Source: Eledone cirrhosa
Taxonomy: Eukaryota
Direction: 5' to 3'
Length of the DNA stretch: 64,000 bases
Assembly: GCA_964016885.1 (NCBI GenBank)
Contig: OZ024741.1
Location: 107,756,001-107,820,000 of the forward strand
Shown: positions 1 to 64,000 of the stretch, one piece after another
Layout: each line of letters starts with the position of its first letter
How positions within the stretch are numbered: the first letter of the stretch is position 1
Made by a program: the position numbers and the translations under genes
Notes under the pieces: generated by a model
The model's database searches: none
Seen by the model: the letters and a program-made list of their open reading frames with translations, nothing else
What the model was told of the DNA's origin: nothing

Positions 1-1500
1 AGGTGGATGGCACGACTTAAAATTCAGATATTGATGGGTGTCTGTGTGTTTATAATATATATCCGTGGTAATGGTGGTGTCGTTTTTGATTATCATTATA
101 TCTAGGAATGGTAATTTGGTCCTACTCATCTCTTTTGTGAATTGGAGAGATGGGTGTAGGTTATTCAGGAGGATATTGAACTCATCCAGAGTATCTAGAG
201 ATTCTGTCCAGATGATGAAACAGTCGTCAAGGTATCTCTTCCAAGATTTTTCAATGTACTTTCTAAAGTCAGTACTATATTTTTCCTCTATTTCTTGGTA
301 GAGTTGTTGTTCTAAGTATCCCATTACAGAGTTCGCGTAAACGGGAGCAAACTTCGTTCCCATCGCTGTGCCTCTAATTTGGATGTAATTCTTTCCATTG
401 AAGAAGAAAGTGTTGTTTTCCAGAATAAGTTTAACTGCGTCTAATATAAATGGCGCTGTGAATCTAATGGGAATCACTTCTCTATGTTTTTCCACCCAGT
501 ATTTAACCGCCTTTATTCCTAAATCATGTGTAATGTTGGTGTAAAGGCTTACCACATCAAAACTGAGTAGAAGTGAATTCGTTTCCGTGGTTTTGGGAAG
601 ATGGGACAGGAAGTCGATATCATCCCGGATGAAACTGGGTATGTGAATACATAGTGGTTTCAAAATAATGTCAACAAAATTGCTTAGACGGTGAGTGGGG
701 CATGTTGGACCAGCTATAATAGGTCTAAGTTTTAAGTCTTTTGGGTGTAATAATTTAATGTACTCACTGTTTTGTTCTCTTACTGCCAGTTGTATTTCTT
801 TTGACTTGTGAACTTTCGGTAGGCCATACAGGTTGCTGGGTTTCGGCTCAAAATTGGTGATGTAGTCTCTTTCCTTATCAGTAAATGAGTTGTGGTATTT
901 TGAAGCCAGGTTGTTGATCTTCTTCATGATGTTGTGGTCTATATTTGACGGTATTTCATGATAGAATGTTGTGTCTTTCAGTTGTTCCTCAACCAAATCC
1001 TTGTAGTATTCAGTATCCATTATAACAACTGCACCCCCTTTATCTGCTTGTTTAATTATTATTGTTTTGTCATTTTGTATACGTTTAAGTGCAGACATTT
1101 CTGATTTGTTAATGTTTGGCCTAACATTAGTATTATGTCTAAGAGGAAATTTAGACAGGATGTCAATGTATTGGTCGAGATAGATATTTCTTCCTTTTGG
1201 CGGAGTGAAATTTGATTTATTCTTTACTAGTGATTCATCACTCTCATTATTTTTATCAGCGAAGAATTCTACAAGACGTAATTTTCGACAGAATTCTTGG
1301 GTATCCTCCTTCAGTTCTTGGTGGTTGACTGTTGGAGTCGGTGTGAATTTCAGTCCTTTTGACAGAATTTGCATTTCATCATTGTCAAGATCTCTTTTAG
1401 ATAAATTAATTATTTTAGGATCTACGTGTACAGCTGTTTTGGGTATGTTTCCTCCTGGAGTTTTTCTTTTTCCGGTTTTTGTTGTCCTGACGTTAAAAAA
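1..1500 (-). CDS. Penelope-like (Neptune-type) reverse transcriptase ORF2; runs off the left edge; -1 frame relative to the upstream ORF1
   Basis: Manual translation from 1500 is stop-free to base 1: IINLS..EMQILSKGLKFTPTP, KQADKGGAVVIMD, LPKVHK, RPIIAG, FDVVSLYTNI, GTAMGTKFAP, RYLDD, LPFLD. Absent from the ORF track because it has no stop inside the window. Confidence 0.93.
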
Positions 1501-2771
1501 TGAATTTTTCTCTGTTCAAGATTTATATTCCTGTTGGTGTTCGCTTGATGAACTTTTGGTCGTGATATTATATTTGGTTTCGTTATGTATTTTGTCCTAT
1601 TTTTGGTATTCTGTATATTATTTTTCTTCCTGCTAGCATTATTTTTAACAATCTGGGAAAATGACCTAGGTTTGCTTTCAGGTTTAGATCGTTTTTTCGT
1701 CCAGTTTCTTGTGGGCAATCTCTGTTGAGATCTTGAGAGTGATCTGGTTATTCTACGTTTTGTTTCCACATTCCTTGTTGGTAGTCTCTGTTGAGATCTT
1801 GAGAATGATCTCCTGGTTTTACTACTTCTCATGGTCTGGTCAAAGGAATACCTATCGTGTTTGTGCTTTTTGTTCATGTTGTGTGCGATAGGGTGTTTTT
1901 GTAGAAAAAGCGAAGAGTTATTACCGTAGTTCTTCTTTGATTCAAGGTAAGGTGAGTGTTTGTGTTGGCACGTGTTCTGGCGTATGTTGTGTTGATGAGA
2001 TTGTCCACTTTTAATGCTTTTTCTCAGGGTTCCAGAGTCTTTACCGTAATTTGCAGCATATTCATCGAGAAATAATTGTTTCTGCTGCCATACCTTTCTT
2101 GATTTGTTTTCTTCTTTTGAGATATCTCCGATCCATAGTTCTCGTAGTTTTTCAGCTATAATACCAGTCGTTAGCTTTGAAATTTCAACTTCAATTTGGT
2201 CATCAATAGCTTCATATTTGGCTTTGTAGCGGGATTGTTTACATTCAGAAATGGAGATGTCGGTCCTGAATTTTGTCAATGTAAGTTCCCATCGGAGTTT
2301 TGTTTCTTCTTCTGGTTCTCCTGCAATTTCTGTAATTAGGTATTTACGAGGGAGTATGGGTGCCGTTAGAGAGAGCCATTTCGAATGTGTTTCGACATAT
2401 TTTTCGCATCTGTATGCTTTCCAGAAATTTTGTTTTCTTATGTTAAGGAATTTTTTCCATGTCTTCCACATTTCTTTTCTTATTCGATGTGTTTTGTTTT
2501 CTAAATTTCTTTCGTTTATTTCTGACATCCAAGGGGGTTGTGGTAGGCTTTCTCTTGTATCTTTGATAACTGTTGGTATAATTTCAGCTAAATTCTTAAT
2601 TTCAGAGTTTATATGTTCAGTTATAAGTTTTCCGTCTGTAGATTGTTTTTCTATTTCCTTTAAAATAGAGGATTGTGTGTCCATCATCGTGATAAGTGTT
2701 GATAATTTCGATGATATCTCCTTTAGAATTCTTTCTGATTCTGTTGGTTTCATTTGTTGCTTTCCAGACAT
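1422..2771 (-). CDS. PLE ORF1, 449 aa: helical/coiled-coil-like N-terminus and a basic R/K/S-rich C-terminus with a duplicated RSQQRLPTRN block
   Basis: Intact ATG-to-stop ORF between the pLTR (2855-3086) and the RT frame, which it overlaps. Confidence 0.75.
   Translation of the reverse strand: MSGKQQMKPTESERILKEISSKLSTLITMMDTQSSILKEIEKQSTDGKLITEHINSEIKNLAEIIPTVIKDTRESLPQPPWMSEINERNLENKTHRIRKEMWKTWKKFLNIRKQNFWKAYRCEKYVETHSKWLSLTAPILPRKYLITEIAGEPEEETKLRWELTLTKFRTDISISECKQSRYKAKYEAIDDQIEVEISKLTTGIIAEKLRELWIGDISKEENKSRKVWQQKQLFLDEYAANYGKDSGTLRKSIKSGQSHQHNIRQNTCQHKHSPYLESKKNYGNNSSLFLQKHPIAHNMNKKHKHDRYSFDQTMRSSKTRRSFSRSQQRLPTRNVETKRRITRSLSRSQQRLPTRNWTKKRSKPESKPRSFSQIVKNNASRKKNNIQNTKNRTKYITKPNIISRPKVHQANTNRNINLEQRKIHFLTSGQQKPEKEKLQEETYPKQLYT
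1494..1500 (-). promoter_or_regulatory. Candidate -1 ribosomal frameshift slippery site U_UUU_UUA
   Basis: caT TTT TTA in ORF1 phase; the -1 frame has TGA at 1518-1516 and is then open through the RT. Confidence 0.65.
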
Positions 2772-2975
2772 GTTGGCATATACACAATAGGAATATATAT
2801 ATAGATATAGATAGGTAAATATACACGGGTGTGTATGATTGTGTATAGAAGATTATATTAATAAGAGGAATTCCAACTTTGTCTGATTTACTCGTTTTAT
2901 TTACAATCCTTTAAAATATATATAATGGTATTATAATGAAATAGTATGATAGAATATTAAATTCTAAGTGTTAAT

Positions 2976-3014
2976 TGAACAAGTACTTTCATGCTTTCGC
3001 AATCTTCAGGTTCA
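2976..3014 (-). ncRNA. Minimal type-I hammerhead ribozyme in the pLTR
   Basis: tgaac CTGAAGA ttgc-gaaa-gcat GAAA gtac TT gttca. Confidence 0.85.
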
Positions 3015-3107
3015 TGATATGTGGTGACAGTCGAGTTTGCAATTTTCAACTGTAATGAGATGGGTAAATTTCCTACCTTTTATACATAATTACCATTCCT
3101 AGATATA

Positions 3108-4016
3108 ATGATAATCAAAAACGACACCACCATTACCACGGATATATATTATAAACACACAGACACCCATCAATATCTGAATTTTAAGTCGTGCCATCCA
3201 CCTCATACAAAACGCAACATCCCATACTGCCTAGCCAGAAGAATTTGTACCATTGTAGAAGATACGAATACCAGGTACAAACGCCTAACAGAACTAAGAG
3301 AATTTTTGCTCAAACAAAAATACCCATCTCTACTTATAGAAAATGGCATACAGCGGGCTATAAAAATACCTATACAACAACTTAGAACAACCCAAAGAAG
3401 AAGAAACCAAGAACTGGTCATACCATTTATAATGACACACAACCCATGTCACCAGAATATCTTCAACACTGCCAAAGCAAACCTACCGATCATTGCTCAA
3501 AGTAATGAATTAAAAGGCTTAATCACAGATCGATCTTTGACTCTTAGTAAAAGACAGCCAAAAAATTTGAAGCAATTGCTAACAAAAGCAAAGTTTGACC
3601 TTAACAACAAAGACCAATCATTCACTGTATCTAAATGCAATGATAATCGATGCGGCACATGTCAATCCATACACGCCGGTCAATATATGAAAACAAAAAC
3701 TGGAAAAATATTCACAAATGCAAATATGAACTGCAAAAGCAGAAATCTAATTTACTGCATTAAATGCCCGAATTGTGAAGAACTATATGTCGGTCAAACT
3801 GGAAATGCACTATCGGAACGTGCACGGGTACACCGTCAACAAATCAGAGACCCAAATGTCCGTCAGATACCCCTAAGCGGCCACCTGGCAACATGTGGTC
3901 AGGGAATATTTATAATATTCCCATTCTACAAATTACACAGCCCAAGTGAAATCAAGAGAAAAATCAAAGAAAAGAATTTTATTGATAAATTCAAACCCAA
4001 GCTAAATGAACAATAA
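3108..4016 (+). CDS. 5'-truncated PLE RT thumb, Cys linker and GIY-YIG endonuclease
   Basis: YYKHTDTHQYL..SCHPPHTKRNIPYCLARR; CNDNRCGTC; CKSRNLIYCIKCPNC..YVGQTG..R..H; PKLN. Confidence 0.92.
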   Translation: MIIKNDTTITTDIYYKHTDTHQYLNFKSCHPPHTKRNIPYCLARRICTIVEDTNTRYKRLTELREFLLKQKYPSLLIENGIQRAIKIPIQQLRTTQRRRNQELVIPFIMTHNPCHQNIFNTAKANLPIIAQSNELKGLITDRSLTLSKRQPKNLKQLLTKAKFDLNNKDQSFTVSKCNDNRCGTCQSIHAGQYMKTKTGKIFTNANMNCKSRNLIYCIKCPNCEELYVGQTGNALSERARVHRQQIRDPNVRQIPLSGHLATCGQGIFIIFPFYKLHSPSEIKRKIKEKNFIDKFKPKLNEQ

Positions 4017-4391
4017 TAACGCCTAGGGGTATTACTTCTACTACCACTATGACCACGACCACTAACAACAACAACAACAACAATAATAATAATAATAAAA
4101 GTGATGTTGATGGTGATGATTAATAGAAAATGCTATTTTCATCATTTCAAAAAAGCAAAACAATTGATACGTTGGATATGACTATTGGTCGTTAGCATGC
4201 TCAACCAGCCGTGACGCTTAAACCAATCAGCTGTAGTAATTCAGTGAAACTACACACTGATTGGTCGAAATACAGTTTACAGGGCTTTGCATTCTGGAGC
4301 CACTTTTCTCTGTATAAAATGTATAAAAGGTAGGAAATTTACCCATCTCATTACAGTTGAAAATTGCAAACTCGACTGTCACCACATATCA

Positions 4392-4430
4392 TGAACCTGA
4401 AGATTGCGAAAGCATGAAAGTACTTGTTCA
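4392..4430 (+). ncRNA. Minimal type-I hammerhead ribozyme in the pLTR
   Basis: Same motif as 2976-3014; palindromic stem III (GTAC). Confidence 0.85.
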
Positions 4431-4550
4431 ATTAACACTTAGAATTTAATATTCTATCATACTATTTCATTATAATACCATTATATATATTTTAAAGGAT
4501 TGTAAATAAAACGAGTAAATCAGACAAAGTTGGAATTCCTCTTATTAATA

Positions 4551-4785
<235 letters not shown>

Positions 4786-4844
4786 GTAGATAAATCTACC
4801 AAAAATTTACGGTAGTGTCCAATCCGTATGAAGAACTCATGGGT

Positions 4845-4915
4845 GATGTGTTGGTGTAATGGTAGCACAGTGGTCGCGATAACCACAGATGTGGGTTCGA
4901 CTCCCATGTACGTCA
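4845..4915 (+). tRNA. tRNA-like cloverleaf with a non-canonical anticodon loop (pseudo-tRNA or Pol III head)
   Basis: GATGTGT/GTACGTC acceptor, GTGT/GCAC D-arm, GTGGT/ACCAC anticodon stem, GTGGG-TTCGACT-CCCAT T-arm; T-run about 10 nt downstream; loop CGCGATA lacks U33 and a purine at 37. Confidence 0.55.
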
Positions 4916-5499
4916 ATACTCATCTTTTTCCATTTATCTGAGGGTTCTAAACCCCGTTATCAAGCTAAAATTCCTTTAGTTAAAAATACGGTGAAAGCTA
5001 TATATTTTCTAATATATAATATATAAAATATATATATATAATATATAATATATATATATATAATATATAATATAAATATATATATATATATATATACATA
5101 CATACATACATTTATATTTAAGTCTGTAAGGATGTTGATATGATCTATGTCTTCTTTTTTTTGGTAAGGAGAAAATTTTTGTCGCCAGATTTTATTACCT
5201 AGGGAGTTTAAATACCACACTTCTGGCTGAAAGCTGACCAGGTTCTCAACCTCATCAAACACTAATGCCGACCTGTGTGTGTGTATATGTGTGTGTGTGT
5301 ATGTTCACCACCATTGCTTCTTCTTGTCATTTCTGTTGAAGTAGTCCTTACTTTCATTCTCTTTGATTTCTTTTGATTTTCTTTTATCTCCCTAGGGAAT
5401 TCGTTGACAAGCTTCTTTTATTTATTTTCTTCGTTTTCTTCATTCAAATCACTGACTGTCTAAGAGACGTACAAATATGACTTGTCAAACTTACCAAAC

Positions 5500-5645
5500 T
5501 AAAGGGGCTTCTAGCGCCCTCAAAGTTTCAAACGCCCCCTTACTGCAAAACAACGCCCCCCTAACGCCACCTCACAGCATAACGCCCCCCTGGAGCAACT
5601 AATCGCCCCCCGAGGGGCATATTCCCACCGTTGAGAATCTTTATT
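5500..5645 (+). mobile_element. Possible hAT-type MITE end with repeated AACGCCCC subterminal motifs
   Basis: Several (a)acgcccc motifs ending in gttgagaa; a ttctcaac lies upstream near 5243. Confidence 0.3.
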
Positions 5646-6574
5646 CTAGATAAACATACTGAAAGTTTTTTTTTAAAAAGGGATTTTTTGAAAATTTCTT
5701 TCTTGAAAGTGTTTCTTATGGGTATAAAAAATTAAGATAAACATACTGAAAGTTTCTAAAAAAAGTGTTTTTTGTTAATTCCTCTGATGGATATAAAAAA
5801 ATATAATTCATATTTTATACTGTGTGTTTTCTATATATTCTTATATATATTTAAAAAATTATATTGCTTAAAAATTATAACTCCTTTTAAAATTATATAA
5901 TTATATTTTAAAAATTGTAATTCATTTTTAAAATTATAATTCATATTTTATTTTATGTTATATATTTTGTATTTATGTATATATGTATATATGTATATAT
6001 ATATATATGCATATGTATATATATATGTATGTATATATGTGTATGTCTATGTATATGTATACATGTATGTATGTCTGTGTATGTATATGTATATATATCA
6101 AAATGTATAATTTAAATACATTCTATGAATGAACCTGTATAAAAGGTTTTTTACGGTTTATGCTTTAGATGCATTCTTATGAAAAACTTTAAACATTAAA
6201 ACGTTATAGTAAACAAACTTATATTTTAACAGTCACAACTGTATAACAGGTGGATTTATAAAATATATAAAATTTATAAAATTATAACTTACTATAAAAT
6301 AATATAAGATTTCTTTTTATAATCTTAACTCTTTTTATCATCTTAACCTTTATAACATTTAATCCTTGAGCTATCTAAATTACAAATAAATCACTTAATT
6401 TCCTTCACGCTGTATTGCTATTACGAAGAAGAGATTATTCTTCGGTAAAATCTCTGCATTTTTATTGATAATTAATTGAAAAATTAATAATTAATAATTA
6501 ATTGTTGATTGATGATTAATAATAAATTTATATATGGTTATGTAATAATAACATATATTTTAATAATATTTTTT

Positions 6575-6614
<40 letters not shown>

Positions 6615-6665
6615 ATCTATATTCTTTTAATAATATATAGATCTCAATTTTTAATTTTAATTTAT

Positions 6666-7285
6666 AGAAAAACCTGGGACGACATGATAAATTCCGACCT
6701 CACACGCTTTCACCTCTCCAAGACAATGTCACTGGACCGAGACCTTTGGCGGTACTCAGTAATAGAGAAGACCCGCCTTACCTAAATACAAAGTAAAACC
6801 TACTACAGTCAGTAGGCATCTCTAACCCCCCCCCCCCCCCCACCTCATCCACACCGCCCCTTTCAATGTAAAGTTATGTTGGTGCCACAACATCCAGGCC
6901 GAAACAAATGAGATCGTGTAGGTGTCACGACAAAAAAACACACAGTCCACGCTGTAAATGTGGCCGTGTAGGCAACACGGTAAAAACCTCCCAGCCCCAC
7001 ACTGTAAATGTGGTTGGTGTTAGGAAGGGCATCCAGCTGTAGAAAACCCGCCAGACAGTCCACGCTGTAATGTGGCCGTGTAGGCAACACGGTAAAAACC
7101 TCCCAGCCCCACACTGTAAATGTGGTTGGTGTTAGGAAGGACATCCAGCTGTAGAAAACCCGCCAGACAGTCCTATGCGAGCAAGACAATCACTCTTGCC
7201 TCAAGTAAGAAAACCCCCTTCCAAACCCATGCAAGCGTGGAACACGGACGCTAAACCTTGATGATGTGGATGATGATGATGATGA
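6666..7285 (+). mobile_element. RTE-clade LINE 3' end with a ~112-bp tandem duplication in the 3' UTR and a (GAT)n tail
   Basis: RKTWDDMINSDL..DRDLWRYSVIEKTR; unit repeats at 6942, 7055 and 7167; GAT tail. Confidence 0.7.
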
Positions 7286-7699
7286 GATCTCAATCATTTA
7301 ACTGACATATTTAATATTTAATTGATAAATTAAACATTTAATCAAATATAAACATTAGATAAAATTCTCCGGTTATTATTATTTATTTATTTATCCACGC
7401 TTTATTTACTCCGCGTAATTCATCTACTATACATTTATTTTTTCGTCTCATCATCTCATAAATTACGTCAATACAACAGTCTCTCGCTTAGGGTTTTCTC
7501 TCTTTCTCTTTCTTTTGTTTTCCTTCTTTGGGTTTGCTCTTTCTTTTTCTTTTTCTTTTTCTTTTTTCCCTATTCCAACGGCTTAATTTAAATGTACTGG
7601 GATTTAAACCTCTCCGACACTAATTTGAATAATAGACCAATAATAAAATTAGTAACCCCACTATCCGGGATCTTCCAACCGACATGGTCGCATTCTTTA

Positions 7700-7978
7700 A
7701 GGGTATGTCAATATTTGTTTATAAAACTGATCTATATTATTTTATTTTATATATTTCAAGGGTTCCAAGACACATTGGTACGCTTTCATCAGATAAAATA
7801 CAAAGTTTGTTTTATAAATAGAGACATAACCATGAAAATCATACCTTATCGGTTGGAAATTCACTAGTTTCCACTTATTTAATATCATTGAATATTTACT
7901 CCAGTAAACTGTTGAGTGCTCTGAATAAGTTATAAACATTTATATTTGTTGGACTTCCAACAAATTGTATACCCCTTC

Positions 7979-7980
<2 letters not shown>
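7700..7980. mobile_element. Rearranged pLTR-like fragment with a hammerhead (minus strand, 7743-7800); relatives at 41460-41725 and 53840-54050
   Basis: tattttat CTGATGA aagcgtaccaa..ttggaaccctt GAAA tata; shared flanking blocks. Confidence 0.6.
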
Positions 7981-8032
<52 letters not shown>

Positions 8033-8064
8033 CATATATATACATATATATAAATGTATGTAGA

Positions 8065-8307
8065 GTATATTTGGCAATATACTGTATGTTTAATTAAAAA
8101 CATTTTGAAGACCATACGCTATCGGTTTTAAAGTAGGGACTATGTCACTTACTTCTTTTCCGCGAAAGAAGGGAGAGAATCTAACAGTCTGTTTCACGCT
8201 CTTTGGCGATCATCAGAGCCACGCACTCCCTGCTTTCGCCGAACATTATAGAAGATGGATTCTTATAGAATTCCAGTAATAATCAGGAGCTGATTATACA
8301 GAGCGAT
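8065..8307 (-). mobile_element. ~310-bp hammerhead repeat family; other copies at 21915-22125, 22455-22836 and 60630-60993
   Basis: Shared tatttggcaatatactgtatgtttaattaaaaacattttgaagac...; CTGATGA..GAAA core. Confidence 0.7.
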
Positions 8308-8676
8308 TATATATAACGAAGGAGGTGGGGGTAAGGAACCAGATGGACCATAATGCACCAGAGTACTCAATACTTACGGTAATAGAGTGGGTAATAGGAA
8401 AATATTTAAGTCCAGAAATAGCCGTCGAAACGTCTTGAGCTCTGCCGTCGGGGTTAAACATATTCCTATATATATATACATATATATATGTGTATACACA
8501 CGCACACACACACATACACATACACACATATATATATATATATATATATGCATTATATACACATATATATATATTCATGCACACACACACACATATATAT
8601 ATATATATAATGGAAAAATTTGAACAGGGACAAAACAGAGAGGCAGTACAACGAATGTTTATTAATTTCACGCTCT

Positions 8677-8808
8677 GTTACGTCCCTTTACGATCTGCGT
8701 TCAAATCCCGCCGAGGTTGACTTTGCTTTTCATCCTTACAGGGTTGATAAAATAAAGTACCAGTAATGCACTGGTTAATTGCCTTGTGCCTAAAGTAGAA
8801 ACAATTAT
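8677..8808 (+). mobile_element. tRNA-derived SINE, 5'-truncated
   Basis: B box gttcaaatccc plus body ccgaggttgactttgc..ttcatcctta..gataaaataaagtaccag. Confidence 0.85.
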
Positions 8809-10249
8809 TTTGGCTTGTTTATTGTTTTCTTTTTCGGCGAGAAATATCTTAATTAGGATAATTTAAAATTATCATGAAATATAGGTTAAACTATAAACTG
8901 TTGTTTTGGCTTATTTTACAATTCTTTTCACTCTTTTATTTGTACCACGCATTATATTGCTTTAATAAAACAATTTTAACTACGTTTTATATAATTTGTA
9001 TGTGTATGACTATGTTTCAGAGTGTACGTTACTTGCTTTGTGTGTCTACGTGTGTATGTGCGAATGTGTTTGTGTTTGAGAGAGTATGTCCCTGTGTATG
9101 TGTTTCCCTGTGTATGTTTGTATGCATATATGTGTATGTATACTGGAAGGCTACATGTATATATATATATGGATGTCCAACATCTGAGAAGCAGATGTTG
9201 GAGAATTCAATTTACAATGTCTTCTATATTAATTAAATCTGTTTCCTTTCCTTTTTTTGCCTTTTATCTTTCATAATCTTTCATCTTTGTTTTCTTTGTG
9301 GTTATTCAGACAACAGATTATGTCATTGTTGAAAACACGAACAGATTCACTTTCATTTCACATTGTTGTCAGTGAATATTTTATACGTTAATATCAAACA
9401 TGGTGTTTGTTTCAGCTTCTTTTTACCATTCTTTATCTCTTGATATTCTTTTCGTTTCATTTCGCTAAAAAATGCAAATATTTATATATTGGTGTTTCCA
9501 TCACATATTTGCTTCTTGGTATATGGAGTCATGAAATTATCCTTAATTATAGTTAAACTTTTAGTGGTGAGAACAATGATCATCTGAATTCCTGATTCTG
9601 ATTTTAAAAGAAGATAACTCCGTAAATTTAATTGGGCAAAATGAAGGAAATGTGGAATATACTCCTTCATATCAACGTGTATTTTAGGAATTCCATTCAT
9701 TAGGGGTAGTCCATCTTGATCAGTAGATTCCCTTGAGTAGTAGACTTAATAGTAGTAGCTTTAGCTGAAACAGTACTGGTGCAAGAACTCCAGGTATGCT
9801 TACGTCCCGTATAATTCAGAGACATTCAAAAATACCCATAGGTACTGCTCAACTATCACCTTAATCCCACCAATCCCCTGTCACAGATAGGTACCCATAT
9901 TTATCAATCTGAAAAGGATAACAGACCAAGGTGACTTCAATGGCATTTGAATTCAAACTAGAGAGAGGTGAAATTCATTAACACGAGATATTCCTTCCGG
10001 CGTTCTAACACCTTACATTTACCCTACACCTAATCCTACTATGCAGTTAAGTTTGATTTAACATATTTATGACAGTGCAATTAAATCCTTAGCTATTAAT
10101 TGACAAATAATATTTTTTATTATTTTAACAACTATGGCAGAATGCCTGGTTATATTTCAGCTTTATTATGATCTCAACAACGAATAATATACTGCACAAT
10201 ACTTTTGAAAGTATTAAATGTATCAAATAAGTAAATATATCAAAGTGTC

Positions 10250-10929
10250 GCATGAGCTGTTGGAATAGGCAGCTCTTAAATCACGGCTTATTATTTCTTG
10301 AAAATAGAAGGGTAACAAACTGGCGCTTTAAGATCGTTGTCCCTGCTAAAATAAAGGCTAAACTTGTAGGCCCCTACTGGAAGAAGTTTAGGGAGCTGCT
10401 TCCTCTGTTGACAAAGAAGGGTTTCTCCTGCGTAGAAAAGGACGGTTATATGATGCCTGTGTGAGATGTGAGATGCTGCATGGTAGTGAGACATGGAAAA
10501 CAACTGCAGAGGATATGCATTGGCTGGAGAGAAATGAAGCAAGCATGCTCTGTTAGATGTGCAATGTCAATGTGCGTGAACGACCAAGCATGGATGAGTT
10601 GAGAGGGAAACTGGGTATAACAGGGATAAGTTGTGGTGTGCGGGAGAGGAGACTGAGATGGTATGGACATGTGATGCGCATGGAGGATGACCGCTGGGTG
10701 AAGAGGTGCCAGGAAATCCCAGTAGAAGGAAGACGCAGTAGAGGAAGACCACGAAAAACATGGGCGGCGGAGGAGGTGATGAGAGAAGACCTTAGATCGC
10801 TGAAACTCACGGAGGAGATGACGAAGGTCCGTGACAAGTGGAGAGATGCTGTGCTGAATAAGACCCGTCCCACCCTTGCAAGCAGGGAAGAGCGGACGTA
10901 ACATGATGATGATGATGATGATGATGATG
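10250..10929 (+). mobile_element. RTE-clade LINE 3' fragment (frameshifted RT C-terminus) with a (GAT)n tail
   Basis: WKKFRELLPLLT, MLHGSETW, RERRLRWYGHVMRMEDDRWVK, RGRPRKTW. Confidence 0.88.
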
Positions 10930-12110
10930 TTTGATACCCATTATGACACATTTTTGAGGCAACGAGTTACGGCTGGATATCTCTTACAGCACATAGGAAA
11001 ATAATTGAAGGGTACATTAGATATACACATACATACTTCTAAAATACACGATGATCATGGTTGGAAGAACTGTTATTGCTCGAATGTTTTGAGACTTGAT
11101 AACTCACAGACGTCATCCAAAACAAAAGAAGTTAATGTTATCATATTTAATAGAGAAAGCATTAACTATGTAAACGACGACTAGTCCTTTTGCTTGTTAA
11201 ATATATTTAACTTCAACGGGTTCTTCAGTTAGTTGTTAAATTCACTGGATATCTTGAGTATTTCATTCTTGAATATAGTTTTTGTTTGCTCATATCTAAA
11301 ATTATATATGACTTCATTCTCCACATGTTTCAATAATCTGCATTCAGTAATTCCTAAAATTATTTGAAAATATTTCATATACTTCTCAATTCAATAAACG
11401 TTACCATTCAGTACATTATAATTATTGAAGCAGATAAGTCTGCGTGGTTAAGTAGTTCGTTTCCCAATCATGGTTACGATCATTCTGCGTGGAATCTTGG
11501 TAATCTATAATATAATAAAGGGAGGAGTGCAGAAGTGTGACCGCTTTATATGTTTTTATCCCAACAGTAAAATAAGTTAGATTACTTTGAAAAAATAATG
11601 AATAAATATTATATAATTCATCTACTAAATTTTGTAACATGATTAAACATAAATGATTTAATATATTGCTTATGTCAAGATTCACTTCTTTTATATATAT
11701 ATATATACATATCCTCCGCCAACTTGACCACCAACTGACCCCCACCCTCCTCCGCCTTAACTACACCTGCCACCCCCTCCTCGCCCAAGCCATCCTCTCC
11801 TTCATCCAAAACCTCAACCACAACCTCTTCTCCTTCCTCAGCTCCACCAAAGCCCGCAAGCTACACTCACACCTCCCAACCACCCCCATCCACCACCACC
11901 CGCCCATCCCCATACGCCCCCCACTCTCCACCCCTCCATCGACCCCCCTTACCCCCCCCCCCAAAAAAAAACCCACCACTTGTTGTCACCATACCCCCTG
12001 ACCTCCCCCTCTCTGCACCTGAGCGCTCACTCCTTAGTAGAGGCCTTCGCTTCATACCCCACACTCAGCACAGAGACGAATTCCGCACCCGAACGGAAGT
12101 CGAGCGATTC

Positions 12111-13430
12111 GTGCGACGCACGGAGCTACAGGCACATTTCGGCCGAACGCCACCGGCTCCGGACGCCCCAGACCCGTTTCTCGCCCTGGGCCGACGACCA
12201 TCTTCTTGGACGCCGGCCCCAGGGCAATTTAGCACCCTGGACGCGTTCGTCGATGCCAGCCGTAGCGCAGTAAATCGTTTCGACTGCCGCCACCGTTCCA
12301 AACGGTATATCTCACGGGGCGAACTCCTCGCTCTCCGCTCCCTCCGTAGCCGAGATGACATCGTCATCAAACCGGCGGACAAGGGAGGCGCCGTGGTGGT
12401 GTGGCGCGCGGACCTCTACACGGCCGAAGCCCTCAGGCAGCTCTGTAACCCCCTCTTCTACCGCCCTCTACACTCCGATCCCACACCCCTCTACCAACAA
12501 CAAGTTTCCTCCACCATACAAAACCTTGTCGCCTCCTCCCTCCTCCCCTCCACCGCTTCCCACCTCATCGTCCGCACCCCCCGCACCCCCACCATCTACT
12601 TCCTCCCCAAACTCCACAAACCCGACAACCCCGGCCGCCCCATCGTCTCCGCTTGCAACTGCCCCACCGAACTCATCTCCGCCTTTCTCGACTCCATCCT
12701 CGCCCTCCTTGTCACCACCCTCCCCTCCCACATCTCCGACACCAACCACGCCCTGCGCCTTTTCGACTTCTTCACCTACCCACCCGGCCCACAGCCCTTC
12801 CTCTTCACCCTAGACATCAAGTCCCTCTATACCGTCATCCCCCACGCCGACGGCCTACGCGCCCTCAAACACTACCTCGACCTTCGCCCCTCCCCCATTC
12901 CCTCCACCCCCACCCTCCTTCACCTCGCCGAGCTGGTCCTCACCCTCAATTGTTTGTCCTTCTCGGGTGAGTTTTACCAACAGGTCACGGGGGTAGCCAT
13001 GGGTACAAGAATGGGCCCGAACTATGCCAACCTTTTTGTTGGCCATGTTGAGGCCCAAATCTTTGCCCAGTACACCGGCCCCACGCCCGAACTGTATGTC
13101 GTTACATTGACGACTGTATCGGAGCCACGACCCTCACCCGAGAACAGCTCGACTCCTTTCTCTCCTTCTTCTGCTCCTTCCACCACTCCCTCCACTTCAC
13201 CACCTCTATCTCCACCACCCACGTCCACTTCTTAGACATCTCCGTCACCTTCGACCCCTCCCACCACTCCCTCGTCACCTCCGCCTTCTTCAAACCCACC
13301 GACTCCCACTCTTACCTCGACTTCACCTCTTCCCACCCCACCCACACCAAACACTCCATTCCCTACTCCCAACTCCTCAGGATCCGCCGCCTCTGTAGCC
13401 GAGATGCTGACTTCGAGTACCAGGCTTCTT
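12111..13430 (+). pseudogene. PLE reverse transcriptase with frameshifts (around 11980 and 13100), truncated near 13430
   Basis: ORF 12111-13235 shifts frame just before YIDD. Confidence 0.85.
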
Positions 13431-14116
13431 CCGACCATCTCTTCATGGAATACTCGTATGTGGAACTTGACCACCGTGGAATCTACTAACATCATAGGAG
13501 TTTACCAACATTTCAACCACATCCTCTTACGGAATCACCCTATATAACTCACCCACACACACACCCAAGAAAATGTTTTTTCTCCCACACGCCACCTACA
13601 CCCACAACACGCTTAAACCCCACACACACGTGCTTTCCACCACATATTTACACCCTCAGCCTCCGGATTCCTATCCCCCCACCCCTCTATCAACACACGC
13701 ACAGACACTCCGACCTACACCCCACCCCACACACACCTCTTCCTGAACATGCAACCCCGTTCTTCCCCCAACCCTTGCTTTCACATACACACACACACAC
13801 ACACACGTACACCTACACACACACGTCACCTTCAGCCCTCTCCGCTCGGACACCCCGTCTCCCTCTACCCACTCCACCCGCAACCACCCCTACACACCCC
13901 ACACCCTTCCACCACCTGTTTTACCCCTTTTTATTTTCAGTTTATTTTGATCATGCTTTTATATTTATTTTTATTTCATTTCATTTTATTTTGAACATGC
14001 TTTATTTTTATTTTTATTTTTAATTTCATTCGCACCGTTTCCTCCCACCCCCTTTTCACTATATGTCTCTCCACCACTCCCCTACACACCCTTTGAACTC
14101 TCTTCCCAACACTTCT

Positions 14117-14150
14117 CACCTGAGGAAGGGCTTATGCCCGAAACGTCGTT
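14117..14150 (+). ncRNA. Minimal hammerhead-like motif of the C-rich PLE pLTR
   Basis: CTGAGGA a gggc-ttat-gccc GAAA cg TC; stem I weak. Confidence 0.65.
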
Positions 14151-14236
14151 CCCCACCACCACCCCACTCTCCAGAGCGTGAAATTAATAAACATTCGTTG
14201 TACTGCCTGTCTGTTTTGTTCCTGTTCAAATTTTCC

Positions 14237-14330
<94 letters not shown>

Positions 14331-14414
14331 AACTTTTAAAAGAAGTGAATCTATCTTGAAATAAACAATATATTAAATTATGTTTAATCGTATATATATA
14401 TATATATATATATA

Positions 14415-14572
14415 AAAGACGTAAGATGAGAAAATATTTTTTAAAAAATTTAAAAAAATTTTTTTACTTACTTACTTAAATTTTCACTCCAACTAATTAG
14501 TTTGTGCAATGGGATAAAGACAGTTACGTAATCCAACTGTCGAGAATTCATTGCGTCATCAGGGAGTCTATT
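14415..14572 (-). mobile_element. Dispersed fragment of the 538-bp hammerhead unit arrayed at 49.6-51.5 kb (GAAA mutated)
   Basis: aaagacgtaa..ttttcactccaactaattagttt..tcatcagggagtctattct shared with 49775-49907. Confidence 0.75.
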
Positions 14573-14615
14573 CTGTGCAGCTGTGCGCCTATGTTAGTTG
14601 ATATATTAAATTATC

Positions 14616-14646
<31 letters not shown>

Positions 14647-14936
14647 ACAAATAACGAAACGAAATTAAATTTCGTTTCGTTTGTAACTCACTTTTGTATG
14701 ACTGACGCTTAAACAATTAAGTCAAAAATGTACATCTACATATGCATACTGAAATACTAGTGTGTATATGAATACACACACGTATACATATGTAGGTGTA
14801 CCAAGTCTTTCACTGGTCGCTTTACAGTGAGCGGCCCAGCTATTCTGTATGTAAACACACAGACAAACCGGTTTTTAGAGTCATACTGGTTTTTGGGGAA
14901 ACACCTTCCCCCTATTCTCCACAAAGCCAGACAAGG

Positions 14937-14981
14937 AATATTGAACTAGTTTCGTTGTTGTTACAACTCATCAGCAATATT
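14937..14981 (-). ncRNA. Type-I hammerhead ribozyme
   Basis: aatattg CTGATGA gttgt-aaca-acaac GAAA ctag TT caatatt: perfect stems I and II, palindromic stem III. Confidence 0.9.
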
Positions 14982-15403
14982 TACCTATCTACCTGCCTTT
15001 CTGGAGAATTGTAAAAGCACATATCGTTATATGCTTTTTCTATGAAAATTAGTAGTGGGCAGACTAATTTGCATAGAGTGTGAGTACGCACCGGTTCAGC
15101 GGAGACGATAAAAACAAATAACGAAACGAAATTAAATTTCGTTTCGTTTGTAACTCACTTTTGTATGACTGACGCTTAAACAATTAAGTCAAAAATGTAC
15201 ATCTACATATGCATACTGAAATACTAGTGTGTATATGAATACACACACGTATACATATGTAGGTGTACCAAGTCTTTCACTGGTCGCTTTACAGTGAGCG
15301 GCCCAGCTATTCTGTATGTAAACACACAGACAAACCGGTTTTTAGAGTCATACTGGTTTTTGGGGGAACACCTTCCCCCTATTCTCCACAAAGCCAGACA
15401 AGG

Positions 15404-15448
15404 AATATTGAACTAGTTTCGTTGTTGTTACAACTCATCAGCAATATT
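15404..15448 (-). ncRNA. Type-I hammerhead ribozyme (second unit)
   Basis: Identical to 14937-14981. Confidence 0.9.
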
Positions 15449-15924
15449 TACCTATCTACCGGCCTTTCTGGAGAATTGTAAAAGCACATGTTATATGCTT
15501 TTTCTATGAAAATTAGTAGTGGGCAGACTAATTTGCATAGAGTGTGAGTACGCACCGGTTCAGCGGAGACGATAAAAACAAATAACGAAACGAAATTAAA
15601 TTTCGTTTCGTTTGTAACTCACTTTTGTATGACTGACGCTTAAACAATTAAGTCAAAAATGTACATCTACATATCAATATTTGAAGATGATTCTTTAGCT
15701 GTTGTTGAAGTGGTTGAAAAAGAACATCTTCTGCAGAGTTCTATACAAGAATATTTCAATAATATGAATTGTCTGGGTGCGTAGTTGGATACAAAGGAGA
15801 CACTATAACGTATATAAAGTGTTGGAATATATGAGAAGTATTCAGTTACTCCAGCGGATGAAATATTGGAATTTAGAATAAATGATTTGGATGTTTAACA
15901 CCTATCAGGTAAACATTATTTCTA

Positions 15925-16114
15925 TGGCGGTGGATTAGCAGTATCGGTAGAGGGCCGGACGCCATGCTTTCCAGCATAGTTACGTCCCTTTACGATCTGA
16001 GTTCAAATCCCGCCGAGGTTGACTTTGCCTTTCATCCTTACGGGGTCGATAAAATAAAGTACCAGTAATGCACTGGGTAATTGCTGGCCTTGTGCCTAAA
16101 GTAGAAACAATTAT
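15925..16114 (+). mobile_element. tRNA-derived SINE, full length
   Basis: A box tagcagtatcgg, B box gagttcaaatccc, conserved body, tail agaaacaattatt. Confidence 0.9.
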
Positions 16115-16376
16115 TTCTATGCTTTGATGAGATTTAGTATGAGGTACAGTTTCATATGTGTTTGTGGATCTGAAATTTGTACGAATGTATATACACATAT
16201 GTGAATTATATATGTATTTTTAGTGTGAAAATTTACGTATGTATGCGTTTTCTCTTATACATTTGCATATGAGCCAGCAGGTAGGTGTACGTATTTATGC
16301 ATGTGAATGTATGATTGTTTCTATATGCATCTGTTTTAGAGCTCCAGTGTATGTGTGTCTATATGCATCTGTGTAC

Positions 16377-16416
<40 letters not shown>

Positions 16417-16754
16417 ACATATATAGTGAAGTAAACATAGAGATATGTGTTCCATCATATTACCTATTCGATTATAACAATAACACCCGGAAATGCTTAA
16501 ATAAGAGTATGTTTCGCTATAATAAGTGAAGAATCCATATTGTAGATGTAGGTCATCGGTGGGTGCCTAACAATATGAACAACACTTCTAAAATAATATA
16601 TGATAAATAAGAAAACACGCATGGTATAGAGGAAAGAAATGTGCGTTTTATAGCGGATAGACCAAAAGACTGCTAAAAATACCAGCTCAAAACCATTCAA
16701 CTTTAGAAGCTCTTCTTACATATAGAAATGAATTAGGAGCCGAAATTATAATTT

Positions 16755-17040
16755 AAAAAACAGAGTTAAAAACTTACATTAATCCCCTATAACTTAGAGA
16801 GCTCAAGGAACATATATTCCGGGCTCTTTTTAAATCAACATATAGAGAGAAGTACACATAGGGATATGAGTTCAATAATAGAGGATCAAAAACCACCAGA
16901 GGGATTTTTGATCCCCTATGATTGAACACACATCTTTATGTGTACTTATCTCTATGTTGATTTATAAAGAGCCCGGAATATATATTCTTTGCGCTCTCTA
17001 AATAATAGGGGACACATATGAGATTTTAACTAGGTTTTTT
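16755..17040. repeat. Fold-back palindrome with ~140-bp arms and a ~10-nt loop
   Basis: atattccgggctcttt..aggatcaaaaa / tttttgatcc..aaagagcccggaatat. Confidence 0.85.
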
Positions 17041-17055
17041 ATTTGAAATAAATAA

Positions 17056-17110
<55 letters not shown>

Positions 17111-17313
17111 AGCGGAAGTTTAGTAAAATCGAAGTTATGGCGGTGGCCAAACCAACGAGTTATAATTAAGTTTGCACAAAGCACTCAATAAGAATGTGTC
17201 GGTAAATCGATAGGCTACACCTTAGAGTAATTAACATACGTTAGATAGCGTGACAAACTGAAAACTGCGACAAAACAACGAAAATACAATCAGGTTATAT
17301 ATATATATTCTCG

Positions 17314-17520
17314 AACATACTACAGAATAACAAATTGTAAACGAAGCCACGATCACTTCACAATCCAGAAAAAAGCTTATGAACACCTCAGCTATTCCCT
17401 TTAAAATTTGAAATATTTCTAAATATGGTATAGGGAATAAGAACACACACGTCATGCGCACACACTCACACAAACACACATATATATATATATATATATA
17501 TATGTATTTATGTGTGTGTG

Positions 17521-17609
<89 letters not shown>

Positions 17610-17710
17610 TCAAATTTTAAAGCGATTAATAGGTGAGGTGTTCATTAGCTTTTTCTGGATTGTGAAGAGATCGTGGCTTCGTTAAGAATTTGTTATTATG
17701 TAATATGTTT
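17314..17710. repeat. ~100-bp inverted repeats around a TA/TG microsatellite
   Basis: aacgaagccacgatc..caatccagaaaaa versus ttttctggattg..gatcgtggcttcgtt. Confidence 0.75.
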
Positions 17711-18037
17711 CAGAAGGTTCCAATATCATTTAGCTAATAGAAATATTAATGATGTGAAAGGTCGTTACATTAGTACTATCTAAAACCTAGAATCCAAGGT
17801 TATTAAAGCAAACAACTCGATATTAACATATTTTTACTGGGTTTCTTATTCACAAGTTGATTTTTATTATGCCACATAAATCGGCAGTGGTATGATGTAC
17901 TATTATTTATAAATATTTGTTTTTCAAATGATCGAAACTATCTCTTTACATATATACAGATAGATAGATATATATGCACTCATTTCTCTCTCTCTCGCTC
18001 TCTCTCTCTCTCTCACTCTCTCTCTCTCTCACCCCCT

Positions 18038-18094
<57 letters not shown>

Positions 18095-18194
18095 GTAGGA
18101 GGTGAGATCTATTGTAGCACAATAAAGCAATGCAAATATCGGATAAGTAGCACTCAACAGTTTGGAGTATAAACAGACCGGAGTATAAATAATA

Positions 18195-19303
18195 TAAAAT
18201 CAAAAGATGGTTAAAAGAGTTCCATGTATTTTATTATGCGCATTTCAAAAACAAATATCATCATAGGATGATATTTGCGTTCTTATCAGATAAAATAGGG
18301 AGATATGATATGAAGCTTAAAAGACACTTGCGAGCAGTGAAGTGTTAAATCAACATATGAAAAATAAAATAAGATGGATATATGAGATTGGGAAAAAAAG
18401 GAAAGGAATGAGGGAAGGAAAAGGTAAGGAAGAGGAAGAAAGAATATAATAATAAAAAAAAATAATAATAAGGAAAGGATGACGGAGGAGGAGTATAAGA
18501 AGGAAGGATGAGAGAGGAGGAGAAAATGAGTGAGAGAAAGAGAGATAACCTTTAAACATCGTCTCACAGAGAGAAATAAAAAAAACCGTTGTAAGATAAT
18601 GCATAATTTAAAAAAAAAATGTTTAATTAAAAGTCAATGAGGTGATGCTTATGATTAAAGAAAAAGGAATTAAGAATACTATTTATTTAAGGTTTATATA
18701 TTGAAGGGTTTAATAATATTTGCGAAAAGGAATTTATTAAAATGTATTATTAAAATAAAATATATTAAGAAGATAAGGTGAATGAAGATGAGGTTAAATG
18801 AATTATGAACTTAGAGGAATTAATTAGGGCCCAAGTTTGTTTCTATGTATTGTAATAGGAAGAAGTAAATAAGAGGTTTAATACGAGCACGGAAGGAGAG
18901 AAGAAAGGAGACATTCAAGGAAGAAAAAATATATAACGTCAAAAAAATATGTTTACAAAATTAAACTAATGGTAATATTAGTATATATTAAAAATAAAAA
19001 TGTGTATGGCCTCCGTCATCCTTTCCTTATTATATTATTTTTTTCTTATTATATTCTTTCTTCCTCTTCCTTAACTTTTCCTTCCCCCCTTCCTTTCCTT
19101 TTTTTCCCAATCTCATATATCCATCTTCTTTTATTTTTCATATGTTGATTTAACACTTCACTGCACGCAAGTGTATTTTAAGCTTCATATCATGTCTGCC
19201 TATTTCATCTGATGAGAACGCAAATACCATCCTATGATGATATTTGTTTTTGAAATGCGCATAATAAAATACATGGAACTCTTTTAACCATCTTTTGATT
19301 TTA
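18195..19303. mobile_element. Inverted pLTR-like element (arms 18195-18488 and 19010-19303) with a hammerhead in each arm
   Basis: ~290-bp reverse-complement arms inside TA-flanked sequence. Confidence 0.8.
19201..19271 (+). ncRNA. Type-I hammerhead with extended stem II
   Basis: tatttcat CTGATGA gaacgcaaata..tatttgttttt GAAA tgcgca TA ataaaata. Confidence 0.75.
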
Positions 19304-19704
19304 AATTATATATATATATATACATATATATACATATATATAGAGTAATAATATTAAATTTGAAAACTAATATATATATATATTGCATGTGTGTGTTTAT
19401 ATCACGTAACTTAGCTGTTCGACAATTACAGTTCTTACAGTTCTATAGAACTAGGAACGAACTTGAACAAATAATGTGAGGGTAGATAAGGTTTTGTTTA
19501 TGTATATCAATAATGAATGTTTAAACAAGATAACTGCTTACAAGAGAATGTGACTCAGCGGTGTACTTATGAGTAAACAATATATAATGTAGTCAACATA
19601 TTTAGACTATTATAATAGACACAGAAACATATGTTAAAGCCAATAAATCCCTACCCTCCTTTCTCGCCGAAGGCTATATTTTTCTTGGTGGTATACTTGC
19701 TTAT

Positions 19705-19781
<77 letters not shown>

Positions 19782-20387
19782 CGTACATATATATACATAC
19801 ATGTATATATACATGCATATATATATACATATATATATATATACGTCTTCATGTGGTAGCTAAGTATATGTTATGTTTATACGATTACTTATTTGCATAG
19901 GTAAGTATATATTACCTGTATGTTTTGTGAAGGTACGTATACTTTCTCGTGCGTATATTTGATTGTATATGTTATGGCGTATATTTTATATATTCTGGTA
20001 CATATGCTTTTGTTATGTGTATACGGGAGTTTTGCGTCCGTGTGAGTATGCGGGTTCGTACGTATGTAGTGTGTGTGTATATGTGTAGTTCGTGTTTTGG
20101 TTGACCTACGTCTCCGAACATTTCTGTATTTACAGGTAGGTATTGTGTGCGCTTGTTATATACGTATTTATTTATTTATATACGTTTATTTAATTATTTG
20201 TATACACACACACACATATTTATATGTGCGAGCATTTGTATACCTATGCCGAGTGTTTTTGCGTATGCTTGTGTATGTACGTATATGGATGCGCGTATGT
20301 ATTTATTTAATTTCAATTACCTCTGTATTTTATTTACTTTATACTTAACTCTGAAGCCGAGAATCATTCGTTTTCCTAGTTAGAATT

Positions 20388-20665
20388 TTAGTCTACGACT
20401 TCAGTTATACCATTTACGTGGTTTTGTCTTTGAGTGCAATTGTTCTCCACGCTCCACATATGACGTATTATCTTCGTTTTTTTTTCGTTCATTGCCAGAG
20501 AACCTCTCAATGAACCACATAAGAGAATATTAGTCTACGACTTCTTTTATACCATAAACGTGGTACTTTCTTTGCGTGTAATTGTTTTTCACCGCTCCAA
20601 ATAATGACGTAATATATTTGTTTTTTTCCCGTTCTTTGTTAGGGAACGTTTCCACGAACCAAAGT
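20388..20665 (+). repeat. Diverged tandem duplication (~142 bp x 2)
   Basis: ttagtctacgacttc at 20388 and 20530. Confidence 0.7.
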
Positions 20666-20681
20666 ATCGTCTTCCTGTCTT

Positions 20682-20812
20682 CCTCCAGTTGCAACGTTTT
20701 TTGAATGAAATATTCACTTCTGCGTTCACAGATTGACTTTGTTAGTTTCAGAAGATCCCGTTAAGGGTGAAAGCAGCGATTCTTTGCTTAAACTTTAATC
20801 TGTTATTTTAAT
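20682..20812 (+). repeat. Dispersed ~130-bp repeat; second copy at 22218-22345
   Basis: gttgcaacg..aatattcacttctgcgttcacagattgactttgttagtttcagaagatcccgttaagggtgaaagcagc. Confidence 0.8.
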
Positions 20813-20989
20813 AAATATTTGCTCTACGCTTCTTATATATTTGATATATATTTATCCTTATCGAGCCCTCTTTGGATTTTAGTCTTCAAATTTATTATTA
20901 TTACTATATACATACTAGATTCCTACTTCCTCCCGTTAGACCTGTACGGAATTCCTTCCCTGCTCACATTCCAACCAGGTTTGATGGTA

Positions 20990-21269
20990 TTTATTCTCTC
21001 TCGTTCACGATTTCACCGAACTTATATTCATGGAAATTTGGGACTTGACTCGTTCTTCCTCACTTTTCGTTGCGTCACCATCTTTGTTTGTTTATACTCT
21101 CGCTGTCCCCTTTATTTACGTGTCCCAACGACTTTTTTTAGAGGTTGCTCGCACCAATCGGAGGTATATGGTCTTTAAAGCGAAGGAATACCTGTGATGG
21201 TTGGAAGATCACTGACGAAGGACCACTTTATTCATATGTAACCCATTTACAACCACGCAGCACGTTTAT

Positions 21270-21275
<6 letters not shown>
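20990..21275 (+). mobile_element. TA-associated repeat family; copies at 44680-45312 (minus) and 45896-46125
   Basis: Shared gttgctcgcaccaa..gaggtat..tgatggttggaagatcactgaYgaaggac. Confidence 0.75.
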
Positions 21276-21305
<30 letters not shown>

Positions 21306-21309
<4 letters not shown>

Positions 21310-21727
21310 GGAAAAATGGCACGAAATTTCATTTCTCACTCTTAGTACGGCTGTTACTTAAATATAAGTATGTACACGTACATACATAGATGTATACAGA
21401 CGTACAGTAATATGTATATATATATATATATACATACTACTGTACGTCTGTATACATGTATGTATGTTCGTGTACATACTTATATTTAAGTAACAGCCGT
21501 ACTAAGAGTGAGAAATGAAATTTCGTTTCCTTTTTTCCGTTTATCGTTTTCAGTACCCCGGCCGATTAACTCACTCGATATGCAAATTAGGCTGCTCAGC
21601 CGTTAATATGCATAAGGAAAGTATATACTTTCAGACGTTCAATCATCTGGCAGAAAGGTACACGTTGCTGAAACTAGTATAGCGTTCCTTTGTCAGTGTT
21701 GAACAAATGAGCAACGATGGTTGCTAG
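21306..21727. mobile_element. Inverted copies of the 37.2-38.9 kb hammerhead family; hammerhead stem II deleted here
   Basis: 21306-21415 is the reverse complement of 21434-21543; gttgctgaaactagta is a collapsed core. Confidence 0.75.
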
Positions 21728-21953
21728 ACACTGTACGCCTTAATTCGGGATGTTTGTTTGAAAGAGGAACGCCTAAATTTACCAGCACCCAAAACATGGA
21801 GTACCTTTTTAGATCAAGGAGGAATCCTCCCCACAACTGGGGGAGTTCGAAAACGAGATGATTAACATTATCTCCAAATTCTTCGCACACCCACCCAGGA
21901 GTCGGGAGTACCTGATCCAGCCTTTATAATTTTCAGCAGAGGTCGGAGAGTGC

Positions 21954-21999
21954 TAGGCTCTGATGACCACCAACAGTGTGAAACAGATCTGTCAGCTTA
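21954..21999 (+). ncRNA. Type-I hammerhead ribozyme (310-bp family)
   Basis: taggct CTGATGA ccac-caaca-gtgt GAAA cagatctg TC agctta. Confidence 0.85.
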
Positions 22000-22155
22000 T
22001 CTCCCTTCCTTTGTTGAAAAAAGAAGTAAGTGACATAGTCACTACTTTAAAATAATAGCCCAATGTCTTCAAAGTGTTTTTAATTAAACATACAGTATAT
22101 TGCCAAATATACTAAACATATATTCATGTATACATCTACATCACTATTTCAAAAT

Positions 22156-22191
<36 letters not shown>

Positions 22192-22337
22192 ATAATAATA
22201 AATTTGAAGACTAAAATCCTCCGGTTGCAACGTTTTTAGAAATATTCACTTCTGCGTTCACAGATTGACTTTGTTAGTTTCAGAAGATCCCGTTAAGGGT
22301 GAAAGCAGCTATTCTTTGCTTAAACTTTAATCTATTA

Positions 22338-22443
<106 letters not shown>

Positions 22444-24069
22444 AATTTATGTATAGTATATTTGGCAATATACTGTATGTTTAATTAAAAACATTTTGAA
22501 GACATTGCGCTATTATTTTAAAGTAGTGACTAAGTCACTTACTTCTTTTTTCAGCAAAGGAAGGGAGATAAGCTGTTTCACACTGTTGGTGGTCATCAGA
22601 GCCTAGCACTCGCCGACCTCTGCCGAAAATAATAAAGGCTGGATTCTTATAGAATTCCAGTAATAATCAGGAACTGATCATACAGAGCGATTGCCGGTCC
22701 AGCAAAAATTGAAAATTAGGATTGGTGCTCTGAAATAGCGATGTATACATGAATGTATGTTTGTATATTTGGCAATATACTGTATGTCTAATTAAAAACA
22801 TGTTGAAGACCTTTCGCTATTATTTTAAAGTAGTGACGATTTTATATTATACACAGGTAACAGTTTTACGAGCAACTTTTAATTAGTATTCTTTGTTCAT
22901 TTTCCCCACAATAATATTTACATTATAATGAATCATTGCCATCCAGTACTCCATAAGTGTTATGAAGCAGCTCTAAGAGGTAAGAAGCACCTATTCTAGG
23001 AGCCATTGCTCTTGTGGGATCATACAACAAGAATAATATTTTGACAGTTTATCAACCCGGGCTTTAGTAGGATCCACTTTCTCAATTTTTCCAAACAGAG
23101 AAATAGAAAAGACTATTGTTATATCGGACAAAGGAAATCATTTCTATTGGTATACATACCGGTTGCATCTCCTGAAAGCAGCATCCCATCTTTACCGTTT
23201 GCAGAATACTGGATTTCAACTGAAAACTCACAGAGCCGGAACAGATACAGCAACAAATCTTTTAACATTACAGTCAATCAACCAATCCACCAGCCCTGAA
23301 GTGCTACTTTTTATATCATTTTATATTGCACTACTCTATATATCAGCCACTAAACAGTGAAAGACAAAATTCACCTCGATGGGATTTATACTCAGAGCTC
23401 AGGGAACGGAACAAAATACACAGGAATTTAATCTGACAACATAACGATAAATAGGTTGCCACAAATTCTGACCAATCTAGCTTTAAAATAAATAAGTGAC
23501 ACTTCACACACATATTTATTTTATGTTAATTTCGTTTTATTGTCGGCTGCTTTCTTCTATAATTATCTGTGTGTGACTTTTCACAATGAGTCACGATGAA
23601 TCAGGAACAACAAATCGTTTGATATCAATCAAACCGGATATCCGGGTAGCAGATTCGTGATTCTCTTTCTATATATACATTTCTTCTAATGAGTGATTGT
23701 ATTATCTGTGTATATAATCGATATCACAAGACGGTGATGTTTCACGGATATATCGATACTGAATTTGTGGTTGGCTACAGCGACAACAATAATACTACAC
23801 ACAACAACAACAACCAAAATGAAATAAATGTTCACTAGGGTGATACGCAGCTACACATAATGATATGATGTATATAAACACATGCACACACGTGTGTGTG
23901 TGTATATATTTATATACACATATAGTGTACATACAAATTCTAACAAAAACATAATCTTAGAGACATAAAAATATAGACACACTCACACAGGCACATATAC
24001 ATACATCAGATGCAGCACTAACCACTACTACTACTACTACTACTACTAGAAATAGTATTAGTAGTAGAC

Positions 24070-24135
<66 letters not shown>

Positions 24136-24437
24136 AGACGTCATCTTTTCGTTTTTTTTACCACTTTCTAGACACACAAAGTCCACCTGTTTCGGGTGTG
24201 TATCTGTATGTATGAATGTGTGTGTCTGGGTATACTTCTGAGTATGCGTGTAAGTGTTCTCACCTGAACATCGCTGTGCTGAGACGACATGCATTTATAA
24301 ATTTATAATTTCACAAGACAAATGTGTTTCCGACTATATATATTCTTAATCGTTAATGTTATAGTTCAATTTAAGATTACGCTAGAATAGTTTATAATTC
24401 TTAGAAAGTAACCTGTGAAATTAGATTAAATATTATT

Positions 24438-25031
24438 AACTAGCAGTGGTACCCGGCGTTGCACGGGATAAGGTATTTTGGAACGCGGGCCGCCAATAGA
24501 CCTAATCGTGGAAAAACTGCATGCCTGGACAATATGTAAAGAAAATAAACCGAATACTCTGATGGATGGATAATCTTTAAGATTTTCCTCGATGAAGCAG
24601 GAAAAATGCAGGTTTTCACCTAGTGCGGGCCCTAGGGGATCAGGAAAAGGAATTCTTTTTATGTGCATAATATGCGTTGAAATTTCGGGAAAATCGGCTA
24701 GACGTAACGCCTCCAAAAAGCCCTAAGAAGCTGAAAAAAGGAAGTTTTTCACCTAATGCTGGCCCTAGGTCATAAGAAAGTTGGATTTTCTTTGCTTACG
24801 GTATGAAGAAGAGACTGACTAATACATAGTTACAATTTCAAGGAAATCGGTCTGACGTAACGCCTCAAAAAACCCCTAAAAATGTTTTTAAAATGCAGTT
24901 TTTCACCTAATGCGGGCCATAGGAGAGAAAAAAGTTGAATTTTTTATGTGCATAACACTCCCTGAAACATAAGTAATACACATGTAAAGTTTGAAAAAAA
25001 TCGGTTGGGTAGTTCTCGAGTTTTAGGGATT

Positions 25032-25081
<50 letters not shown>

Positions 25082-26218
25082 TCCTCAGGGAAGTGACGTT
25101 ATGCAGACAGACAGACAAACAGACAGATATTATAAGGGCGCGACGTTATAAGTATGTATCTATCTAAAAAGAGAAAGACTAAGAATTATAGAGATCGCTA
25201 AATCGCCTAATGCGGTCCCTAGAGCATTGGAAATTTGAAATTTCTTTTGCTGAGAACACTCTATGAAACATAAGTATTACATGTGTAAAGTTTGAAAACA
25301 GTCGGTTTGGTGCTTCTCTACTATACTAAGCGGTAAAATAGTAACTTTTGTTCTCGTAAAGGCACGTAAGGAAACAAACTGAAGCTATACAGCGAGACAG
25401 ATATTATAAAGGCCCGACGTTATATGTATGTATCTATCTAAAAAGAGAAAGACTAAGAATTATAGAGCGAGATCTCTAAACCGTCTAATATGGTCCCTAG
25501 GGCATAGAAAATTTAACATTGTCTTTTTGCTCAAATCACTCCCTGAAACATAAGTATTATATGTGTAAAGGTTGAAAACAGTCGGTTGGGTGGTTCTCGA
25601 GTTTTAGGGATTCGAACTCACACACACACAGACAGACATCCTCAGTTTTATATATATAAACTAGCAGAAAACCACCCGGTGGGAGGTTTTCTGCTAGCAA
25701 ATCTAGTGTATATACTGTTGAGATATTGTTGAGATTTGGATGAGAAATGTTTTCGGCATCACATGTTCACCGTCTCTCGGTGTGTCTTTTATGCATGTAT
25801 AACTATATATGTTATCTATACGGTGAAATCTTTGAAATAAATATATGTTAAAACGAAAAAGGAGAAAAAGAGATTAGTGACGGAAATATAAACGTTATGA
25901 TACATAAACGTTATGATATAACGATGGAAATATATCTTCAAATGGTCCTTGGCATGGTGTCCAGTCAGAACCGCCTCGAACTGGTTACTTCTGGCTTGTG
26001 CAAGGTGTCTCTATAGCAACCAGCGATTCCCTCGGCGTCAGTGACCAAAGTCAGTGGAGAGGGGAGGGTAATGTTTCTATAGCGACAGTGTTTCTCTTGG
26101 TAATACCAAAGTGGAGAAAGGAAGGGGAAGGTAATATTTCTGTAGCACCTACATTTGAGTTTTAGGGAAGGACAGACAGACAGACAGACAGACAGACAGA
26201 GAAATGCCCATATATTTC

Positions 26219-26279
<61 letters not shown>

Positions 26280-27035
26280 CACACACAGAAATGTATATAT
26301 ATTTCTGTGTGTATATATATATATATATTACACACACAGAAATGTATATATATTTCTGTGTGTATATATATATATTTCTGTGTGTGTATATATATAGATA
26401 TTACACACACAGAAATGTATATATATTTCTTAGAACAAAATTATTATTAATGTTTTGCTGTTCATAACAATTGGAATTGAAAAATTACTTTTGAAATTAT
26501 TAGTTATTTTACTAATGCTTAGATATGTAAAAATGAAGCAATGTTTCTAATAATTGTTTCTACTTTTGGCACAAGGCTAGCAATTACACAGTACATTACT
26601 GGTACTTTATTTTATCGACCCCGTAAGGATGAAAGGCAAAGTTAACCTCGGCGGGATTTGAACTCAGACCGTAAAGGGACGTAACTCCATGCTATGAAGC
26701 ATGGTGTCCGACTCTCTACAGATTCTGCCAATCCACCGCCCTAATGTCTGTACGTAATGAGGGAGTGAGAGGGGAGAGAAAGAAAGGCAGAGGTGAAGTG
26801 ACGAAGTGACTCTCTCCTCCTCCTCCTCCTCCTCCTCCATCTCCCCATTCGTCACAGCGATAGAGGGGAGGAATGTTAGTGTGTTACAAAGAGAAAGAGT
26901 GATAGTGAGAGAAACAGACAGACTAAAAAAGAGGGATAGCTGGAGAGAGAGAGAGAGATAGCAACCACGCGCGCACGTGTTTCCACTGTCGGACAGACAG
27001 ACAGAGAAATTGCTGGTTATATATTATAAGGAGAT
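24438..27035 (+). mobile_element. Cluster of Helitron/Helentron-like non-autonomous elements (HINE/DINE-1-like) with internal ~140-290-bp repeats, interrupted by a SINE
   Basis: Starts actagc..acccggcgttgcacggg (24439) and actagcagaaaacc (25660); (GACA)n near the ends; recurring cacctaatgcgggccctagg and ctgaaacataagta blocks. Confidence 0.5.
26551..26740 (-). mobile_element. tRNA-derived SINE
   Basis: Reverse complement of the 15925-16114 consensus. Confidence 0.9.
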
Positions 27036-29879
27036 AATGAAACAGGCAAGGGAAACAATATATTTATGTACAGCTAATGTAAACAGACAGGACAGATAAG
27101 CCCATAACATACATGTGTATTAATGTATGTGTGGGTGAGTATATAGAGATATGTATGTATCTGTCTTTGTGATATTAGATGTAAGTGAACTTTTATGCAT
27201 GTTTATCCAATATATATATACTAATGTTATAAAATGTTGACTCACAAGAGCTATATATGTAACACACTAATAATTGAATAAGGATGTATTTAGAATCAAG
27301 CACTCGACGACATATGTATCCTTCCAAATGCGAATTGTTAGTCTATGATGGAATATTCGTACAATAATTATAATTGCGAAAGTCAGATGTAAAAATTCAT
27401 AATTCCTTCATTCATAATCAAACGTAGTACATTTTTCTGCGGCGTGTATGATTACGTAATTCTCTAATCACTCAACCACTCACACGACTGTATCAAACCG
27501 CATCTTAGATAATACTTTTGTTGTGTAATGTAGCTACCGCAATACATAATATGTATGGATGTGTTGTTTGTTTCACTTATCGAAAGAGACAGGATTCGAT
27601 AAGGGAAATATACATTTTATTCGTCTTCTTGATGATAACCTGTATCAGCAATATGATATAACCTTATTATCAAAGATGCTGTCGGATAATGTCGTCTTGG
27701 AGGCTACATAATCGCAGCATCAGTGTATCATGGACGCCAAAGAAATATGTATTACGGCTAATTATGATTATCTTGTTTTATATATATATATATATATATA
27801 CATATAACTAGTCAATTTTAGATGTTTTGGTAAATAATGGCGACGGTCTGTCTGTGAGGCCACTGCAGCTATACTTTCTGCGATGAACAACTTACTTACT
27901 GCCCAGCAGCTTCTGTGCTGATATATGCGATGACGATATTCATTGTAATGGGATTGTAAGGAATGTAGGGACAATAACAAGAAAGAAGAAGAAGAAGAAG
28001 AAGAAGAAGAAGAAGAAGAAGAAGAAGAAGAAGAAGAAGAAGAAGAAGAAGAAGAAGAAGAAGCATTATAATTTAGGTACAGGACCATCAACTTGAGGGT
28101 GGTGAAAACCGATTACTCCAACGCCAGTACGTGACTGGTACTATATTTCATCACCCAAGGAAGGAAAAAAGTCAAAGCCGGCCTCGGCAGGATTTGGAGG
28201 TAATGTTGTAGCTAAAAGTTGCATAGTATTTTGTCCAACACGATAACGATTTTACCATTCCACTACTCTCAAACACCAATTTAATAATAGAAAAAGTGAT
28301 ATTATTAAATATTATTCGAAATTCTTCATTATTTTCACAATTATTTGAAAGTCATAGCCAGTGTATTCCATTAGAAATATGGTAATGAGTGGGTTAAACA
28401 ATAAGATATTAAATTTTATTCAGTAACTGCGCACGCATGTTCATATACATTTATGTATATACTGTAAAACAACAAAAAAATATATCCATACTTACATTTT
28501 AAAAAAATGTTTATATGTATATATGTAAATGTGTATGTTTGCTTATATTAGCAATTACAATTGTATTCCCGGGTGGATATACAGAAAAATAAGCAACTTA
28601 AGAGAATACGCAATACTTTTTTTAAACATCATGTGTAAAATAAAAAGCTGTGTCAGCGTCGCTATTTTCGATAAAGTAAAACGAGCAGTTGTGATAATCA
28701 ATATGATATCAACATAGGTTTACTGGAACCAGCTGGTAGTTGTACTATTGATTTCATTTCTCAAAAATTTATCTTTTCTTACTATTGGCAAATGTGTTGT
28801 GTAGTGTTGTAGTGAGTCATAAAACCGGGTGAAGTATCTTTTCTCTCCATCCGTGTAACGTTAACCGGATTTTGCCCATAAATGTACCGGACGCTGAAGT
28901 CACCTAATGATGACGTGTCAGCTCACGGTGACACATTCTAATCGATTCAAATAATTTTTACTCTATGATCTTCCAACCCTTTTCTTTAAAACATTATTTT
29001 TCCTTTCATATCATACACACCATTAATTTTCTATGGTTAATCTTCTATCAGATAATTCTCCCTCTCTTCTCTTGGTAAATATCTTAAGATATCTGCTGGG
29101 AACTTTGATGAAATCATCTTCTAAGCGAAATCTGTTACAGGTTATTCTTTGTTTCTTCCTTCCTTCCATTTCTATATATGACTAACACCTAGCTGATGAC
29201 TAAGTTTGTATGCTTAACGGAAAGGCAATAATAAATTTGTCGAATCATCAATAGAATTTTGTTGTAGAACCAGAGGTAAGCTACCAACTCGTATCCCCAA
29301 CCCAATTTCAATACCATGTAAAGTCAATTCATTTCATTGGCATATCTAAGGCAATTTGGAAAAGCATACGCACTCATTTGCTGTAGGACATATACAAAAA
29401 CCATCATATTTATTTTTATCGATTTTTATCGTCTTTTACAACCGATACATCGATTATTAGAATTTTCTTTTTTTGATTGTCCATGGCAACTATATAAAAT
29501 TGATTAGCTCTTGGTTTCATTGTTTGTGTAGATCGGCATATCACAGAGTAAAGTCTTCTTGGTATTTTCTGAAACCTTTCTTCTGGTGTATGTTTACCCT
29601 ACATCCCTTCCGCTAACATTTCACTGTGTTTAAACCGTTGCTCATGATTAAATGACTGCCTTTGAAGTGAACCCTCTCTAATTTTAGGGTATTTCCCGTG
29701 CATTATCTAGTCCCTCCACGTCGTCTGCGTTTGAAGCTGGCCATGGTAGTTCATAACCTGCTTCATAGCCACATCGCTTTCTGTTAATGGGGATTCTGAG
29801 ACGTTAGACACTTTCTTCGATTGCGTAAATTCCGTTTTTATAAGATATGCGTCCAGCCTAATAATAATTATTTTTAGGT

Positions 29880-30212
29880 GAGTGTTTGTTAAAATGGTCT
29901 GCGGTACTTAGTTATTACGTTCTTGGTTCTACGTTCAAAGTTCAAATCTTGCCACGGTCAATTTTGACTTTCATCCTTCTGAGTTTGATAAAATAAAGTA
30001 CAGATTAAGTACTAGGGTCAATAATACCGCCTTCCTCCTTCTCTGAATTACTGGCCCTGTGCCAATGTTAGAAATGATAATAATTGTTTCTACTTTTGGC
30101 ACAAGGCCAGCAATTACCCAGTACATTACTGGTACTTTATTTTATCGACCCCGTAAGGATGAAAGGCAAAGTTAACCTCGGGGCGGGATTTGAACTCAGA
30201 ACGTAAAGGGAC
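29880..30212. mobile_element. Two SINE copies tail-to-tail (old + copy 29880-30075; - copy 30081-30212)
   Basis: gttcaaatc..ctttcatcctt..gataaaataaagtac on both strands. Confidence 0.75.
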
Positions 30213-30699
30213 AATAATAATTAATATTATACTTTTTTTCTGAACCGGTCACCAGGTATATACCTGCTTCACAATTTTGAAACTTGTTTACTCATTTAGA
30301 AAACGATTTTTGTTGAAATGGTTATATTGTTTTATGGTCAAACCGAGCGGAGTCCAAACGAACCGGTCAGTTTCCTTTTGTCTTAGGGGCAATTTAATTA
30401 CTAATATGTGCCTTGTTTTTTGAATAACATTTGAATAACATATCGTCTACTACGTTGTCTGTTAGAGGCACCACCCAGCTATCCACTGACTGGAACAGCT
30501 AGAGGTTAACTAGAGTTTACAACACCACCAACATGACAAAAACAATATCTGGTGAAGCAACAGCAGAATTTCGTGCTATTTTTCTGCCTTACCAACCTGA
30601 TATCTGTTATTAGGCTGAAACAATGATCTGTCAGCTGAGAAATGCGGTCAGTAGAAATTTCACGTAAGCACTCTATTGTCGACTAGTGCTGGGCAAACG

Positions 30700-31515
30700 T
30701 GATGACCTGCTCAGAGAAACTATAGGCGGTGACCACTGTGAACTAATTATTCTATTTCGAAGGATTTTCGGTCCGAAAAGTATGGATAATTTCTAGGAAT
30801 TTCTGGCATGGAAGTTTTATCAATTCGGGACAAACTTTACAGTAATGGAAGTGCTGTGAGCCGGGCCTGTCCAAGATGCGTGTGGATCGATGAAACTATT
30901 CTGCACACACCCATCTTGTGTCCGTGCGTTGCTGCCTTGAGGAGTTTTGACAAACAGCTATTGTCACGTGTGGGACGGTTCCAGTTATCGGCCGACACCA
31001 TCGCAGCAATCGACGCGCACACTTCTTTTGGTCATGAAGTGCAGGCAATTTTTCTCTGTATGATGGAAACGGCGAAAGTGGTTCTGTGGTTGACAAGGCT
31101 GAAATGATCGAAGACGGACACATCCCTATTCGGTCAAGCCATCATAGGTGCTTTAATGTTCCACTTGTCAAGGCAGTTGAGATTGGGATGGAAAGTGTTA
31201 CCCTCAGTATATTTGAAAATGACCTCATTATTTTAGCCAGAATGGTCCGAGTGAATGGGCCAATAGGCGGGAGAGAACAGAGGGGAGAGTGGCGTTTGTT
31301 TCTGGTGCCGTTGCTAAGCAGGGTGATATCGGATTTGTTGAGTTCTTAATAACCCACAGGGCGGTGCTTCTCCTATTGGGGAATTCTGTTGTTATTAATT
31401 TATTGTTATTTTTATTTCCTGCTTTTATTTTATTTATTCATTTCATGCAAATACGCACCATCCTTGTTTATTTGTATTCTCCTTAATGTTTTCGACTCCG
31501 GTGTCATAAATAAAT
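30700..31515 (+). mobile_element. Degenerate L1/Tx1-type LINE 3' end (CCHC zinc knuckle)
   Basis: LSIRDKLY..RACPRC..DETILH...CPCV; aataaa near 31508. Confidence 0.6.
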
Positions 31516-31542
31516 CATCATTATCATCATTATCATTATCAA

Positions 31543-31733
31543 TGGTATTGTGGATTGGCAGTATCGGTAGAGGGTCGGACGCCATGCTTTCCAGCATAGT
31601 TACGTCCCTTTACGATCTGAGTTCAAATCCCGCCGAGGTTGACTTTGCCTTTCATCCTTACGTGGTCGATAAAATAAAGTACCAGTAATGCACTGGGTAA
31701 TTGCTGGCCTTGTGCCTAAAGTAGAAACAATTA
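31543..31733 (+). mobile_element. tRNA-derived SINE
   Basis: A box tggcagtatcgg, B box gagttcaaatccc. Confidence 0.9.
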
Positions 31734-31996
31734 TCATCATTATCACCACCATGATCATTATTGCTGTTGTTGTTGTAGTTATTGTGCTGTTATAGTTGCT
31801 GCTGCAGTCTTGTTGTTCTCATTATATATGTGTATGCGATTGCTTCGGATATAAATTTTGTATAACAGAAAAAAAGAAAAGAAATATACAAATATTAAAA
31901 TAAAATATTAAGAATAGAACCCGAATGAAAAACAGATGAATGTGTATTAGAAAGAGAAGACAGCAACAAGAGCAGCAGCAATTGCAGTAGTAGTAA

Positions 31997-32182
31997 TATT
32001 TGTTTCTACTTTAGGCACAAGGCCAGCAATTACCCAGTTCATTACTGGTACTTTATTTTATCGACCCCGTAAGGATGAAAGGCAAAGTCAACCTCGGCGG
32101 GATTTGAACTCAGATCGTAAAGGGACGTAACTATGCCGGAAAGCATGGCGTCCGACCCTCTACCGATACTGCCAATCTATCG
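31997..32182 (-). mobile_element. tRNA-derived SINE, inverted relative to 31543-31733
   Basis: Reverse complement of the consensus. Confidence 0.9.
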
Positions 32183-32672
32183 CAGTAGTAGTAATATTAC
32201 CAGCATTGTAGAGGAAGTGTGGGGCTATAAAACCCAAATGAAAGAGGAACATTCCTGTCAGTTAACAACAGAGTTGTATCAAACCAGCCTAAATAAACAT
32301 CATAAATATTTTAATGTAGACTAAGAACTATATGTGTGGTACTGAGGTGGAAATTAGGAAAATATGTTAAAAGCTAAAGTAACCTATGCAATATGAGAAA
32401 TGGCATTGTATTTACGAGGTTGTCCCTCACAAATTGTGGTGCTGAATTCGATCGCACTCTGTTGTGTGTCACCATAGACTATTGTTTACTGTTAGGGCTT
32501 CCAATCAGTACAGTCAATGACAGTTTAACTTATTCGAAACTGCAGAATCCTATCCCCATTTATGTTGTATCTACTATTCAAAATTCAGTCTTCTCTGATG
32601 AGCCTGTGAAGGGACAGGTTAAACTTCAGAGTAAATAGACTGACCACATAATCATAACAAATAAATAAATAA

Positions 32673-32707
<35 letters not shown>

Positions 32708-33622
32708 TATATATATATGTATATATATATATATAAGCAAACATAAATGGAGGAGAAGGCAATACATTCAAAAACAAAATTTACTCCTTACACGGTGTTT
32801 CACCTAGATAATATCAGTAATATGTGTGTATGTATATATATTATTATAAAGAATATTTTCTTAGAATCTTAAGAGAAGAAACATTATTGTTTTTGATGAT
32901 AACAGCGAAAGAAAATTTTCTTTCATATATATATATATATATATATGAACGAAGATATTTGTTTCTCCGTTACGAGCCTCCTATTACCCGCAGTAATCTC
33001 ATTAATTCAACGAAACTGCAGGATGTTGAGATCTGAAGAGAATTATATAATGTTTGCGACATGTCACTCTCATACATTCTTTTTCTTTATTCCTATCTTC
33101 TCTTCCTTCCTTCGAGTCGAGTCAACTCACATCTAGCCGCTGATCTCTGCCCTTAGAGGTAAAATGTATTACCCAATGCCGCTTCGGCAGCATTCTGGTG
33201 TTCTAACAGCTTCCATACGCCGAGTTTTTCCAATGTCCCTGATAATATATATATATTATATGGGATAACAAGTTATCGTTATAGGTAATCCAGTTAGAGG
33301 TTGTGAGTACTCTGTATTGTAAATAGTTTTAACGTACGGCTTTGTTTTACTCAACAAGATGTTTCCATAGTTAGGTAGCGAGTTCGCGAGAATTCCTATG
33401 CAGGTTATACTTGGAGTAATAATAGTGAAAGATTGAAGAATAACATGGTCGGCTGTACAACAAGTGGCTTTATTTCAGGTATTAAAAATTGTTTCATTGA
33501 TCAGGTGAGTCTAAAGGCCGCTAATCACTCGAAGTTGCGTCACTCGACCTTAAATACAGTGTTTACCTCTGATTAAATCCTCAGAATACGCGTTCCAGTA
33601 TTCACTTAGCACGTCTTAAGAG

Positions 33623-33649
<27 letters not shown>

Positions 33650-33653
<4 letters not shown>

Positions 33654-33872
33654 GGAACGAGTAGGACCCCGACGGCTGTGCTCAAGCCGTTTCGACGGCT
33701 AATTCTTTTTTTTATTTTTTTTTATTTTTTAGTCCAGAATTAGTCGTCGAAACGGCTTGAGCTCAGCCGTCGGGGTCCTACTCGTTCCTATTACCCACTG
33801 TACTACCCTAAGTATTGAGTACTTTGGTGCGTTATGGTCCACCTGGTTCCTTACCACATTTCCTTCGTTATA
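33650..33872. mobile_element. TA-flanked fold-back fragment carrying the 3' half of a hammerhead; relative at 8312-8468
   Basis: 33651-33706 is inverted to 33736-33791; gccgtc GAAA cg TC in the 8420-8433 copy. Confidence 0.65.
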
Positions 33873-34304
33873 TATATATATATATATATAGGTCTCTTAA
33901 TACGTGCTAACTGGATACTGGAACGAAATGCCTGTTGATGAAGAGAATTCCTCGTTCAATCAATCTTCGGATAAATTACTGACTTGCGTGCTACGCAACT
34001 TGGAGTGTAGCTTCCGCATTCCCAGAACCCTATCGAAGATATTCATCGATTAATATCTAATATCTATCGACCATGTCCAGGTTCGTCTTTAACCTGTCTG
34101 TATTCTCGTTGTTGTAGTATTAAGGTGGCAACACACCTCTGGTCGCATTTTTCATTGTGTAACATTACCTAACTTATGTTTACTCTGAGGATTAAATTAT
34201 TGATTTCTCTCTCATTGAGTGCTCGGTGGCAGCCTCCAAAAATTGAGTGTTATCCTGCTACTCTCAGCTACAACTTCGGTTATACTCAATATACATATAT
34301 ATAT

Positions 34305-34679
34305 ATGTCAAACAACACACCATCTTCACCCTACAGACCCACACACCCCCAGGCCTGAACTCCCCACCTCTATTCCTTTAGCCTTCGAACCCCCCCCCAC
34401 ACACACACACACATATCCCCCCACTAACACCACTAACACACTCCTCAGTTTCACCGCCCCCACCCCCTTGGCCCTCCCCACAACTAATAATACTAAATTT
34501 TTTTTAATGTCTTTCCACCACTCCCCCACACACCCTCGAAACTCTCTTCCTACCCACTGTTCTCTTGATGAAGGGCTTATGCCCGAAACGTCGTCCCCCA
34601 CCTCCCACTCTCAAGCGTGAAACTAAAAACCATATCATTTGCACTGCCTCTCTGTTTTTTTGTTCTCTGTTCATTTATT

Positions 34680-34684
<5 letters not shown>
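34305..34684 (+). mobile_element. Solo pLTR related to the C-rich PLE (hammerhead-like motif at 34565-34594)
   Basis: atgtct..ccaccactcccc.acacaccct.gaa.ctctc..tgatgaagggcttatgcccgaaacgtcgt matches 14063-14230. Confidence 0.85.
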
Positions 34685-34749
<65 letters not shown>

Positions 34750-36586
34750 AAAGGTTGTATTTTCAGAAATATACGAGGTGTTTATGTTTAATAAACATCT
34801 TTAAGCATTACTATGAATTTGCAATACGTTGTGATGTTGTCAGTGCCATATCTAGCAAAAACGGGAGAGCACCTTGACGGCAATAGTTCTGGATGTTAAT
34901 CTGTCCTCAGAGAGTCCTACACTTTCGCTGCTAAGACAAAATAAGCTGAAATCTATTTATTTTCTTTTGATAATGCTCATTTGCATTCATACACACACTC
35001 ACAGATACACAGGCCGCACACACAAACACACACGCACACGCACACACATGTATACATATACATACATATGCAACACTTCAATTAAATATAATCTTTGTGG
35101 AAATGAAAATCCTTTATTGCCAAATTCTTCGTAAGAAAGGAAATTAATTTATATATGAAAAATGCAAGGCATGACAAAACGTTAATGAAAATATTCAAGG
35201 TCTTAAACAAAATTAGATTAAATAACATGTCACCTAGGCAGTATATGTCTTCATAGTTCGACAAAGAAAAAACAGAACAAATTCTCAAACGTATATTTTA
35301 CACCCTAATATGATAATACAGAGTTACAGGTTATCAAGAAGATAATGAACAATGGTTATATTAATGGATGTGATACAACATGTCGGCAGATAAATATTTA
35401 CTGCGGCCACAATACTGCTACGACTTCCGGCATAGTGGTAGTAGTAGTAGTAGTAGTAGTAGTAAAGCCTAAAACTGTTTACTGAATACTGACGAAGGAC
35501 ATTCTAAAAATATGATTTATAATACATTAATTTTAAATAATAATTGAGCATGCATATATATATACATACACAGACAATCCGACACTGACATGAGCTTGTT
35601 AGGAATAATTTAATGTTGTCAGCAGGAATAGTCTTAATTCTCATTGGTCAGTTTGTAGATGCTAGTAGGGTTGGTATTTGACCTCAAAGAGGCAGGTGGT
35701 GTTGTAAAGTTCAAACCGTCAGGCAAGATGACAATAGTTCCATATGACTGATTTTCACAAAAAGCATTCCTGGTCAGATATATATTCAATTGAGGTTAAT
35801 AGTATGAAATAGAACTAAAGGTCATTCTTAAATTGAGGTATTTATGTGGAGTGGTACTACTGAAATTTATGTTTAGAGTTGAATACTTGAACATTTACAA
35901 ATAAAAAGACTTATGTAGGTTGACTTGCACATACACTCACACCCACCTCCACATGCACACACACACGCGCGCTTGTGTGTGTGTGTTGATATTTATATGT
36001 ATATCTATATTCATCTTTCTATCTCTCTCTCTATATATAAAAAGTTTATCTCTGCACATAATATATATGTCTTCACATAAACGTTGTTTATATTTTCACA
36101 TTACAGAGACACTGCTCACAATTTGTACATATATATATAATAAGGTTATATCTTTATATATATATACATATGACAAAGTTATATATATATAGAGAGAGAG
36201 TGGGTAAAGGAGTCTGCAGCAATGTATATATAATTATACATGTTTTTATTGTGTAGAGATGTAAATATGCCAGAGGCCCGGATTTCCCTCTGAATTGAAA
36301 AGATGATAAACATCTTCAATCAATTTTCGGATTTAGTTGGATGTTTATTAGGTGTGTATATCATCTAAAACAACACAGGTAAATACGTATTTGATGGGCT
36401 TATATATCCATTCGCCCACATTAGTATTCAGGAATGATCATACTAATTTGCATACAATTAGTGTTCGTATTGGTTCGTAAGGTGTATAACAAAAAGTGAA
36501 CCAAGGACGCGAAGTTTTCGGTAATGTTATAGATGAGTATATACAGTGTGGTTAACCAAGGCTACGCCAATTTGTATATGAATTTG

Positions 36587-37109
<523 letters not shown>

Positions 37110-37134
37110 TATTTTGTATATATATATGTGTGTG

Positions 37135-37172
<38 letters not shown>

Positions 37173-37180
37173 TATATATG

Positions 37181-37238
<58 letters not shown>

Positions 37239-37356
37239 TTGAAAAAATGAAAACGAAGTTTCATTTCTCACTCTTAGTATGGCACTTACTTAAATGTAAG
37301 TATGTATGTATACGTACATACATATATGTATACAGACGTACAGTCGCATGCATATA

Positions 37357-37470
<114 letters not shown>

Positions 37471-37619
37471 CAGGTACACATACATATATGCACGCATCAG
37501 TTTAGCGGATGCTTATTATAACGCCGCTTTGTTCGTTTGTCAACAAACTGAACAGCCTGAATTTATGCCATGCGGTGTTAAGGCAACCACGTCACCTTTT
37601 TGTTCAACACTGACACAGG

Positions 37620-37664
37620 AACGATGTACTAGTTTCAAGCTTGTTAGCTATCATCAGCACCGTT
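37620..37664 (-). ncRNA. Type-I hammerhead ribozyme
   Basis: aacggtg CTGATGA t-agct-aaca-agct-t GAAA ctag TA catcgtt. Confidence 0.85.
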
Positions 37665-37898
37665 TACCCATCTGCCAGATAGTTGAACGTTCGAAAGTAT
37701 ATACTTTCCTTATGAAAATTAACGGCTGAGCAGCCTAATTTGCATATTGAGTGAGTTAAATCGGTCAGGCATACCGAAAACGATAAGTTGAAAAAAATGA
37801 AAACGAAATTTCATTTCTCACTCTTAGTATGGCACTTACTTAAATGTAAATATGTATGTATACGTACATACATATATGTATACAGACGTACAGTAGCA

Positions 37899-37978
<80 letters not shown>

Positions 37979-38171
37979 TGCTACTGTTTGCAAACCGCAC
38001 GGACACTCTATCTCAAAATTATTTTTGAAAAGCATTTAGAAATGCGCAACCGGTAAAAACTTAAAACCACAACTGAATACTAACCCATACAATCACTAAT
38101 ACTCTTTTATTCCTAATTAAACCATTTTTCAACTGTGAACAATTTGTCAGCATTTTCTATTCCGTTTACCA

Positions 38172-38202
<31 letters not shown>

Positions 38203-38351
38203 CAGGTACACATACATATATGCACGCATCAGTTTAGCGGACGCTTATTATAACGCCGCATTGTTCGTTTGTCAACAAACTGAACAGCCTGAATTTATGC
38301 CATACGGTGTTAAGGCAACCACGTCACCTTTTTGTTCAACACTGACACAGG

Positions 38352-38396
38352 AACGATGTACTAGTTTCAAGCTTGTTAGCTATCATCAGCACCGTT
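38352..38396 (-). ncRNA. Type-I hammerhead ribozyme (second unit)
   Basis: Identical to 37620-37664. Confidence 0.85.
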
Positions 38397-38713
38397 TACC
38401 CATCTGCCAGATAGTTGAACGTTCGAAAGTATATACTTTCCTTATGAAAATTAACGGCTGAGCAGCCTAATTTGCATATTGAGTGAGTTAAATCGGTCAG
38501 GCATACCGAAAACGATAAGTTGAAAAAAATGAAAACGAAATTTCATTTCTCACTCTTAGTATGGCACTTACTTAAATGTAAGTATGTATGTATACGTACA
38601 TACATATATGTATACAAACGTACAGTAGCAGTTCAGTTTGTTGACAAACGAACAAAACGGCGTTATAATAAGCGTCCGCTAAACTGATGCGTGCATATAT
38701 GTATGTGTACCTG

Positions 38714-38819
<106 letters not shown>

Positions 38820-38872
38820 TGCTACTGTACGTCTGTATACATATATGTATGTACATATACATACATACTTAC

Positions 38873-41443
<2,571 letters not shown>

Positions 41444-41753
41444 TATATATATATAAGCAGAAGGGATATTCAATTTGTTGGTAATTCAACACATATCAAT
41501 GTTTATAACTGATTCAGAGCACTCGACAGCTTTCTGGAGTATAATATTCAATGATATTAAATAAATGGAAACTATATTTATAAAACCATATTTAGTCTAT
41601 TATATATATTTCAAGAGTACCAACATTTTGCTACGCTATCATCAGATAAAATACGAAGTCTGTTTTATAAATATTTGAGATAACCAAGGAATCTATGCTT
41701 TAACGGTTCAAGTTTTCCTTGGATATATATATGTATATATTTTTTTATATATA

Positions 41754-41808
<55 letters not shown>

Positions 41809-41992
41809 TTTGAAAAGCATTTAGAAATGCGCAACCGGTAAAAACTTTAAAACTTAAAACCACAACTGAATACTAACCCATACAATCACTAATACTCTTT
41901 TATTCCTAATTAAACCATTTTTCAACTGTGAACAATTTGTCAGCATTTTCTATTCCGTTTACCAATATATATATATATATATATATATAAAA

Positions 41993-42562
41993 TACATTAT
42001 AAAGAAAGAAGAAACATTAGACATAAAGAAAAAAATATAAATACCCAATATTCCTCTACATTCTCGACTGTACAGTTTCGCGGCTACTTTGCAAAAACAC
42101 TACATCATAGAGATACAGTATCTTTGTGAGGTTTGCCAGCTTATCAAGAGAATACCTCATTTAAAGTTTCAAAATAAATCCGCAAGGCGTGAGAGAGAAT
42201 CCCGGAAAGACGGAAGGGGAACTTATCAAGATACATAGAGATACATAGAGATGCAGTATCTTTGTGAGTTTTGCCAGCTTATCAAGAGAATACCTCATTT
42301 AAAGTTTCAAAACACGTCCACAAGGCTTAACTCTGTTTCTTGACCGCTGTATCACGTGATAAGTTCCCCCTCCGCCTTTCCAGGATTCTCTCTCACGCAT
42401 TGCGGACCTGTTTTGAAACTTTAAATGAGGTATTCTCTATGATGTAGTGTTGTTGCAAAGTAGCCGCGAAACTGTACAGTCGAGAATGCTGGAGGAATAT
42501 TGGGTATTTATATTCTTTTTAATTTATGTCTAATGTTTCTTCTTTCTTTATAATATATTATA
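41993..42562. mobile_element. Fold-back element with a degenerate hammerhead (GAAA ctgtacag TC; stem I tattctc/gagaatg)
   Basis: 41995-42230 is inverted to 42358-42560; internal ~140-bp duplication. Confidence 0.7.
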
Positions 42563-43036
42563 TAACTCTGATATAGAGTCAATCTAATTCATTCGGATTA
42601 TTTTGTCCCTATTATTCATAGAGCCACAATGGTTAAGGTGGGCACCACACAAATTCAGGAATATATGTGTGTATATGCATGTATATGTATGCATTCGCAT
42701 GTAGCTGTGGATTTCTTTTTATTGTATATATATATAAATACATAATCGGAGAAAGCTAATAGCGATACTCCGGCCAAATTCCAACTCACTCAACAAACAG
42801 GAAATACCTGAGTATATTCCTAATTAAACGTTCGGGGTGCTATCTAATTGTATTGTGTGGAAAATTGGCTGTATCATTTCAAATATATCTCTTCCCAGAC
42901 GACTCGTTTCATTATAAGTTGGGTGAAATTATACCAAATTATGTAGAAGATTCTATAAGATCAACAGATATTTATTCAAGTGGGCTCTTATAATTCTTCA
43001 GTGGGTGTCCAATAATATTAATATTGATAACCAAAT

Positions 43037-43163
<127 letters not shown>

Positions 43164-43305
43164 CATTAATACATACATACGTGTGTTTATAAATATCTAT
43201 CCATCTATCTATCTATCTTTTTCTCCTCCTCTCTCTCTGCCCTCTCCCCCTCTCTCTTTGTTTCTCTCTCTCTCTCTCTCAATATATATATTATATATAT
43301 ATATA

Positions 43306-43337
<32 letters not shown>

Positions 43338-43476
43338 GCGTTTGAGACATTGATACGTGGTAGTGTTATTTATCTGCGTATGTGTGTCTATACTTGCCTG
43401 CTAGCATATGTTAGTTAATATGTAGGTGTCCGTATCTGAGTATGTGTGTGTTTGTGCGTGTGCGTCTGTGTGTGTG

Positions 43477-43582
<106 letters not shown>

Positions 43583-44679
43583 CGTGTGTGTGTGTGTGTG
43601 TGTATGTGTGTGTGAAAGTATGTATGTGTGTGTGTGTGTGAAATTATGTTTCCCTGATCGAACACTTTTACGACTACCGATCACTTACCCCCAAGGAAAA
43701 CTAAAATAGAAAATGGAATCAATGCTGGAATTTACTGTAAACTTGTTAATGACCAGAAGGTACCTCGCAATAATTAATATCGAATGGATGTCGAATGGTT
43801 ATCGAATGGGAAGCTCGTCAGCTTGTGAAGCTGATATTATTATTTATGGAGTCAACAGACGTGTGAAAAATAGAAGCCAAACCCCAAATCTCAGCAAATA
43901 TGATCAATTTAAAAAGGGAGGGAAACGCATAGATAAAGCAATCCTACTAAAAAACGAAACAAACAAACAAACTAGAATGTTATAGATGGGATGCTTAAGG
44001 TAAGAACACGTGTGATCATCGATATTTGTAATCGATGAATGTTTTGCCCGGCTAAACAAAATAACACCAACAAACCATATTGATTGGTTATTATATAACC
44101 AGCGAGCAGACTATTATGAATAAAACTTGCCCTAAAGGCTACGCTGTAGGATCGAATCGCGACATACTGGTTCCAAATTAAACGTCGTATCCATTCGGCC
44201 ATGCAGAGTCAACAGCCTTAGATATAGCATGACATTTCACTGAAATTTGAAATCATAATTTAAGAAAGTCAATAATATTTTTGTCGTTCACCACAACAAT
44301 CAGCGGTCCAACACGACTAAAACTAACTCGAATACTAAAAATCAAAATACTGTTGTCAGCTTGTTGGAGTTTGAATTTGTAACGTACAAGCCACATATTC
44401 TACACGTTAGTCACACTCACATATGTTTGTGTAACTAATTTAACCTAGATAAAAGACAAAAAATGAAAGCAAAACAATTTAATAACATGTTAAAGATAAT
44501 TGCGTCTCCGTGAACTCCAATGGATTTGCCAACGTGTAAACAAAATTGAAATAGTCAGACATCAATGTAACATGTGGAGAATATCACATTAAAAGCGTTC
44601 TTCAACTATTTCCTTGGACTTCTCGTCTCTCACTTAGTTTTGCCTTAGATTGTTCGTTTTATAATATATATATATATAT

Positions 44680-45312
44680 AAAACATGACAAGAAAGAAGA
44701 ATACTGCGTGGTTGCACATACGTTACATATGATAAAAATAGTCCTTCGTCAGTGATTTTCCAACCATCATTGGTATTTCATCACATTAAAAATCAGATAC
44801 CTCAGGTTGGTGCGAGCAATAACTAAAAAAAGTTATTGGGACTAGTAAATCGCGTAAAGCGAGGGGGACAAGTGAACAACATAGAAGGATAAAAGCAAAC
44901 CAAAGAAGGGAAATAAACAAGCAACATGGTAGTCCTGGTCAGCATAAGCTGGGTGGATTTCATGAGCGAAAGGTACAGACACGTCCAGCATGAGTGGGAT
45001 GTAAGCAAGAAGAGACCCACTGTTAGCCAAACGGGAGGAAGTGAGAAGGTGAGAAACAGAGAGTGAGTGAGTGGAAGTGCGAGGACGCGGTCGTTCGAGA
45101 GAAAGTGTAACTGACAGAGGGGGCGAAAGAAGGTGAGAGAAACAGAGAGAACGGGGAAGCAGTAATAGAGAAACAGACAAACGCAGCCGAGGTGAATATA
45201 TATAAAAAACATGAGAAGAAAGAAGAATACTGCGTGGTTGCAAATAGGTTACATATGATAAAAATAGTCCTTCGTCAGTGATTTTCCAACCATCATTGGT
45301 ATTTCATCGCTT
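44680..45312 (-). mobile_element. Partial tandem element (period ~526 bp, ~105-bp direct terminal repeats), TA-flanked
   Basis: 44680-44783 repeated at 45206-45310. Confidence 0.75.
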
Positions 45313-45784
45313 TATATATAAGCAGTAACATTAACATACTGTTGGTTTACAATGGGGGGAATATAATATATGCTTGTATATTAAATATACAAGAGTCTCG
45401 CGATGTATATTTTAAGCTGCAATCATGCCATATCTCAGGAACAATCATGCCATATTTCAGGAACTAGGCAACCTAACACTATAGGCAAATGAATATCTGC
45501 ACAAAATGTATATAAGCTACTGCTTACACTTGGCGATGTACCGATGGCGGATAAAATTCTAGAAACACTTGCCTGACATTTTCAATTGGCTACTGAGCTA
45601 CATGCATCATGATCACATTATAAATCTTCATAGCGAGACTGTTGGATTATATTTCACCTGTCATTCAAAATGAAAATAACGTTTTCCAAAGAAGTGTCAC
45701 ATGAGCATTTCAGTGAAAAAGATATTTGAATATGAAACAAAACAACATATATATATATATATATACAAATATATATATACATAC

Positions 45785-45898
<114 letters not shown>

Positions 45899-46140
45899 AT
45901 TCTCTCGTTCACGATTTCACCGAACTTAACTTTATAGAAATCTGGGACTTGTCTCTTTCTTCCTCATTTTCTGTTGCTTCACCATTTTGTTTGTTTACCC
46001 TCGCGTCCCCTTTATTTACGTGTCCCAACGACTTTTTTTAGCCGTTGCTCGCACCAACCGGAGGTATATGGTCTTTAAAGCGATGAAATGCCTATGATGG
46101 TTGGAAGATCACTGATGAAGGACAAACTTTTTTTTATATG

Positions 46141-46181
<41 letters not shown>

Positions 46182-46609
46182 ATAAATATATATGTGTTTT
46201 GCAACGGGTCACTTTGTGGTTCAATGAAGAATTAATAAATTAAATAATCAGAGCTGGCCATCTGGCCATTGCTAAATCTGACCTTAAAAAAACCCACTCC
46301 CCACAAATAATTCCTCATTCACTACCAGAAAGGGACACACAGCAGTCAACTTGCTGCTACCAAGATGAAAACTACTATGAAATCCCACACTGAATTTTAT
46401 ACTTGAATTTTCAAATCTCAAATTTTAACTCTTCTTATTATTAATTTTTCTTAATATTAATCAACATTTGAAAAGATGGCTTTTGCAGACCCATCGAAAC
46501 CGGTCATTTTTTATACCCTTTATTCTTCCTTACCTTATAAAATTATATGTTTTTTCACAAAAAAGTATTCTGTCTCTTATATATTCCATGTGCCATTACC
46601 AACCTCAAT

Positions 46610-48674
<2,065 letters not shown>

Positions 48675-48748
48675 GATATTTACTCCGTCACTCCTATGTG
48701 GAAAAAGTACGTTGAGTGCTTGAATTGAATTGCATCAATATTTACCCT

Positions 48749-48779
<31 letters not shown>

Positions 48780-48786
<7 letters not shown>

Positions 48787-49584
48787 ATATTTGGGAGGGT
48801 CATGTTGCCAATAAGAAACACACGCACCAGTTGCTTTCACTTCAATTTATTATAATAAATTTATCAATTTAGGAATTTATAAATTTCCGGTTGGTTGGTT
48901 GGTTCCACAACCAGATGATTGTTTATATATTGTCAAAGTTCTTTCGTCACACATTCTATGACCTCTTCAGTGACTGGGGATTCTTTTCTTTGTTGTTGTG
49001 CCTCTCCTTTGTTCTGTCCTACGCCATCTTGTTTTTTGTGTGTTGTGTGCTTAGTTTGCGCATGTGTTACATCCGGGTGTCTGTGTGTGTTTATATTTGT
49101 TTATTTATTTGTTTATTTACATGTTACTGGTTGGCTGTTTGTTCTATGTGCGTGTGTGTTTTCATTTTGTCCTTAATTGTAAGTTGTGATGTTGCTGTTC
49201 CATTCGGGTTTTCTATTTAATTTTGGTTGGAGTTCATTTATGTTTATTGCCTCTGTGATTTGTCTAAACATTGCATCTTTTCGCACACAGACACCCGAAT
49301 GTATACCCTCCCAAAGTATAACAATATCGGTTTCAACATACGTTTTCAGATAAAGGATCTTGCTAAATAAATTCAGAAACGAAATATATATATATATATT
49401 GTTATACTTTGGGAGGGTCATGTTGCCAATAAGAAACACACGCACCATATGCTTTCACTTCAATTTGAAGTGAATGCAACTGGTGCGTGTGTTTCTTATT
49501 GGCAACATGACCCTCCCAAAGTATAACAATATCGGTTTCAACAGACGATTTCAGCTAAAGAATCTTGCTAAACAAATTCAGAAA

Positions 49585-49588
<4 letters not shown>
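48780..49588. mobile_element. Rearranged pLTR fragments of the 39-41 kb PLE family; hammerhead at 48932-48974 (minus); hairpin at 49396-49532
   Basis: Matches 38975-39470; gtca CTGAAGA ggtcata..tgtgac GAAA gaac TT tgac. Confidence 0.85.
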
Positions 49589-49646
<58 letters not shown>

Positions 49647-49652
<6 letters not shown>

Positions 49653-51509
49653 TTAGTACATCTACCAACATATGCGTACAGTTGTACACTAATGCCAGCA
49701 AATATATAAGTCATGTCATAGTACCTAGGTGGTTCTATGCAGGGCGATGCAGAACAATTATATGAAAGACGTAAAATAAGAAAATTTTAAAATTAAAAAT
49801 TAACTTACTAAAATTTTCACTCCAACTAATTAGTTTCTGTAATGGGATAAATATAGTTACGCAATATAACTATCGAGAATTCATTACGTCATCAGGGAGT
49901 CTATTCTCAGCTAAGTTCCCAGGCAATGCGCGGACACTAGGAACTCATATAAAAATAATAATTCAGTGGATGGAATAGCTAGCGAGGACTAAATTCCATA
50001 GCACTGGCAGATTCTAAAGAATCAATCACATGACACTGAGATTAGTCAGTAGGAGTGGGGTGGTATTATGACAAGAGCCTACTACTACTACTATGAATTA
50101 GCAGTGGATTTGGCAAGTTTGCTCAACAAATAAATAATTTGGAGATAAATATAGAGAATTAGTACATCTACCAACATATGCGTACAGATGTACACTAATG
50201 CTAGCAAATATATAAGTTATGTCATAGTACCTAGGGGATGCAGAACAATTATATGAAAGACGTAAAATAAGAACATTTTAAAAATTAAAAATTAACTTGC
50301 TTACTAAAATTTTCACTCCAACTAATTAGTTTCTGTAATGGGATAAATATAGTTACGCAGTGTAACTGTCGAGAATTCATTACGTCAACAGGGAGTCTAT
50401 TCTGAGCTAAGTTCCTAGGCAATGCGCGGACACTAGGAACTCATATAAAATAATAATTCAGTGCATAGAACCACCTAGGTACTATGACATAACTTATATA
50501 TTTGCTAGCATTAGTGTACATCTGTACGCATATGTTGGTAGATGTACTAATTCTCTATATTTATCTCCAAATTATTTATTTGTTGAGCAAAGTTGCCAAA
50601 TCCACTGCTAATTCATAGCAGTAGTAGTAGGCTCTTGTCATAATACCACCCCACTCCTACTGACTAACCTCAGTGTCACGTGATTGATTCTTTAGAATCT
50701 GCAACTTGACCAGAGGCAGTGAACTTTTTCAGTGCTATGGAATTTAGTCCTCGCTAGCTATTCCATCCACTGAATTATTATTTTTATATGAGTTCCTAGT
50801 GTCCGCGCATTGCCTGGGAACTTAGTTGAGAATAGACTCCCTGATGACGTAATGAATTCTCGATAGTTACATTGCGTAACTATATTTATCCCATTGCAGA
50901 AACTAATTAGTTTGAGTGAAAATTTTAGTAAGTAAGTTAATTTTTAATTTTTAAAATTTTCTTATTTTACGTCTTTCATATAATTGTTCTGCATCCCCCT
51001 GCATAGAACCACCTAGGTACTATGACATAACTCATATATTTGCTAGCATTAGTGTACATCTATACGCATATGTTGGTAGATGTACTAATTCTCTATATTT
51101 ATCTCCAAATTATTTATTTGTTGAGCAAACTTGCCAAATCCACTGCTAATTCATAGTAGTAGTAGTAGGCATTTGTCATAATACCACCCCACTCCTACTG
51201 ACTAACCTCAGTGTCACGTGATTGATTCTTTAGAATCTGCCACTTGACCAGAGGCAGTGAACTTTTTCAGTGCTATGGAACTTAGTCATCGCTAGCTATT
51301 CCATCCACTGAATTATTATTTTTATATGAGTTCCTAGTGTCCGCGCATTGTCTGGGAACTTAGCTGAGAATAGACTCCCTGATGACGTAATGAATTCTCG
51401 ATAGTTACATTGCGTAACTATATTTATCCCATTACAGAAACTAATTAGTTGGAGTGAAAATTTTAGTAAGTTAATTTTTAATTTTTAAAATGTTCTTATT
51501 TTACGTCTT
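49647..51509. repeat. Array of a ~538-bp hammerhead unit: about 1.6 copies minus, then about 1.95 copies plus (inversion at ~50462)
   Basis: Plus units start at 50463 and 51001; hammerhead cores at 49819-49900(-), 50315-50396(-, mutated), 50836-50917(+) and 51374-51455(+). Confidence 0.9.
51374..51455 (+). ncRNA. Type-I hammerhead with extended, interrupted stem II
   Basis: actcc CTGATGA cgtaatg..atagttac-attgc-gtaactat..cattaca GAAA ctaattag TT ggagt. Confidence 0.8.
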
Positions 51510-52408
51510 GAACAAAACGTATCTCTAGGATCTCGTCGAATAGAAAAATTTTCGACGAAAAGGCCCAATACTATAATGAAGCATTAGCTAGGGCAGGATA
51601 TGCTGATAAGATTGTGTACATAGATAATGATAGACAAACTAAACAAAGTAACAACTTTTTTAATTACGGCAACAACATTAATAACTATAATAGAAAGCAT
51701 TACAATAATTCCAAAGGCCAAAAAAGAAATAGAACTAGGAACATAATTTGGTTTGCCCCCCCTTTCTCACTAAACATTAAAACCCACATCGCTAAATTAT
51801 TTTTCAAAGCTCTTGATAATCGCTACCCTAGAACACATAGGTATCACTCAATTTTCAATCGGCATACAATTAAATTAACCTACTCATCCACCAAAAATTT
51901 AGCACAAAATATTAATAGAATAAATAATAGGAACTTAAAACCTAGTGATAATAGCATAAATAATATACAAGTTAACAAATGTAACTGTAGAGATAGATCT
52001 AAATGTCCGTTAAATAACAACTGCTTAGTTAAAAATATAGTATACAATTGTAATGTTAATACTGACTCTAATTCTTTTAACTACGTCGGTTCCACATCGA
52101 CGGAATTTAAACTTCGCTATAATAACCACAAGAATTCTTTCACAGATCCAAGTAAAAAATCTTCAACGGCACTATCAGGCGTACTCTGGCAACTTAAGCT
52201 AGATAACGTTAGATATTCGACGGCTTGGAATATAGTCTCAAGGGGGATTCCTTTTAATTCATCCTCTGAGACATGTGACCTCTGCGCAGAGGAGATATTC
52301 TTTATACTAAAATCTAAAAATTCCCTTAATCTACGGACAAATTTATTCAGTTGTTGCAAACATAGATTAAACTCAACGTTTAAATATAAATTTAAATTTA
52401 AAATGTAG
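51510..52408 (+). CDS. 5'-truncated PLE thumb, Cys-rich linker and GIY-YIG endonuclease (different PLE lineage)
   Basis: KRISRISS..YNEAL..GY, IIWFAPPFS, IFNRHTIKLTYS, CNC..CPL..C..IVY..YVGST..FKLRYNNH, CDLC..E, CCKH. Confidence 0.88.
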
Positions 52409-53855
52409 TATATTTAGTTTGATTTATATTTATATGGGAAACTAGCCGATAAATTTTTGATTCCTAAATTTTTGATTCCTTCTTTTTATTCTTTTTTTTT
52501 TTTTTTTTTTCTATTGTTTATTTTTATTTTTATTTTATTTTTATTTAAACATTCCTCATGAAAAATTAAGCTACCCTAAAAGCTGATGCTCCAAATATTT
52601 TGAATAAACCTTACACTAGATAAACTTCTATATTAAATATAAGAACACATGTAGACTAAATTGGACATCATAAACTTTTTGAAATGATCTTTGCTAGATG
52701 TGATTTGATAGATAATTTTTGGCTTTGTCTTATAATGAACTTGGCAATATATTGTCAATTAATTTTGAAGGGTTGATCTTTGTGGTTTATTTTTATTTTT
52801 TATTATTGTAGTATTTTATAATATTTTTTATTTTTATTTTTAATATTTTTAATATCTTTAATATGTAAATTTTTTAATACGTAACATTTTTTAATACGTA
52901 ATATTTTTTAGTATGTAATATTTTTAATATGTAATATTCTTTCGTAATATTTTTTTATTTTTTTATTTTTTTAGTTTTCTATTTTATTATTACTTATTAT
53001 TATTATTGTTATCTTTTTATTTTTAGTTTTGTTTCTGATATATATTTTTATTAGTATATTGAAATCTGCTCTCTATTTCTGCTTGATAGATAATCTTGTA
53101 GAGTAAAGACAGGAATAATAATACACATATATGTATACTCAAATTTTTATACCACAATGAGAATGTTTTCCGTGAACTTAGAGTTTGCAGAGTTGATAAT
53201 GTGGATTCACATGGATGTTTGTAGCTATAACATAAACATATGAATTTTTTTAAAACTAAACATAAGATAATTAATTTTCACACACTATGGATACTTGTCT
53301 CATTCAGGAATACTGATATTTACAATATAGTGGAAGTTTTATGAATTCTAATACATTAAGACATAGGGTTTTTACGCCTCGAATATATCTGGCTATTTTT
53401 AAATTTTTTCTCTCGCTATTTTCTCTCTCTCTATATTTTTTTCTCTCTCTATATATATCTCCCTTACATTAATACTAGAGCTAAATAAATAAATAAATAA
53501 ATAAATGTATCATTGATACATTTACTCAAAATGACCTCCCACTACCTAATTTTCTATATATATATGTATCTATCTCTATTTCCTCTCTCTCTATATACAT
53601 ATATCTCTTTCTGTTTCTTTACATGAAGTTCTTCTCTTTATCTATCTTTCCATCTCTATATTTTGTTCCATGCATTTCTTCTTTTTCTTCCTTTTCTTCG
53701 TTTTCTGTCTATCTTTCTTTCTTTTTTCTCTCTTTTTTTTCTCTATTTCTTTCTCTCTGTGTAAAATTTTTTCACTGCCAGCTTAACCTCTTCAAATGCA
53801 AGTCGGTGTTATAACGGTATGTCGAATCTATTTATCTATAAAACTGTTTATATTG

Positions 53856-53921
53856 TATTTTGTCTGAGGAAGGCATAGCATATTGTTAATATGATATCCC
53901 CGAAATATATATAATGAAATA
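53856..53921 (+). ncRNA. Type-I hammerhead in a pLTR-like 3' end
   Basis: tattttgt CTGAGGA aggcatagcatatt-gtt-aatatgatatcccc GAAA tatata TA atgaaata. Confidence 0.7.
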
Positions 53922-54049
53922 AATATGGTTTTATAAATATAGTTTCCATTTATTTAATATTGTAAATATACTCCAAATATTTGTCGAGTGCTTTTATATC
54001 AGTTATAAATATTTACTAGTTGTAACCCAACAATTTTAAATATAACTTT

Positions 54050-54100
<51 letters not shown>

Positions 54101-54651
54101 CATATATATATAAACTATGGTTGTGTTCGCCCGGTACCATGTTTATATATATGTATATATATATATATATATACATAGTACCGGGCGAACACATAGCCAT
54201 GTTTTTTTGGGGGGCGTGGGGGGGGGGGGTAATATCATTCTGGAACATAATATTGATAAATTACTACATTGAGGTGCCGTTCTAGTGCATTAGAATAATT
54301 AATAACTAAATTTTATTAATTAGGAATTTAATTACTATTAAATTATATTTGCTTTACTCTTCAGCCATTTGTTAGACCTGGCATACGCATATTCACTCTA
54401 CAATATTCCTTGTCTCTCATATGTTCTTACCCCCTATAGGGATAGCTGGAAAGAATTCTCTCTTAACCCATGACCGGCCTGGCATCCACGGTCAGACTGT
54501 CATCTTACTCTCTCCCCCCTCCTTTGTTCTAACGGCAAGTTCATCCCCTGCCCCTATGAAGGAATTTAACTATGTATGTGACATCCCAAGTTCTTTCACC
54601 ACTCCCCGTGACAGAAATGAAAAACGAAAAGTTTTAGGATTGTTTGATATG

Positions 54652-54711
54652 ATACGACCGCTATGTTTTGATTGCATGCATGGGCATGCAATCAAAACAT
54701 AGCGGTCGTAT
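54652..54711. repeat. Perfect 28-bp hairpin with a 4-nt loop
   Basis: atacgaccgctatgttttgattgcatgc-atgg-gcatgcaatcaaaacatagcggtcgtat. Confidence 0.95.
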
Positions 54712-54778
54712 AATTCAATATGGACTGTAGCCATTGATATCATCTAGGTCACTACCGTCCTAACACTACTGGTTTAGT

Positions 54779-54925
<147 letters not shown>

Positions 54926-55199
54926 TATATATACATTTGAGCAGTGGCGTACTGGGTCTAAAAACATTGGTTGCCAGAGATGAAGGAGGCCCACCAACAT
55001 ATAGGATGTTATCATTAAATTTTAGAATAAATAAATAACATTTTCGAAAAATACATAAGTGGAAACAAAACAGTGCAATGAAATTTTTGCGGAAAAATAT
55101 CTTACCTTCTCCAATAAAAATATGTATTTTGCGAAATACAGGGACTTTCAATAACGACCAGAGGTCGACCCTAAATATTACTCATAGCTCTATGCAACC

Positions 55200-55527
55200 C
55201 ATGAACGATACCACATCTTTTTAACTTTGATTTTGAAAGTAGGTTTATAATTATCAATTTTCATTATACTTTTGTAGCTGTCTCGGTGGCATAGTTGGAT
55301 GAATCATAGACGGTGGTGGTCCTGGTCTGAAGTTAGATCCTGGTCGGGAGTAGGGTTCCCGATAAAAGTTTACAAGTACCTCTTGACCAGCACTGAACCC
55401 AAGGTCAGGATCACCACCGGCTCTAGTACCTACCGCCTAGGCCAGACTACGAAAATATTATGAAAATTCATACTTATAATCCTATTTTCAAAATGTTCAA
55501 AACAAAATGATGTGGTGTCGTTCATGT
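55200..55527. mobile_element. MITE-like fold-back with ~80-bp imperfect terminal inverted repeats and inner inverted motifs
   Basis: catgaacgataccacatc / gatgtggtgtcgttcatg; ggtggtggtcctg / caggatcaccacc. Confidence 0.55.
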
Positions 55528-55802
55528 CTTTCTTAATGTTATTGCTCCTACTTAAGGTGGACTTCTATATCATTTGGGTGTTCCATAAACTACATCCTCG
55601 TTTTGTTTCTCATCTATGTAGATTACATTTTAACCTGTAATACATGTTTCATTTCTTTTCCACCTAATTTCTCACCCTCCTCTCTCTATCCCCTCTCTCT
55701 CTTTCTCTCTATGATATTTGAATCTAATATGATTTGGCCTTACCTTATTCCTATATATATGTTTTTGCATGTCAGTTAGATTAAACTTATATATATATAT
55801 AT

Positions 55803-55876
<74 letters not shown>

Positions 55877-55960
55877 CTTTGAATAAGTTTGAAATGTTTT
55901 GGCCAGTATTGGCCCAGGCCATGTCTAACTTAATAGCACCACCTGGCGAAGTCTTTCAAT

Positions 55961-57472
55961 TCAGGATTTGGGCACCATGGCCCATTCGAGAAGAGAATTA
56001 CTGTTTGCCGGTTCATATCCGGGTGTGGGTGGTTTGTCCGGGATTACTTGGAGGAATTTGTCCAAAGACTTCTTGAATTTTGTGTGGTCAGTTTCTGTTT
56101 TGACGTGTCCTGGTGTGATGTTGAAGAGAGCAGGGCCAATTGAGGTGAAATAATTGTGCCGTATTGTTGTTATGAGTTGCGATTTAGATTTTTGTTTGGG
56201 ACGGATAGCACGGGGCCCAAGCCTTGGGTGTATTTTGAAGGTGATGCCAACATCATTTGGGCAGTGATGATGAAACATTTTCCACATCATGCAGATAATA
56301 TAACGCTCACGGCGACGTTGGAGTGAGTAAAGTTTCAGCTTTTCTAGTCGACCCCAGTAGTCAAGGTCTGACATGCCATCTATCTTTTTCGTGATTGCCC
56401 TTTGAGGAGCTTCAAGTTTCATGATACTTTGTTTCGTGTGGGGAGACCACAGTGGACAACAGTATTCAAGGTGTGGTCGGGCAAAAGTAGAGAAGAGAAG
56501 GATAATGGTGTGGGAATCTCTCGGCTGGAAGGTTCTGAGGATCCAGGAACACATTCTGCGGGCCATGTCAACTTTGCTGCTTATATGCGTGGCCCAGCTT
56601 ATGTTGCTGTCCACGGTTACTCCCAAGTCTCTGATGTTGTTAGATGCCACGAGAGTTTCACCGGAGGGAAGGGAGTACGGGAGTTTCAGAGCATCCTCTT
56701 TTCCAAAGTGGATCAGTTCGAATTTGTCTTCGTTCAGTAACATGTTGTTCTTTTCCGCCCATTGGGTAACAGCCAGTAGGTCTGACTGAAGGCTTATCCG
56801 GTCATCCACGCCATTGATGACCTTTTGGAGCTTGGAATCATCAGCGAAAATTTTAATGTTGCTGTGTTTGATGAGATCAGTGATGTCATTAATATAGATG
56901 ATGAAGAGAAGTGGGCCCAACACAGTGCCTTGTGGGACCCCACTACTGACTTTGGCTGGGTTGGATTTGACTCCTTCAACTACAACATGTTGGGTTCTGT
57001 TTGACAGGAAGCTCTTGATCCACTGCAGCAGCTTCCCAGTGCAACCAATATTGGACAGTTTTCTCAGTAGAATGTTGTGATCAACCCTGTCAAAGGCCTT
57101 GCTGAAATCAAGGTAGATAACATCAGTGTTGGAACCCACTCCCAAGGCTCTCAAAATGTCATCAAAGTGATGCAGTAGCTGCGTCAGGCAATCCCTTCCA
57201 TTACGGAATCCATGCTGGTTGGAGTTCAGCATATTGTTACTCTCAAGGAAGTGGGTCATTCGCGATCTCACCACTCTCTCGAATACCTTAATGATATGAG
57301 AGGTGAGTGAGATTGGACGGTAATTCACGGCAAGGGATTTGTTTCCTTTTTTGAAAACTGGGACAACAGACTGGGATAGAAGGTTTTCTGGCACATATCC
57401 AGCATCCAGTGAGTTCCGCCACAGATTGGCTAGAGGAGATGCAAGTTGGTGTTGACACGCCTCAAGACACAA
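55961..57472 (-). CDS. LINE ORF2 reverse transcriptase part, separated from the endonuclease part by a 1-nt deletion near 57462
   Basis: NYRPISLTS, QHGFR, YLDFSKAFD, SGVPQGTVLGPLLF, FADD, RDLGV, RPHLEYC, LYSLQRRRER. Confidence 0.93.
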   Translation of the reverse strand: MCLEACQHQLASPLANLWRNSLDAGYVPENLLSQSVVPVFKKGNKSLAVNYRPISLTSHIIKVFERVVRSRMTHFLESNNMLNSNQHGFRNGRDCLTQLLHHFDDILRALGVGSNTDVIYLDFSKAFDRVDHNILLRKLSNIGCTGKLLQWIKSFLSNRTQHVVVEGVKSNPAKVSSGVPQGTVLGPLLFIIYINDITDLIKHSNIKIFADDSKLQKVINGVDDRISLQSDLLAVTQWAEKNNMLLNEDKFELIHFGKEDALKLPYSLPSGETLVASNNIRDLGVTVDSNISWATHISSKVDMARRMCSWILRTFQPRDSHTIILLFSTFARPHLEYCCPLWSPHTKQSIMKLEAPQRAITKKIDGMSDLDYWGRLEKLKLYSLQRRRERYIICMMWKMFHHHCPNDVGITFKIHPRLGPRAIRPKQKSKSQLITTIRHNYFTSIGPALFNITPGHVKTETDHTKFKKSLDKFLQVIPDKPPTPGYEPANSNSLLEWAMVPKS

Positions 57473-59079
57473 GCAGGGAACCTATCGGGACCTACTGCTG
57501 AATTATGCTTGATTTCCTTTATTGCCGCTAAGACATCAGGGGCGCCAAACGTTATGTCCGATAAGGTGTAATGGGGAGTAACATCGCCGATACAGCCCAG
57601 ATCGGCCATATCAGGATTGCTGAAAACAGAGCAGTATTGTTTCTGCAGTATCTCACCCATGGTTTTAGCATTGTCTTGAAGAGTGCCATTTTCATCAATT
57701 AGAGGGCCAACAGTAGAGCCAGTGATTTTGTGTTTTTTTGCAAATGAAAAGAACACTTTGGGATTGAGTTTGATCTTCTCAATGGCCCAGGCCTCTTCAG
57801 CTCTTCTCTGATTGTTGATGATAGACATTATGTTGTTTTGGAGGTTATGTTTTTTAATCTCTAGTGATGAAATGGCAGTCAAGTTTATGTGTTGCTGCTG
57901 ACAGTATTTCAGCTTGTTGATTTTTTTGTTCGCTCTCTTAATTTTCCTGATGAGCGTTTTTCTATTTCTAGGGATTCTGCTCTTAGATTTGTTTATAGTT
58001 CTTAATGGGGTGTGTTTTGCACACGTGTTTGTAAGATTGTCCACAAATGTCTGACAGGACTTTTTGATGTTAGTGGGTGTATGAGTGTGCGTGAAGGACC
58101 AGTCGACATGTGCAAGATCATGACTGATCGCTTCCCAGTTTGCATTGTGGAAATCCATAGCGTCAAACGGATGGACAGGAGAGATGACATTGGGTTTGTA
58201 TATTGGACGGTGGAATCTCAGATCACAGAGAACCATGTCATGATCAGAGAGTAGAGTTTTCTCCACTGCAATATTGTGGATATTGTCAGTGTGATTGCTG
58301 AAAATTAAGTCTAGGACGTTTTTGTGGCACCTCGTTGGTTCGAGCACCAGTTGGGACAGGAAGAAATCATCCATGAAGTCAAGAAGCGATTCCACTGCTT
58401 CCCTGTCAGAGGTTGAGGCAGAAGAACCTGGTGGCAGGCTGTTTGTGGACCAGTCAACTCCGGGGAGGTTGAAGTCCCCCATCATTAAGATGTTGTCAGG
58501 GTGACACTCTTGGATGAAACACTTTATGCTGTTGAGGCATTCCTTGAAGCATGGTAGAGGCGTTTGGGGTGGCCTATAGAGCCCAACTACTATTAGGTTG
58601 TTGGTTTGACTGAATACAGTGACTGCTTCGCAGTATCCATTAGTAAATATGTTCATAGCCTCTGTTGAGAAAGAATTATGGACATAAATGGCAGTCCCAC
58701 CCTTTCTTCTGCCAGCGCGATCAGCACGGATGGCTTTGAAATTTTTCACTTTCACCTCGGCTTCCAAGTGGAGGTTACTGAGATGGGTTTCAGTGAGGAC
58801 GAAGAAAGGGATGTGGTTTGGATGGACATCAACCCAGTCCTCCAGGAATTTGATCTTCCATTTTTGAGTATTGGTGGAAGGGCTGAAGCCTTGGGCGTTA
58901 AGCAAAAATGTTGAGGCGAGAGTGGATGGTTTTAATTGTTTTGGTGTGTTGTTAATTTGTTTGTTTGTTAATGGCAGCAATGGGAGTTTGTGCAGTGGGG
59001 TGATAGTGGAGGGTGGTGCTGGGTGATAGCTCGAATGTTTTTTTCCAGTTCTTTTGCCAGATTCATTATGGCTAAAAAA
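57430..59079 (-). CDS. LINE ORF2 APE endonuclease part; frame open from the slippery site, with no AUG before the catalytic motifs
   Basis: LLNAQG, LTETHL, RADR..GG, YRPP, GDFNLP, LDLIF, SDH, GPD. Confidence 0.9.
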   Translation of the reverse strand, partial: FFSHNESGKRTGKKHSSYHPAPPSTITPLHKLPLLPLTNKQINNTPKQLKPSTLASTFLLNAQGFSPSTNTQKWKIKFLEDWVDVHPNHIPFFVLTETHLSNLHLEAEVKVKNFKAIRADRAGRRKGGTAIYVHNSFSTEAMNIFTNGYCEAVTVFSQTNNLIVVGLYRPPQTPLPCFKECLNSIKCFIQECHPDNILMMGDFNLPGVDWSTNSLPPGSSASTSDREAVESLLDFMDDFFLSQLVLEPTRCHKNVLDLIFSNHTDNIHNIAVEKTLLSDHDMVLCDLRFHRPIYKPNVISPVHPFDAMDFHNANWEAISHDLAHVDWSFTHTHTPTNIKKSCQTFVDNLTNTCAKHTPLRTINKSKSRIPRNRKTLIRKIKRANKKINKLKYCQQQHINLTAISSLEIKKHNLQNNIMSIINNQRRAEEAWAIEKIKLNPKVFFSFAKKHKITGSTVGPLIDENGTLQDNAKTMGEILQKQYCSVFSNPDMADLGCIGDVTPHYTLSDITFGAPDVLAAIKEIKHNSAVGPDRFPACVLRRVNTNLHLL

Positions 59080-59806
59080 GAGGAAGAAGTTTCCTGTTTA
59101 GGAGACTGTTGGTGACTGTGGTAGTGGTTATTTTTATGTAGTTTATGGTTTTTGTTTTTGCTTTTATTTTTATTTTTATTTTTATTTTCATTTGTCCGAC
59201 GGGTCCCCGGGAGATGGGTAAAGGGACAATCCCGGTGTAAACACAATCTATCTCGCAGGGAAAAGCGGCAGATTTGTGGATTCCTTGTTTGAGTTATTGG
59301 TGGTTGTGTTGGTGTTAAATTAGAGTATGTATTATGGTGGTGGCTGTTTGTAGGGATAGACCGTTTTGTCCTAGGTAAATGGATGAATTTGCAGCCACTA
59401 TCCATACATATTCTATAGCGTAGAGAGTAGCGGCAAATGATGGGGTTTCGAGTGGGTGTGTATGTGTGTGTGTGTGTTGTGAGAGGTGTAGATGATGGTT
59501 TGAGTAGGTTTTGACGACCTTTGTGGGCTGTGGGAGGGAGAGTTCTTGTACTGGTATTAGAAGGTAAATTCCTTGAGATAGCAGTAGGCAAAGATGTTGT
59601 AGTAGTAGTAGTAGTAGGCAGAGAAGATGTTGGCAGTGGTGATGATTGGACTGCTGGGCCAGAGAAAGGAAGTGGTGTTTCCTGCTGTGAGATAGAGGCT
59701 ACTGGGAGGTCAATAGTTTCATTTAGTAGATCGGCCATTGTTGATGAATCAAGGAGTGGTTCACACTGTTGTTGTTGTTGTCGTCGTTGTTGTTGTTGTT
59801 GTTGCC

Positions 59807-59840
<34 letters not shown>

Positions 59841-60098
59841 GACAGCATCCGAAGAAAAAACACACCGTAGTTTATCCAAATGTTTATTGATTAATTTAAA
59901 AGCAACTTCGATTTGCTTTAATTTATTTTGAATCTGTTGTTCAGATCGGGTTTTCAAAAGGTGAACTGTACGTTTAGCAATGGCGTTCAGACATGAAGCA
60001 TCTATGTCTTCTGTTTGGGTAAGGCAATGCCATGTGTTTATTATAATGTCGATTTCATAATCAGACCAGTTCTGTTTGGATTTTTGCTGGTTAGCCAT
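58968..60098 (-). CDS. LINE ORF1 (376 aa from MANQQ): Myb/SANT-like N-terminus, polyQ, two CCCH-type zinc fingers
   Basis: WSDYEIDIIINTW..IA..RSEQQIQNKLK; CRYSLRYRICMDSGCKFIH; CRFSLRDRLCLHRDCPFTH. Confidence 0.8.
59073..59079 (-). promoter_or_regulatory. Candidate -1 ribosomal frameshift slippery site U_UUU_UUA
   Basis: tcT TTT TTA in ORF1 phase; -1 frame has TAA at 59100-59098 and is then open into the endonuclease. Confidence 0.7.
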
Positions 60099-60134
60099 TC
60101 TAGTTTTGAGTGTGTGTGTTTTAGTTAAGTATTT

Positions 60135-60225
<91 letters not shown>

Positions 60226-61387
60226 AATATATATACATATATATAATAAAATTATGTGTCCTATATTTAATTAATACATACAGGGATACAAGTATAGTCC
60301 GTATGCCAGTGGTTCAATAATGTTCCTAACCAAAACTGATTCATTCTGAGGCAGTTTGGTATGGCGCTAGTTTGTAATTTGAACTCGGGAATTTTATATT
60401 CTGCGAGAGAGAAAAGCCTTCTAACGATGATCTCTTTCTCAATAGAAATTCACTTGGATTGTCTATTTATTTGGGATCTGAAACTGCGGTAAAGGCACAT
60501 ATAGTAAGTACAGTGAATTTTTTGGAATTTAATTATTTATTAATCAGTTCTTAGATATGCCAGCTCTGTGTGTATAATGTTGATGGTATCAGAGCCTTTG
60601 GACATATATATATATATGAATGTATAAATAGTGTATTTTGCAATACACTGTATGCTTAATTAAAAGCATTTTGAAGACATTACTCTATTGTTTTAAAGTA
60701 GTGACAATGTCACTTACTTCTATTTTCAGTAAACAAGGGGAGATAAGCTGACAGAGCTCTGTTTCTTACTTGTTGGTACTTATTAAAGCGCAGCACTCCT
60801 CTTGTACGCTGAAAATTATGAAAGTTGGATTCTTATAGAATTCCAGTAACAATCAGGAACTGATTATACAGTGCGGTGGTTGCCGGGCCAGCAGAAATTG
60901 AAAATTAGAATTGGTGCTGTTAAATAGCGTTATATATATGAATGTATATATAATGTATTTTGCAATATACTGTATGCTTAATTAAAAGCATTTTACATAC
61001 ACTAAGATTTAGATTTAGTAGAATGTACAACCACTGATTCCAGCTATTTGCACTATCATATATTTTGGTTTCTAGTAAATTGCTTAATTGTATTATTTAT
61101 TTTAAAAGAAATTTTATTCTTTCTCTTAGATTTCAGATATTTTTTGAAAGCATAGCATTGACCCCTAAAACACTATAGTGGGCGCTGCAATGCTATTGTG
61201 GGCTCCTGAAAAGGTACCGTGGGCCCGTTGGGCAACCTGGCAACCTGGCCTGTCCGCCATTGCTTATGATTGTGTTGGTGTATGTCTGTGCATATAAATA
61301 TATATACATGTATATTCCTATATATAGATGCAGAAACAAACGCACACTTGCTCAAACACCCACACACGCAGACAGACAGACAGACAG

Positions 61388-61420
<33 letters not shown>

Positions 61421-61588
61421 ATGTAATGGTAATTTAAGTACAAACAAAGGTGTATTTAATATTTTCACGAGATTTCATTTCAGTTTTAAGGCAATTAGCA
61501 ATATTAAAATACTTATGAATTTCTGCCACGTAAACTCTCCCCACTCTCCCTATATATATATATGTACATATATGTGTAACCCCCCCAC

Positions 61589-61681
<93 letters not shown>

Positions 61682-61872
61682 CATATTAACAGCATATAAT
61701 CATATGCATCAATGGATTCCGTAACCATTTAATAATTGATATACAATTATTAAAATGGAACTAAATATGTCAGAAGTGTATTCACTTCAAAGCATGCACT
61801 TACTGTAAATAAAGACACAGATGAAAGAAAATATGGACGAGATAATATAAATGTTATAGTAACTACGAGAAG

Positions 61873-61948
<76 letters not shown>

Positions 61949-61990
61949 CATATATATATATATATGTGTATATATATATACATATATATA

Positions 61991-62075
<85 letters not shown>

Positions 62076-62399
62076 ACATATATATATATATATATAGTAT
62101 TAATTATACTATTTATGGTTATGTAAATACAAAAACTTTTTGCAGTTATATATATTTTTATACAAACCCTAAATAGTGGTAGGCAGTAATATATTGCTAC
62201 CTTATTACCAGTAAGTTAAGTAGCTCAATGTAAAAACATCAGATGATTTACAGAGCAGTTATATGAAATATAAGAATCAAAGAACTGTTCAAAACATGTT
62301 TATGCTTACAACTGTTTCCTCCAAACCGAGGTTTGGATTCTTCGGAGCAATTTATTAATGAATGAACACTTATATGACCTCCTTTTCACCCAAGAGACA

Positions 62400-63230
62400 T
62401 ACAGATACATATGCAAATATTGTGGGTCAACATTCATTACAGCATTTAGAGTGGCAGTACACACTTAGAGATTACATTCATATTAAAAGATACAATCAAA
62501 AATACAGGTTAAAATACAACATGAAAATAAGCGGTTATATAGTGCAAAGGTTATACGTGTGGCAAGCACGTGCGTCTTGTTTATATAGTGTGGCAGAGAG
62601 TTACGTGTAGTAGAAGCACTTAAGTAGGTAAACAAGAGTGTTAGGTTGGTTGATCTGGTGACAAATTCTTTATATGATTGTTATAGTCTGTGTGTGGAGA
62701 AATAATATAAGCATTAAAAATAGTGCAAGCATTAAAATATTGGTAATGCGAAGGGATGATATGGACTTCTTGTACTTCGACATTTTCATAGTCTGGGGAG
62801 TGTATTTTTCAGATTATATGCCCCTCACATAATCTACGACGATTCGATATTGAGCGGTTGACAATCCAGTTAGAGAATCGTAGTCTGATGTTCTTTAGTT
62901 CAATACAGGAGGATGTTACGTTTCGAGAATCGACATCGAAATACTACCCGGAAGTGTGTGTGTGTGGTTAAGGGGAGTTAATGCATGAGGGGAGGTAACT
63001 CTGAGGTTCCTATTACTAACTATTGAAATGTGTCTCAAAATAGACCCTAGCTTCTATGGTTATGCGCAATTTCTAAAAAAGTTCTAAAATTTAAAGTGTT
63101 TTAACTATAGAGTAGTCTATTAAGTTGTGCTGAAGTTGTTCGTATTATTATGGTGATTAACCCCCATCGTAGAGTGCCACAAATGAATATTATAGACGAC
63201 GAGCGAGGATTCTAAATTAATGATCTCTGT
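62400..63230 (-). pseudogene. Possible highly degenerate PLE RT remnant
   Basis: Scattered fragments in the expected order: IINL.., FFRKLR-like, SLPHYINKTHVL, FNMNVIS; many stops and frameshifts. Confidence 0.3.
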
Positions 63231-63605
63231 GGTTGTAGTCTACTCAAAGGACCAGGCGCGGTGATTGCAGAATCACTTCAACACACAATGATCTCTGATA
63301 AGTTCTGGGTCATCGCTTGCTACATTGGATGTCGAAGGATAATCATCACCAGGGCCGACCAGAGGTCAATCCGCAGTCCTCATGACCCCAATCTGACCAT
63401 CAAATCATCCATATATGTACAACCCATAAAGTACCAGTAATACACTGGGATAATTGCTGGCCTTGTGCAAAAGTAGAAACAATTATATTTGTTATTGTTT
63501 TCGTTCTGTAACAATCTAAACTATAATAAAGTAAGAAGCGCGGGACTGCGTACGGTATATAATTTGTTATCCCCTTAGTAAAATAAGTTGGATTACTTTG
63601 AATAA

Positions 63606-63788
63606 ATAATTGTTTCTACTTTTGGCACAAGGCCAACCCAGTGCATTACTGGTACTTTATTTTATCGACCCCGTAAGGATGAAAGGCAAAGTTAAACTCG
63701 GCGGGATTTGAACTCAGAATGGCAAGGGCCGTAACTCTATGCGTCAAAGCATGGCTTCAGAGCCTCTACCGATACTGCCAATCCACCA
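63606..63788 (-). mobile_element. tRNA-derived SINE
   Basis: Reverse complement of the consensus with A and B boxes. Confidence 0.88.
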
Positions 63789-64000
63789 TATACACAGAAA
63801 TTGAACGAAGACTGTGTTACACTCTCTTATGTAATCAGTAACTAATTCAGGACAACCGAGATGGTTCCAAAATTGAGGGGTTGTTTGCCCGGGCCAAACT
63901 CTTAAGTGGAAATAGGACAGCGTGTGTATGTGCGCGCGCTTGAGTTTGTCGGCATTCTTAAATTAGAGACACGTGTGTGTGTGTGTCACTGTTTTCAAGT

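Follow-up and report, generated by a model that had tools for sequence, protein, structure and literature searches.

Conserved U_UUU_UUA heptamer and fixed -1 phase point to probable ribosomal frameshifting into the RT-EN frame of a young endonuclease-containing Penelope-like element in Eledone cirrhosa

In Eledone cirrhosa, we analyzed a window of 64,000 nt (GCA_964016885.1, contig OZ024741.1, positions 107,756,001-107,820,000, forward strand). It carries a very young, high-copy, endonuclease-containing (EN+) Penelope-like retroelement (PLE) with two overlapping frames, which are present in all intact copies of the family. Judging from the sequence, the reverse transcriptase-endonuclease (RT-EN) frame is very probably reached by a programmed -1 ribosomal frameshift (probability about 0.85), for which U_UUU_UUA, close to where ORF1 ends, would be the slip site. 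Most ribosomes would end at the ORF1 stop and release a 449-aa protein. A minority would slip at the Phe-Leu codons and produce an ORF1-RT-EN fusion of ~1,194 aa. Such a division into abundant ORF1 and a rarer fusion had been proposed in a preliminary description of this DNA, and the conservation of the site across deeply diverged families strongly supports it.

The features of the element are listed in Table 1. The heptamer lies inside the overlap of the frames, follows the X_XXY_YYZ pattern in the zero frame, and the downstream frame is -1. In the window family, the ORF1 stop comes 23 codons after the heptamer. The RT-EN frame contains the motifs IINLS, GLKF, DKG, YGLPK, GTAMG and YLDD as well as a C-X4-CxxC linker, and it ends in GIY-YIG. 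Its first AUG, at position 1374 (residue 48), is located downstream of IINLS (residues 35-39). The inverted 5' segment, 1.55 kb in length, matches the 3' end of the element at 98.3% identity, and tandem copies of the family are spaced 4,211 nt apart. The anatomy proposed in the preliminary description was confirmed: an intact ORF1 overlapping the RT frame, the opening of that frame after the TGA, the phase of the heptamer, the late AUG, and the youth of an element with near-identical pseudo-LTRs (pLTRs). Rfam searches with a limit of E 1 returned no hammerhead in five loci, and none was matched on the 3' pLTR copy.

Table 1. Coordinates of the element's features within the window.
Feature	Position	Strand	Details
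ORF1	1422..2771	-	ATG 2771 to TAG 1424-1422; 449 aa; stop-free
Putative slippery heptamer T_TTT_TTA	1494..1500	-	ORF1 frame CAT TTT TTA (His-Phe-Leu)
TGA closing the RT frame	1516..1518	-	Five codons upstream of the heptamer
Overlap of ORF1 and RT frames, A-rich	1422..1515	-	Heptamer not followed by any significant structure
RT-EN frame, -1 to ORF1	1..1515	-	775 codons; continues 809 nt past the window start (to -809)
First AG after the T run	1487..1488	-	Phase 2 in the RT frame; candidate splice acceptor in the rival model
5' pLTR	2793..3087	-	295 nt; identity with the 3' copy beyond the window 99.3%
Hammerhead-like core (CUGAAGA, short stem, GAAA)	2986..3009	-	Recognized by eye
TATA-like element	3072..3087	-	Also readable as ATG + phase-2 donor consensus in the rival model
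Inverted 5' segment	3088..4642	+	Second, 5'-truncated copy of thumb, endonuclease and 3' pLTR; 98.3% identical

The RT is of the PLE type, as shown by the GLKF, DKG, GTAMG and YLDD motifs and by 793 homologues. The RVT_1 match (E 1.4e-6, 28.6 bits) falls just under the cut-off of 29.6. GIY-YIG was detected above the cut-off on the identical inverted copy (PF01541, 29.2 bits) and is in the same frame as RT; Athena/Terminon elements (EN-minus PLEs), by contrast, have no fused endonuclease. Pseudo-LTRs in inverted and tandem arrangement are present, as in a canonical EN+ PLE. Where the latter has a single ORF for RT and EN, the element has two overlapping frames. The CX2-5CxxC linker of Neptune, shared with Nematis, is found as C-X4-CxxC upstream of GIY-YIG. 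This linker and the RT motifs, which we take to be Neptune-type, suggest a motif-based placement in Neptune.

The preliminary description called ORF1 Gag-like, and this was not supported as homology. No CCHC knuckle was found in ORF1, the Pfam search gave nothing above the cut-off, and the Foldseek search of PDB and BFVD returned no capsid or other match at E up to 0.001. Gag homology was dropped on these grounds. The best ESM Atlas score for ORF1 was 0.85, which serves only as a lead. The conserved domain at approximately residues 11-241 is predicted to be all-helical, confidently so at residues 80-241. It is followed by a disordered tail rich in Lys, Arg, Asn and Ser (pI ~11.3), which ends with IHFL and 23 more residues. 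The ORF1 family comprises 397 clusters at 50% identity. Probably, ORF1 binds and chaperones the RNA of the element via its basic tail.

We assessed whether the six T's are real. Exact junction matches in the genome numbered 155 with six T's, none with seven and none with five. Six T's were also present in 32 of 32 junctions from the 30 top loci. Among 27 older copies spanning the heptamer, 24 were intact, three carried substitutions and none carried an indel. No indel at the T run was listed in the contigs of four runs with four organism labels (10% threshold). The homopolymer check on raw reads, proposed in the preliminary description, likewise gave no T-run indel among the entries listed for two raw-read DNA runs (depth ~63 and ~38, with few read starts). 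An assembly slip or homopolymer artefact is thus ruled out by the copy counts, the older copies, the contigs of other runs and the raw reads, and the seven T's that would have merged the frames into one ORF do not appear in the window family. In family B, such in-frame junctions are rare: among the first 100 of 378 matches, there were five with seven T's, four with shorter runs and 88 with six.

The heptamer and the -1 phase are kept far beyond the window family. In four families of the genome (the window family and three others), ORF1 ends with CAT TTT TTA and RT is in -1; where tested, RT is 46-49% and ORF1 26-30% identical between families. A motif-drawn sample of 30 loci included 22 in phase, three displaced by indels and five without the heptamer (three mutated, two truncated). 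An upstream ORF1 homologue was found for 11 of 67 RT anchors, six of the 11 coming from outside data. It turned out that RT was in -1 in all 11, with T_TTT_TTA in ten and T_TTT_TTG in one; the last base of the latter breaks the usual eukaryotic heptamer rule (PMC3561942). The check proposed in the preliminary description, whether relatives keep the six T's and the -1 phase, came out positive across diverged families. No relative was found in the viral contigs searched.

At the protein level, the comparison covered 82 homologues of ORF1 with a length of 330 aa or more, in which the heptamer is deduced from amino acids and not read from DNA. Phe-Leu occurs within the last 45 residues in 68 of them, as opposed to nine in the control window and a mean of 6.4 after shuffling; the remaining 14 have no Phe-Leu there. 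F425 is marked as at least 90% conserved in the ORF1 alignment. Residues that have no T-ending codon (K, E, Q, M or W) precede none of 69 terminal Phe-Leu sites (p ~1e-7), compared with 46 of 82 other FL sites. Together with the 11 of 11 at the DNA level, these proportions (68/82, 0/69) show that the heptamer is conserved beyond the protein-coding need. No in-frame AUG precedes the conserved start of RT, and the first Met lies 34-162 codons into the frame. Among the top 120 RT-EN homologues, none is longer than ~800 aa, and the search for longer (fused) relatives of ORF1 gave one match, an unrelated fusion. In a quick RT tree of unnamed loci, where the copy standing for family C is frameshifted and has a long branch, the six-T elements group together, apart from the G_GGT_TTY group described below.

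The main rival to frameshifting is a spliced RT mRNA. The T run with the following AG would be a 3' splice acceptor, RT-EN would be translated from a spliced or trans-spliced mRNA with a small first exon carrying the AUG, and ORF1 from unspliced RNA. Introns are known in PLEs, and the sequence TTTTTTAG is acceptor-like. AG directly follows the T run in eight of the ten families with DNA, and the first AG is in phase 2 in all ten, although this is forced in eight. At 3087-3072, the window family also combines an ATG with a strong consensus for a phase-2 donor; in family B, the phase-2 donor that accompanies an ATG is weaker. However, these two pairs are at non-homologous places, and no such pair exists in family C, L153 or L161. 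The pair of the window family overlaps the TATA-like element and, if this is a promoter, is probably upstream of the transcription start. At 21 of the 68 Phe-Leu sites, no codon starting with G follows. An acceptor also leaves unexplained the six T's, the ORF1 phase and an ORF1 stop at least nine codons away, and the sister lineage has G_GGT_TTY with AG in mixed phases. A search for junctions without the usual bases upstream gave one match, a point mutant, but this argues weakly, since PLE copies keep introns. One run of unknown kind (X5) showed no joints, which carries no information on splicing. Taken together, splicing seems unlikely.

Even less probable is a stutter of RNA polymerase or RT on the T run, which would add one U in a few transcripts and fuse the frames. 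Indels made by RT at the HIV U6A motif are reported in PMC5737442, and family B does have seven-T copies. Nevertheless, stuttering does not need X_XXY_YYZ phasing in ORF1 and does not explain why the sister lineage has G_GGT_TTY with a hairpin. Junctions with seven T's are no more frequent than shorter ones in the family B sample given above (5 vs 4), and in the window family they are absent (0 vs 155). About equally improbable is separate translation of RT-EN, by reinitiation after ORF1 or from an internal AUG or non-AUG codon, with an incidental heptamer. LINE-type elements are known to have a second ORF translated by reinitiation, and the window element has an AUG 16 codons past the ORF1 stop, before GLKF. 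Against this stand the varying position of the first Met codon (34 to 162), often inside conserved RT motifs, and the conservation of Phe-Leu and the preceding T, which separate translation leaves without explanation. The last alternative is effectively refuted: a one-base deletion that broke a single-ORF element, which then multiplied in trans, or else an assembly error. It is true that homopolymers are error-prone and that accidental frameshifts upstream of RT are described for Naiads (PMC8557442). But four families of the genome have this site in this phase, elements from outside data share both at an RT identity of 40-49%, the raw reads and the contigs of other runs are in agreement, and the homologue searches given above returned no fused relatives.

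We searched for a stimulatory RNA structure by folding single sequences and by scanning for simple H-type pseudoknots, with shuffles for comparison. In the window family, folding z ranged from -0.1 to +1.0, and neither a hairpin nor a pseudoknot was conserved 3' of the heptamer. Only two of ten relatives reached z < -2, with no shared 3' structure, and the six-T group shows no stimulatory structure 5-9 nt downstream. A long-range stem of 7 bp that begins 2 nt past the heptamer was rejected as not significant (z -0.08). The retroviral analogy drawn in the preliminary description stands for the heptamer, would extend to the logic of the fusion, and fails at the stimulator. According to PMC3561942, the bare HIV heptamer frameshifts at ~0.1%. 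The ORF1 stop is within eight codons of the heptamer in none of the 68 homologues and exactly ten codons away in 20 of them, with unrelated tail sequences; family B also has ten, against 23 in the window family. This spacing hints at ribosome queuing; in the relatives, a queue formed behind the ORF1 stop is a candidate stimulator. The distance between slip site and ORF1 stop would then not fall below one ribosome length, and a terminating ribosome would park the next one on U_UUU_UUA.

In a separate EN+ lineage, the -1 phase goes with G_GGT_TTY and a hairpin that lies ~8 nt downstream, and the following AG is in mixed phases. No homology was detected between its ORF1 and that of the window family (hhalign probability 0.06%). 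Tentatively, a large EN+ Penelope lineage of aquatic invertebrates might use structure-free -1 frameshifting via queuing; taken with the G_GGT_TTY lineage, gag-pol-style recoding might be common among EN+ PLEs and re-tuned more than once.

Descriptions and annotations of EN+ Penelope elements, and their expression in vitro, treat them as having a single ORF. If this lineage makes its enzyme only as a fusion with ORF1, library consensus ORFs and gene calls would start wrongly for hundreds of invertebrate elements, and an uncharacterised ORF1 family would gain a role. With well over 100 near-identical copies with intact frames, the window family is a practical model for PLE biochemistry. The natural series of such sites, which lack RNA structure but have a constrained stop spacing, offers a direct test of whether termination queues stimulate eukaryotic -1 frameshifting.

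PLE types with an ORF1, a frameshift and a pseudoknot are the EN-less Athena/Terminon and Coprina elements. Craig et al. 2021 (PMC8557442) present canonical EN+ PLEs as having a single ORF, and the legend to their Fig. 1 mentions PLE types in which a frameshift with a pseudoknot sets ORF1 apart. The preliminary description is about right on both, but extra ORFs in EN+ PLEs were already in print: an esterase in Neptune-like PLEs (PMC5408684, PMC3905857), two ORFs in a Fundulus Neptune (PMC12602865) and an upstream ORF with a zinc knuckle in Chara Chlamys (PMC8557442). These elements are likewise EN+ with coding sequence upstream of RT; their upstream proteins differ from the window ORF1, which has no Pfam family above the cut-off, and the accessible parts of these papers report no frameshift signal for them. 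As far as the accessible literature goes, PLE frameshifts are mentioned, and we found no description of an EN+ layout with ORF1 and a -1 U_UUU_UUA. The Neptune-type EN+ PLEs outlined in PMC8557442 resemble the window element in RT followed by the CX2-5CxxC linker and GIY-YIG, in pseudo-LTRs, the inverted 5' end and tandem arrays; the window element differs in its separate conserved ORF1, the -1 overlap and the conserved heptamer. The frameshift-pseudoknot types share a helical or coiled-coil ORF1 joined by a frameshift to a downstream PLE RT, whereas the window element is EN+, dispersed rather than telomeric, and without a pseudoknot. Compared with HIV-1 gag-pol, as presented in PMC3561942 and PMC5009743, the window element shows no 3' stem-loop and no Gag homology of ORF1, but it has the identical U_UUU_UUA and would share the pairing of an abundant structural protein with a rare enzyme fusion.

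The endonuclease-bearing (EN+) Penelope-like element (PLE) at the left edge of the window has two overlapping reading frames. The preliminary description had reported the intact ORF1, the opening of the reverse transcriptase (RT) frame, the heptamer in phase and the ORF1 stop 23 codons after it, and all of these are present in the sequence. With the DNA left of the window included, the RT frame has 775 codons, and its C-terminal part consists of a C-X4-CxxC linker and a GIY-YIG domain. The 5′ pseudo-LTR (295 nt) shares 99.3% identity with the 3′ one; together with a 5′ inverted segment of 1.55 kb (98.3% identical), it forms the layout usual for PLEs. The 40 best-scored of 1,557 candidate copies are ~100% identical over the junction, and many family copies preserve the 775-codon frame. 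Thus, the family is very young, as the near-identical pseudo-LTRs had previously indicated. The number of 66-nt units in the ORF1 tail differs among other copies and runs. At position 1519, the minus-strand base in most copies is C, with which a 6-bp stem around the heptamer is complete; the upstream fold of the window version has a z of -1.8.

Positions of features in the window and at compared loci
Feature	Position	Strand	Remarks
ORF1	2771-1422	minus	449 aa; from sequence
TGA, after which the RT frame opens	1518-1516	minus	from sequence
T_TTT_TTA heptamer	1500-1494	minus	His-Phe-Leu in the ORF1 reading
Tandem duplication (66 nt) within the basic ORF1 tail	1690-1821		units 74% identical
Private substitution of the window copy	1519		
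ATG with a phase-2 donor	3087-3072		window family
More distant PLE RT	11739-13489	plus	GC-rich; ~30% identical; GVAMG motif
Family B copy ~10 kb left of the window	L062:6700-9703		5′-truncated; private one-base insertion; a stop
Thumb and GIY-YIG remnant of another PLE type	L031:3353-4612	minus	420 codons; Asn/Thr-rich insert
G_GGT_TTT/C loci	L210, L211, L213, L215, L217, L223, L225 (one metagenome assembly); L234		ORF1 340-470 aa; RT in -1

The preliminary description had proposed counting the T's in genomic copies and in raw reads, and comparing phase and heptamer in relatives. Searches with the exact junction found six T's in 155 matches, and five or seven in none. Among 27 older copies spanning the site, 24 are intact and three differ by substitutions; indels are absent. 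No indel at the T run was listed in contigs of four public runs (four organism labels), where indels do occur in the ORF1 tail, at 1553 and 1626, in lengths divisible by three. Two raw-read DNA runs, with few read starts, also listed none at a 2% threshold, a result that covers the indel table except for three rows. An assembly or homopolymer error was rejected on these data.

A copy ~10 kb left of the window belongs to a second PLE family of the same genome (family B), whose ORF1 ends with Asn-His-Phe-Leu on CAT TTT TTA. Family B has at least 368 exact junctions, and its RT is in -1 at 29 of 30 fetched loci. The RT N-terminus motif matched at 1,259 places, and the first 30 of these represent four families with an RT identity of 46-49% and an ORF1 identity of 26-30% where a match was found; the heptamer is in phase at 22 of these loci, displaced by indels at three and mutated at three, and two loci are truncated. 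We also collected 67 distinct RT anchors from metagenome and MAG contig scans and five own-genome representatives. The metagenome and MAG matches are presumably eukaryotic contaminants, a source of such matches mentioned as a warning in a section of PMC8557442. An ORF1 homologue lies upstream in 11 anchors, six of them from outside data; RT is in -1 in all 11, with T_TTT_TTA in ten and T_TTT_TTG in one. In the other 56, another long ORF is in -1 in 14 (eight with G_GGT_TTY) and in +1 in three, at least 250 codons upstream are open in five, no such arrangement is seen in 24, and ten are too short to judge. Because many anchors lack it, the two-frame layout is not universal among these PLEs. The named relatives come from bivalve molluscs.

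The ORF1 N-domain search gave 397 cluster representatives, of which 150 were listed. In the set of 152 proteins, we tested the 82 of at least 330 aa and left out the 70 shorter ones. Phe-Leu occurs within the last 45 residues in 68 of the 82 homologues and is the top dipeptide of that stretch; the control window gave 9, Leu-Phe gave 6, and shuffles a mean of 6.4 (maximum 16). It is preceded by His, Ser, Arg, Pro, Asn, Tyr, Asp, Gly or Leu. A residue without a T-ending codon precedes it in 0 of 69 cases at a local frequency of 21% (p ~1e-7, overstated since the lineages are related), and in 46 of 82 cases at other Phe-Leu sites. Such a pattern would be required by a conserved T_TTT_TTN. Five homologues (P0053, P0075, P0115, P0137, P0056) end instead with Phe-Phe, Tyr-Phe-Arg or His-Phe-stop, possible variant slip sites.

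Using AlphaFold2 (82 sequences), long helices were predicted for ORF1 residues 11-241, with pLDDT mostly >90 for 80-241, and disorder past residue 241. The tail contains 25% Lys + Arg, and the pI of the C-terminal part is ~11.3. ORF1 has no CCHC knuckle and obtained no assignment via Pfam, ESM Atlas or Foldseek, so the earlier term "Gag-like" is unsupported in the sense of homology. By analogy, ORF1 may be an RNA chaperone, like Gag or LINE ORF1p.

In every family examined, the RT frame runs for 34-162 codons before its first Met, which is past the point where the conserved RT region begins. RT-EN homologues do not exceed ~800 aa in the best 120 of 793, with lengths to 1,339 searched; when longer relatives of ORF1 were sought, the one hit was a mussel gene model that lacks an RT, which is weak evidence. 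Among the first 100 of 378 family B copies, 88 have six T's, five have seven in frame, four are shorter and three substituted, so that seven-T copies are no commoner than shorter ones. According to the main rival explanation, the T run and AG are a splice acceptor, and RT-EN is made from a spliced mRNA. The site does resemble an acceptor, the first AG after the T run is in phase 2 in 10 of 10 families, and an ATG with a phase-2 donor is present in the window family. However, this pair overlaps with a TATA-like element and shows no conservation: family C and loci L153 and L161 lack it, and family B has it elsewhere. The following G-codon is missing at 21 of 68 Phe-Leu sites, and an acceptor predicts neither a fixed phase, nor an exact run length, nor stop spacing. 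We regard splicing as quite improbable. The U6A site is a real and conserved feature, and programmed -1 frameshifting is its best reading, with a probability of about 0.85; in this respect the preliminary description stands, apart from Gag homology.

In the window family, the A-rich RNA 3′ of the heptamer has no better fold than shuffled sequences, and the 10 families compared have no 3′ structure in common. The bare HIV heptamer slips at ~0.1%, according to a passage of PMC3561942; therefore, very rare slippage must be enough unless the site has some other stimulus. The ORF1 stop lies within 8 codons of Leu in 0 of 68 homologues, with 16-36 expected at stop rates of 3-8%. It lies at exactly 10 codons in 20 of 68, with tails only ~10% alike; on the tree these homologues cluster, needing 6 changes where shuffles need 17, and thus represent a few lineages. 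ORF1 stops one codon past the site in the DNA-level relative L157, and at 22-23 codons in the window family and its closest relatives. For these reasons, ribosome queuing behind the ORF1 stop is a candidate stimulus and not a result, with no obvious fit to the window family.

Other PLE types were also seen. The more distant RT in the window has a same-frame Pro/Ser/Thr-rich N-terminal extension and, close to the catalytic motif, a single frameshift; the L031 remnant sits inside a 1-kb inverted duplication. Minimal or degenerate hammerhead-like cores lie 150-250 nt upstream of ORF1 at L153, L161, L228, L289 and L292; in families of the Eledone cirrhosa genome, CCAAT- and TATA-like motifs precede them.

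The frameshift idea already exists for PLEs. Athena/Terminon elements carry such a frameshift. In the relevant sections of PMC8557442 and its preprint, canonical EN+ PLEs are termed single-ORF, as the preliminary description had it; the Fig. 1 legend of PMC8557442 mentions an ORF1 separable by a frameshift with a pseudoknot. Parts of PMC5408684 and PMC3905857 report esterases in Neptune-like or Penelope-like elements, and part of PMC12602865 a Neptune with two non-overlapping ORFs. The portions consulted of PMC3846280, PMC6431247, PMC11167929, PMC6515669, PMC13712778 and a 2026 retrozyme preprint contain nothing on programmed frameshifting in EN+ PLEs, and the part examined of PMC5009743 does not mention Penelope. 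No description of this ORF1 or slip site was found in the literature searched; a prior mention is possible in Repbase or preprint supplements outside the search. The parts of the literature searched describe no EN+ lineage that combines this helical ORF1, a fixed U6A and constrained stop spacing with no RNA stimulator found.

A separate EN+ lineage has an unrelated ORF1, G_GGT_TTY and a hairpin ~8 nt downstream. The bulged hairpin is conserved at seven loci (L210, L211, L213, L215, L217, L223, L225), and its paired bases vary in concert when these loci are aligned and folded; it is absent at L234, and L227 and L209 keep it with variant heptamers. G_GGU_UUU is among the shiftiest heptamers in the part examined of PMC5009743. 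In contrast to the six-T group, which has no shared structure, this lineage conserves its hairpin, and G_GGT_TTY with a hairpin is the textbook anatomy of a -1 site.

Follow-up and report, generated by a model that had tools for sequence, protein, structure and literature searches.

The window analyzed here, a 64,000-nucleotide stretch of the Eledone cirrhosa genome, contains a Penelope-like element (PLE) and an APE-type LINE in which ORF1 is followed by an overlapping ORF2 in the -1 frame, with the heptamer U_UUU_UUA inside each overlap. This raises the question of whether the common layout reflects a sequencing error, a recoding habit of the host, or a signal carried by the elements themselves. 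Based on the sequences, our reading, which we consider very probable, is that programmed -1 frameshifting is encoded by the element families and yields putative ORF1-ORF2 fusions. Distant relatives of each element keep the site, and it therefore looks like an inherited family feature and not a host quirk or a sequencing error.

Both heptamers are on the minus strand, in the phase of ORF1 and within the ORF1/ORF2 overlap (Table 1), and the presence of U_UUU_UUA in both elements with a -1 ORF2, as claimed in the first-pass annotation, is confirmed by sequence and phase. UUUUUUA occurs a single time on the sense strand of each element. The sites, CAT TTT TTA ACG (H-F-L-T) in the PLE and TCT TTT TTA GCC (S-F-L-A) in the LINE, have the in-phase X XXY YYZ form and the overlapping -1 ORF, open from the site, of canonical eukaryotic programmed -1 frameshifting; the canonical stem-loop or pseudoknot 5-9 nt downstream is locally absent from both window copies. 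Under Markov models of orders 0-3, the chance of an in-phase U_UUU_UUA in such an overlap is ∼0.0014-0.0028 per element, and that of any canonical in-phase heptamer is ∼0.11-0.19. The -1 frame does open just upstream of the heptamer, by five codons in the PLE and six in the LINE. The suggestion that this spacing, initially given as 6-7 codons, is a shared design feature was not borne out, because sites in LINE relatives lie 0-36 nt (0-12 codons) past the last -1 stop and the upstream -1 stop rate is 9.8%, which places the shared spacing at chance level. Likewise, a basic ORF1 tail is present in both window copies (K+R of 9/40 residues in the PLE and 10/40 in the LINE) but is not a conserved feature (2-10 of 40 in relatives).

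Table 1. Features of the two elements in the window.
Feature	Position	Strand	Remarks
PLE ORF2 (reverse transcriptase), -1 relative to ORF1	1..1515	-	continues beyond window edge
PLE ORF1, 449 aa counted from ATG	1422..2771	-	stop is 22 codons past FL
PLE ORF1/ORF2 overlap, 91 nt	1425..1515	-	also holds in-phase canonical heptamer C_CCA_AAA at 1443
PLE slippery heptamer U_UUU_UUA	1494..1500	-	ORF1-phased; next base A gives UAA in +1/-2 frame
Pseudo-LTR, PLE 5' end	2793..3087	-	93% identity to 4319-4615, inverted orientation
Inverted 5'-truncated second copy of same PLE	3088..4615	+	RT end, CX4CXXC linker finger, GIY-YIG endonuclease, pLTR
LINE ORF2 part 2: reverse transcriptase	55961..57481	-	RVT_1 E 6e-32
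Second one-base break in LINE ORF2, ordinary type	57433..57481	-	canonical heptamer absent; ORF continuous here in relatives
LINE ORF2 part 1: APE endonuclease and linker	57433..59097	-	AUG absent between heptamer and endonuclease
LINE ORF1, 376 aa counted from ATG	58968..60098	-	
LINE ORF1/ORF2 overlap, 127 nt	58971..59097	-	also holds in-phase canonical heptamer A_AAA_AAC at 59043
LINE (APE-type) slippery heptamer U_UUU_UUA	59073..59079	-	ORF1-phased; next base G gives UAG in +1/-2 frame

The PLE ORF1 has a conserved N-terminal half and a basic, low-complexity tail; it has no Pfam match, and its atlas matches all fall below 0.9, with none usable. ORF2 matches RVT_1 in a profile search at E 1.4e-06, slightly below the curated cut-off, and no Met precedes the conserved IINLS that begins the RT region. 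Because the main copy is cut off by the window edge, the endonuclease was read from the inverted partner, which matches GIY-YIG (E 1.2e-06) and shares 116 nt with positions 1-116 at 100%. The RT is followed by a linker finger (CNDNRCGTC, within 3090-4013) of the CX2-5CxxC type defined in PMC8557442 and by a C-terminal GIY-YIG domain with the CCHH motif, and the pLTRs are in an inverted arrangement. Identity with the EN- Athena/Coprina PLEs was rejected given the GIY-YIG domain. As to a hammerhead ribozyme motif near the 3' end, words resembling CUGAAGA...GAAA are found near 4398-4425 (fold z +0.43), and no Rfam match to the motif reached the gathering score.

In the LINE, ORF1 appears from its translation to consist of a Q/T-rich middle, two Cys/His finger-like repeats, a basic stretch, FL, and a predicted amphipathic helix; it gave no Pfam match and no usable atlas match. 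ORF2 encodes APE and then RT, with RNase H absent (the profile search matched APE and RT families only), and the element is bordered by (TA)n at both ends. The ORF2 break near 57460 means that the window LINE is not intact, and it may therefore be a dead copy. These had been described as the only two elements with intact 5' ends; as far as tested, no ORF1-like 5' part was detected in the remaining PLE fragments of the window, but the LINE is broken further downstream. An independent origin of the layout in unrelated elements was upheld, and shared ancestry of the two ORF1s rejected, by BLASTP of one ORF1 against the other (best E 2.1). A single tRNA-like sequence is present in the window.

To place the LINE site among its relatives, we used 20 metagenome loci that group with the window LINE; in the longer-alignment tree, where 16 clade members are present, the clade has a support of 1.0. 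Seventeen of the 20 loci were testable, the other three being without the region. An in-phase U_UUU_UUA_G was found in 15 of these 17, L010 included, and the remaining two carry in-phase variants, U_UUU_UUG in L037 and, in L001, G_GAU_UUU, which is described as the PEMV site (PMC4737148). L016 is without a site but lies outside the clade. Scans of viral contigs for relatives gave none that were usable (L081 is a 39-residue match), and P0063 proved to be a spurious low-complexity match. Although the LINE carriers share only 27-80% pairwise identity (median 32%, protein, endonuclease region), the octamer is invariant in a DNA alignment of 13 sequences centered on it, which contains no other invariant block. 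Among background Phe-Leu pairs elsewhere in these elements, U_UUU_UUA is used in 0/58 and UUU_UUA in 2/58. The occurrence of the octamer in 15/17 relatives against 0/58 in the background indicates that the nucleotides themselves are selected.

Selection on nucleotides bears directly on a second reading, in which FL is conserved as a motif of the ORF1 protein that opens a C-terminal helix, ORF2 is translated through re-initiation or through an internal or non-AUG start, and the two ORFs overlap by coincidence. FL and the helix are indeed conserved among the ORF1 homologues, an in-frame AUG lies between the site and the endonuclease in 5/15 LINEs (it is absent in 10/15), and mammalian L1 ORF2 is considered likely to use unconventional initiation (PMC5009743). 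However, a protein motif would leave the codons, the preceding U, and the following G free to vary, and G follows the heptamer in 16/16 LINE sites even though the encoded residue differs (E, G, V, A). Furthermore, re-initiation would not require the 36-176 stop-free -1 codons that extend from FL to the ORF1 stop. That no -1 stop follows the site is in part a product of the method, because the search for heptamers was confined to the open stretch; the length of that stretch and the position of the site at its 5' end are not, and the +1 frame contains 2-10 stops in each relative. We therefore regard this second reading as improbable, slightly more so than the host effect considered below.

An offset would also arise if a single ORF had been split in the T run by a sequencing error or by a one-base mutation private to this copy. 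Many PLE relatives are single-ORF, with a fused N-terminal extension in 35 or more; a break of this kind exists elsewhere in the LINE copy; and connector frameshift mutations are described as common in Naiad PLEs (PMC8557442). Nevertheless, the offset and the site are common to 15 LINE relatives, and A runs of at least five outnumber T runs by 20:2 and 19:3 in the two elements. For the PLE, the only element included in the sequencing-run comparison, runs X1, X5, and X6 cover the site (X9 does not), and no indel is listed at 1494-1500 in any of the three. In two of these three runs, diverged contigs bridge the site with the offset kept: X5 record 10 (1411-1625) has 29 substitutions but is free of gaps, and X6 record 18 (1400-1713) has 44 substitutions plus nine gap letters that correspond to listed 6- and 3-nt insertions. 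One X6 contig is missing a base at 1485 (depth 4.8 of 54). The PLE substitutions were read from 40 of 499 rows, and other copies may carry substitutions in the heptamer. The PLE ORF1 homologues continue in frame 0 beyond the site with conserved sequence, and two stand-alone homologues, P0077 (52%) and P0079 (36%), keep IHFLE at a similar distance to the end, a protein-level comparison only. Taken together, the error explanation is largely refuted and very unlikely, in agreement with the first-pass argument against homopolymer errors.

Beyond these copies, two distant PLEs (L098 and L126, RT identity 33-34%) carry an in-phase U_UUU_UUA_G ∼21 nt past the last -1 stop. Thirteen distinct PLE families with upstream sequence comprised two with U_UUU_UUA, three with another canonical heptamer, two with a fused ORF, and six with none, and nucleotide-level conservation is weaker for the PLE than for the LINE. 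With LINE relatives from 11 other assemblies and two distant PLEs, the early suggestion that the layout is widespread is supported.

The same distribution does not fit the accompanying claim of a host-favored mechanism, in which some feature of host translation, such as a shortage of tRNA-Leu(UAA), would have selected one site in both of these unrelated elements. That PLE and LINE share a heptamer and are both hairpin-less would be expected on this account, and the tRNA-Leu(UAA) level is described to modulate the HIV-1 slip on U_UUU_UUA (PMC6547452). However, the site is ancestral to the LINE clade, within which the octamer is fixed, and is present in the distant PLEs, and is therefore a property of each element lineage. 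The metagenome contigs presumably come from different hosts. In addition, UUA makes up 9/47 Leu codons in the PLE ORF2 and 8/110 in the LINE ORF2, which shows no avoidance of it. Host selection of the site is unlikely, though it is the least unlikely of the alternatives; a host effect on slip efficiency, as distinct from site presence, may exist.

The weak downstream hairpins noted in the first pass are those predicted when the first 40 nt are folded (-2.0 kcal/mol for the PLE and -4.4 kcal/mol for the LINE). Compared with shuffles, 100-nt windows of the two copies had no excess stability (z +0.98 and +0.24, respectively), and a simple heuristic found no H-type pseudoknot in either. The notion that little RNA structure is needed thus describes the local folds of the window copies but not those of several relatives. 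Across 15 LINE sites, the window directly downstream has a mean z of -1.0 versus +0.1 to -0.3 at seven other offsets, and strong hairpins occur in L012, L014, and L018, with energies between -17 and -21 kcal/mol and z between -2.4 and -3.3. With the pseudoknot heuristic, 6/18 sites were beaten by at most one of 20 shuffles, with a geometry that is not common among them.

From the conserved site and the open -1 frame we infer a slip, its efficiency, and a fusion protein, as well as stimulation of the hairpin-less copies. Most ribosomes would stay in frame 0 through the site and complete ORF1 with a short added tail. A minority, with tRNA-Phe and tRNA-Leu(UAA) on the site, would slip back one base into the endonuclease/RT frame, setting a high ORF1:enzyme ratio as in retroviral Gag-Pol. 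Stimulation without a hairpin could come from the slipperiness of the site itself, from slow decoding of UUA, or from a stimulator that is a protein or lies at a distance; a one-tRNA "hungry" route in E. coli dnaX is described as not requiring downstream structure (PMC6771820; PMC6547452). The signal would be inherited per lineage, by an invertebrate-type LINE clade with a Cys/His-finger ORF1 and by a two-ORF subgroup of endonuclease-positive PLEs, and the match between them would reflect convergent use of a heptamer that is among the few efficient ones in eukaryotes, and not a host effect. Since the conserved core is a homopolymer, polymerase slippage on T6 could instead lengthen some of the RNAs by one base, an alternative known from IS elements (PMC5009743). 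Slippage of this type would need neither the fixed phase nor the A that follows the T6. Six bases is also a short stretch for it, and we judge it as improbable as a sequencing error. Ribosomal frameshifting thus remains our preferred reading.

The translation of LINE ORF2 has long been an open question, and most work on it concerns mammalian L1. With a nucleotide-exact, clade-wide site, the question can be tested precisely and cheaply in invertebrate LINEs, copies that naturally have or lack a downstream hairpin are a ready series on the stimulator need of U_UUU_UUA, and the predicted fusion enzyme would alter the model of the LINE ribonucleoprotein. Gene callers begin ORF2 at an internal Met at or inside the first strand of the endonuclease (P0043, P0044, P0051, P0053), and such copies will be classed as broken by pipelines that tally intact elements. 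A broader proposition, on which our judgment is evenly balanced, is that programmed -1 frameshifting could be a widespread, largely unrecognized route to ORF2 in animal non-LTR retroelements. It would include a deep LINE clade that combines a fixed U_UUU_UUA_G with an extended dual-coding overlap, another LINE group with A_AAA_AAC, and several endonuclease-positive PLE lineages with the same layout. These would make Gag-Pol-like fusions, in some cases with no local RNA stimulator, and current annotation would treat many of their intact copies as frameshifted pseudogenes or start them falsely at an internal position.

The U_UUU_UUA site itself is already known, and -1 frameshifts are in print for the TRE5-A/TRE3-A LINEs and some PLEs. 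Searches of open-access text turned up no report of such a site being conserved clade-wide; Repbase reports, subscription journals, and supplements may already note the overlaps. U_UUU_UUA is described as the frameshift site of HIV-1 gag-pol and Semliki Forest virus 6K/TF (PMC6771820; PMC6547452), where heptamer and phase are the same, and HIV-1 also has a structural ORF upstream of an enzyme ORF in the -1 frame. In contrast, the bearers here are non-LTR retroelements, the window copies are without a stimulator-grade local stem-loop, and the LINE overlap past the site is 102-522 nt. Compared by description, the Dictyostelium TRE5-A and TRE3-A elements are likewise APE-type LINEs whose ORF2 is stated to require a -1 frameshift, but they are amoebal and tRNA-gene-targeted and have a C-terminal zinc finger, and the source names no heptamer in that passage (PMC5911963). 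The CR1/L2-group LINEs (Jockey superfamily) share an ORF1 followed by an APE-RT ORF2, a provisional grouping. A PHD finger, common in CR1/L2 (PMC4120745), was above cut-off in one of six clade ORF1s scanned besides that of the window (L009); "CCCH", "frameshift", and "overlap" do not occur in that source. The window LINE differs from CR1/L2 in its Cys/His finger repeats. Among PLEs, those marked with a frameshift and pseudoknot ORF1 are reportedly the Athena/Terminon elements of Arkhipova et al. 2017. An ORF1 separated by a frameshift and pseudoknot is described for some PLEs (Craig et al. 2021, PMC8557442); these resemble the window PLE in joining an upstream ORF1 to the RT by a frameshift, whereas the window PLE has a GIY-YIG endonuclease and no pseudoknot was found there. 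In its domains it resembles the EN+ Neptune/Nematis PLEs, which share the RT, linker finger, C-terminal GIY-YIG with CCHH, pLTR, and inverted truncated partner copy. Canonical EN+ PLEs are described as single-ORF (PMC8557442), whereas the window PLE has two ORFs with a -1 overlap that is kept in other copies.

Within AT-rich animal DNA with abundant (TA)n and repeats, the window carries a PLE whose nearest named match is part of an Octopus bimaculoides gene model (protein match P0038, 75% identity) and an APE-type LINE. That match makes an octopus-like host likely. In both elements ORF1 and ORF2 overlap, with ORF2 in the -1 frame, and an in-phase U_UUU_UUA lies inside the overlap (1500-1494 and 59079-59073); UUUUUUA occurs nowhere else on the sense strand of either. 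Under Markov models of each element, the chance of an in-phase U_UUU_UUA in such an overlap is ~0.002, and that of any canonical in-phase heptamer is 0.11-0.19. A second in-phase heptamer is present in each overlap. In the window LINE, ORF2 is also broken by one base near 57460, a position at which relatives have an unbroken frame; this copy or its assembly therefore carries ordinary damage, and the slip-site question had to be decided from relatives.

Features of the window elements and other repeats
Feature	Positions	Strand	Remark
PLE ORF1	2771-1425	minus	
PLE RT ORF	1515 to window edge	minus	
LINE (APE-type) ORF1	60098-58971	minus	
LINE ORF1 N-terminus	60098-59870	minus	no Pfam or atlas match
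LINE ORF2	59097-55964	minus	
Third PLE, C-rich	11735-14190	plus	RT 46% to protein match P0029
Truncated PLE fragments in nested inverted repeats	38855-41454, 46712-52405		
GIY-YIG within truncated PLE fragments	40341-40964		
Dispersed repeat copies	8677-8810, 15912-16119, 26548-26743, 30073-30212, 31546-32198, 63604-63790		85-98% identity
tRNA-like sequence	4844-4916	plus	ARAGORN Ser-CGA; Rfam 44 bits

To find relatives of the LINE, metagenomes were scanned with the window ORF2 aligned to seven homologues; at least 472 stretches were confirmed and the best 80 were kept. Among these 80, an upstream ORF of at least 100 codons overlaps ORF2 in 44, in the -1 relation in 37 and the +1 relation in 7. 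Twenty of the same best 80 group with the window LINE; support for this node was only 0.26 (short fragments), and the 16 members covered by a longer alignment group as one clade (support 1.0). Among the matches listed, 15 of the 20 loci carry an in-phase U_UUU_UUA followed by G, including L010 on a short contig. At locus L037 the site reads U_UUU_UUG, and three loci whose sequence does not contain the site region (L004, L024, and L025) were left out of the site count. In place of U_UUU_UUA, L001 has an in-phase G_GAU_UUU, the heptamer that a passage of PMC4737148 gives as the site of Pea enation mosaic virus. The 15 carriers are drawn from 11 assembly prefixes (metagenome contigs), and protein identity among those in the tree is 27-80%, with a median of 32%.

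The 'FL' encoded at the site, visible before the C-terminal helix in 12 of 16 ORF1 homologue matches in the portion printed, could by itself be conserved as an ORF1 protein motif. However, of the 58 Phe-Leu pairs that these elements have elsewhere, none is encoded by the heptamer and only two by UUU UUA. Because of this background, and because 13 junctions aligned as DNA and centred on the site share no invariant block other than TTTTTTAG, the LINE site is conserved as nucleotides. It lies 0-36 nt past the last -1 stop, and the 36-176 codons of the -1 frame that follow, up to the ORF1 stop, are all open. Over the summed 1215 codons, ~119 stops were expected from the upstream rate (349/3566) and zero were seen, which is partly by construction, whereas the open length and the position of the site at its 5' end are not. 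In 10 of the 15 carriers there is no AUG between the site and the endonuclease.

For the PLE, contigs from four sequencing runs were compared with 1000-2900; those of X1 (which may be the source sample of the window), X5, and X6 reach the site and those of X9 do not. No indel was found at 1494-1500 in the three runs (5% threshold), a result on indels and offset and not on base variation in the heptamer, as 40 of 499 substitution rows were listed. Diverged copies are included: X5 record 10 spans 1411-1625 with 29 substitutions and is gapless, and X6 record 18, which spans 1400-1713, shows 44 substitutions as well as 9 gap letters matching in-frame insertions. One X6 contig is missing a base at 1485. 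A search with the window ORF1 of the PLE returned three homologues. In two of them, the free-standing ORF1s P0077 and P0079, 'IHFLE' is retained and the stop follows at about the same distance as in the window ORF1; P0078 is a gene model ending short of the site. A Mytilus gene model available as protein only (P0001) has 'PFFR' upstream of the RT start, which fits a -1 reading of the site.

Scanning prokaryote assemblies gave 59 eukaryote-type PLE loci (L082-L140) in records titled as bacterial genomes, evidently eukaryotic host DNA contaminating those assemblies. Thirteen distinct families have upstream sequence: two (L098 and L126, the latter with a broken ORF1) carry an in-phase U_UUU_UUA_G ~21 nt past the last -1 stop, three (L091, L101, and L106) carry other canonical heptamers, two (L086 and L094) have a fused ORF, and six have no heptamer. 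L091 has a 363-codon ORF1 and an in-phase G_GGU_UUU at 3713-3719, 12 nt past the last -1 stop. The case for a conserved slip site is therefore good for the PLE, though less strong than for the LINE: only part of the substitution rows was listed, few families have the site, and many longer relatives have a single ORF.

The hairpins that the first-pass annotation had named after each site are predicted folds, but in the window copies of both elements they fold no better than shuffles, and a simple search found no pseudoknot at either site. For 15 LINE sites, folding of the 60 nt just downstream gives a mean z of -1.0, compared with values between +0.1 and -0.3 at seven further offsets, and hairpins reach -17 to -21 kcal/mol in L012, L014, and L018. 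Since those hairpins are strong and the window hairpins are shuffle-like, some members have a stimulator structure and others do not. The proposal that little RNA structure is needed holds for the local fold of the two window copies and is only partly supported overall. A purine directly follows the heptamer in 19 of 19 exact sites (window 1493 and 59072; L002-L018, L098, and L126), so that the +1/-2 frame reads UAG or UAA at that point.

Taken together, the site is a real feature. The same heptamer is in phase within the -1 overlap of both elements and occurs in relatives of each, and its conservation in 15 LINE relatives, with the offset kept in PLE contigs, makes the case stronger than the sequence alone could. 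As read from sequence, both elements very probably use programmed -1 frameshifting to make ORF1-ORF2 fusions at a low ratio; confidence is higher for the LINE. Ribosomes would slip back one base on U_UUU_UUA, the minority product being the fusion, and hairpin-less copies may work by a one-tRNA 'hungry' route, described for E. coli dnaX as independent of downstream structure (PMC6771820, PMC6547452). As the two ORF1s are unrelated, PLE and LINE have converged on a common heptamer. The suggestion that the host favours this recoding fails, since the site is found elsewhere in both lineages, and neither the shared 5-6 codon spacing nor the basic ORF1 tail is a design feature, as both vary freely in relatives.

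Several other elements were observed. By eye, the LINE ORF1 N-terminus resembles a Myb/SANT-type helix bundle, unlike ORF1 of relatives such as L009, which has a PHD finger. Outside the main clade, a second, more distant LINE set has an in-phase A_AAA_AAC in the -1 overlap, seen at 10 of the 22 loci there with such an overlap among the best 80 of at least 472 stretches (L031, L036, L039, L042, L043, L047, L052, L056, L063, and L072); protein constraint is possible in L043, L047, and L052 because K-N sits in a conserved ORF1 domain. The third PLE, which begins at a (TA)n run and lacks an ATG there, is broken near 13090 and contains a C10-A8 run near 11951-11970. The dispersed repeat (130-200 nt, at least seven copies) is probably a SINE, and the tRNA-like sequence is possibly a SINE head. 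An upstream ORF1 overlaps RT in the -1 frame in the PLE loci L100:2-538, L101, L102:2-1093, and L106:1-393. Weak GDSL/SGNH esterase matches in L100 and L102 (E 2e-4 and 4e-3, below cut-off) resemble the esterase ORF1 of CR1/L2 LINEs, which suggests possible ORF1 exchange between retroelement classes.

The frameshift mark in a published PLE figure legend reportedly refers to Athena/Terminons. That legend allows PLE ORF1 to be set apart by a frameshift with a pseudoknot, and a passage of the same paper calls canonical EN+ PLEs single-ORF (PMC8557442). In the open-access literature we found no report of a conserved heptamer in these LINE/PLE clades; Repbase reports, subscription journals, and supplements were outside this scope. 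Term searches of the text retrieved found nothing relevant in PMC3846280, PMC6431247, and PMC11203168, and neither 'frameshift' nor 'overlap' in a CR1/L2 ORF1 survey (PMC4120745). The passages found in a 2016 frameshifting review name only HeT-A, TART, and mammalian LINEs (PMC5009743). Elsewhere, excerpts suggest +1 frameshifting or re-initiation for Paramecium LINEs (PMC5405496) and describe a -1 frameshift as needed in TRE5-A and TRE3-A (PMC5911963). The elements described here place a textbook slippery site in a retrovirus-like role in non-LTR elements, conserved through a deep LINE clade.

Follow-up and report, generated by a model that had tools for sequence, protein, structure and literature searches.

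We identified, in a 64,000-nucleotide stretch of the Eledone cirrhosa genome (hereafter the window; contig OZ024741.1, positions 107,756,001 to 107,820,000), a new retrozyme family of known type, whose insertion ends point to the enzyme of a Penelope-like element (PLE). The family is represented by a hammerhead-bearing array at 49647-51509, and the anatomy and ends of this array make it very probable that a PLE-type enzyme was the mobiliser of the retrozyme. The array bears on the questions of how animal retrozymes come to be copied and which enzyme does the copying. The case for PLEs has so far been made, in the accessible parts of the papers concerned, from co-occurrence and pLTR likeness; here, two independent insertions of one family, the array among them, end at the same two fixed sites. 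A previous sequence-only reading of this DNA had taken the direct fusion of the array to a truncated PLE for one integration, which would be physical evidence for the proposed PLE-retrozyme link. The anatomy of the array does point to a PLE-type enzyme, while the fusion itself is not favoured as one event. The insertion ends, the inverted arm and the (TA)n target are better evidence for PLE-driven mobilisation than the fusion, on the basis of two insertions in one window and a rough depth profile.

Layout of the array and its hammerhead unit

Self-comparison and alignment resolved positions 49647-51509 into about 1.6 minus-strand and 1.96 plus-strand copies of a 538-bp non-coding hammerhead unit, and the concatemer with a mid-array inversion seen in the earlier reading was thereby borne out, with the inversion joint at 50462/50463. 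Unit positions are numbered after the first plus-strand copy, P1 (50462-50999 = unit 1-538). The second plus-strand copy, P2 (51000-51509), comprises unit 1-514 without a 4-nt AGTA, and ends within 1 nt of the short end of the family. The inverted arm (49647-50463, minus strand, 1.6 units) consists of the copies Ma, Mb and Mc. Read in the ribozyme sense, it begins at unit 307 (position 50463) and runs to unit 538 as Ma, carries a 15-nt deletion across the unit boundary between Ma and Mb, continues as Mb, which is one unit minus a 27-nt deletion, and terminates with Mc (unit 1-95) at 49647, the long end of the family, within (GA)n(TA)n. The array is bordered on its left by this (TA)n(GA)n tract (49588-49646), which is the target. 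The two arms meet in a 2-nt exact overlap (TG), within a 10-nt stretch of which 8 letters match both sides. Head-to-tail tandem units, a trait of non-LTR retrozymes, thus occur in the array, and the joint of 51509 back to 50978 was also found in 38 reads with 7 starts in the raw reads of another sample (X13). The absence of protein coding is a further trait of these elements, and we found no stop-to-stop frame of at least 80 amino acids in the array. The unit folded better than shuffled sequences on both strands, with z-scores of -5.6 for the sense strand (P1, over one cleavage-to-cleavage length) and -3.7 for the antisense strand, compared with +0.75 for an ORF control. These values support a structured repeat and weakly back the sense strand.

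A type I hammerhead motif was present in all four units that span its region, with the core intact in three of them. On the minus strand, the motif lies at 49819-49900 in Mb, recognized by core motif and fold with an intact core, and at 50315-50396 in Ma, recognized by alignment with an altered core (CTGTTGA). On the plus strand, it lies at 50836-50917 in P1, where fold and pair count show the first pair of stem I to be broken and the cut is predicted after 50912, and at 51374-51455 in P2, where core motif, fold and pair count agree and the cut is predicted after GUU at 51450. The intact predicted ribozymes are therefore only those of Mb and P2, which are located on different arms, and the test applied to 'active' non-LTR retrozymes in a 2026 preprint is two consecutive intact ribozymes. 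The P2 motif has a 5-bp stem I, CUGAUGA, a C-A mismatch followed by a 6-bp stem II with an 8-bp apical hairpin, GAAA and a palindromic stem III; the 8-bp hairpin stands above an internal loop atop helix II. A 20-nt ribozyme word occurred at five places in the window, four in the array and one at 14485-14504, and in none of 100 shuffles. When base pairs were counted on the five motif copies, 112 of 115 cells were paired, compared with 26-44% in slid controls. Two pairs were altered on both sides, that is, in a compensatory manner, in the copy at 14.4 kb; with few sequences, this number lies within the range of the shuffles (86/500). An Rfam search of 49650-54050 at E<=10 gave no hammerhead match, so the unit is called a hammerhead on the strength of its core motif, its fold and the two compensatory changes.

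The unit resembles animal non-LTR retrozymes (Cervera and de la Pena 2020, PMC7229834; preprint of Li, Clavereau and Pollet 2026, 10.64898/2026.07.22.740005), as far as the available text of these sources goes, in its non-coding head-to-tail units with a type I hammerhead in each, a structured monomer, a dispersed multicopy family, and PLEs in the same genome that are proposed as the mobiliser. At 538 bp, it is longer than the 170-400 nt given for invertebrate retrozymes, but within the 51-972 bp of the preprint. Its stem II sets it apart from them, as a very long, branched helix with a basal C-A mismatch. Circular RNA and cleavage belong to the description of retrozymes, whereas the present array is known from its sequence. 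Hammerheads of the PLE type are described as acting as dimers, with a long helix II and a palindromic helix III (Cervera and de la Pena 2014, PMC4209133, as available in part). The unit shares with these minimal, palindromic PLE hammerheads the long helix II, the short helix I, the extra base 5' of helix II, and a palindromic helix III suited to dimer cleavage, but departs from them in an additional A before GAAA and in an apical hairpin that enlarges the stem II region to 51 nt. The same source noted pairs of PLE hammerheads on opposite strands 100-700 bp apart.

The unit was also followed by read and contig mapping over the region 50972-54055 in four runs, comprising contigs from two samples of one organism, contigs from one other organism, and raw RAD reads from one further sample; one of the runs (X1) is possibly from the window's own source. 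The unit was variable and multicopy in all four runs, with many variant contigs and reads, which, together with a second insertion in the window, matches the dispersed multicopy family expected of a non-LTR retrozyme. The unit inverts at another locus too, with a joint at 50979/51442 in X1. A unit word searched against metagenome contigs gave 0 matches. Molecule ends at 51087, 51396 and 52259 were rejected as biological ends, as they fall on AATT words of the RAD library.

The units of the array differ by 2-5% in alignment. We counted by hand 26 copy-specific substitutions in ~1850 nt of array (1.4%; six in P1, seven in P2, four in Mb, six in Ma and three in Mc), after nine misaligned joint columns and one beyond the left end had been dropped. 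The AGTA indel groups P1 with Ma and site 497 groups P1 with Mb, so that all four combinations are present in four units. Both AGTA states exist in the unit family (22 X1 contigs have AGTA), and the Ma variant at unit 403 is also common there. Given that the four units are heterogeneous in variants segregating in the family, a single monomer circle is an unlikely template, since 3.5 rounds of copying on such a circle would leave the units identical. The unit sequences would be better explained by several RNAs, or by a multimer derived from a heterogeneous source array, and slippage and conversion are possible sources of unit variation. Mirror (fold-back) copying of one arm from the other was also rejected: Ma differs from P1 at 10 of 217 positions and from P2 at 7 of 203, and is no closer to P1, while the minus arm extends 119 unit positions beyond the PLE joint and the arms have no mirror symmetry.

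Common outer ends and probable mobilisation by a PLE-type enzyme

A second insertion of the unit family lies on the minus strand at approximately 14409-14613, with (TA)n on both sides. The sequence-only reading had seen a solo fragment of the unit at 14415; unit-family sequence is indeed located there, but it is not a plain fragment, since it forms an inverted two-arm insertion made of an inverted piece from unit ~97 to ~57 and a forward piece of unit ~368-515. The outer ends are common to the array and the 14.4-kb insertion, at unit 514 and 515 on the right and at unit 95 and 95-99 on the left. The inner breakpoints differ between the two insertions while the outer ends agree, indicating that the ends are a property of the unit family. 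Accordingly, the array, which has both family-typical outer ends, is a complete insertion that needs no PLE part. In a rough measure, summed contig depth peaks just inside both unit ends and falls past the long end, from 193k to 55k in X1 and from 471 to 161 in X4. Two fixed ends, which define a tail, and an inverted 5' arm were thus found in both unit insertions of the 64-kb window. A second non-coding array with hammerhead cores in the window (37237-38878) shows the same construction, with arms ending ~60 nt apart. Inversion recurs in the unit family, at 14.4 kb and in the X1 joint, as well as in other repeats of the window.

We propose that the array represents a single, complete non-LTR retrozyme insertion, for which a PLE-type RT-endonuclease acted in trans. 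This enzyme would nick both strands of a (TA)n tract. On what was presumably a multimeric unit RNA, it would start cDNA synthesis at two fixed internal positions, one 63-64 nt and the other ~182 nt downstream of the ribozyme cut. Two 5'-truncated cDNAs would then join head to head via short homology, and this joining would account for both the inversion and the 118-nt 'tail'. A TA-targeting PLE family, such as the Hydra-clade family adjoining the array, is a candidate for the helper. The defined 538-nt RNA and its two predicted start sites lend themselves to in vitro tests with PLE protein.

Several of these steps have counterparts in known PLEs. According to the accessible part of PMC11167929, a PLE protein nicks AT-rich DNA in vitro and extends both strands, and its RT starts cDNA at two fixed internal RNA sites without primer homology, the stretch between which appears as the genomic tail. 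Inverted 5' arms and tails are typical of PLE anatomy in the available text of PMC8557442. The array is like PLE insertions (PMC8557442; PMC11167929 for Poseidon of Anolis; PMC3846280) in its head-to-head arms, in having one end longer than the other, in its fixed ends a short way downstream of the hammerhead and in its AT-rich target. It differs in its proposed template, a multimeric RNA that lacks an ORF, and in a tail of ~118 nt compared with 30-40 nt in the PLE insertions described in these sources. PLEs have been proposed as mobilisers of animal retrozymes (PMC7229834; review PMC11722881, each as available in part), and the 2026 preprint, in its accessible text, derives retrozymes from pLTRs, arguing from co-occurrence and a tree. 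The retrozyme papers, in what is accessible of them, base the connection to PLEs on co-occurrence and on likeness to pLTRs, whereas the argument here comes from insertion ends and an inversion. In a search of titles and the beginnings of abstracts, with most subscription papers and the preprint supplements outside its scope, we found neither a retrozyme-PLE chimera nor PLE tail ends on a retrozyme, which is weak evidence.

The adjoining Penelope-like element

The array is followed at 51509/51510, in plus orientation, by a PLE piece that extends from 51510 to 54051, and sequence and alignment place no spacer at this joint, confirming the direct fusion to a truncated PLE that had been reported before. 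The joint, or the inversion, might instead be an assembly error between two repeats, since inverted and tandem repeats are hard to assemble and none of the 24 pieces listed (of 9784) bridges 51509/51510 by 31 nt on each side. We regard such an error as highly unlikely: the units differ by several per cent and are not collapsed copies, the joint coincides with a biologically defined end, and both the 14.4-kb insertion and the 50979/51442 locus repeat the anatomy.

The open frame (51512-52408) starts 2 nt past the unit end. The region 51510-52408 holds a 5'-truncated ORF of a Hydra-clade PLE, with 298 codons without a stop, covering the end of the RT thumb, a linker and a GIY-YIG-type endonuclease region. 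The frame aligns with residues ~440-710 of four ~700-aa proteins at 36% identity; full-length relatives are 36-39% identical, and protein searches gave only relatives of 32-40% identity. Alignment with these relatives revealed a CxCX5C linker and the CxxC and CxH motifs in the fragment. In the four longer relatives, DKT was present in all and RWK in three, with RWR in the remaining one; the same region is truncated from the copy at 51510. The ORF weakly matches the Pfam-positive GIY-YIG ORF of the window (E 0.002). Pfam assigned no family to the fragment or to two of three relatives, and gave weak unrelated matches only for the third.

Downstream of the ORF follow a long AT-rich 3' region (52409-53855), which, like the ORF, has the read and contig coverage of a repeat up to 53443, then a hammerhead motif of the PLE's own (53856-53921, core at 53864, predicted cut after 53913), and finally the PLE end (53922-54051), with family ends at 53970 and ~54049 and (TA)n beyond it. 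Read and contig mapping thus placed the two ends of the PLE family at 57 and ~136 nt after its cut site. The downstream hammerhead had been noted as belonging to a different family from that of the unit, which was borne out; its family is also found at 41408-41673 and 7757-7854 in the window, and the two hammerhead regions showed no alignable likeness.

On its match to the clade description, 51510-54051 appears to be a Hydra-clade PLE. Such elements insert into (TA)n and have hammerheads (Craig et al. 2021, PMC8557442, as available in part), and a hammerhead in the element's own terminal repeat with a (TA)n target is found here, as is, by alignment, a C-terminal GIY-YIG-type endonuclease with the CxCX5C linker and CxxC/CxH. 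The likeness to the clade, as described in the available part of that source, extends to RWK/DKT in the full-length relatives, the hammerhead 3' of the ORF, and the 3' end in (TA)n. Unlike the description of the clade, the copy has a short Asn-rich insert ahead of the linker. The distance from stop to hammerhead is ~1.45 kb here, whereas 30 of 79 related PLE loci (32-43% identical) have a same-strand hammerhead-core pattern within 300 nt after the match, as counted by hand with a loose pattern.

We also considered whether the unit is a second or upstream pLTR of this PLE, which would make the whole block an ordinary partial-tandem and inverted PLE insertion. An inverted arm, direct repeats and a truncated ORF are a typical layout of PLE insertions in the accessible text of PMC8557442, and the link from the ORF to the 53864 hammerhead passes through 53444-53752, where reads and contigs are absent. 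A pLTR would be a repeat 3' of the ORF that is linked to the ORF elsewhere. A self-search of the window gave no unit sequence 3' of the PLE ORF, as the sequence-only reading had stated, and at other loci both the ORF (at 52207) and the 3' region (at 53271) are joined on opposite strands to the 53864-type end (joints 52207/53956 and 53271/53809). The head-to-tail self-joining of the unit in another sample and the unalignable hammerhead regions also argue against a pLTR. These results support the conclusion that the unit is not this PLE's own pLTR, which would have overturned the earlier interpretation, and leave the pLTR explanation with very little probability.

One event or two at the joint

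The earlier reading had proposed a single integration in which the PLE RT switched from its own RNA onto a retrozyme circle or multimer. This is not favoured over stacking: inversion is ordinary for PLE insertions, the array is complete in the absence of the PLE part, the units carry family-segregating variants that speak against one monomer circle, and spacer-less 5' ends are found in three of five cases in the window. The probabilities that we put into words here are judgements and were not computed. We consider it moderately probable that separate insertions, of the array and of the truncated PLE, were stacked in one TA tract, and, given a PLE enzyme as the mobiliser, two events are likely. 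The PLE piece at 51510-54051 would then be an insertion of its own, 5'-truncated and placed at the border of the TA tract that the array occupies, with the intervening TA lost, and the two insertions may have taken place in either order.

The unit/PLE joint sits at the family's normal short start site. Stacking predicts this position because the array ended there and TA followed, and re-initiation predicts it alike because the start is fixed by the protein, so the position only rules out a random mid-template jump. We inspected five single-arm 5' ends in the window, of which three touch non-TA DNA directly (15674, 21915 and 8677), two keep a short TATATA (8308 and 45322), and no end falls within a long TA tract. 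Different repeat families are repeatedly found in one TA tract, for example at 14613/14644, 36972/37237, 38878/38919, 41342/41455 and 49587/49647. Therefore, given how common shared TA tracts and spacer-less 5' ends are in the window, a truncated PLE landing after the array would often look like this one, although the control ends with zero spacer could be chimeras themselves. Nested PLE-in-PLE insertions, 5' joints without a TSD and, ahead of the 3' pLTR, spacers of 0.9-1.5 kb have been reported in a rotifer (PMC3846280, as available in part).

In the form in which we weighed a single integration, the RT of the Hydra-clade PLE worked along the element's own RNA from 54051 as far as 51510, where it stalled. 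A PLE RNP with retrozyme RNA re-initiated at the short start site with the stalled cDNA as primer, while the inverted arm began at the long site from a primer provided by the second target strand. Several observations tell against stacking and for this course of events. There is no spacer, and no TA remains at the unit/PLE joint; array and PLE have the same polarity; the whole block 49647-54051 is bounded by TA at its outer ends only, as for one insertion; and at this locus the PLE itself lacks an inverted arm. Moreover, a PLE RT can begin at a start site that has no homology to the primer, which would make unit 514 the expected position (PMC11167929, in its accessible part), and PLE action in trans on pLTR-bearing RNA has been reported in a rotifer in the available text of PMC3846280. 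Array and PLE are also similarly diverged, at 1.4% for the array compared with at least 5/897 (>=0.6%) for the PLE ORF and at least 6/412 (~1.5%) for the 3' region; since these ages overlap, dating the array against the PLE by divergence gave no verdict. The (TA)n at both outer flanks of the block hides any TSD, and the reads and contigs mapped over 50972-54055 showed no allele carrying just one of the two parts, or neither. Against a single integration, the array is complete without the PLE, the window is rich in stacked insertions and spacer-less 5' ends, and none of the 15 joints listed (of 27) from the read and contig mapping connects the unit to the PLE body. A contig of X4 (88% alike) matches 51517-51701, and its 67 further 5' letters did not align to the unit. 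A monomer circle as the source is further opposed by the four AGTA/site-497 combinations and the two AGTA states of the family. Taken together, we hold a single integration to be unlikely.

A later deletion offers another route to the same joint, in which TA originally lay between the array and a longer PLE copy, and this tract then disappeared together with the 5' part of the PLE. The break falls at the natural end of the array, where the microsatellite would have begun, and the array itself shows deletions of 15 and 27 nt. The deletion would nevertheless have had to break exactly at the tract edge, and 5' truncation is normal for PLE copies, so that no extra event is needed; we regard this route as quite improbable.

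The fusion would name the helper PLE family only under the less likely reading of one event. If that reading were true, the joint would be a PLE/retrozyme chimera formed by a change of RNA in mid-reaction, at the foreign multimer's own two start sites, and PLE tandems could also arise when synthesis re-initiates on a second RNA, in addition to repeated passage round a circle.

A second hammerhead array and a head-to-head fusion

A second non-coding tandem array with hammerhead cores was identified at 37237-38878, with the cores lying on the minus strand at 37657 and 38389. The array inverts at 38628, a TA run is present inside every unit, and both arms end in TA, with their ends about 60 nt apart. 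This is the anatomy of the main array of the 538-bp hammerhead unit at 49647-51509, seen here in a different repeat family. We also observed, within the second array, a fragment of a further repeat family (37970-38172), which abuts without spacer 14 nt copied in inverted orientation from the flank beside the TA run; this joint looks like a snap-back on the TA palindrome.

At 8610-8810, a 68-nt 3′ end of the Penelope-like element (PLE) at 11739-14238 is joined head to head, with no spacer, to a short dispersed repeat, which we take to be SINE-like. This partner is a 5′-cut copy carrying a B-box-like word.

Tandem and dispersed repeats with hammerhead-like cores

Beside the solo copy of the 538-bp unit, we found 2.2 tandem copies of a 467-bp unit on the minus strand (14644-15674), containing a compact type I hammerhead that matched Rfam HH9 at 38.5 bits, under the gathering score. 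At its 3′ end this array borders on a TA tract that also flanks the solo copy; the DNA at its 5′ end is not TA. A family with a CTGACGA/CTGATGA core, seen at 44681-45322, 20990-21275 and 45896-46142, shows a tandem copy spacing of 526 nt and 3′ ends in TA, and its core is a candidate hammerhead by sequence. Another family with a hammerhead-like core (21915-22138, 22434-22840, 8058-8308 and 60605-60994) has a repeat spacing of 308 nt, and several of its copies are 5′-truncated and end in TA.

Inverted-arm elements, a LINE and the Hydra-clade PLE

Four additional long inverted-arm elements were found. Those at 2859-4547 and 39357-40980 carry PLE ORFs with GIY-YIG matches in Pfam; those at 46720-48674 and 18184-19314 carry hammerhead-like core words, and an ORF of 150 aa is absent from both. 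On the minus strand, a LINE (55961-60251) carries an RVT_1 match, an upstream frame judged by eye to be endonuclease-like and a Gln-rich, ORF1-like frame.

Ahead of the linker, the ORF of the Hydra-clade PLE contains an extra Asn-rich segment (~51630-51720; about 20-27 aa), which is missing from its four relatives and faintly recalls the N-rich inserts reported for rotifer PLEs. In X1, the contig set from one sequencing run, the hammerhead end of this PLE (53856-54051) reached about 20-40 times the depth of the ORF, indicating an extreme abundance of short 3′ fragments from its terminal-repeat family. This family has two preferred ends, at 53970 and ~54049.

What the first reader, a model, noticed from the sequence alone, without database searches (positions are those of the whole stretch)
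57430..60098. CR1-like LINE whose ORF2 has no usable AUG and is entered through a U_UUU_UUA -1 slippery site
Seen: ORF2 is in the -1 phase of ORF1. Its frame opens after TAA (59100-59098), the in-phase T_TTT_TTA lies seven codons later (59079-59073), and ORF1 ends 34 codons after it. The first ORF2 Met (..EAMNIF) lies beyond the conserved endonuclease N and E motifs (LLNAQG, LTETH). Known: LINE ORF2s are generally explained by termination-reinitiation or unconventional initiation rather than -1 frameshifting. Inference: an ORF1-EN-RT fusion made by programmed frameshifting.
Basis: partly seen in the sequence, partly recalled or inferred. Interest (0 to 1): 0.82.

Follow-up and report, generated by a model that had tools for sequence, protein, structure and literature searches.

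The report
LINE clade keeps HIV-type frameshift site
This jumping gene (a LINE) has no start codon ahead of the first catalytic residues of its enzyme gene, and it and most of its distant relatives carry the same seven-letter slippery sequence that HIV uses, in the same reading phase, so ribosomes likely slip back one base there to make a fused protein, which is untested but would be a different answer to how LINEs make their reverse transcriptase.

Summary
Observation confirmed. ORF2 is in the -1 phase of ORF1, and U_UUU_UUA is in phase. The first ORF2 AUG (residue 148) lies past the residues matching L1 endonuclease N14 and E43.

The site is exact in 92 of 99 distinct family copies spanning it, plus 3 changed only outside the heptamer. 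It is exact in 9 of 17 decayed copies of a 71%-identical subfamily. A second family in this genome (30% amino-acid identity) also has it.

In an endonuclease-defined clade (median 32% identity), 21 of 25 informative elements carry it in phase and none out of phase; about 0.5 are expected from the amino acids alone. It lies a median 4 codons after the ORF2-frame stop, and that frame stays open from there to the endonuclease.

Best reading: programmed -1 frameshifting (0.85), inferred, with no translation data. Against: no conserved downstream structure. Splicing is unsupported.

-1 shifting was already proposed for Dictyostelium TRE5-A/TRE3-A. This scan noted similar sites on other DNA (e1-9568866, e1-8041403). 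The window copy itself is broken at about 57462.

The parts
55875..60140 (-). Near full-length copy of a young LINE family (family A), flanked by (TA)n on both sides; ends approximate
   Evidence: copies are 96-98% identical; the DNA search had 1247 first-look candidates, 40 scored
58968..60098 (-). ORF1, 376 aa: Myb/SANT-like N-terminus, poly-Q, two CCCH-type fingers, C-terminal tail
   Evidence: PF13837 E=0.003, below Pfam cut-off, scored on intact copy L064
59379..59435 (-). ORF1 CCCH-type finger 1 (C-x8-C-x4-C-x3-H)
   Evidence: read by eye from the translation; relatives show like motifs; no Pfam hit in this copy
59214..59270 (-). ORF1 CCCH-type finger 2
   Evidence: read by eye from the translation
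59098..59100 (-). TAA closing the ORF2 frame upstream of the site
   Evidence: kept in 29 of 29 other copies aligned
59073..59079 (-). In-phase slippery heptamer U_UUU_UUA, the predicted -1 shift site; predicted transframe peptide ..SSSF(L/F)SHNESGK..
58968..59072 (-). Dual-coding overlap: 34-codon ORF1 tail (predicted amphipathic helix starting at F-L) over the ORF2-frame linker
58897..58899 (-). Endonuclease motif I Asn (N67 of the ORF2 frame), aligns with L1 N14
58789..58791 (-). Endonuclease Glu (E103), aligns with L1 E43
   Evidence: its catalytic role in L1 is recalled
58654..58656 (-). First ATG of the ORF2 frame (M148), inside the endonuclease
57430..59097 (-). ORF2, 5' part: linker and APE endonuclease
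   Evidence: PF14529 E=5.5e-14, PF03372 E=5.7e-8
57461..57463 (-). One-base deletion private to this copy, breaking ORF2
   Evidence: absent from 28 of 28 other copies covering the spot
55961..57481 (-). ORF2, 3' part: reverse transcriptase
   Evidence: PF00078 E=6e-32
55875..55960 (-). Short 3' UTR ending in about two imperfect copies of a ~10-nt unit, then (TA)n

Best explanation
The endonuclease-reverse transcriptase of this LINE is likely made by a programmed -1 ribosomal frameshift at the in-phase U_UUU_UUA at 59079-59073, which would fuse most of ORF1 to ORF2. Most ribosomes would read through, add the 34-residue ORF1 tail and stop at 58968, giving abundant ORF1 protein. A minority would slip back one base with tRNA-Phe in the P site and tRNA-Leu (or an empty A site) at UUA. 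They would read a roughly 60-residue linker and enter the endonuclease, giving a protein of about 1380 residues: Myb-like domain, CCCH fingers, linker, EN, RT, without the ORF1 tail. This would set a high ORF1:ORF2 ratio, as Gag to Gag-Pol. Shown: frames, missing AUG, position, phase and conservation of the heptamer, open linker. Inferred: that ribosomes shift there, the efficiency, the fusion product and any stimulator. With no conserved downstream structure, the shift likely rests on the intrinsic slipperiness of the site, perhaps helped by slow UUA decoding or by lineage-specific structure.
For: (1) No AUG before N67/E103. (2) Family A: exact 18-nt context in 92 of 99 distinct copies spanning the site; 3 more differ only outside the heptamer and 4 differ in it (120 loci, 10 duplicates and 11 truncated set aside). 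(3) Old subfamily, about 71% nucleotide identity, picked by a pattern upstream of the site: 9 of 17 exact, 7 with 1-2 scattered changes, 1 no longer element sequence. Spacing is 6 nt shorter but the phase is kept. (4) Family B, 30% EN identity: TTTTTTA in 17 of 24 copies covering the site, 6 of 30 not covering. Same -1 layout, no AUG before motif I in the intact type. (5) EN clade of 30 tips (FastTree support 0.999, median 32% identity): 21 of 25 informative elements exact and in phase, 0 out of phase; 18 of 20 clusters at 50% identity, 7 of 8 at 40%. (6) The residue before F-L varies (S, N, H, A, D, P) but its codon ends in T in all 21; 0.5 exact heptamers expected from each element's codon usage. 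(7) The ORF2-frame stop lies 0-26 codons (median 4) before the site. Upstream the frame has 174 stops in 1851 codons; downstream it is open 60-196 codons to motif I; joint shuffle probability about 1e-24 if the loci were independent. (8) FF[S/R], the ORF2-frame reading of the site, in 4 of 16 long leaders of homologous proteins against 0.11 expected, reached in 1 of 5000 shuffles. (9) U_UUU_UUA is the HIV shift site, giving Leu/Phe heterogeneity (PMC5009743, passage seen).
Against: No stimulatory structure here: z=+0.16 for 123 nt downstream. Across 21 loci mean z is -0.8 (60 nt) and -1.0 (90 nt), with only 4 and 6 below -2; pseudoknots were not modelled. 4 of 25 informative clade members lack the exact site: L179 G_UUU_UUA, L206 U_UUU_UUG, L178 U_UUU_CUG, and L199 has neither site nor -1 layout. 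8 of the 21 have an ORF2-frame ATG somewhere before motif I. ORF1 always stops 1-24 codons before motif I, at -1 in 11 of 21, which frameshifting does not require and reinitiation would use. Per-locus open-frame probabilities are weak (0.23 for this family), and joint values ignore shared ancestry. Family A conservation alone says little because the copies are young.
Confidence: 0.85

Rival explanations
1. Termination-reinitiation or non-AUG initiation: ribosomes finish ORF1 and restart ORF2 at a near-cognate codon close to the ORF1 stop, as described for SART1 and L1. The heptamer would then only encode a conserved F-L.
For: It is the mode supported by experiment in LINEs (PMC2881922 passage; PMC5009743 passage on AUG-independent L1 initiation). 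The ORF1 stop is 1-24 codons before motif I in all 21 site-bearing elements. Family A has TTG/CTG codons in the ORF2 frame 2-3 codons before the ORF1 stop.
Against: It does not explain synonymous-site fixation of T_TTT_TTA (21 seen, 0.5 expected) or an ORF2 frame that is open back to, and closes just before, the heptamer. There is no UAAUG-type junction. 12 of 21 have no AUG/CUG/GUG/UUG/ACG from 10 codons before the ORF1 stop to 4 codons before motif I. ORF1 staying open can reflect a functional helix plus Q/P-rich tail. It could coexist as a minor route.
Confidence: 0.07
2. Polymerase slippage: RNA polymerase II adds one U in the T6 run in a fraction of transcripts, and ordinary translation gives the same fusion.
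For: 2 of 99 genomic copies carry seven Ts at the site. Modest RT slippage at the HIV site is mentioned in PMC5009743.
Against: Slippage needs no codon phase, yet 21 of 21 sites are in one phase and none out of phase. The run is only six T, whereas the review cites runs of 9 for efficient bacterial slippage. The seventh base A is fixed.
Confidence: 0.04
3. Splicing: TTTTTTAG is a 3' splice acceptor, and a donor inside ORF1 joins ORF1 to ORF2 in frame.
For: 19 of 21 sites are followed by G, giving a U-tract plus AG. The 14 nt upstream are 71% pyrimidine in family A.
Against: The needed phase-2 GTRAG donor would be a stop codon in ORF1: 0 of 12 GTRAG matches are in that phase and 0 of 21 loci have one. 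Upstream pyrimidine content is 0.14-0.71, mostly below 0.5. C never appears in the tract although TTC and CTA would keep both F-L and an acceptor. 0 of 110 distinct genomic copies begin or jump at the AG, where reverse-transcribed spliced RNA would show. Contigs of runs guessed to be RNA bridge the site, with no listed GT..AG joint (weak: RNA status is a guess and some rows were hidden).
Confidence: 0.03

Closest known systems
HIV-1 gag-pol -1 frameshift site (U_UUU_UUA; PMC5009743, passages seen)
   Same: Identical heptamer, in phase, usually followed by G; a nucleic-acid-binding first ORF with zinc fingers overlaps an AUG-less polymerase ORF in the -1 frame.
   Different: Non-LTR element with no protease to cut the fusion. 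No stable downstream stem-loop found here (the HIV stem-loop is recalled). Shifting is not demonstrated.
Dictyostelium TRE5-A and TRE3-A non-LTR retrotransposons (PMC5911963, figure legend seen)
   Same: APE-type LINEs stated to need a -1 frameshift for ORF2.
   Different: Amoebal, tRNA-gene-targeting elements with a C-terminal zinc finger. The passage gives no slippery site or experiment. Here a specific heptamer is conserved across a clade at about 32% identity.
SART1 (UAAUG coupling) and mammalian L1 ORF2 initiation (PMC2881922, PMC2699510, PMC5009743, passages seen)
   Same: Bicistronic LINE RNA; ORF2 made at low level and dependent on ORF1 translation.
   Different: They make a separate ORF2 protein by reinitiation. 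Here there is no stop-start junction, the ORFs overlap by 34-174 codons beyond the site, and a fusion is predicted.
CR1/L2-lineage LINEs with PHD-containing ORF1 (PMC4120745, passages seen)
   Same: APE + RT with no other Pfam domain in ORF2; PHD in ORF1 of relatives (L182 passes the Pfam cut-off); short 3' UTR with a tandem unit.
   Different: CCCH fingers and a Myb-like domain are not mentioned in that paper's main text (0 hits for CCCH and Myb), nor is frameshift. Clade membership was not tested by tree against named references.

Membership tests
Programmed -1 ribosomal frameshift site (retroviral type) | X_XXY_YYZ heptamer in phase with the upstream ORF | tested here: met
   T_TTT_TTA at 59079-59073
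Programmed -1 ribosomal frameshift site (retroviral type) | Downstream ORF in the -1 frame, open from the site, with no start of its own before essential residues | tested here: met
   first ATG at residue 148, after N67/E103; 13 of 21 site-bearing clade members have no ATG before motif I
Programmed -1 ribosomal frameshift site (retroviral type) | Site conserved beyond amino-acid need | tested here: met
   21 of 25 exact against 0.5 expected; none out of phase
Programmed -1 ribosomal frameshift site (retroviral type) | 3' stimulatory stem-loop or pseudoknot 5-9 nt downstream | tested here: not met
   z=+0.16; +0.15 and +0.68 for this family, clade means -0.8 and -1.0. Nested structures only; pseudoknots not modelled
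Programmed -1 ribosomal frameshift site (retroviral type) | Transframe product or heptamer-dependent reporter output | not testable with these tools
   no ribosome profiling, proteomics or assay available
APE-type non-LTR retrotransposon | ORF1 followed by ORF2 with APE endonuclease and RT; dispersed, often 5'-truncated copies | tested here: met
   truncated copies
CR1 clade | RT phylogeny groups with named CR1 references | not tested
   no named CR1 references were retrieved; homologues are unnamed or hypothetical
CR1 clade | ORF2 without RNase H or C-terminal zinc-finger domain; short 3' UTR ending in a tandem unit (features recalled) | tested here: met
   only EN and RT families on intact ORF2; tail. 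Shared with other CR1-group clades, so not diagnostic
SART1-type coupled termination-reinitiation | Overlapping or adjacent stop-start codons (UAAUG, AUGA) | tested here: not met
   no ORF2-frame ATG within about 100 codons of the ORF1 stop
2A/StopGo LINE ORF2 leaders | D(V/I)ExNPGP motif before the endonuclease | tested here: not met
   absent from the ORF2-frame leader; NPGP-type motifs occur in out-of-clade relatives such as P0007, L202, L211

The most novel reading that the evidence does not exclude
A widespread, old clade of animal LINEs makes its endonuclease-reverse transcriptase only as a Gag-Pol-like ORF1-ORF2 fusion, through an HIV-type U_UUU_UUA shift that needs no RNA stimulator. 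A second group uses A_AAA_AAC. Programmed -1 frameshifting would then be a main, overlooked route of LINE ORF2 expression, and most annotated ORF2 starts in these families would be wrong.
Probability: 0.6. Interest if true: 0.85.

Novelty: new variant of a known kind. Interest (0 to 1): 0.74.

Why it matters
How bicistronic LINE RNAs make ORF2 is described as unconventional reinitiation, based on two model elements (L1 and SART1). A 2016 review of frameshifting lists no LINE ORF2 case in the passages seen. A precise, deeply conserved slippery site makes the alternative testable with one reporter. If true, the active enzyme of these LINEs carries its own ORF1 nucleic-acid-binding domains. That would change models of RNP assembly, cis-preference and targeting, correct ORF2 annotation in many animal genomes, and give natural examples of U_UUU_UUA shifting without an obvious structure.

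Tried and rejected
ORF1 homologue search: none at E<=0.01 among the 8000 best candidates, near lengths only. The protein atlas gave no usable hit; neither shows absence. Searches of the own genome with EN queries from P0001 and P0107 returned family A again (judged by places and frame lengths; all 60 loci fetched aligned to family A); only the P0005 query reached a second family. A 24-sequence alignment was too diverse for the metagenome scan; an 8-sequence one worked, and 80 of 443 confirmed loci were returned. No RNA holder was listed for the stretch; this is not evidence on expression. Read layings used assembled contigs only and cannot show transcript ends, strand or level. The first FF[S/R] count (6 of 19) included three mis-located leaders (P0006, P0134, P0154) and was redone as 4 of 16. 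Copies with very long ORF2 frames (1217-1668 codons) are not fused single-ORF variants: L065 and L067-L070 are 5'-truncated copies reading in from (TA)n, and L066 is a long other-frame read-out. A downstream hairpin was rejected as stimulator for this family. Kojima 2005 (PMC1190309) and Alisch 2006 (PMC1356112) are not held, so they were seen only as citations; they may discuss frameshift-type junctions. No supplements were read. No structure or complex prediction was run.
Full report
Observation. On the minus strand ORF1 runs from ATG 60098 to TAA 58970-58968. A second frame opens after TAA 59100-59098 and is -1 to ORF1. TTTTTTA at 59079-59073 is T_TTT_TTA in ORF1 phase, the 7th codon of the open ORF2 frame, with 34 ORF1 codons after it. 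The ORF2 frame holds an APE endonuclease and, after a break, a reverse transcriptase. Its first ATG is residue 148. N67 and E103 lie upstream and align with N14 and E43 of solved L1 endonuclease chains, so initiation at that ATG would drop two active-site motifs (their catalytic role is recalled). The window copy lacks one base near 57462 that 28 of 28 other copies have. Intact copies have a 1045-codon ORF2 frame.

Own family. The element belongs to a young, abundant family in a 3.0-Gb genome, with copies 96-98% identical. In 29 other copies the heptamer, the upstream TAA, the 34-codon tail and the first ATG position were the same. Of 120 loci examined later, 10 were duplicates and 11 were truncated at or after the site. 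Of the 99 left, 92 had the exact 18-nt context, 3 differed only outside the heptamer and 4 inside it. So the layout is the family's and not a decay product, but young copies cannot show selection.

Older and distant relatives in the same genome. Loose contig ends pointed to a diverged subfamily. A pattern lying upstream of the site found 17 loci at about 71% nucleotide identity. The spacer is 6 nt shorter, so the phase is kept. 9 of 17 are exact, 7 carry scattered one- or two-base changes typical of decayed copies, and 1 has left the element. The ORF1 tail is kept at the amino-acid level. A query from a distant protein found family B, 30% identical in the endonuclease. It has the same -1 layout, no ATG before motif I in its intact type, and the in-phase heptamer in 17 of the 24 copies covering it; 6 of 30 did not cover it.

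Clade-wide test. A metagenome scan with two endonuclease patterns, independent of the junction, confirmed 443 loci and returned the best 80. I had seen their heptamer lists (output partly cut) before building the tree. An endonuclease tree of 80 of 82 sequences (L210 and L230 too short) has a clade of 30 tips containing families A and B (support 0.999, median identity 32%). Five tips are uninformative (L190, L192, L200, L212, L213: truncated or lacking motif I). Of 25 informative tips, 21 have TTTTTTA in phase in the ORF2 leader and none has it out of phase. Three have near variants over the same F-L (G_UUU_UUA, U_UUU_UUG, U_UUU_CUG), and L199 has neither site nor layout. By clusters, 18 of 20 at 50% identity and 7 of 8 at 40% contain an exact site.

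Protein constraint does not explain the site. The residue before F-L is S, N, H, A, D or P, yet its codon always ends in T; each element's codon usage predicts 0.5 exact heptamers in 21. The ORF2 frame closes 0-26 codons (median 4) before the site and has 174 stops in 1851 upstream codons, but it is open for 60-196 codons from the site to motif I. Codon-order shuffles give a joint probability near 1e-24. These joint figures treat loci as independent and are orders of magnitude only; for this family alone the value is 0.23. In a separate protein set, FF[S/R] occurs in 4 of 16 long leaders against 0.11 expected.

Mechanism. The pattern is what programmed -1 frameshifting leaves: ORF2-frame selection starts at a fixed-phase tandem-slippage heptamer, the same as HIV's (PMC5009743, passage seen). 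Predicted products are abundant ORF1 protein ending in an F-L-E-type amphipathic helix and a Q/P-rich tail, and a rarer fusion of about 1380 residues that swaps the tail for a linker, EN and RT. ORF1 here has a weak Myb/SANT-like hit and two CCCH-type fingers. Relatives have PHD plus CCCH-type fingers. The shift, its rate and the fusion are inferred, not shown.

Results against. No stimulatory structure was found: z=+0.16, clade means -0.8 and -1.0, and 4-6 of 21 below -2; pseudoknots were not modelled. Eight of 21 have an ATG somewhere in the leader, several within three codons of motif I. ORF1 always ends 1-24 codons before motif I, which reinitiation could use. However, 12 of 21 have no near-cognate codon there, and the ORF1 frame's openness is itself non-random, consistent with a functional tail. 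Splicing at TTTTTTAG was tested. The needed donor phase makes a stop in ORF1 (0 of 12 GTRAG matches), and no genomic copy of 110 starts or jumps at the AG. Contigs of runs guessed to be RNA bridge the site (weak). Polymerase slippage does not predict the phase lock.

What is known. Han 2010 (PMC2881922, passage) attributes ORF2 translation to unconventional initiation, from SART1 and L1. Atkins 2016 (PMC5009743; passages from the first 300,000 of 449,034 characters) mentions HeT-A, TART and L1 but no LINE ORF2 made by -1 shifting. PMC5911963 (figure legend) states that TRE5-A and TRE3-A need a -1 frameshift. PMC5405496 (passage) suggests +1 shifting or reinitiation for Paramecium LINEs. Term searches of PMC4120745, PMC13343379 and PMC11203168 found no 'frameshift'. 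Searches listed no paper describing this site; two returned nothing. The library lacks most subscription papers, Repbase notes and the two primary SART1/L1 papers, so an earlier remark in print is possible. This scan has noted like sites on other DNA (e1-9568866, e1-8041403); these are unchecked notes, seen after my own counts, and are not support.

Verdict. The feature is real and conserved far beyond chance. It most likely works as a programmed -1 frameshift (0.85). It is a new variant of a known kind: a known mechanism, proposed before for an unrelated LINE group, here with a defined site across a broad clade that is CR1-like by architecture but not placed against named references. Interest 0.74.

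Noticed in passing
L239, L245, L247, L249, L252, L218 (metagenome loci outside the clade): Of 10 out-of-clade loci with a long ORF1 in the -1 layout, 6 have in-phase A_AAA_AAC in the ORF2 leader, 1 has A_AAA_AAA and 3 have none. This may be a second LINE group using -1 shifting at a different heptamer.
   Followed up: partly
window 55875 and 60140; L061-L069; truncated copies: Family A copies sit in (TA)n-like repeats: 6 of 6 readable 3' ends and 8 of 11 truncated 5' ends, against about 7% dinucleotide repeat in the window. This suggests microsatellite-targeted insertion.
   Followed up: partly
window 59076-59072 and the 21 clade loci: U_UUU_UUA_G puts a UAG in the third frame, so a -2 or +1 slip would stop within one codon in 19 of 21 loci.
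   Followed up: no
clade loci L183-L198, family B: ORF1 stays open across the whole overlap (34-174 codons) and in 11 of 21 ends exactly on the L-N codons of endonuclease motif I. The tail is about 20% Q and 16% P after a predicted helix. This long dual-coding stretch is unexplained.
   Followed up: partly
window 60074-59877; L118 ORF1: Families A and B begin ORF1 with a Myb/SANT-like segment (weak Pfam hit in A, by eye in B), where metagenome relatives have PHD fingers. This suggests a domain swap upstream of shared CCCH-type fingers.
   Followed up: partly
window 59835-59770 and 59190-59150: ORF1 contains length-variable poly-Q and (AAAAAT)n tracts; the window copy has one more 6-nt unit than the 29 other copies aligned, keeping frame.
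   Followed up: no
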